Source: Pseudobdellovibrionaceae bacterium
GTDB lineage: Bacteria; Bdellovibrionota; Bdellovibrionia; Bdellovibrionales; Bdellovibrionaceae
DNA length: 23,946 nucleotides
Assembly: GCA_041288045.1 (NCBI GenBank)
Contig: JBGGMM010000217.1
Location: forward strand, 1-23,946
Reading direction: 5' to 3'
Part shown: piece after piece, positions 1 to 23,946 of the stretch
Numbering within the stretch: the stretch's first letter is position 1
How the letters are laid out: every line of letters begins with the position of its first letter
Made by a program: the position numbers and the translations under genes
The notes under the pieces: generated by a model
Told to the model about the DNA's origin: nothing
Database searches by the model: none
What the model saw: the letters and a program-made list of their open reading frames with translations, nothing else

Positions 1-30
1 ATTTTAACTCTTCAAGTACTTTCGTGCTTT

Positions 31-58
31 CTTGACAGTTTGAAACGCATGCCCAAAT
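31..58 (+). promoter_or_regulatory. Putative heat-shock (sigma32-like) or sigma70 promoter of lon
   Basis: CTTGACA (31-37), N14, then CCCAAAT (52-58) resembles the sigma32 consensus CTTGAAA-N13/14-CCCCATNT. TTGACA is also a perfect sigma70 -35. It lies upstream of lon, a typical heat-shock gene. Confidence 0.35.
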
Positions 59-98
59 TCAATCAAAGAGACTTTCGTTAGAAAGAGATGGGAGATCA

Positions 99-2504
99 AT
101 GCCATTGCCTCAAGGATTACTACCAATACTGCCGCTGCGAAACACTGTGATATTCCCCTCACTCACACAAGTTTTAAAAGTGGGGCGCGAGAGAAGTGTG
201 AATGCTTTAAAAAAAGCTGAAAAAAACGGCTTTTGGATCGTTGCAGTCCAACAAAAACCAAAAGCTCATGATTTGGCCAAAGACTTGCCTGTCGATCCTC
301 ACGATTTGCACACAGTCGGAACTCTTTGTCGAATTGATTCGATGAAAGGAAATCCAGAAGCCGGATATCAAGTCGTGCTTCGCGGGATGACTCGAGTGAT
401 TTTGGATGATGTGAGCGTCGCCAGTGGAAATTTTCTCGAAGGTGAAAGCACGATCATCGAAGATATCAATGATATGAATCGTCCGACGGAGCAAGCCCTC
501 TTGGAAAGTGTGAAAACACTTTCGCGGGACATCTTGCGGCTTTTCCCTGGAAACACAGAGCAGCTGATGGAACTGATCAATTCCGTTGATGATTTGTCCT
601 ATTTGACTTCGCTTTGTGCTGGCAACATCGACATGGATCTTGAGAAAAAACAAAAAATCTTAGAAATTCGCAACTTGCGCGAAAGAGTTCTTTTCCTTTT
701 GCAAGTCATGCAAGAATTCAAGGAAAGCCTTTCCGTCCAAGCCGAAATCAGATCCAAACTGAATCAGAAATTCGGTCAAGCGCAAAGACAGACCATTTTG
801 CGCGAGCAACTCAAGGCCATCCGTGAGGAGCTGGGTGAAGGAGACGATTCGTCTGTTGAAGAAAAGCTGCAGAAAAAAATTGAAGATGCTGGAATGCCAG
901 AGGATGTGCGCAAAGTCGCTGACCGTGAATTCAAACGTCTCAGCGAAGTCGGCAACCAATCCCCTGAATCTCATATCATTCGCAATTACCTTGAGCTTCT
1001 GAGTGACCTTCCCTGGAGCAAATCGTCGGAACAAACCGAAGTCAACCTGGACATGGCCAGACGGATTCTCGACGAAGATCACTATGGCTTGGAAAAAGTG
1101 AAAAAAAGAATTGTCCAGCATTTGGCTGTGCTCAAATTAAAAAAAGAAAACAAAGGATCAATCCTCTTGTTTGTCGGCCCTCCTGGAGTGGGTAAAACTT
1201 CTCTCGGTCAAAGTATTGCCAGAGCCTTGGGAAGAAAATTTTCTCGAGTCAGCTTTGGTGGAGTTCGCGATGATGCCGAAGTTCGCGGCCATCGACGCAC
1301 ATACATTGGCGCAATGCCTGGTCGAATCATCCAAGGCCTGAAGCGAGCTGGTGAAAACAATCCTGTTTTCCTGCTGGATGAAATTGATAAGATGAGCCGG
1401 GCTTTTAACGGTGATCCCGCTGCGGCTCTGTTGGAAGTCTTGGACCCAGAACAAAACTCGACATTCCTGGATCATTATCTGGATGTACCTTTTGATCTGT
1501 CCAAAGTCTTTTTCATTGCCACTGCCAACAGCCTGGAAAGCATCCCAGGCCCGCTTTTGGATCGCATGGAAGTGATTGATCTTTCTGGATACACAACAGC
1601 TGAGAAAGTACATATCGCTAAAAACCATTTGATTCCAAAACAGCTCAAAGAGCATGGCCTGACACCGGAGCAGATTCAGATTTCAGATGATGCTTTGATG
1701 CGGTTGATTTCGAATTACACTCGCGAAGCTGGAGTGCGAGAGCTGCAAAGACGAATTGCTGCCACCTTGAGAGGTTCCAGTGAAAACGTCTTGAATGCCA
1801 AACAGCTTCCTGTGAAAGTTCAAACTCAGGATCTCGATGAGATTCTGGGCGCTGAAAGGTTCACATTTGAAATTGCAGAAACAATTAATCCCCCTGGGGT
1901 TGTCACAGGCCTTGCTTGGACTCCCGTTGGTGGAGATATTCTCTTTGTTGAGGCCACTGCCATGCCTGGCAAAGGAAATCTCATGATCACGGGACAGTTG
2001 GGCGATGTGATGAAAGAATCGGCGCAAATCGCTCAGAGTTTGATTCGGGCCAATCAGAATCAACTTGGGATTCGGATTGATCTGTCGAAAACAGATCTGC
2101 ATGTCCACGTCCCTGCTGGAGCGATTCCCAAGGATGGACCGTCTGCCGGAGTCACAATGCTCACGGCTTTGGCCTCGCTGATTTCAGGACATCTTGTCAG
2201 TCCGAAATTGGCTATGACCGGCGAAATCACTTTGCGAGGAGCTGTGATGCCAGTGGGGGGTATTAAAGAAAAAGTGATTGCGGCTCACCGAGCCGGAATT
2301 GAAAAAATCGTTCTTCCGAAAAAGAATGAAAAAGATCTCCGAGAAGTTCCCGATGATGTGAAAGCGGGTCTCAAATTTTACTTTGTGGAAAACATCAGTC
2401 AGCTTTTTGAAGTGACTTTGAATATTGCCCTTCAGCAGAATTTGATCAATCAAAGCTTTCAAAGACACAGTCAGGAAAATCAAGGGGCTGCTGAACACTC
2501 TTAA
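99..2504 (+). CDS. lon: ATP-dependent Lon protease (endopeptidase La)
   Basis: N-terminal LON domain (LPILPLRNTVIFP), Walker A GPPGVGKT, RGHRRTYIGAMPGRII, Walker B FLLDEIDK, catalytic Ser in PKDGPSAG and Lys in VGGIKEK. GGAG SD at 91-94. Confidence 0.98.
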   Translation: MPLPQGLLPILPLRNTVIFPSLTQVLKVGRERSVNALKKAEKNGFWIVAVQQKPKAHDLAKDLPVDPHDLHTVGTLCRIDSMKGNPEAGYQVVLRGMTRVILDDVSVASGNFLEGESTIIEDINDMNRPTEQALLESVKTLSRDILRLFPGNTEQLMELINSVDDLSYLTSLCAGNIDMDLEKKQKILEIRNLRERVLFLLQVMQEFKESLSVQAEIRSKLNQKFGQAQRQTILREQLKAIREELGEGDDSSVEEKLQKKIEDAGMPEDVRKVADREFKRLSEVGNQSPESHIIRNYLELLSDLPWSKSSEQTEVNLDMARRILDEDHYGLEKVKKRIVQHLAVLKLKKENKGSILLFVGPPGVGKTSLGQSIARALGRKFSRVSFGGVRDDAEVRGHRRTYIGAMPGRIIQGLKRAGENNPVFLLDEIDKMSRAFNGDPAAALLEVLDPEQNSTFLDHYLDVPFDLSKVFFIATANSLESIPGPLLDRMEVIDLSGYTTAEKVHIAKNHLIPKQLKEHGLTPEQIQISDDALMRLISNYTREAGVRELQRRIAATLRGSSENVLNAKQLPVKVQTQDLDEILGAERFTFEIAETINPPGVVTGLAWTPVGGDILFVEATAMPGKGNLMITGQLGDVMKESAQIAQSLIRANQNQLGIRIDLSKTDLHVHVPAGAIPKDGPSAGVTMLTALASLISGHLVSPKLAMTGEITLRGAVMPVGGIKEKVIAAHRAGIEKIVLPKKNEKDLREVPDDVKAGLKFYFVENISQLFEVTLNIALQQNLINQSFQRHSQENQGAAEHS

Positions 2505-2513
2505 AGGTGAAAT

Positions 2514-2553
2514 AAAAAAGCTAGACTCAAAGTCCGATCCTTCGGGTCTAGCT
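2514..2553 (-). terminator. Intrinsic terminator between convergent lon and yceI (possibly bidirectional)
   Basis: Inverted repeat AGCTAGAC (2519-2526) / GTCTAGCT (2546-2553). The flanking A6 run at 2514-2519 gives a U-tract on the minus strand. Confidence 0.65.
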
Positions 2554-2569
2554 CTTCTTAGGACTCAAA

Positions 2570-3169
2570 TCACTTGGCGGCTTTTTCTTTGTTTCCTTCG
2601 CCATCGATTTCAATCATCACTTCATCACTCACTGTCACTCCGCCTTTATCCAAAGCTTTGTTCCAGTTGATGCCCCAGTCTTTGCGGTTGATTTTTCCGC
2701 GCAAGGAGAAACCGACTTTTTCTGTTCCCATCGCATCGGTGACCATGCCGCCGTAAGTGAGATCCATCGTCACTGGCTTTGTCACTCCTCGCATGGTCAA
2801 ATCACCAGTGATCTTCACTGTCTGGTCCTGCTTCACGATCACTGATTTGTCTGATTTAAATCTCAGCTCTGGATTTTTCTTAGCATCGAAAAAATCAGGC
2901 GACACCAAATGTTCGTCTCGTTTTTTATTGTTGGTGTTGATCGAAGCAGGATCCACTTTGACGTCGATCTTACTGACTTCATTCTTTTTTTCGTCAAAAT
3001 CAAAGGACCCTTCGAATTTGTTGAAATTTCCTCGCACAGTTGAAACTACTAAATGCTTCACAGAAAATCCCACATTGGTGTGGGCAGGATCAATTTTGTA
3101 AACAGCAGCAAAAGCTGTCGTCGCAATCAGAAATGTCAGTGCTGAAATGGCTGTCAGTGTTTTTCTCAT
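2570..3169 (-). CDS. yceI: YceI-family periplasmic lipid/polyisoprenoid-binding protein
   Basis: Signal peptide ending AFA-A, then YKIDPAHTNVGFSVKHLVVSTVRGNF, SINTNNKKRDEHLVSPDFFD, GDLTMRGVTKPV and INRKDWGINWN. ATG 3169 is preferred over 3175 because AAGGAG sits 8 nt upstream of it. Confidence 0.93.
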   Translation of the reverse strand: MRKTLTAISALTFLIATTAFAAVYKIDPAHTNVGFSVKHLVVSTVRGNFNKFEGSFDFDEKKNEVSKIDVKVDPASINTNNKKRDEHLVSPDFFDAKKNPELRFKSDKSVIVKQDQTVKITGDLTMRGVTKPVTMDLTYGGMVTDAMGTEKVGFSLRGKINRKDWGINWNKALDKGGVTVSDEVMIEIDGEGNKEKAAK

Positions 3170-3204
3170 TCTCATCTCTCCTTCTGATAAAGAACACGGT
3201 CTTT

Positions 3205-3257
3205 AGTATGGATTTAAGATTTGAGGCCAGGCAACTCGTATTGCCTCGTGCTACACT
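3205..3257. promoter_or_regulatory. Divergent promoter region of yceI and patatin
   Basis: Minus strand: TTGCCT (3234-3229), N18, CATACT (3210-3205). Plus strand: extended -10 TG-C-TACACT (3249-3257). Inverted repeat AGGCAA-N6-TTGCCT at 3229-3246. Confidence 0.45.
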
Positions 3258-3266
3258 GACTCTGAT

Positions 3267-4424
3267 ATGAAAGCTTTGGTGTTATCTGGAGGCGGAGCTC
3301 GCGGCGCCTATCAAGTTGGTGTTTTAAAAGCTGTTGGCGAGCTGGCTCGAGACAACAATCTGGAAAATCCCTTTCAAATTCTCTGTGGTGTCAGTGCCGG
3401 CGCAATCAACGCTTCTTTTCTGGCCAGCGAATGTCATCAATTCAGCAAAGGCACAGAGAAGCTCGTGGACCTCTGGGCTTCTTTGAAATCCGAACGGGTT
3501 TTTAAAACAGACATTCTGTCAATGAGCAGAATTGGCCTGCAGTGGATGGGAGAGCTCTCTTTTGGCGGCTTTGGAACAACGACGGAAGGTCGAGCTCTTT
3601 TAGATACGGAGCCATTGCTGCAATTGATTCGTGACAATTTAAATTTGCCACAAATTCAAGAAAATATTCACAACCGAAAGCTCAGCGCCCTGGCGATCAC
3701 AGCTTTGGATTACCAAACTTCCGAAAGCATCACCTTCGTTCAAGCCAATGACCATGCTCCCAGCTGGAAAAAGACCAGAAGACGATCTGAAAAAACAATG
3801 ATTCAACCTGAACACGTTCTGGCCAGCAGCTCGATCCCGATTCTCTTCCCCGCGACTCCTGTTGGCAGTCGCCATTTTGGTGATGGCTGCGTTCGCAACC
3901 TCTCCCCGCTTGGACCTGCTTTGTATTTAGGTGCAAGCGAGCTTTTGGTCATCGGGGTTCGCTTGCAAAAAGAAATTTCCGCGACCCCGCACACCAGTTT
4001 GCAAAAGCCGCCCAGCGTGGCTCGTGTCGCCAACTTGCTTTTAAATGCCGTGCTCTTGGATGGGATTGAAATTGATTTTGAAAGACTTCAGCGGATCAAT
4101 GAATTTTTAAGAAGAGTGCCGCCTCAGCATCAAACCAATTTGAATTTCAAACCCGTTCACGCGCTTTTCATTAGCCCCTCTGAAGACATTGGAAAGATCG
4201 CAGCTCAAATGGCTTCAAGACTTCCTCGGGTCATTCGCTATCTCCTCAAAGGTCTTGGTCCTTTAGAAGAGGCCAGTGAAATTATCAGTTATCTTTTGTT
4301 CGAGAAAGACTTCACTTTGCGCTTGATCGAAATGGGCTATCAAGACGGAATGAATCAGAAAGATGAAATTCTTAGATTTCTACTTGAATCCCGACCTCAA
4401 TCACTTGATTGGGAGGGATTTTAA
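3267..4424 (+). CDS. Patatin-like phospholipase
   Basis: Oxyanion motif LVLSGGGARGAYQ, nucleophile elbow GVSAG (GxSxG), ASSSIPILFP, and catalytic Asp in FGDGC. Confidence 0.93.
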   Translation: MKALVLSGGGARGAYQVGVLKAVGELARDNNLENPFQILCGVSAGAINASFLASECHQFSKGTEKLVDLWASLKSERVFKTDILSMSRIGLQWMGELSFGGFGTTTEGRALLDTEPLLQLIRDNLNLPQIQENIHNRKLSALAITALDYQTSESITFVQANDHAPSWKKTRRRSEKTMIQPEHVLASSSIPILFPATPVGSRHFGDGCVRNLSPLGPALYLGASELLVIGVRLQKEISATPHTSLQKPPSVARVANLLLNAVLLDGIEIDFERLQRINEFLRRVPPQHQTNLNFKPVHALFISPSEDIGKIAAQMASRLPRVIRYLLKGLGPLEEASEIISYLLFEKDFTLRLIEMGYQDGMNQKDEILRFLLESRPQSLDWEGF

Positions 4425-6276
4425 AGAAGGCCGTTGGCCTTTCGGCATTTCTCGCCATGAAAGCAAAAAGTTTTTCCCGCCAAATACTCAAAGTCGGATC
4501 ACCAGTCGGAAGAATCGTTTCACGCCCCAACACAAATGTGGTCTCTTGAATCGGAAAGGGCATTCCTCTCTCACGGCAGGCTTCTAAGATGTGTTTGATC
4601 TTTGGAATTTCCGTGAATCCGTAATTGGCAACAATTCGATAAAACTGGGGCGAGAGAGTTTCGATTTGCACTCGATCTTTTTTATTTACAAAAGGCACAT
4701 CGTTGGTTTTGATAGTTAAAATCGCAATTTGAGTGTGCATGACCTTGTTGTGCTTGAGGTTGTGCAGAAGCGGGACCGGAACACCCCAAGTATCCCCAGT
4801 CATATAAATGGCCGAACCTTCAACCCGCCGAGGCGGGGATTTGGCAATGGTCTGAATAAAATCTGACATCGGGATAGAGCGGGCTTTCAGCCGCTCGGCC
4901 AGAATTTTCCGGCCCTTTGCCCACGTGGACATCAAAAGGTAAACAACTGCTCCAATTAACAACGGAACCCAGCCGCCGTGTGTGACTTTCGCCACATTGG
5001 GCGCAAAGAAGGCAATATCAAAAATCAGAAAAAAACCAAAGATCGAAAGACCTTTCCAGCGACTCCAGTTCCATATCCTTCGCGACACTTGGTATGCGAG
5101 CAAAGTTGTAATCAACATGGTTCCGGTGACGGCAATTCCATAGGCCGAAGCCAGATCACTGGATGTCTTAAACGAAACTACCAGCCAAACTACACCGACC
5201 ATCATTGTCCAATTAATAAATGGAATGTAGATCTGACCAATCTCTCGGCTCGAGGTGTGAAGAATCGACAGACGCGGACAAAATCCCAATTGCACAGCTT
5301 GCTTGGTGAGTGAGGCCACTCCGGCAATGAGGGCTTGAGAGGCAATAACTGTGGCAATAGTTGAAAGTATAACTAAAGGCCAAAGAGCCCAACTGGGCGC
5401 CAATAAGAAAAAAGGACTACTGATGGCCTCTGGATTTTGCAAAACCAAGGCCCCTTGTCCGAAATAATTCAAAACAAGTCCAGGCAAGGCAACCGCATAC
5501 CAGGAAAGCTTGATCGCTCTTCGACCAAAGTGTCCCATATCGGCATAAAGAGCCTCTCCTCCGGTGATCACCAAAACCACTGAACCTAAAACCAAAAATC
5601 CAGAAAACCCATTATGCAGAAAGAATTCATAGGCCCAATAGGGATTAATCGCCTCTAAAACAGAAGGGTTTTCAATAATCTTGTTGACGCCTAAAATGCC
5701 AATACTGAGAAACCACAAAGCAATGATGGGACCAAAAATGACACCAATCCGACCTGTTCCCAAAAACTGGAAAAGATAAAGCAGCACAATCAGGATCAAG
5801 GTAATGGGAATCACAAAGGGTTCAAAAATCGGAGTGACAACTTTCAATCCCTCAACAGCCGAGAGAACCGAGATGGCTGGAGTGATCATTCCATCACCAA
5901 AGAGGAGCGAAGCTCCAATCAAACCTAAAATAGTGACCACCACCCGCCTTTTGGAGGAGCTGGAGTAATGAAGTCCTTGTGAAGACAGAGCCATCAGCGA
6001 AAGAATTCCACCCTCACCTTTATTGTCCGCCCGCATCACAAACATCATGTACTTTAAACTGATCATCAGAAGGAGCGCCCAGAAAATCAGCGACAGAACT
6101 CCAAGCACATTGGCGGATGTCACTTGCAGATTGTGTTCAGGGGCAAAGCATTCTCTCAATGCGTACAGAGGCGAAGTCCCGATATCTCCGAACACAACAC
6201 CCAGGGCACTGAGAGCCAAAACAGCCATGCGATCTTTTGCATGAGAGAAGTGGGCAGTAGGTTGTGAAGATTCGAT
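4372..6276 (-). CDS. kup: KUP/HAK/KT-family potassium transporter
   Basis: Signature LGVVFGDIGTSPLYA, RADNKGEGGIL, DGMITPAISVLSAVEG, GGEALYADMGHFG, AYGIAVTGTM and C-terminal VIEVGIQVEI. The start is uncertain: ATC 6276 (GGAGG 5 nt upstream), ATG 6228 (no SD) or TTG 6342 (ORF track). Confidence 0.96.
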   Translation of the reverse strand: MESSQPTAHFSHAKDRMAVLALSALGVVFGDIGTSPLYALRECFAPEHNLQVTSANVLGVLSLIFWALLLMISLKYMMFVMRADNKGEGGILSLMALSSQGLHYSSSSKRRVVVTILGLIGASLLFGDGMITPAISVLSAVEGLKVVTPIFEPFVIPITLILIVLLYLFQFLGTGRIGVIFGPIIALWFLSIGILGVNKIIENPSVLEAINPYWAYEFFLHNGFSGFLVLGSVVLVITGGEALYADMGHFGRRAIKLSWYAVALPGLVLNYFGQGALVLQNPEAISSPFFLLAPSWALWPLVILSTIATVIASQALIAGVASLTKQAVQLGFCPRLSILHTSSREIGQIYIPFINWTMMVGVVWLVVSFKTSSDLASAYGIAVTGTMLITTLLAYQVSRRIWNWSRWKGLSIFGFFLIFDIAFFAPNVAKVTHGGWVPLLIGAVVYLLMSTWAKGRKILAERLKARSIPMSDFIQTIAKSPPRRVEGSAIYMTGDTWGVPVPLLHNLKHNKVMHTQIAILTIKTNDVPFVNKKDRVQIETLSPQFYRIVANYGFTEIPKIKHILEACRERGMPFPIQETTFVLGRETILPTGDPTLSIWREKLFAFMARNAERPTAFFKIPPNQVIEVGIQVEI

Positions 6277-6442
6277 GAAGGCCTCCGATATTCCATTAAA
6301 AAGCCAGAAACTGAATTTGTCAGCTCCCTTTTTTTGGCCCAAGGTCTGAATCTATACCATCGAAAATCTCTGCATGAAAATAGACAACGACCTGCGAAGA
6401 AGTCACACTATTGAGGACAGCTCAAATGCAAATGGAAAGGTC

Positions 6443-7072
6443 ATGGCAATGAAGAGACCCATAATTGCGATTGTTGATGATGAACAGGATCTGCGCGACA
6501 ACTTTCAAAGCCTTCTCGAAGACCAATTTGAAATCAAAGCTTTTGCTTCACCGCAAGAATTTCTTCAGGCCCTGCCCGATTTGCAGCAAAAAGGCCTTCG
6601 CCTGCTTGTCAGTGATTATAAAATGCCAGTGATGACAGGGCTTGAAATGGTGCAAAAAGCCCACTCTCAATTTCCCTCCCTGCCCTTTATTATTCTCTCT
6701 GGATTCTTGGATAAAAAAACAGTTCTTGATGCTGTGAAAATGGGCGTCTTTCGTCTTTTGGAAAAACCTTATGCGCCGGAAGATTTGCTGGCGGCTATTG
6801 ATCAGCTTCTGCTTGAATCGGAACTGCAGACAGTGCGCAATGAGATCCGGCAAATCACTTCGCAGCTTCGGGAGCTTTATAGCAGCATTCGCCTGGCTCT
6901 TTTGCAGCATATTCCAGAAGAGTTGATGGACCGACTGATTGTCGATGCGCCTGATGAAAGTGAGCAAAAGAAAATGAGCTTTGAGGATTTACTGGAGCAG
7001 TTGGAAGACCGACTGGAACTGCTTTTGACCTCTGAAAAAATGATCAGCGATATCAAGACGACTCGGGAGTAA
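6443..7072 (+). CDS. Response regulator (intact receiver domain plus helical/coiled-coil C-terminus)
   Basis: IIAIVDDE acidic pocket, phospho-acceptor LLVSDYKMP, ILSG and conserved Lys in LEKP. ATG 6443 or 6449 follows GGAAAGG; the track start at 6374 is probably too long. Confidence 0.88.
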   Translation: MAMKRPIIAIVDDEQDLRDNFQSLLEDQFEIKAFASPQEFLQALPDLQQKGLRLLVSDYKMPVMTGLEMVQKAHSQFPSLPFIILSGFLDKKTVLDAVKMGVFRLLEKPYAPEDLLAAIDQLLLESELQTVRNEIRQITSQLRELYSSIRLALLQHIPEELMDRLIVDAPDESEQKKMSFEDLLEQLEDRLELLLTSEKMISDIKTTRE

Positions 7073-7075
7073 AGT

Positions 7076-8773
7076 ATCGAATCACCTAAAGAGGCTGAGG
7101 AAGCAACAGAATCTTTTTCCATTTTTATTTTGAAATCGCAAGTGACAGCGCTTGTTCAAGCCGAAAGTTTTTTGCGCAATCGAAAATGGATCGTCGGAAG
7201 CAGCACCAATCTGCGTGAAGCTTTGGCCTATATCATTCAAAAAAAGCCGCAATATGTTCTGGTGTCAGCTGATCATCCCAATCGCAAAGTGCGAATTCTT
7301 CCCAAGATGTTGGTACAAGCTTTCCCTTGCCGAGTGATTGCATTTGCTGAAAAAGGCTCTAGCCAATCCACCAAAGTTTTGCATGAAATGGCTCTTGAGT
7401 ACAATCTCTACCCACCCGTCTCGGGCCCCTCTATCGAAAGAATGATTTTGAAAATTCGCAGAGAGGATGAGCTTCGAGCTCAGCAATCCGAGATCACTGG
7501 CAAGCAGTCAAAAGCTTCCGTTGCCTCAGGCACCGAGGGCAGTCTTAATTTTCGCGGCGACACCCACACGGCGGACGCTTTAAAATCCTCCTTTGACCAA
7601 GCACGAGCGGCTCTCACTCAATTGATCAGCTCGGATACAGTTGACGAAACAGGCACCACTGCTGCCGGCAGCGGTAGCACGGACTCAAGCTCTGGATTGG
7701 GATCAGGAGTGATCATTCAGCAGGGTGTGGGATTAGGAAGTGGCGGCATCGCCCATATCTCTGGAAATGGGCTTGGACCGAAAGTTTCAATTACACAGGA
7801 GGGCATGGGCGGCGGTCATGGTCCTGGCGGATTTGGTCAAGTGACCCACTCGGATTCAGGAAATTTTCACGAAGGAAGTTCTGATTGGGATTCGACGACT
7901 TCACAAAAAAAACCCCATTCACCAAGTGGCCTTGAAAGCGACCCGCATGCCAATGAAGTCAGCGAAGAAAACGAAAGCGCTTCGACCTATTCAAAGAAAA
8001 ACCAGAGCGTTCCAATCATGGAATCCGGGGAGATCAGAAAAAACACGAAAGGCTATCGGATTGTCAGCATTCCAACGAAGAATTCTGTTCCGCTTGATTC
8101 TATCATCATTCAAGGAACTGAAGAGGCTCTTGAGCAAACAGTTCAATTTCAAGATCCAGACCAAGCGGCCAAAGTTCAAATCTCTTCTCATCTTGCCTGC
8201 ATTCATGTGAAAAGTGAAAGTTTTTCGGGCTATTTGCTCTGTGCTTTAGGGGAAAATCGCCAAGTCGATAAAACACTCATCGATGCGATTCAGAAAAAAC
8301 TTTTTCAATTTTTAAAAACCAACAATGTCTCCGTCAAAGAAGAGGACACTTTGCAGCTTCAGATCCAACAAGTGGACTTCACCGATTGGGCTCTGGAGCA
8401 AGCGCAGTTTTTGAAAAAAACCATTCACGGCAAAGATGAAATTGCCATGGCATTTTTTCCCTGCACCGAGCCCGAACTGGAACTTGACCCTTCCATCTCA
8501 AGCAAAATGATGCAAATCAGTCTTCGCGATCTCAAACCCGACGCTACTCTCGAATTTGATCTCTACATTTTCATGCCACAAAATAACAAATATTTGCTCT
8601 ACACTCCCAAAGGAAAGCCCTTCTATGGCCACCAACAAGGCCGACTGGAAAAAAAGGGAGTCACCCATATGCACTTAAGAAAAGAAGCCGCCCCCGAAGT
8701 CAGAAAATACCAAGCCCAAAATTTCCTCAACTCCCAAATCACAGACTACAAGACTACAAAGAAGCAAAAGTAA
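7076..8773 (+). CDS. Hypothetical signalling protein: degenerate receiver-like N-terminus, Gly/Ser-rich linker, C-terminal domains
   Basis: Long ORF. The N-terminus has receiver-like alternating strands and helices (SIFILKS...REALAYIIQKKPQYVLVS...VIAFAE...YNLYPPV) but no acidic pocket. The track start is TTG 7130; the frame stays open back to 7073, with ATC 7076 six nt after GGGAG. Confidence 0.8.
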   Translation: MESPKEAEEATESFSIFILKSQVTALVQAESFLRNRKWIVGSSTNLREALAYIIQKKPQYVLVSADHPNRKVRILPKMLVQAFPCRVIAFAEKGSSQSTKVLHEMALEYNLYPPVSGPSIERMILKIRREDELRAQQSEITGKQSKASVASGTEGSLNFRGDTHTADALKSSFDQARAALTQLISSDTVDETGTTAAGSGSTDSSSGLGSGVIIQQGVGLGSGGIAHISGNGLGPKVSITQEGMGGGHGPGGFGQVTHSDSGNFHEGSSDWDSTTSQKKPHSPSGLESDPHANEVSEENESASTYSKKNQSVPIMESGEIRKNTKGYRIVSIPTKNSVPLDSIIIQGTEEALEQTVQFQDPDQAAKVQISSHLACIHVKSESFSGYLLCALGENRQVDKTLIDAIQKKLFQFLKTNNVSVKEEDTLQLQIQQVDFTDWALEQAQFLKKTIHGKDEIAMAFFPCTEPELELDPSISSKMMQISLRDLKPDATLEFDLYIFMPQNNKYLLYTPKGKPFYGHQQGRLEKKGVTHMHLRKEAAPEVRKYQAQNFLNSQITDYKTTKKQK

Positions 8774-8975
8774 GAAAAAATGCCGCGGCGTTTTCTGAAC
8801 GCTCCTGTGAGCGACAAAAAACCATGATCAGCTCAGCTGCATTTTTATTTTTGGTTTTCTGGAAACTCGCCGCAGGCGAGCCCCGAAGGGGTGAGGCCTG
8901 GAGCCGCGGAGGCGAAGCTGGACGATGACAGTCGGCGGAGGGCCGAATTTCCAGAAAATGCGGCCATGGATGGTC
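8773..8975. repeat. GC-rich multi-hairpin intergenic element (REP/MITE-like or structured RNA)
   Basis: Inverted repeat TTTTCTGGAAACTCG (8855-8869) / CGAATTTCCAGAAAA (8944-8958), 14 of 15 complementary. Hairpins CTCGCC-GCA-GGCGAG (8866-8880), CCCC-GAA-GGGG (8881-8891) and CGCTC-CTGT-GAGCG (8800-8813). Confidence 0.6.
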
Positions 8976-9026
8976 AAGATCAAGCAAAGCCGCAAACCTC
9001 ATTGACCACCCAAAACCCAGCCCAAC

Positions 9027-9614
9027 TCAAGCCTTCGGCGGACGCCGAGAGTTCACAGTATTCGCATCCAGCTCCTCAGCGCGAAGTGCTTTAGCAAACC
9101 TCTGAAACCCTTTCACTTGATCTTTCAACAGCTGCAGAGCCACTGAATCCAGCAACTCACCGTCTTTTAAAGTCTTAAACACATTCATCAGAAAAATTCG
9201 AATTGGGAATTGATAGGCATTCCGATAAGCCATGACTTGTTGCAAATGTTCAATCGGTCGAAGGCCGCCAAAAAGACCGCCGAGACCGACGAAACACACA
9301 GGTCGATATTCGAAGCTTTCGGGATATTTCCAGTGATCAATAAAGTACTTCAGAGCTCCTGGCATCGAGCCATTGTATTCGGGCACAACAAAGATCAAAC
9401 CATCGGAAGTGGTCACTTTTTGTACTGCCTGCTCCCATGAGAGATGCAGACCGGGACCTCCATACTGACGACCGGTGAGCTCTTCAAAAGGAAGCTCCGT
9501 CAAATCCAGAATTTCAACTTGCTCACCGGCTTCGGCATAAAGTTTTTGAATCAAATTGGAAACCTGTCGGGTCCGAGAGTTGGGTCTGTTGGTGCCTGAG
9601 ATTATGTACTTCAC
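9027..9614 (-). CDS. NAD(P)H-dependent FMN reductase (flavodoxin-like fold)
   Basis: IISGTNRPNSRT phosphate loop, FVVPEYNGSMPGALKYFID and GGLFGGLRPIEHL. GTG 9614 has GGAGG 5 nt upstream and is preferred over ATG 9635. Confidence 0.92.
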   Translation of the reverse strand: MKYIISGTNRPNSRTRQVSNLIQKLYAEAGEQVEILDLTELPFEELTGRQYGGPGLHLSWEQAVQKVTTSDGLIFVVPEYNGSMPGALKYFIDHWKYPESFEYRPVCFVGLGGLFGGLRPIEHLQQVMAYRNAYQFPIRIFLMNVFKTLKDGELLDSVALQLLKDQVKGFQRFAKALRAEELDANTVNSRRPPKA

Positions 9615-9648
9615 TTTTGCCTCCGGATGGCTCATGCTAACGAAAGAG

Positions 9649-10347
9649 ATGACTGATTTAAAGTGGTTTCTTTTCAGCGAAGGTCAAGTGACAGGTCCTT
9701 TTTCCAAAGAGGAAATTGATGTGCGTTTGACACTCGGCTCAAGCCCTTTGATCTGGGGCCGGGGTCAGGCCGAGTGGGTGCCTGCCGATCGCTGGAACCA
9801 AGTGCTGCGCGAGTCTGATTCTCAGTCTCAAAGGTCACGCTCTGGGTCAGACCGCCTGTGGAAAGTTCGAGTGGCCGGTCATGAGCAAAAGCCGATGACC
9901 CACGATCAAATGATCGATTACCTGAAAGATCAAACCGATTATGGTGAGATTCAGATTTGGACTGAAGGCTATTCGGATTGGAAAGACATTTATCAAATCC
10001 ATAAAATCATGGACGAGCTGGGAGTTTCCAGACGTCAGCACCCTCGAGTTCCAATCATGGGAAGCCTCACTTGCGAAGGTGCCACTGGCAATATCACAGC
10101 TCGGGTGCTTTCCATCAGCGAGGGCGGGCTTGGAATCACCGATGCTCCACAAGTGAAAATCGGTGAGAAATTCAAAACGATTCTCAAAAGCCCGAACCTC
10201 TACACGCCGATCCACTCCACTGCCGAAGTGGTCTATGTCGGGTCCGATAGCTATGCCGGAATGAAATTCATCAGCCTGCACCCAGAATCAAAAAGCGCCA
10301 TCATCGAGTACGTGAAAAAATTCACGGAGCTTTCAAAAGGGGTCTAA
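9649..10347 (+). CDS. Tandem GYF_2 (DUF4339)-like domains plus C-terminal PilZ domain protein
   Basis: WFLFSEGQVTGPFSKEEI...LIWGRGQAEW and WKVRVAG...KPMT...IWTEGYSDW resemble GYF_2. PilZ motifs RRQHPR (RxxxR), SISEGG, AEVVY and GMKF. Start is ATG 9649 or 9634. Confidence 0.85.
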   Translation: MTDLKWFLFSEGQVTGPFSKEEIDVRLTLGSSPLIWGRGQAEWVPADRWNQVLRESDSQSQRSRSGSDRLWKVRVAGHEQKPMTHDQMIDYLKDQTDYGEIQIWTEGYSDWKDIYQIHKIMDELGVSRRQHPRVPIMGSLTCEGATGNITARVLSISEGGLGITDAPQVKIGEKFKTILKSPNLYTPIHSTAEVVYVGSDSYAGMKFISLHPESKSAIIEYVKKFTELSKGV

Positions 10348-11074
10348 CCCCTAAAGTGCTATTTCTTTTGCTTTGAAATCCCTCGCGAATCACCACTTCG
10401 AAGTCATTGGCTTTCAAGGCTCGCTTCAAGGCTCCTGTGCAAGCATAAGTGCTGACGAAAGAAGCCGGAGCACAAACTTGAGAAAAAAAGCGAGTGAGAA
10501 AGCTCTCATCCCAAAGATGTGGTGAGGTTTTGGAACTGAAGGCATCATAAAAAATGACTTCATACTGAGATTCAACGGAAAATTCGGGAAGCAAGGCCCC
10601 CTCGACTTTCCAACTGCCGTTTTTGTAAGAATCAAAAAGCCACTTTTTCACTTCAGGCTTCAAAGGGGAATCAAAGAACAAAAAAATTTCGTCATAGATC
10701 AAATCGGTATCAGAAGTTTCAGTCCAGAAAAGAAAATGCTCGCGTAAAAAAGAATCGGATTCAAAACTCAAAAGCTGAAAGTCTGAAGGCCCAATTCCCC
10801 TCTTCAAAGCTTCAAGCGCCACAAGAATTTCATTGTAGCCAAGGCCTAGCCCCACGGAAACAGCGCTTCGACCACCGAGTTCCAAAGACTCTCGGAGAGG
10901 ATTTCCGTAAATGAGCTGAGTCTCTGAATAGGCTCCGCCTCGGTGATGCATAGTCTCTTGGGTCTCTGATCCCAACCAGCGCAATGTGGGGCTTTGATCC
11001 TCGGTGAGAACCTTTTCGTAGTTGTGTTTTTTCCAAAAATCCGTGGTTTCTGCCATATGCCTGTGCATCTCCAT
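10322..11074 (-). CDS. mnmD: Stand-alone MnmC(m)/MnmD-like SAM-dependent tRNA mnm5s2U34 methyltransferase
   Basis: ETMHHRGGAYSETQLIY, SAM-binding SVGLGLGYN, LSFE, FYDAFSSKTSPHLW, STYAC...LKRAL...F and GFQSKR match the MnmC methyltransferase half. No FAD oxidoreductase domain. The start may be 11056. Confidence 0.8.
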   Translation of the reverse strand: MEMHRHMAETTDFWKKHNYEKVLTEDQSPTLRWLGSETQETMHHRGGAYSETQLIYGNPLRESLELGGRSAVSVGLGLGYNEILVALEALKRGIGPSDFQLLSFESDSFLREHFLFWTETSDTDLIYDEIFLFFDSPLKPEVKKWLFDSYKNGSWKVEGALLPEFSVESQYEVIFYDAFSSKTSPHLWDESFLTRFFSQVCAPASFVSTYACTGALKRALKANDFEVVIREGFQSKRNSTLGVRPLLKAP

Positions 11075-11119
11075 AGCGCAAAAGTTGACCTCTGGCTACG
11101 AAGCTGTAACAACCGAGCC

Positions 11120-12127
11120 ATGGAAAAAGGTTGGCTTGGACTGCCTTACCGCCCGATCTCAGAGTTTTACCAACAGAGATTCGGCGGCAAGGTCTATAAA
11201 ATCCCGGTGTCGGTGGTGGATGACTGCCCGAATCGCCGTGGCCTCAAAGGCATGCAGACCTGCGTCTTTTGCGACGTCTGGGGATCCGCCGCCAAATCCG
11301 AAAGCCAAAGCCTGGGACTGCGGGATCAAATCCAAAAATACCAAATCGAAATCGGCCAAAAATACAAAGCAAAGCAATTTCTGGTGTACTTTCAAGCTTA
11401 CACCAACACATTTGCCAAATTGGATTCACTGAGAATCAATTTCGAAACCGCGCTGAGCTTTCCAGCAGTCAAAGGCTTTGTGGTCGGCACAAGACCCGAT
11501 TGTCTTTCAAAAGGCGTTTTGGATCTGTGGAACGAGTACCACCAAAAATCCTTCGTTGCTGTTGAACTAGGAGTGCAAAGCTTTGACAACGCCCAATTGG
11601 AATTTATGCGAAGAGGCCACACCAAAGAGCAATCTCTCAAAGCTATCGAAAAAATCAGCAAAGAAACCACAGTAGATCTGGGCATCCATTTGATTTTCGG
11701 TCAACCAGGTGAAACGGATGAGCAGATCATCGAAACCGCCAAAATCTGCAACGACCTGCCAATCACCAACGTCAAACTCCACAACTTGCACGTGCTCAAA
11801 GAAACTCCGCTCGAAACCATGTTCCACAAAGGCGAGTTCACGCCGATTGAGCGAAATCTCTACGCCCACCGAGCCCAACTCTTTATCGAGCATCTTTCTC
11901 CGAGAATCTACGTCCACCGCCTGGCAGCCTTTGCGTCGCGATGGGAAGAGCTTGTCGCTCCCAAATGGACTTCAGATAAAATGGGAACCCATCAGTATTT
12001 GATTGATTACTTGCGCGAAAGAAAGAGCTTTCAAGGAAGAGCCCTGATCAAATCTGCACTTTCCGAAGCGGAAAGACAGGTTCTTGGAAATCTCGAGCTT
12101 CGAGGCTCACCCAGTCTTCATCTTTAA
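11120..12127 (+). CDS. TIGR01212-family radical SAM protein (YhcC / YtqA-MnmL-like)
   Basis: FGGKVYKIPV, CPNRRGLKGMQTCVFC (Cx11Cx2C), YFQAYTNT, GTRPDC, VELGVQS, RRGH, HLIFGQPGE and VKLHNLHVLKET. ATG 11120 was chosen because the track start overlaps the divergent gene. Confidence 0.92.
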   Translation: MEKGWLGLPYRPISEFYQQRFGGKVYKIPVSVVDDCPNRRGLKGMQTCVFCDVWGSAAKSESQSLGLRDQIQKYQIEIGQKYKAKQFLVYFQAYTNTFAKLDSLRINFETALSFPAVKGFVVGTRPDCLSKGVLDLWNEYHQKSFVAVELGVQSFDNAQLEFMRRGHTKEQSLKAIEKISKETTVDLGIHLIFGQPGETDEQIIETAKICNDLPITNVKLHNLHVLKETPLETMFHKGEFTPIERNLYAHRAQLFIEHLSPRIYVHRLAAFASRWEELVAPKWTSDKMGTHQYLIDYLRERKSFQGRALIKSALSEAERQVLGNLELRGSPSLHL

Positions 12128-13917
12128 TTGCGAAATTCCATCCCAACAAACCAAAAAGCTCCTTCGTCGAAATAGTTTTTGGATTGCTGATATCTTTGGT
12201 CGAATACATTATTGCCGCGGATGTAGCCCGAGACGTGTTCGATGAAATCGTGATTGTAAAAGAGATTGGTCGTCATATAACCGGGCAATCGGTCATAGGT
12301 TCTGCTATCAAAACGAACACCGTTGCCAATCAGCTCAAACCCAGCTGAATCCCTTTCCCATTCTTTTAAAAGTCGAGCTCCACCACTGACCAAAGAGCGC
12401 TTCAAAAGCCATTCACCAGTTGTTATGTTTCGTGGTTCTTGATAGCCAAAGCTGAGATCCAGCTTCAGGTTATCCTCTGTGCGATAGGCATAAACGGCCT
12501 CCGCTCCTCGACTTCGAGCTTCTTGTACGTTCTCATATCGTCCGGTCGCAGGAGCTCCGACGAATACTATTAAGTTTGAAAATGAAGTTTCAAAAACCGA
12601 AATTGAAAAATTTTGTCGCTCACTGACGGTATGACTATAAGTCAGGGTCAGGGTTCGCGACGTTTCAGCCTTCAGATCCTTATTTGATCCGTAATTTTCA
12701 GAATAAAGCTGAAACAAAGAAGGAACCTTAAAGCCAGTCGCATACTCAAATCGCCAGTCCTTAAAGACAGTCATACCCAATTGGTAAGAATCGACGCGAT
12801 CGCGACCGTAGACAAAATCCGAGCGAAGCCCGCCTTCGGCAGAAAGACTCTCAGCCAATTCGCGATCGTATTTGGCAAACACTCCAGAACTGTATTGAAA
12901 TTGATTTGAAATCTCCTGACCATTCTCCAATTCAGAGAAATTTTCTTTGGTGTGACTGGCGCCAAACCGCAACTGATCCTGCTCTCGGTCTACCGGGAAT
13001 GTTTCCAGCCGAACATTTAAAAGCTCGCTCTGATAACGACTGTTCACGTCTCCCCAAGGTTGCGTTTGTTCAAATTTTCGCACTCCTTGCTGATAGGAAG
13101 CCAACAAAGAAGGCTTCAGTGGAACCTGGGGCGCTAAGACTCCACCCGTCAGATTCCAAAACTGATTTCTCGCCTCGAAGTGCTTCGTGTCTAAAACGAC
13201 ATCGCCATATCCCGTCGCCTGTTCCGAATAGTCATCAAACCCATTCAGTTTCAGAAAGAAATCAAAATCGCTTTTTCGAAGATATCCAACATCCCCATTC
13301 AGCAGCTTGGAATGGTATGTAAAGTCGGACTCTTTTAAGGGCGAATGATTGTTTTTCTCTGTCATAGAGGCTCGCGCTAAAACACCCTGACTCTCATCCA
13401 AAGCCTTCATGCCAAAAACTGCAGCTTTGCGATACTCTCTTTGACCGGCTTCAGCTTGCCCGGCAGCCTGATCGGCAACTTGGGTTGGAAAGGTTTCGAT
13501 TTTAATAACGCCAGTGAGGGCCTGCCCACCGTACAGGACCGATTGACTGCCCTTAATCACTTCAATGCGTCGGACTGTAGTGATGTCGATATTGCTGAGA
13601 TTCAAAGTCCTTTGCGTCGTCGTCGGATCATAAGCTGGTAGTCCATCCACTAAAATCAGCACATGACTGGAATCCCCACCGCGAATGAAAATCGAGCTCG
13701 GCTGAAAATTCGAATTCACAATCGAAATATTCGCCTGACTCGCAAGCAGCGCTGGGATATTCGGGGCTTTGCTTTCGCGAATTGTTTTTTCGTCGATCAC
13801 GACTTTGCTGGCAGTGCTAAAGGAATCCGTACGGATGACCGTTCGGTACTCGTCACTTCCCTCTTGAGCAAAAGCCCATGAAGAGAACACCAGAGCACCG
13901 ATGAAAAAAAATCTCAC
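12124..13917 (-). CDS. TonB-dependent outer-membrane receptor, BtuB-like (substrate unproven)
   Basis: Signal peptide (AFA-Q), plug motifs IFIRGGDSSHVLILVDG and RRIEVIKGSQSVLYGGQALTGVI, barrel motifs YATGFKVPSLFQLY, DLKAETS and NVFDQRY. About 600 aa. GTG start with GGAGG 6 nt upstream, coupled to the tonB stop. Confidence 0.88.
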   Translation of the reverse strand: MRFFFIGALVFSSWAFAQEGSDEYRTVIRTDSFSTASKVVIDEKTIRESKAPNIPALLASQANISIVNSNFQPSSIFIRGGDSSHVLILVDGLPAYDPTTTQRTLNLSNIDITTVRRIEVIKGSQSVLYGGQALTGVIKIETFPTQVADQAAGQAEAGQREYRKAAVFGMKALDESQGVLARASMTEKNNHSPLKESDFTYHSKLLNGDVGYLRKSDFDFFLKLNGFDDYSEQATGYGDVVLDTKHFEARNQFWNLTGGVLAPQVPLKPSLLASYQQGVRKFEQTQPWGDVNSRYQSELLNVRLETFPVDREQDQLRFGASHTKENFSELENGQEISNQFQYSSGVFAKYDRELAESLSAEGGLRSDFVYGRDRVDSYQLGMTVFKDWRFEYATGFKVPSLFQLYSENYGSNKDLKAETSRTLTLTYSHTVSERQNFSISVFETSFSNLIVFVGAPATGRYENVQEARSRGAEAVYAYRTEDNLKLDLSFGYQEPRNITTGEWLLKRSLVSGGARLLKEWERDSAGFELIGNGVRFDSRTYDRLPGYMTTNLFYNHDFIEHVSGYIRGNNVFDQRYQQSKNYFDEGAFWFVGMEFRN

Positions 13918-14495
13918 AGCTTGCCTCCCAACTCGAACACGTACTGATAGCGCAGGCGAACAGCCACTTTTTTCTCACCGATTTTGGCTGGTGAGAAAAG
14001 AAACTCTTTGATGGCTTCAAGGGCCGCTTCGTTCATCCCAAATCCTGGGCCCCTCACCACACTGGCAGAAGCGACTTGGCCTTGAGAATCGATAACGATC
14101 TCAAGATCCACAGTGCCGGCCACACCGGCTCTTCGCGCTGAAGCTGGATAGGGAACCCGCTTTGCTTTTAGTACTTTGGGCTTCTCTGTCAAGACACCAA
14201 TGCTCGCTTCTTGCGAAGAATCGCTTTCACTCTCTGAATTCTCAGTTGAGTTTTCACTCTGGTTTTCTTCATTTTGATTTTTTGCTTGAGTGGAATTCTC
14301 ATTTTTGTTGGTGATTGGAGATTGCGATTTTTTCTGGATTGGTTTTCGTGAGTTCTCAGATTTCTGATTGCTTCCCAGGACTTCAAGAATTTGAACTTCA
14401 CTCACATCATAGACGGGCTCGGGCTTGGGCCAGAAAAGGAGGATGCTGAAACCATGAACAATCAATGATAAAAGAAGAAAGAAGCGCAGTTTCAC
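13914..14495 (-). CDS. tonB: Energy transducer TonB
   Basis: N-terminal TM helix with SxxxH (LSLIVHG), a polar low-complexity linker, and TonB_C YPASARRAGVAGTVDLEIVID...AALEAIKEFLFSPA. Confidence 0.9.
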   Translation of the reverse strand: MKLRFFLLLSLIVHGFSILLFWPKPEPVYDVSEVQILEVLGSNQKSENSRKPIQKKSQSPITNKNENSTQAKNQNEENQSENSTENSESESDSSQEASIGVLTEKPKVLKAKRVPYPASARRAGVAGTVDLEIVIDSQGQVASASVVRGPGFGMNEAALEAIKEFLFSPAKIGEKKVAVRLRYQYVFELGGKL

Positions 14496-14813
14496 GTCGA
14501 AAAGGTATTTAAAACATCTTCTTCTTGATGACCAGTTGCGATTTCATCTTTTTAAGTTTGCACAATAAAATAGCACAATTTCAGATCTTGTCAGACACGA
14601 CAGATTTTTGCGCTGCGGGCCCCTTGCAAAGTCAGTATTAAGTCAAGACCAAGGTCTGTTGCTCAGATAAATTGCAGAAGCGCCCATTTTGTTATCAGTC
14701 AAATTATGTCAAAGGATTTCACAGACATGCATAATTGCTCAGCACATCCCGATTTTTTTTGAATTTTTTGCGGAAAAATCTCTTGCCGGCCGATGGGCAA
14801 CTCATTAACGTGA

Positions 14814-14871
14814 ATACAAGAGATAGGGACTTTAGAACAAGTCCGCAAGAGAGAACCACTAGATCTAGTAT
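14814..14871. promoter_or_regulatory. Tandem NrdR boxes upstream of nrdAB
   Basis: ccaCTAGATCTAGtat (14856-14871; perfect palindrome ACTAGATCTAGT) fits acaCwAtATaTwGtgt. A weaker ataCAAGAGATAGgga (14814-14829) lies 42 bp upstream, about four helical turns, a spacing typical of NrdR box pairs. Confidence 0.75.
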
Positions 14872-15157
14872 CTGATCCAGGAAGAGCTCAAGTCTTGCTT
14901 CCCAAGGATGTGGGGCCTCAAATCTCGAAAAAATAAGAAAAGAAAACCGTTCATAGGAAGTGACGGCGGAAAAAACCAGACGAAGGTTGTTGAAAGTTGA
15001 AACCGGACTCAAGTCGGGGCAACTTAAAAGGCTACTTTTCGCTCTAGGGATTTTTTGTCTTTAAGCAAAGAATTTGCGGCAAACGAACTAAAAGTAAACG
15101 TTAGAAGAAGAAAAGATACGAAGAAAAACCAGAAGCTTAATTAGAGGGGAAATAATC

Positions 15158-17656
15158 ATGCTTCAAACAGAGTCCATCGGACAGGGCTTTATCAACGAAA
15201 ACGACGACACTCAACCACATGTCATGCGAGTGCGAAAGCGCGATGGCTCACTAGAGGCCGTGGACGTCACAAAGATCGTCGAGCGCGTGACAGGTTGCTG
15301 TTACGGCATCGCTCACGTCGACCCGCTCCGAGTGGCGACAAAGGCCATCAGCGGCCTTTATGATGGAGCCACCACCAAAGAGCTCGACAATCTGTGTATC
15401 CAAACAGCTTCTCTTTTGATTGGCGAAGATCCTGAATATTCGCGTCTCGCGGCGCGACTGTTGGCGATTTACATTGATGAAGAGGTTCGATCACAAAAAA
15501 TCCAATCTTTTGCCGACAGCGTAACTTTCGGTTACAACTCTGGCCTTATCGGCGAAAGCACTTACAAGTTCGTCGAGAAAAACCGAGCCGCTCTCAGCGC
15601 TGCCATTGAGCCTTTCCGCACGGATCGTTTCGAATACTTCGGTCTTCGCACCATCTATGATCGCTATTTGCTGAAAAATCCAAAAACCCGTCAAGTTTTG
15701 GAAACTCCTCAGTATTTTTTCATGCGAGTGGCCTGCGGCCTTGCTCAATCAGTGGAAGAAGCGGTCGAGTTTTACCGCCTGATCTCTTCACATGATTATT
15801 TGGCCTCCACTCCCACACTTTTTAATTCAGGAACTTTACGTCCGCAGATGTCTTCTTGCTATCTGTGCGATTCGCCTGAAGATGACTTGCGATCCATTTA
15901 CGAAAAATACATGGACATCGCGCTTCTGTCGAAATTTGCTGGCGGCATTGGTGTCGCTTACCACCGCGTTCGCGCTCGTGGCTCTTTGATCAAAGGCACC
16001 AACGGACATTCCAACGGAGTGATCCCTTGGCTGAAAACCATGGACAGCTCGGTTGCTGCCGTCAATCAAGGCGGAAAGCGCAAAGGCGCGGCTTGCATTT
16101 ACCTTGAAACTTGGCACGCCGACATTGAAGAATTCCTAGAGCTTCGTGAAAACACGGGCGATGAGGCCAAACGCACTCACAACCTGAATTTGGCCAATTG
16201 GGTGCCTGATCTTTTTATGAAACGAGTGGAAAAAGATGAGGTGTGGTCTCTTTTTGACCCAAGACAGGTTCCTCACTTGGTCGATCTCTACGGCGATGAA
16301 TTTGAAAAAGCCTACTTGCAAGCCGAAGAGCAAAAGCTTTTCATGAAGCAAATCAATGCTCGCGAGCTCTACAGCCGCATGATGAAAACCTTGGCTCAAA
16401 CTGGAAATGGCTGGATGACTTTTAAGGATGCTTCCAATCTGAAATCCAATCAGACAGGGCTTCCACAGAATGTCATTCACCTCTCCAATCTCTGCACTGA
16501 GATTTTAGAAGTGACTTCCAACAATGAAACGGCTGTTTGCAACCTCGGTTCCGTGAATCTAGGTAGACACATCGTCAATGGCCAGTTTGATTTTGAGAAA
16601 TTGGCAAAGACAGTTCGCACTGCCGTCAAATATTTGGACCGAGTGATTGATATCAATTTCTACCCGATTCCAACAGCCCAAACCTCGAACAATCGCTGGA
16701 GACCTGTGGGCTTAGGTCTCATGGGACTTCAAGACGCTTTCTTTCAGCTGAAGCTTCCTTTTGATTCACCTGAAGCCAGGGAACTTTCAAGAAAGATTCA
16801 AGAAGAGATCTATTACAATGCGCTCGTGATCTCTAATGAGCTTTCTGAAAAGCAGGGCCCTCACCCTTCTTTCAGTGAAACCAAAGCAGCTCAGGGGATT
16901 TTGCAATTTGATTTATGGGGAACTCAACCCTCAGACTCCAAGCGCTGGAATGCGCTTCGCGAGAAAATCAAAAAGCATGGCCTGAGAAATTCACTGATGA
17001 TCGCGATTGCACCAACAGCGACAATTGCCTCTATCGTCGGCTGCTATGAAGCCACAGAGCCGCAGGTGTCGAATCTGTTTAAGCGCGAGACTTTGTCAGG
17101 GGAATTCATGCAGGTGAACAAGTACCTGGTGACTGAACTGAAGGCCTTGGGACTTTGGAATGATGAAGTTCGCAATGAAATTAAATTGGCTGAAGGCTCG
17201 ATTCAAAATATCGACGTCATCCCAACTTCACTGAAAGAAATTTTCCGCACAGTGTGGGAAGTTCCTATGAAGTCTTTGGTGGACATGGCAGCCGATCGCG
17301 GTGCTTACATCGATCAAAGTCAAAGCTTGAATCTTTTCATGGAATCTCCAACAATTGGAAAGCTGTCAAGCATGTACATGTATGCCTGGAAACGCGGGAT
17401 TAAGACCACTTACTATCTGCGCTCTCGTCCAGCCACATCCATTGCCAAGACAACAGTGAAGAAATCCACACAGGGAACGGGAGTGCAATCACCGAGTCCA
17501 AGCGTGGCCGTAGGAGAAGAATTCGCCGGTGCCGAAACAGCAGCAACTGCAGTGACTGCTGCAGCCGCTGAGGCAGAAGCGAAAAAAACCTACACAGATT
17601 CAGAAGTGATTGCTTGTTCTTTGGAAAATCCTGAAGCCTGCGAGGCCTGCCAATGA
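15158..17656 (+). CDS. nrdA: Class Ia ribonucleoside-diphosphate reductase alpha subunit with ATP-cone
   Basis: ATP-cone VRKRDG...KIVERV, STPTLFNSG, QMSSCYL, NQGGKRKGA, SNLCTEI (thiyl Cys), AVCNLGS, IAPTATIA, KTTYYLR and C-terminal CEAC. SD GAGGGG. Confidence 0.97.
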   Translation: MLQTESIGQGFINENDDTQPHVMRVRKRDGSLEAVDVTKIVERVTGCCYGIAHVDPLRVATKAISGLYDGATTKELDNLCIQTASLLIGEDPEYSRLAARLLAIYIDEEVRSQKIQSFADSVTFGYNSGLIGESTYKFVEKNRAALSAAIEPFRTDRFEYFGLRTIYDRYLLKNPKTRQVLETPQYFFMRVACGLAQSVEEAVEFYRLISSHDYLASTPTLFNSGTLRPQMSSCYLCDSPEDDLRSIYEKYMDIALLSKFAGGIGVAYHRVRARGSLIKGTNGHSNGVIPWLKTMDSSVAAVNQGGKRKGAACIYLETWHADIEEFLELRENTGDEAKRTHNLNLANWVPDLFMKRVEKDEVWSLFDPRQVPHLVDLYGDEFEKAYLQAEEQKLFMKQINARELYSRMMKTLAQTGNGWMTFKDASNLKSNQTGLPQNVIHLSNLCTEILEVTSNNETAVCNLGSVNLGRHIVNGQFDFEKLAKTVRTAVKYLDRVIDINFYPIPTAQTSNNRWRPVGLGLMGLQDAFFQLKLPFDSPEARELSRKIQEEIYYNALVISNELSEKQGPHPSFSETKAAQGILQFDLWGTQPSDSKRWNALREKIKKHGLRNSLMIAIAPTATIASIVGCYEATEPQVSNLFKRETLSGEFMQVNKYLVTELKALGLWNDEVRNEIKLAEGSIQNIDVIPTSLKEIFRTVWEVPMKSLVDMAADRGAYIDQSQSLNLFMESPTIGKLSSMYMYAWKRGIKTTYYLRSRPATSIAKTTVKKSTQGTGVQSPSPSVAVGEEFAGAETAATAVTAAAAEAEAKKTYTDSEVIACSLENPEACEACQ

Positions 17657-18651
17657 TTCTTGATCCTGGATTCAACCTGACTTTGCGACCAATGAAGTAC
17701 CCGATTTTTTACGAAATGTACAAAAACGGGATCAAGAACACCTGGACCGTGGATGAAGTCGACTTTTCCACGGATCTGGTAGATCTCCATCAAAAAATGA
17801 CTCCGGCAGAAAAGCATTTGATTGGCCGTCTGGTGGCTTTTTTTGCCACTGGCGATTCGATTGTCGGCAACAACTTGGTGCTCAATCTTTACAAGCATAT
17901 CAACTCTCCAGAAGCGCGGCTTTATCTTTCTCGCCAGCTTTATGAAGAGGCTTTGCATGTGCAATTTTATCTGACACTTTTGGACACTTACATTCCAAGT
18001 CCAGATGAAAGAGCCAAGGCTTTCGCCGCCATCGACAACATCCCTTCCATTCAGAAAAAAGCACAGTTTTGCTTTAAATGGATTGATTCCATCAATCAGC
18101 TAGACACTTTGGAAAGCAAAGAAGACCGCAGAAAATTTCTGATGAATCTGATCTGCTTTGCAAGCTGCATTGAAGGTCTGTTTTTCTTTGCCGCTTTTGC
18201 CTATGTGTATTTCTTAAGATCTAAAGGACTTCTGGCCGGACTTGCGTCGGGAACCAATTGGGTTTTCCGAGATGAGAGCATGCACATTGCTTTTGCCAAC
18301 GAAGTGATCAGCACTGTTCGAAAAGAAGAACCTGATCTTTTCAATGAGCAAATGAATGAAATGATCATTCAAATGCTAGAAGATGCCATTGACTGTGAAA
18401 TGGCTTTTGCGAAAGACATTTTGGATCATGGAGTGGCAGGGCTCTCATTGAAAGACATGCGTCAGTATTTGGAATTTGTCGCCGATCAAAGACTGGAAGC
18501 TTTGCACATCCCGCCTCGCTACAATGTGAAAAATCCATTTTCATTTATGGAACTTCAGGACATGCAGGAATTGGCGAACTTTTTTGAACGCCGGGTTTCT
18601 GCTTATCAGGTTGGCGTCACGGGAGCTGTTGCCTTCGACGAAGCTTTCTAA
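17653..18651 (+). CDS. nrdB: Class Ia ribonucleotide reductase beta subunit
   Basis: Di-metal ligands FFATGD, EEALH, IEGLFF and RDESMH; radical Tyr in EALHVQFY; NFFERRVSAY. ATGA overlap with nrdA. Confidence 0.96.
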   Translation: MILDPGFNLTLRPMKYPIFYEMYKNGIKNTWTVDEVDFSTDLVDLHQKMTPAEKHLIGRLVAFFATGDSIVGNNLVLNLYKHINSPEARLYLSRQLYEEALHVQFYLTLLDTYIPSPDERAKAFAAIDNIPSIQKKAQFCFKWIDSINQLDTLESKEDRRKFLMNLICFASCIEGLFFFAAFAYVYFLRSKGLLAGLASGTNWVFRDESMHIAFANEVISTVRKEEPDLFNEQMNEMIIQMLEDAIDCEMAFAKDILDHGVAGLSLKDMRQYLEFVADQRLEALHIPPRYNVKNPFSFMELQDMQELANFFERRVSAYQVGVTGAVAFDEAF

Positions 18652-18683
18652 AAAAATTCCAGCTCAAAAGGAGTCAGGTCGCT

Positions 18684-19358
18684 TTGAGAAAAATGTGGAT
18701 TCTCCTCATTCTCACACTGGCTCTTTGCTTTGGCATTGGCTTTGGAATTGGAGCCTATCCACAATTTTTGCGCTCTTTACGTGGGGAAAAGCCGGATTAT
18801 TTGGTGCTTCTGACTTCAGATACCAAGCTCATTCCGCTGAAACTCCTTTTAGCCTATGAAAAAGCCACAGGCCACACCGTGCAGCTCAAAGAGATCAGCA
18901 CTTATCACTTGTTTCGAACAGAGGCAGCCTCGGCCGATCTGCTCTTTGCTCCCCTGCCCTGGCTCAATCAATTTCAGACAATCCTTGAGCCGCTTCCGCA
19001 TTTAAACGAGCTTCAAAGTCTTTTATCCACTGATTTTATTTCTTTAAAATTGGAGCTGAATTTTTTTCTTCCAGTTCTTTGGAAAACCGCGATCATCGAT
19101 GAAAGATCGCATCTTCTTATTTGGGGTTTTGCCACTTCCAATGAAGATCAAAAAGAAGTTTTGGATTTTCTCAACTTTATTCTCACCAGCCCCAATCAGC
19201 TCAGGGACTGGTCGGCAGCACTCCCAGAAATGTCATTCACTTTGGATCTCACCAATCAAATTGAAAGCATTCCTGAATCTCAGAGAGCCGATCAGTTTCG
19301 CAACGTCTCTCTCCCTGGATTGATCATTGATCAGCGAGTGAAAGAGGATTCACAGTAA
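18684..19358 (+). CDS. Membrane-anchored hypothetical protein, weakly similar to extracellular solute-binding (PotD-like) proteins
   Basis: N-terminal hydrophobic helix. AYEKATGHTV, ADLLFAP and EVLDFLNFILTS recall SBP motifs, but the protein is short (224 aa). TTG start with AAGGAG 10 nt upstream, or ATG 18693. Confidence 0.7.
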   Translation: MRKMWILLILTLALCFGIGFGIGAYPQFLRSLRGEKPDYLVLLTSDTKLIPLKLLLAYEKATGHTVQLKEISTYHLFRTEAASADLLFAPLPWLNQFQTILEPLPHLNELQSLLSTDFISLKLELNFFLPVLWKTAIIDERSHLLIWGFATSNEDQKEVLDFLNFILTSPNQLRDWSAALPEMSFTLDLTNQIESIPESQRADQFRNVSLPGLIIDQRVKEDSQ

Positions 19359-19362
19359 AATT

Positions 19363-19926
19363 TCAAGGGCAAGCGTTCACGGACCAGGCGATCTGGAAGA
19401 ACCGATCAAAGGCAGCTTTGGGATCTCTGGTTTCTTTGCCAGATGAATCCACTGTGACCAATTGGCCGAGAAGCCGGTAAGTGCTTTGGGATTGACCCCG
19501 GTAAGCCGAGCAGGCCAAGGGAAGATGAATCGAATATCTTCCATGTTCACATTTAAATTGCTTCGCAATGTAACAAGATTCAGCCCAAGGGCCTTTTTCT
19601 GGGCAAGTGTTATCCTGAGGTGCCATTTTCACTGGAATTCTTTGATTGGCTTGATCCTGAAGACGAATCTCAATGTAATGTGGTGTCGTCAGACCCACAT
19701 TGCATTCACCCCCCACAGAGAGGGTCATATCGGTTTCAAGCAAATCCAAAATCCCGATGGGAGAATCCAATTTCACTTGCGAGGGAGAAGACGAAGAAGA
19801 GTCTGTTAATGCCGAATTGAATTCAAATGGACTTGGATCCGAATAAGTGGAGCAGTTCTGGTATTGCAGAACACAAAGAATCGACAGAGCTGCGATTGTG
19901 ATCCAGGTTTTCATAGGTATCTTCAT
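19363..19926 (-). CDS. Secreted or lipid-anchored Cys-rich hypothetical protein (YQNC signal motif)
   Basis: Basic N-region, hydrophobic H-region, then QYQNC (Cys codon 19854-19852), with six further Cys downstream. Start is ATG 19926 or 19914, since GTG 19959 falls inside the predicted promoter. Confidence 0.8.
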   Translation of the reverse strand: MKIPMKTWITIAALSILCVLQYQNCSTYSDPSPFEFNSALTDSSSSSPSQVKLDSPIGILDLLETDMTLSVGGECNVGLTTPHYIEIRLQDQANQRIPVKMAPQDNTCPEKGPWAESCYIAKQFKCEHGRYSIHLPLACSAYRGQSQSTYRLLGQLVTVDSSGKETRDPKAAFDRFFQIAWSVNACP

Positions 19927-19936
19927 CACATCTCTC

Positions 19937-19963
19937 TTATCGGAAAAAAAGCGTCTCACTTAA
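19937..19963 (-). promoter_or_regulatory. Sigma28 (FliA)-type promoter
   Basis: The minus strand reads TTAAG (19963-19959), N14, TCCGATAA (19944-19937), compared with the consensus TAAAG-N14-GCCGATAA. Confidence 0.7.
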
Positions 19964-19980
19964 GGACAAAGATCGGGTTT

Positions 19981-20907
19981 TTAGCTTTGTCTCATTTTGA
20001 GACGAAGCCAACAATGTCTGCATTTTTCCATGAATTTTAAAAGGCTCTCCTCCGAGAGAAAGAGAATGTAAGGCGAGACCATCAGAAGCGCAAAACTCCA
20101 GAGCGCCATAAAAATTCCGATTCCGGCATGAAAAAGGACACCGGCCATCAGCAGATACTTCCGCAAAGACTGCACCCAAACCAGAACCGGAAAATACAAT
20201 TCAAAAAGAAGCGTTGAAAAACTAAGAAAGACAATCAACAGAGGAAAATGACGGGTCCACGTGAAATCCCCAATCACCATTTGAGAATTGGCAAGCACAC
20301 TCCAAATCGCGGTGCCATCCCACCAAGTGCTCCCTTTGAGCTTTTCCATTCCCGAATAGACATAAACCAAACACAGTTGAATCTGAATCATTCGATAAAA
20401 GACAGAAGTCAGCAAATCTCCTGAAAGCTCTGATTTTTGCCGTTTCTTTCTCCACCAGTGGCGGAATGACAGGCGCGCATCTGACTGTGTGAATGCCAAA
20501 TAAAAAAGAAAAAGACTTCCGATTTGATCCGCACCAAATGCCACTCCGTAATTTCGATACAAAAAAGCCAATTGAAAAAAAGTCGCAATAAAACCCAGCC
20601 ATCGACTGAACACACCAAAAGCCATGAGAAATAAAATAAGAACAAAAACCGCATGAATAGCAAACACCCAGGAATCCGGCCAAAAACTATAAACTGCAAA
20701 TGGCCTATAGCTCTCTGGCAGCACCTTGAGCGCAAGATCTTTGGGCAAAATCCCTGCATCAGTGTAAAAGAGCTCGACATCCATCTGCCGCCCCAAATAC
20801 ATCGAGGCCATCGTGAAGCAGAAAAGAATCCGAAAGGCAGCCAAATTGAAAAGCGGAACAGGATCAAACCAGAACTGATTCCATTTTTGCCAAAGTGACC
20901 GAATCAT
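19981..20907 (-). CDS. HTTM-domain membrane protein (SdpB / vitamin K-dependent carboxylase-like)
   Basis: WNQFWFDP...LAAFRI, RNYGVAFGADQI, IQIQLCLVYVYSGMEKLKGSTWWDGTA, TLLFEL and GVLFHAGI. Multiple TM helices; ATGA-coupled to the upstream gene. Confidence 0.88.
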   Translation of the reverse strand: MIRSLWQKWNQFWFDPVPLFNLAAFRILFCFTMASMYLGRQMDVELFYTDAGILPKDLALKVLPESYRPFAVYSFWPDSWVFAIHAVFVLILFLMAFGVFSRWLGFIATFFQLAFLYRNYGVAFGADQIGSLFLFYLAFTQSDARLSFRHWWRKKRQKSELSGDLLTSVFYRMIQIQLCLVYVYSGMEKLKGSTWWDGTAIWSVLANSQMVIGDFTWTRHFPLLIVFLSFSTLLFELYFPVLVWVQSLRKYLLMAGVLFHAGIGIFMALWSFALLMVSPYILFLSEESLLKFMEKCRHCWLRLKMRQS

Positions 20908-21449
20908 AGCGCCATCTCATCAGGCTCTTCGCCACAGACATGGGTGTACTCCATCATTTTGGCTTCACGTCTTTCTCCCATTTCAGTCAAATGGGAAATA
21001 TCCAAATTTGGAATGGGCTCTAGAATATTTTCGATGTGGATGGAGGCAGCGCCCGAATGAATCCGACAAAGATAGGGACCTAAAAGAATTTTCATTCGTC
21101 TTTCATCTAAAATCAAAAATCGCATGGCATAAAGAAATCTTCGTTGGGAAGTATCAACGACGATTTTTTCTTTTTCTGGCGGAATGTAGCCTTCGACTGG
21201 GTCTGCGTTTTCTTCATCAAAATGCGCATAATAATGAATGTACATCGTATGGGCTGGGTCTGGGGCAAAAAAATTCCAGTTCACAGTGAGCCCAATGGCA
21301 TTTCCATAGGGGGATATCCAAGGCCAAAAAGTTCTCGCTAAATAGGAGCTTCCGTTGGCCAGAGTCGCCATTGAGAAAACATGAAAAAGAATAAAAAAAC
21401 TAAGCAGAATGCGAAGCCAGAACGAGGGGGGTTTTGACAGCTTAGAGAT
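20904..21449 (-). CDS. SdpA / DUF5819-like membrane-anchored protein
   Basis: PYGNAIGLTVNWNFFAPDP motif and a CR motif. The frame stays open upstream of ATG 21371 and encodes a TM helix, WLRILLSFFILFHVFS. There is no ATG/GTG/TTG back to the TGA at 21491-21489. ATC 21449 lies 6 nt after GGAG; CTG 21440 is an alternative. Confidence 0.75.
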   Translation of the reverse strand: MSKLSKPPSFWLRILLSFFILFHVFSMATLANGSSYLARTFWPWISPYGNAIGLTVNWNFFAPDPAHTMYIHYYAHFDEENADPVEGYIPPEKEKIVVDTSQRRFLYAMRFLILDERRMKILLGPYLCRIHSGAASIHIENILEPIPNLDISHLTEMGERREAKMMEYTHVCGEEPDEMAL

Positions 21450-22809
21450 TGGCCTCTCCGGAGCTGTGTTCTTCTTCCGTTTCCACCATCACTTGCTTTT
21501 CTTCCTGAAGGGCTTCTTTGGCCTCTTCAGCTTGGACAGAGGCTGTCTCACCAGCCATCAAAGCTTCATCGTACTTGCTCAACCAATTGCGATCACGAGT
21601 CGACACTTCTTCACCCAGAGCCAGTGCTTCACGCAGGTTCTGAGCTTTTTCAGCATCGCGCTTTTGTTGCTGCCTGAGCTTTTCTTGCACAAAGAAATCA
21701 GAGCTGGTGTTAATTGCACCCAATTGATCTGAAATCTTGGTCAGCTCTTCTTCACCTTCTGAATAACTAGTGCCAATTGTTTGCGACATTGAATCTGTCA
21801 CCTGACTGAGCGTGGGCTTAGCCTCTTCCTCGGTCATTCCCTCTGGCAAAAGCTCATCAATTTGAGAAAGAGTGGGCAGTTCCTTGAGATTGCGAAGTCC
21901 GAAAATTTCTAAAAACTTTTTCGTCGTCGCATAGAGCATGGGTTTTCCGGGAAGATCGCTCTTTCCTTCAAAATTCACCAGGCCTTTTTCCATCAGAGCT
22001 CGGAGCAAATGCCCGCTTTCAACTCCACGGATTTCATCGATCTCGTGCTTAATCAGTGGCTGCTTGTAAGCCACAATTGCTAGCACTTCAAGCGCCGGTC
22101 CAGAAAGTTTGAACTGACGAGCTTTCAAAGTCCGAGTCAGAAATTGAAGATTATCGACCTTGGTGCGAATTTGATAGCCACCAGGAACCTCTTCTAAAGA
22201 AACTCCTCGACGAGCCCCCGCCAACTCCACAGCCAATCGGTCCAGAGCTTTGCGAATGCGATCACCTTTGATATTCGTCCCTTTAAAAACCAATTTCAAA
22301 GAGGCTAAGCTAACGGGGCGATCAGAAGCAAAAAGCACACTCTCAAGAATCGAATCCAATCTCTCTTCTTCGACAAATTCGATGTCTTCAATTTCAGCGG
22401 ACTCAAAAGCATCCAGCTCTGTGCCTTCGACGGATTCAACATCAGGCAAAGCTTCGGCATCAACGGCTTCTTCGTCAGTGGCTTCGGGCAAAAAGGACAC
22501 TGGCTCTTCTTCCGTGAAAATTCCTGTGCTGGCGAATTCAGAAAGCTCATTTTCCGCTTCATCGGAAGTTTCAGCATCAAATGCCATTTCAGATTCATCA
22601 GATTCAATGAATGACAAGTCTTCTTCGGGGTCAGCTTCAGAAGCGACGGCAACATCTGGAGGAGCAGGAGTTGGGGATTGCACTTCTTTTTCCTGCTCAA
22701 TCAAAGCCTTGAAAGCAGCAAATGCGGAAAGAGAATTTTCTTTCACAGAGGCGATCTCGTCACCGCCATTGCCAGTTGTATTTTCATCAGTCTTTTTTCT
22801 TTTTGCCAT
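21442..22809 (-). CDS. scpB: SMC-Scp complex subunit ScpB with long acidic N- and C-terminal extensions
   Basis: LESVLFASDRPVS, GGYQIRT, LSGPALEVLAIVAYKQP, IDEIRGV and PGKPMLYATTKKFLEIFGLRNLKELP. SD GAGGGG. Confidence 0.95.
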   Translation of the reverse strand: MAKRKKTDENTTGNGGDEIASVKENSLSAFAAFKALIEQEKEVQSPTPAPPDVAVASEADPEEDLSFIESDESEMAFDAETSDEAENELSEFASTGIFTEEEPVSFLPEATDEEAVDAEALPDVESVEGTELDAFESAEIEDIEFVEEERLDSILESVLFASDRPVSLASLKLVFKGTNIKGDRIRKALDRLAVELAGARRGVSLEEVPGGYQIRTKVDNLQFLTRTLKARQFKLSGPALEVLAIVAYKQPLIKHEIDEIRGVESGHLLRALMEKGLVNFEGKSDLPGKPMLYATTKKFLEIFGLRNLKELPTLSQIDELLPEGMTEEEAKPTLSQVTDSMSQTIGTSYSEGEEELTKISDQLGAINTSSDFFVQEKLRQQQKRDAEKAQNLREALALGEEVSTRDRNWLSKYDEALMAGETASVQAEEAKEALQEEKQVMVETEEEHSSGEANL

Positions 22810-22823
22810 ATCCCCTCACTCGA

Positions 22824-23765
22824 TCAACCCAAAAATTCTTTTTCAGCTTCCAGAATTTCCTCATCCGAAGCCATTTCTGATTCGTCGGTTGGCTCTTCGA
22901 GCGCCAACTGCTCATCGGGATCGACTTCATCAGGTAAAATAAAATCCTCATCGGCTTCAAGCTTCTGAGCTTTTTCCATCATTTGAGCAGCCACTTCATC
23001 GGCCCGCATGGAATCGTACTCTTCCACCCGATCCAGCACATTGGTCTCAATCGGTTTTTTCGCTTCAGCGTAGATCTCTTGGTAGGTGTCGCTTTGGTAA
23101 AGCGAAATAAACCCCATTTTACCAAGCTCTAAAAGTGAGAGGAAAGTGATCAACACCTGTCGTTTTTTATCAGAAGAAACATCAATCAGCTCGGACATGG
23201 CCACTTGCGAGCCGACGATCAGACGGTCTTTGATTTCCAAAATGCGGCTAGCAATACTTTGCGCTTTAGCCGCCACTTGATGAATTTTCTTTTTGATCGA
23301 ACGAATTGCATTTCGATAAGCCGAAATCAAAGAGAAAAGGGCATTGTCTTCAAGCACGATCTCTTCTTCTTTCATGTCCAACTTTTCGCGTACCCCCCGC
23401 GAAAAAACATCCCGACCCAAAAGCGGTCTTTCATAAAGGCTTTTGGCCGCTTCTTGGTATTTTTGGTACTCGAGAAGTCTTTGCACCAATTCTTTTCGAG
23501 GATCTTCCGTTTCAATGATTTCGCCATTTTCATCATAGGTTGGCAAAAGCATGCGGCTTTTGATCTGCAGCAAAGTCGCCGCCATAGCAATAAATTCGCC
23601 GGCCACTTCGAGATCCAGTTCCTTCATCAATTTGATGTATTCAAGGTACTGGCTGGTGATTTCATTGATTTTAATATCCATGATGTCCATCTCTTCCTTG
23701 CGGATGAGATAGAGAAGAAGGGCCATAGGTCCTTCAAATTTTGGCAATTGAATCGTCAAACTCAT
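22824..23765 (-). CDS. scpA: Segregation and condensation protein A (kleisin)
   Basis: FEGPMALLLYLI, EFIAMAATLLQIKSRMLLP, DPRKELVQRLLEY and TFLSLLEL. Directly upstream of scpB. ATG 23765 is preferred over TTG 23783. Confidence 0.95.
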   Translation of the reverse strand: MSLTIQLPKFEGPMALLLYLIRKEEMDIMDIKINEITSQYLEYIKLMKELDLEVAGEFIAMAATLLQIKSRMLLPTYDENGEIIETEDPRKELVQRLLEYQKYQEAAKSLYERPLLGRDVFSRGVREKLDMKEEEIVLEDNALFSLISAYRNAIRSIKKKIHQVAAKAQSIASRILEIKDRLIVGSQVAMSELIDVSSDKKRQVLITFLSLLELGKMGFISLYQSDTYQEIYAEAKKPIETNVLDRVEEYDSMRADEVAAQMMEKAQKLEADEDFILPDEVDPDEQLALEEPTDESEMASDEEILEAEKEFLG

Positions 23766-23796
23766 GTTTTTCCGTCCATGCAATCAACCCCCGAAG

Positions 23797-23946
23797 TCAT
23801 CTTAACTTCATGGTCTCTTTGATCATTTTCAATGTGATCTGGGCTTCTTGGCGGGCTTTTTCGCAACCCGCTTGAATCATTGAATCAAGCCTTTGGGACT
23901 GATTCAACAAATCTTTTTTCTTTTCTCGAGGTTCTTTGACCAAGTT
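23797..23946 (-). CDS. trpS: 3' end of a gene running off the window, probably tryptophanyl-tRNA synthetase
   Basis: Manual translation gives NLVKEPREKKKDLLNQSQRLDSMIQAGCEKARQEAQITLKMIKETMKLR*, which resembles the TrpRS C-terminus (G.EKAR..A..TL..V...M). trpS-scpA-scpB is a common gene order. Confidence 0.75.
   Translation of the reverse strand, partial: NLVKEPREKKKDLLNQSQRLDSMIQAGCEKARQEAQITLKMIKETMKLR

Follow-up and report, generated by a model that had tools for sequence, protein, structure and literature searches.

Two genes in the window, the 23,946-nt stretch of DNA analyzed here, very probably start translation at AUC: kup, which encodes a potassium transporter, and prr, which encodes a pseudo-receiver protein. 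A third, SdpA-like gene probably does so too, and we hold this near-cognate account as a whole with good confidence. Comparative genomics and fold evidence point to the start positions, and we infer how the codons would be decoded, with what efficiency and with what sensitivity to IF3. In each of the three genes an AUH codon lies at the 5' edge of conserved coding sequence, and no canonical codon could supply the conserved N-terminus in some kup loci, in two genus genomes for prr, and in the window for the SdpA-like gene. The original prediction of AUC initiation was borne out for kup and prr, whose ATC codons behave as true starts in comparative data; it is only plausible for the SdpA-like gene, and its extension to widespread AUC initiation failed.

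SD-led ATC codons in the window

Re-reading the letters at each site confirmed three in-frame, SD-led ATC codons where they had been placed:

4372..6276, minus strand: kup (KUP/HAK/KT potassium transporter, by Pfam), 634 aa from ATC, start set by orthologue comparison
6286-6282, minus strand: GGAGG, SD of kup, followed by spacer CCTTC (5 nt) and ATC; this SD is part of the best-conserved stretch of 5' sequence in four genomes of the genus
6276-6274, minus strand: proposed ATC start codon of kup, in frame; SD and ATC-GAA kept in genus g1 and the wider family
7076..8773, plus strand: prr, pseudo-receiver protein, 565 aa from ATC, with an N-terminal receiver-like fold and a C-terminal part without a family match
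7065-7069, plus strand: GGGAG, SD of prr, followed by spacer TAAAGT (6 nt) and ATC
7076-7078, plus strand: proposed ATC start codon of prr, in frame
20904..21449, minus strand: gene for an SdpA-like small membrane protein, 181 aa from ATC, upstream of an SdpB-family gene and named by position only
21459-21456, minus strand: GGAG within the 3' end of scpB, followed by spacer AGGCCA (6 nt) and the candidate ATC of the SdpA-like gene
21449-21447, minus strand: candidate ATC of the SdpA-like gene, in frame; the scpB stop (21444-21442) overlaps this candidate start region

Each SD is at a working distance (GGAGG+5 for kup, GGGAG+6 for prr and GGAG+6 for the SdpA-like gene; 5-8 nt in relatives). The spacing is, as claimed, like that of canonical GTG starts in the window, GGAGG+5+GTG at 9614 and GGAGG+6+GTG at 13917. 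The first downstream in-frame canonical starts are ATG 6228 for kup, TTG 7130 and GTG 7142 for prr, and ATG 21371 for the SdpA-like gene. The structural elements noted upstream of such codons are real, namely strand β1 of the receiver fold in prr and a conserved membrane helix in the SdpA-like protein. The public calls that we checked miss the ATC starts of all three genes, as anticipated. The host is a soil Bdellovibrio-like bacterium, and the ATC-start arrangement, kept by its relatives, is truncated by gene finders. The sites do not represent three unrelated genes at a rate of 3 in about 20, as first proposed, but a local cluster in which kup and prr adjoin in conserved synteny.

The genome was assembled from a metagenome, at low depth and in 249 fragments, which could favor the view that each ATC is really an ATG misread in sequencing or assembly. 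We give this view practically no credence. Logan contigs from two soil runs, assembled separately per run, agree on the letters, with zero differences at all three sites; the runs come from one study, possibly from the source sample, and word depth is only ~3-5x. X1 record 1 (7024-7819), X2 record 9 (6911-7159) and X1 record 8 (20860-21700) each have 0 other letters, and around the kup site the contigs differ solely at 6067, 6072 and 6076. The same ATC is also seen in many relatives whose genomes were assembled independently, some of them as a single contig.

The start codon of kup

The kup product has the domains of the KUP family, matching K_trans (PF02705, E 4.9e-188, profile positions 1-453 of 454) and K_trans_C (PF22776, E 2.9e-52). 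The SD and ATC-GAA at its start are kept in three genomes of the same genus (G007, G006 and G002), in another genus (G018) and in another family (G022). Near-cognate kup starts were called in 33 of 97 Bdellovibrionaceae loci (ATC 28, ATT 3, ATA 2) under a strict rule that demands a GGAG/GAGG/AGGA-class SD core 4-9 nt before the codon. A relaxed SD list applied to the same 97 loci gave ATC 38, ATA 9 and ATT 2; the loci are from related genomes and hence are not independent observations. Relaxed calls in genus g10, which includes genomes named Bdellovibrio bacteriovorus by NCBI, were ATC in 24, ATA in 4 and GTG in 4 (n=32). In the 27 loci that have a start codon at -25 with GAA or GAC as the next codon, the start is ATC in 22, ATA in 3, and GTG and ATG in 1 each.

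Alignment of the 5' ends, which had been suggested as a check, gave a split result: the kup ATC aligns with canonical codons of relatives, whereas relatives of the SdpA-like gene have their ATGs elsewhere. For kup, the aligned position holds ATG in L245 and GTG in L219, and the ATG of G008 and the ATC in the window are both 26 residues away from the LG of TM1. The kup loci read from other phyla all have canonical starts. Two NCBI records, both from MAGs, already take ATC (P0069, MENSVYKK...) and ATT (P0042, MKHSSIIS...) as the kup start.

An alternative is that translation of all three genes begins further downstream, at the canonical codons that gene callers picked, and that the SD-ATC blocks are untranslated leader. 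For kup the codon concerned is:

6226..6228, minus strand: ATG, rival kup start, 16 codons downstream of ATC, used in public call P0001 (618 aa, MAVLALSALG)

Public calls favor this alternative, as do the Pfam K_trans profile, which begins only 3 residues past ATG 6228, and the presence of ATG or TTG at this position in three further genomes of the genus. We nevertheless consider it improbable. The aligned residue is Leu in G018 (CTA), G022 (CTT) and G078 (CTT), loci L076 and L222 have no usable canonical kup start, and the internal ATGs have no SD, the existing one being ~50 nt off. Codon periodicity also begins at the ATC: pairwise differences by codon position are flat upstream of it (3258/3172/3191) and show a third-position excess after it (1851/1534/2333). 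The N-terminal tail is weakly constrained, with 2536 non-synonymous versus 511 synonymous pairwise codon differences. In many kup orthologues an ATG or TTG of the same frame lies 11-13 residues ahead of the GD motif and may be a second or alternative start, and the NCBI call in Bdellovibrio isolates uses such an internal codon (623 aa, MLSLAALG...). A canonical start at least 5 residues before GDIGTSPLY is lacking in 2 of 97 loci, one at least 9 residues before it in 4 of 97, and one at least 12 residues before it in 21 of 97.

We rejected an in-frame TTG further upstream (6340..6342, minus strand) as the kup start; it has no SD, and G007, G006 and G002 have a stop there, the frame being open in the window because of a 2-nt gap relative to these genomes.

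The pseudo-receiver and SdpA-like genes

Two further features bear on the start of prr:

6374..7072, plus strand: response-regulator receiver gene upstream of prr (Pfam Response_reg, E 6.7e-20), with its stop TAA at 7070-7072 within the prr SD spacer
7130..7144, plus strand: rival prr starts TTG 7130 and GTG 7142 (residues L19 and V23), inside or after β1

Among 8 genomes of genus g1, the prr start codon is ATC in five (G000, G002, G004, G001 and G003), ATT in G006, TTG in G007 and ATG in G005. The SD in relatives is GGGAG, AGGAG or GGAG at 7-8 nt, and the stop of the receiver gene precedes the prr start by 6-46 nt in six genomes of the genus. No canonical start was found ahead of β1 in G001 and G002. 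The start is canonical in G007, G005 and other genera, but it lies in a tail of variable length that does not allow these codons to be aligned with the ATC.

An AF2 model of residues 1-150 (pLDDT 91.2) predicts five strand-helix units with β1 at residues 15-19. Its best Foldseek matches are the DesR, VicR and KdpE receivers (E ~5e-6, target-normalised TM 0.66-0.79), consistent with a (βα)5 receiver fold. Starting at TTG or GTG would remove β1 together with I18 and K20, which are invariant in 16 sequences, and this argues against the downstream codons. The Leu codon of the rival TTG varies synonymously among relatives (TTA, CTC, CTG), and the Atlas entry for prr begins only at residue 23.

Canonical receivers carry two acidic residues after β1. 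In prr, K20-S21 occupy this place, while an invariant D66 is present after β3. No Pfam or NCBIfam family matched prr, and Response_reg did not match even at E up to 5. We named the protein a pseudo-receiver because it has K20-S21 in place of the acidic pair and no Response_reg match.

The SdpA-like gene lies between two others on the same strand:

19981..20907, minus strand: SdpB-family (HTTM-like) membrane protein gene (NCBIfam TIGR04033, E 2.2e-21, 76.7 bits, below the 178.4-bit cut-off)
21442..22809, minus strand: scpB (Pfam SMC_ScpB, E 2.7e-48)

Its product had no Pfam or NCBIfam match and is not assigned to the SdpA family, so that the name rests on gene order. A start at ATG 21371 would drop a conserved N-terminal helix, which bears an FH motif and is encoded upstream of that codon. 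Between the in-frame TGA and this helix the window contains no canonical start, and ATC 21449 is the sole near-cognate codon with an SD at working distance. On balance we favor ATC 21449 as a candidate start for this gene. There is an appreciable chance, well short of even, that for this gene alone ATC is not the start, and that it uses another near-cognate codon (CTG 21440 or ATT ~21410) or has lost its start and is decaying. The ATC column is not conserved, being ACC in G002, AGC in G006 and GCC in G003, and is explained by the overlapping C-terminus of scpB. In relatives the start is an ATG placed 1-10 residues ahead of the helix, or one further upstream inside scpB; in G007 the ATC is present with an ATG five codons later, and no closer relatives that could test the start were found. 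The candidate ATC is favored by its SD and by an ORF that is intact over 181 codons and followed by an intact SdpB-family gene.

Initiation fidelity and relation to known starts

The proposal that AUC initiation is widespread was not sustained: across the genome there is no excess of ATC behind SD motifs. Following GGAGG, ATG climbs to ~100 over a background of ~40, and ATC remains at 29-57 with a background of ~52. In open regions lying 8 or more codons ahead of the first canonical start, an SD precedes 6 of 215 ATC codons, compared with 226 of 12099 for all codons. Because there is no such enrichment, the SD-ATC motif alone has little predictive value; the kup and prr sites stand above chance because they are conserved in orthologues. 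On reading, most flagged sites were internal codons or had an ATG just upstream. Further near-cognate candidates elsewhere in the genome are ATA on C50 and C226 and ATC on C235 and C182.

Three sites within one 24-kb window and these few further candidates could also reflect relaxed start fidelity through an altered IF3, P site or initiator tRNA, making AUC initiation widespread. This explanation is very unlikely. The host infC itself starts at ATT (AGGAGG+6+ATT), which makes sense only if IF3 discriminates, and the initiator tRNA has the canonical features, C1:A72, GGG/CCC in the anticodon stem and a CAU anticodon; relaxed fidelity by way of IF3 or the initiator tRNA is therefore not supported. 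A 16S rRNA gene was not found in the assembly. As judged from the sequence, near-cognate starts here concern no more than a few genes, far below 1% of the total, and do not extend across the genome.

In E. coli, infC and pcnB have AUU starts policed by IF3. The starts described here are probably of the same weak, IF3-sensitive kind: they share with those genes a near-cognate AUH codon behind an SD and would share their low, IF3-sensitive output. They differ in using AUC instead of AUU and in belonging to a K+ transporter and a signalling protein rather than to translation or RNA-metabolism factors, and no autoregulatory logic is evident for the host genes. The Myxococcus xanthus IF3 gene, dsg, reportedly has an AUC start, which would be a case of this codon in a former deltaproteobacterium; the host infC uses ATT.

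AUA, AUC, AUU and CUG are described as giving 1-2% of AUG output in E. coli, with N-terminal Met on AUC-initiated GFP (10.1101/063800), and raised IF3 as inhibiting non-canonical starts (PMC2268962). A report on S. aureus describes four non-canonical starts, all with extended SD and ~10% of AUG output: cvfC1 (AUU), ccpN (AUA), citZ (AUA) and infC (AUA), mapped by Ribo-Ret, with ccpN efficiency depending on growth medium (PMC13009471). As described there, that system likewise has few conserved non-canonical starts per genome, interpreted as translational attenuators and each backed by an SD that is strong or extended; its starts were mapped experimentally, in contrast to the comparative evidence here, and no AUC is among the four described. 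Unlike these cases, AUH starts on a single gene, kup, persist throughout an entire family.

In the proposed mechanism, the strong SD 5-6 nt upstream would position AUC in the P site, where the ordinary CAU initiator tRNA would read it with a third-position mismatch. Since near-cognate starts are expected to be weak and IF3 to select against them, the arrangement would most likely keep the proteins scarce and make their production depend on IF3 activity, in the manner of infC, which starts at AUU here. At prr and the SdpA-like gene, terminating ribosomes may aid initiation because the upstream stop is within a few nt of the start. IF3-sensitive control of these few genes is a reasonable inference.

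These results correct the N-termini of three proteins and, for Kup, of its counterparts in many Bdellovibrio genomes, for which the first residue in public records falls within the region of the first membrane helix. Only orthologue comparison told true SD-ATC starts from chance sites. A deeply conserved AUC start would join the short list of near-cognate starts in bacteria, made up largely of AUU and AUA cases, and kup of Bdellovibrio bacteriovorus offers a culturable system for how a strong SD and IF3 set AUC output. More speculatively, and we would not yet expect it to hold, potassium uptake in Bdellovibrionaceae may be under conserved start-codon control, with kup tracking IF3 or the translational state and forming a small IF3-responsive regulon with the prr operon. 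If so, a third to half of the family would keep AUC, AUA or AUU on kup for this control, for example across the switch from attack phase to growth phase, and in the genus it would reach the neighboring pseudo-receiver operon, a regulon hidden by standard annotation.

Candidate ATC starts and the 5' end of kup

The window, one entire contig of an assembly of 2.89 Mb (249 contigs, 83% complete), contains three in-frame ATC codons that follow a Shine-Dalgarno (SD) sequence at the head of a long open reading frame:

6276-6274, minus strand: GGAGG-CCTTC-ATC, start region of kup (KUP/HAK/KT potassium transporter)
7076, plus strand: GGGAG-TAAAGT-ATC, start region of prr (pseudo-receiver gene)
21449-21447, minus strand: GGAG-AGGCCA-ATC, start region of the SdpA-like gene (small membrane protein)

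The bases at each site are exactly those originally described, and GGAGG precedes the canonical GTG starts used for comparison by 5 nt (9614) and 6 nt (13917). The first canonical start lies 16 (kup), 18 (prr), and 26 (SdpA-like) codons downstream of the ATC. Logan contigs from two soil-metagenome runs of one study, possibly the source sample, showed no disagreement with the window at any of the three sites, at a word depth of only 3-5x. A codon-usage score for the short N-terminal extensions was dropped as non-discriminating (0.03 for kup, 0.13 for prr, and -0.20 for the SdpA-like gene). Comparison with orthologues upheld the ATC for kup, where some relatives have ATG or GTG at the aligned site, and within the genus for prr (ATC or ATT in 6 of 8 genomes). 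It did not do so for the SdpA-like gene, where the ATC column of relatives reads ACC, AGC, or GCC.

Comparison of orthologous sequences decides in favor of the ATC as the predicted start of kup. In three genomes of the same genus (G007, G006, and G002) the block GGAGGCC(C/T)TCATCGAATCTTCA is the best-conserved stretch of the kup 5' region, and these genomes have an in-frame stop 5-7 codons 5' of the ATC. ATC-GAA also occurs in a genome of another genus (G018) and in one of another family (G022), with GAGG or GGAG 7 nt before it and a preceding stop at a distance of 3 or 1 codons; the earliest canonical codon in these two genomes is inside the first membrane helix. An upstream TTG at 6342 was rejected as the kup start. 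It has no SD, and it appears in frame only because a 2-nt gap in the window shifts the stop carried by relatives out of frame. Scanning the window for Rfam families and tRNAs gave no hits, which leaves kup with no known leader RNA upstream.

We surveyed 97 kup loci (30 + 60 + 7), each from a different genome of the family, picking them by best score and omitting the weakest matches as well as second copies with lower scores. A strict SD rule called ATC at 28 loci, ATT at 3, ATA at 2, CTG at 2, and a canonical codon at 62. With a relaxed SD list, which probably over-calls ATA, the counts were ATC 38, ATA 9, ATT 2, canonical 47, and none 1. No canonical start was found at least 5, 9, or 12 residues before the GDIGTSPLY motif at 2, 4, and 21 of the 97 loci, respectively. 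Relaxed calls in g10, another genus of the family with many single-contig genomes, were ATC 24, ATA 4, and GTG 4 (n = 32). In 27 loci, position -25 of the alignment is a start-type codon with GAA or GAC as the next codon (ATC 22, ATA 3, GTG 1, ATG 1), preceded at 6-8 nt by GGGAG, GGAG, GGGG, or similar. A site at which ATC, ATG, and GTG replace one another across the alignment behaves as a start codon does. Pairwise differences by frame position were flat over the 45 nt upstream of the ATC (3258/3172/3191), periodic after it (1851/1534/2333), and strongly periodic in the first helix (1113/312/3907); these figures are descriptive and not a test, the pairs of related genomes being non-independent. 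Apart from members of Bdellovibrionota and a few loci with CTG, the 80 loci read from other phyla had canonical kup starts.

Public records annotate the kup start inconsistently. The suggestion that gene callers miss such starts is borne out in the window, where kup is called from the ATG at 6228 (618 aa). Five Kup records from Bdellovibrio isolates (P0060, P0064, P0071, P0089, P0099) use an internal ATG, which gives 623 aa beginning MLSL(A/G)ALG and leaves just 11 residues ahead of GD in GDIGTSPLY; these records are probably 14 residues too short. Two NCBI records from metagenome-assembled genomes begin MENSVYKK and MKHSSIIS, the ATC and ATT readings of kup loci L073 and L071, which indicates that the annotation pipeline already calls such starts where no alternative exists. 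Our literature search found no paper connecting Bdellovibrio or kup with ATC or other non-canonical starts.

The pseudo-receiver gene and its neighborhood

The 565-aa product of prr, encoded at window 7076-8773, has no match in Pfam or NCBIfam, and neither does a conserved C-terminal region of about 230 aa in its family. Residues 1-150, modeled with AlphaFold from 16 orthologues, are predicted at a pLDDT of 91.2 to form five strand-helix units, in which β1 spans residues 15-19. In Foldseek the model matches receiver domains best (DesR, VicR, KdpE, and others). Canonical receivers have an acidic pair at the position after β1. The prr product has K20-S21 there, making 'pseudo-receiver' a fair name. 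I18 and K20 are invariant across 16 sequences. A start at either the window TTG (L19) or the GTG of an Atlas record (V23) would remove β1. Structural elements had been proposed to lie upstream of the canonical starts in two genes, and β1 in this model, together with a conserved helix 5' of the ATG at 21371 in the SdpA-like gene, agrees with this.

Start codons of prr in the window genome (G000) and seven genomes of its genus, with SD and spacer length in nt
G000: GGGAG+6+ATC
G001: GGAG+7+ATC
G002: GGGAG+7+ATC
G003: AGGAG+8+ATC
G004: AGGAG+7+ATC
G005: ATG
G006: AGGAG+7+ATT
G007: TTG

In G001 and G002 the interval from the stop to β1 contains no canonical codon. Orthologues outside the genus have canonical starts. 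Where prr begins with ATC or ATT (six genomes), the stop of the upstream receiver gene lies 6-46 nt ahead of the prr start, a distance short enough that coupling to terminating ribosomes is possible. Read-through fusion of the two genes was rejected. A TAA separates them in frame in the window, but the frames differ in five other genomes of the genus, so the in-frame TAA is a coincidence.

kup and prr lie head to head on the same contigs, with starts 0.2-1.3 kb apart, in genomes of several genera (G002, G005, G006, G007, G069, G045, G014, G070, and G032). This order suggests a functional link of the pseudo-receiver protein with K+ uptake. In the genus of the window genome, the receiver gene sits between them (window 4372-8773). 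The prr family is multi-copy, with six matches in the window genome and up to eleven in relatives, and is apparently restricted to Bdellovibrionota. Beside prr, window 8840-8965 is an intergenic repeat whose ends are inverted, TTTCTGGAAA ... TTTCCAGAAA. This dispersed sequence has 44 matches in the genome, with a full form of about 120 nt plus shorter part-copies, and looks like a MITE or REP-type element. In the run contigs, word depth jumps to 30x at this repeat, loose ends are numerous, and one variant omits 38 nt.

The SdpA-like gene and genome-wide counts

The SdpA-like gene is named from gene order only; its own sequence matches nothing, and the match of the next gene downstream to the SdpB family falls below the family cut-off. 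Its N-terminal helix, of the type RILLSxFxxFHL, is kept in 17 of 17 relatives and lies upstream of the ATG at 21371 in the window. ATG, GTG, and TTG are all absent from the window between the in-frame TGA and this helix, and ATC is the sole codon there with an SD. The scpB C-terminus overlaps the ATC column and constrains it, and relatives start at ATGs near the helix or farther upstream. A metagenome scan found no closer relatives. On balance, we lean toward the ATC as the start of this gene.

Widespread AUC initiation, which the original prediction had raised as a possibility, did not emerge from genome-wide counts. ATG follows GGAGG about 100 times per spacer position at 4-6 nt versus a background of about 40; the counts for ATC were 29-57 versus about 52. 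When only the open stretches ahead of the first canonical start were considered, across 2358 long ORFs, an SD preceded 34 of 427 ATC codons versus 1364 of 22859 for all codons. For extensions of at least 8 codons without a competing canonical codon, the figures were 6 of 215 versus 226 of 12099. With GGAG at 5-7 nt, ATC occupied 5 of 68 sites versus 0 of 60 at a control distance, and two of these five are sites under test. On reading, the majority of the other flagged sites lay inside coding sequences, as in a GxGxxG motif and a PdxJ-like N-terminus, or had an in-frame ATG a few codons upstream. The SD-ATC motif by itself is not above chance in this genome, and there is therefore no AUC habit across it. 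The rate of three in about 20 genes traces to one conserved kup-receiver-prr neighborhood plus one uncertain case.

Further candidate AUH (AUU, AUC, or AUA) starts in the genome include three on the minus strand, given here in plus-strand coordinates. At L200 (contig C50, 2638-2640), AGGAG-TTTCCC-ATA has a spacer identical to that of infC, and a signal-peptide-like sequence comes directly after it; no canonical start occurs within the next 84 codons, the ORF has at least 879 codons, and the ATA is likely the start codon. At L201 (contig C226, 937-939), GGAGG-ACTTCA-ATA is followed by KTIYFAAASLDGFIA, which we take to resemble the extreme N-terminus of a RibD_C-type reductase, and the ATA is a possible start. 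Neither ORF had a homologue in the five genomes of the genus searched. At L202 (contig C235, 8558-8560), GGAG+8+ATC-GAA lies one codon past a stop. Three relatives have an ATG start two codons upstream and ATC where this genome has its next ATG, making the site ambiguous between a shifted start and a further ATC start.

Translation apparatus and use of the AUC starts

Relaxed initiation fidelity had also been proposed, and inspection of infC and the initiator tRNA gave no pointer to it. infC starts AGGAGG-TTTCCC-ATT with no canonical codon ahead of the conserved IF3 N-domain (contig C181, L059, about 1410-1425); an AUU start on this gene speaks for normal discrimination by IF3. The hallmarks of an initiator (C1:A72, an anticodon stem with three G-C pairs, and a CAU anticodon) are present in one tRNA. 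No special initiator tRNA with anticodon GAU was among the 28 tRNAs found, a weak negative in an assembly that is 83% complete. A search for the 16S 3' end pattern gave one-mismatch matches only (3 forward and 0 reverse versus 1 and 2 for the control), the 16S rRNA being unassembled.

One report on E. coli gives AUA, AUC, AUU, and CUG 1-2% of the activity of AUG, and describes N-terminal Met in GFP started at AUC (10.1101/063800). Four mapped non-canonical starts reported from S. aureus all have an extended SD and reach about 10% of AUG, and the output of one varies with growth medium (PMC13009471). Raised IF3 is reported to inhibit non-canonical starts (PMC2268962). By analogy with these yields and with the inhibition by IF3, the kup and prr starts may be read as attenuated and probably IF3-sensitive: a strong SD would set AUC in the P site, where the ordinary initiator tRNA would decode it poorly. 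We infer the low efficiency from this analogy, and the IF3 link is plausible.

Orthologue comparison and the modeled fold establish the predicted start positions of kup and prr. These are real AUC starts overlooked by gene callers, and they are neither widespread here nor a sign of relaxed fidelity. What is notable is the depth of conservation of AUH starts on a single transporter gene, kup.
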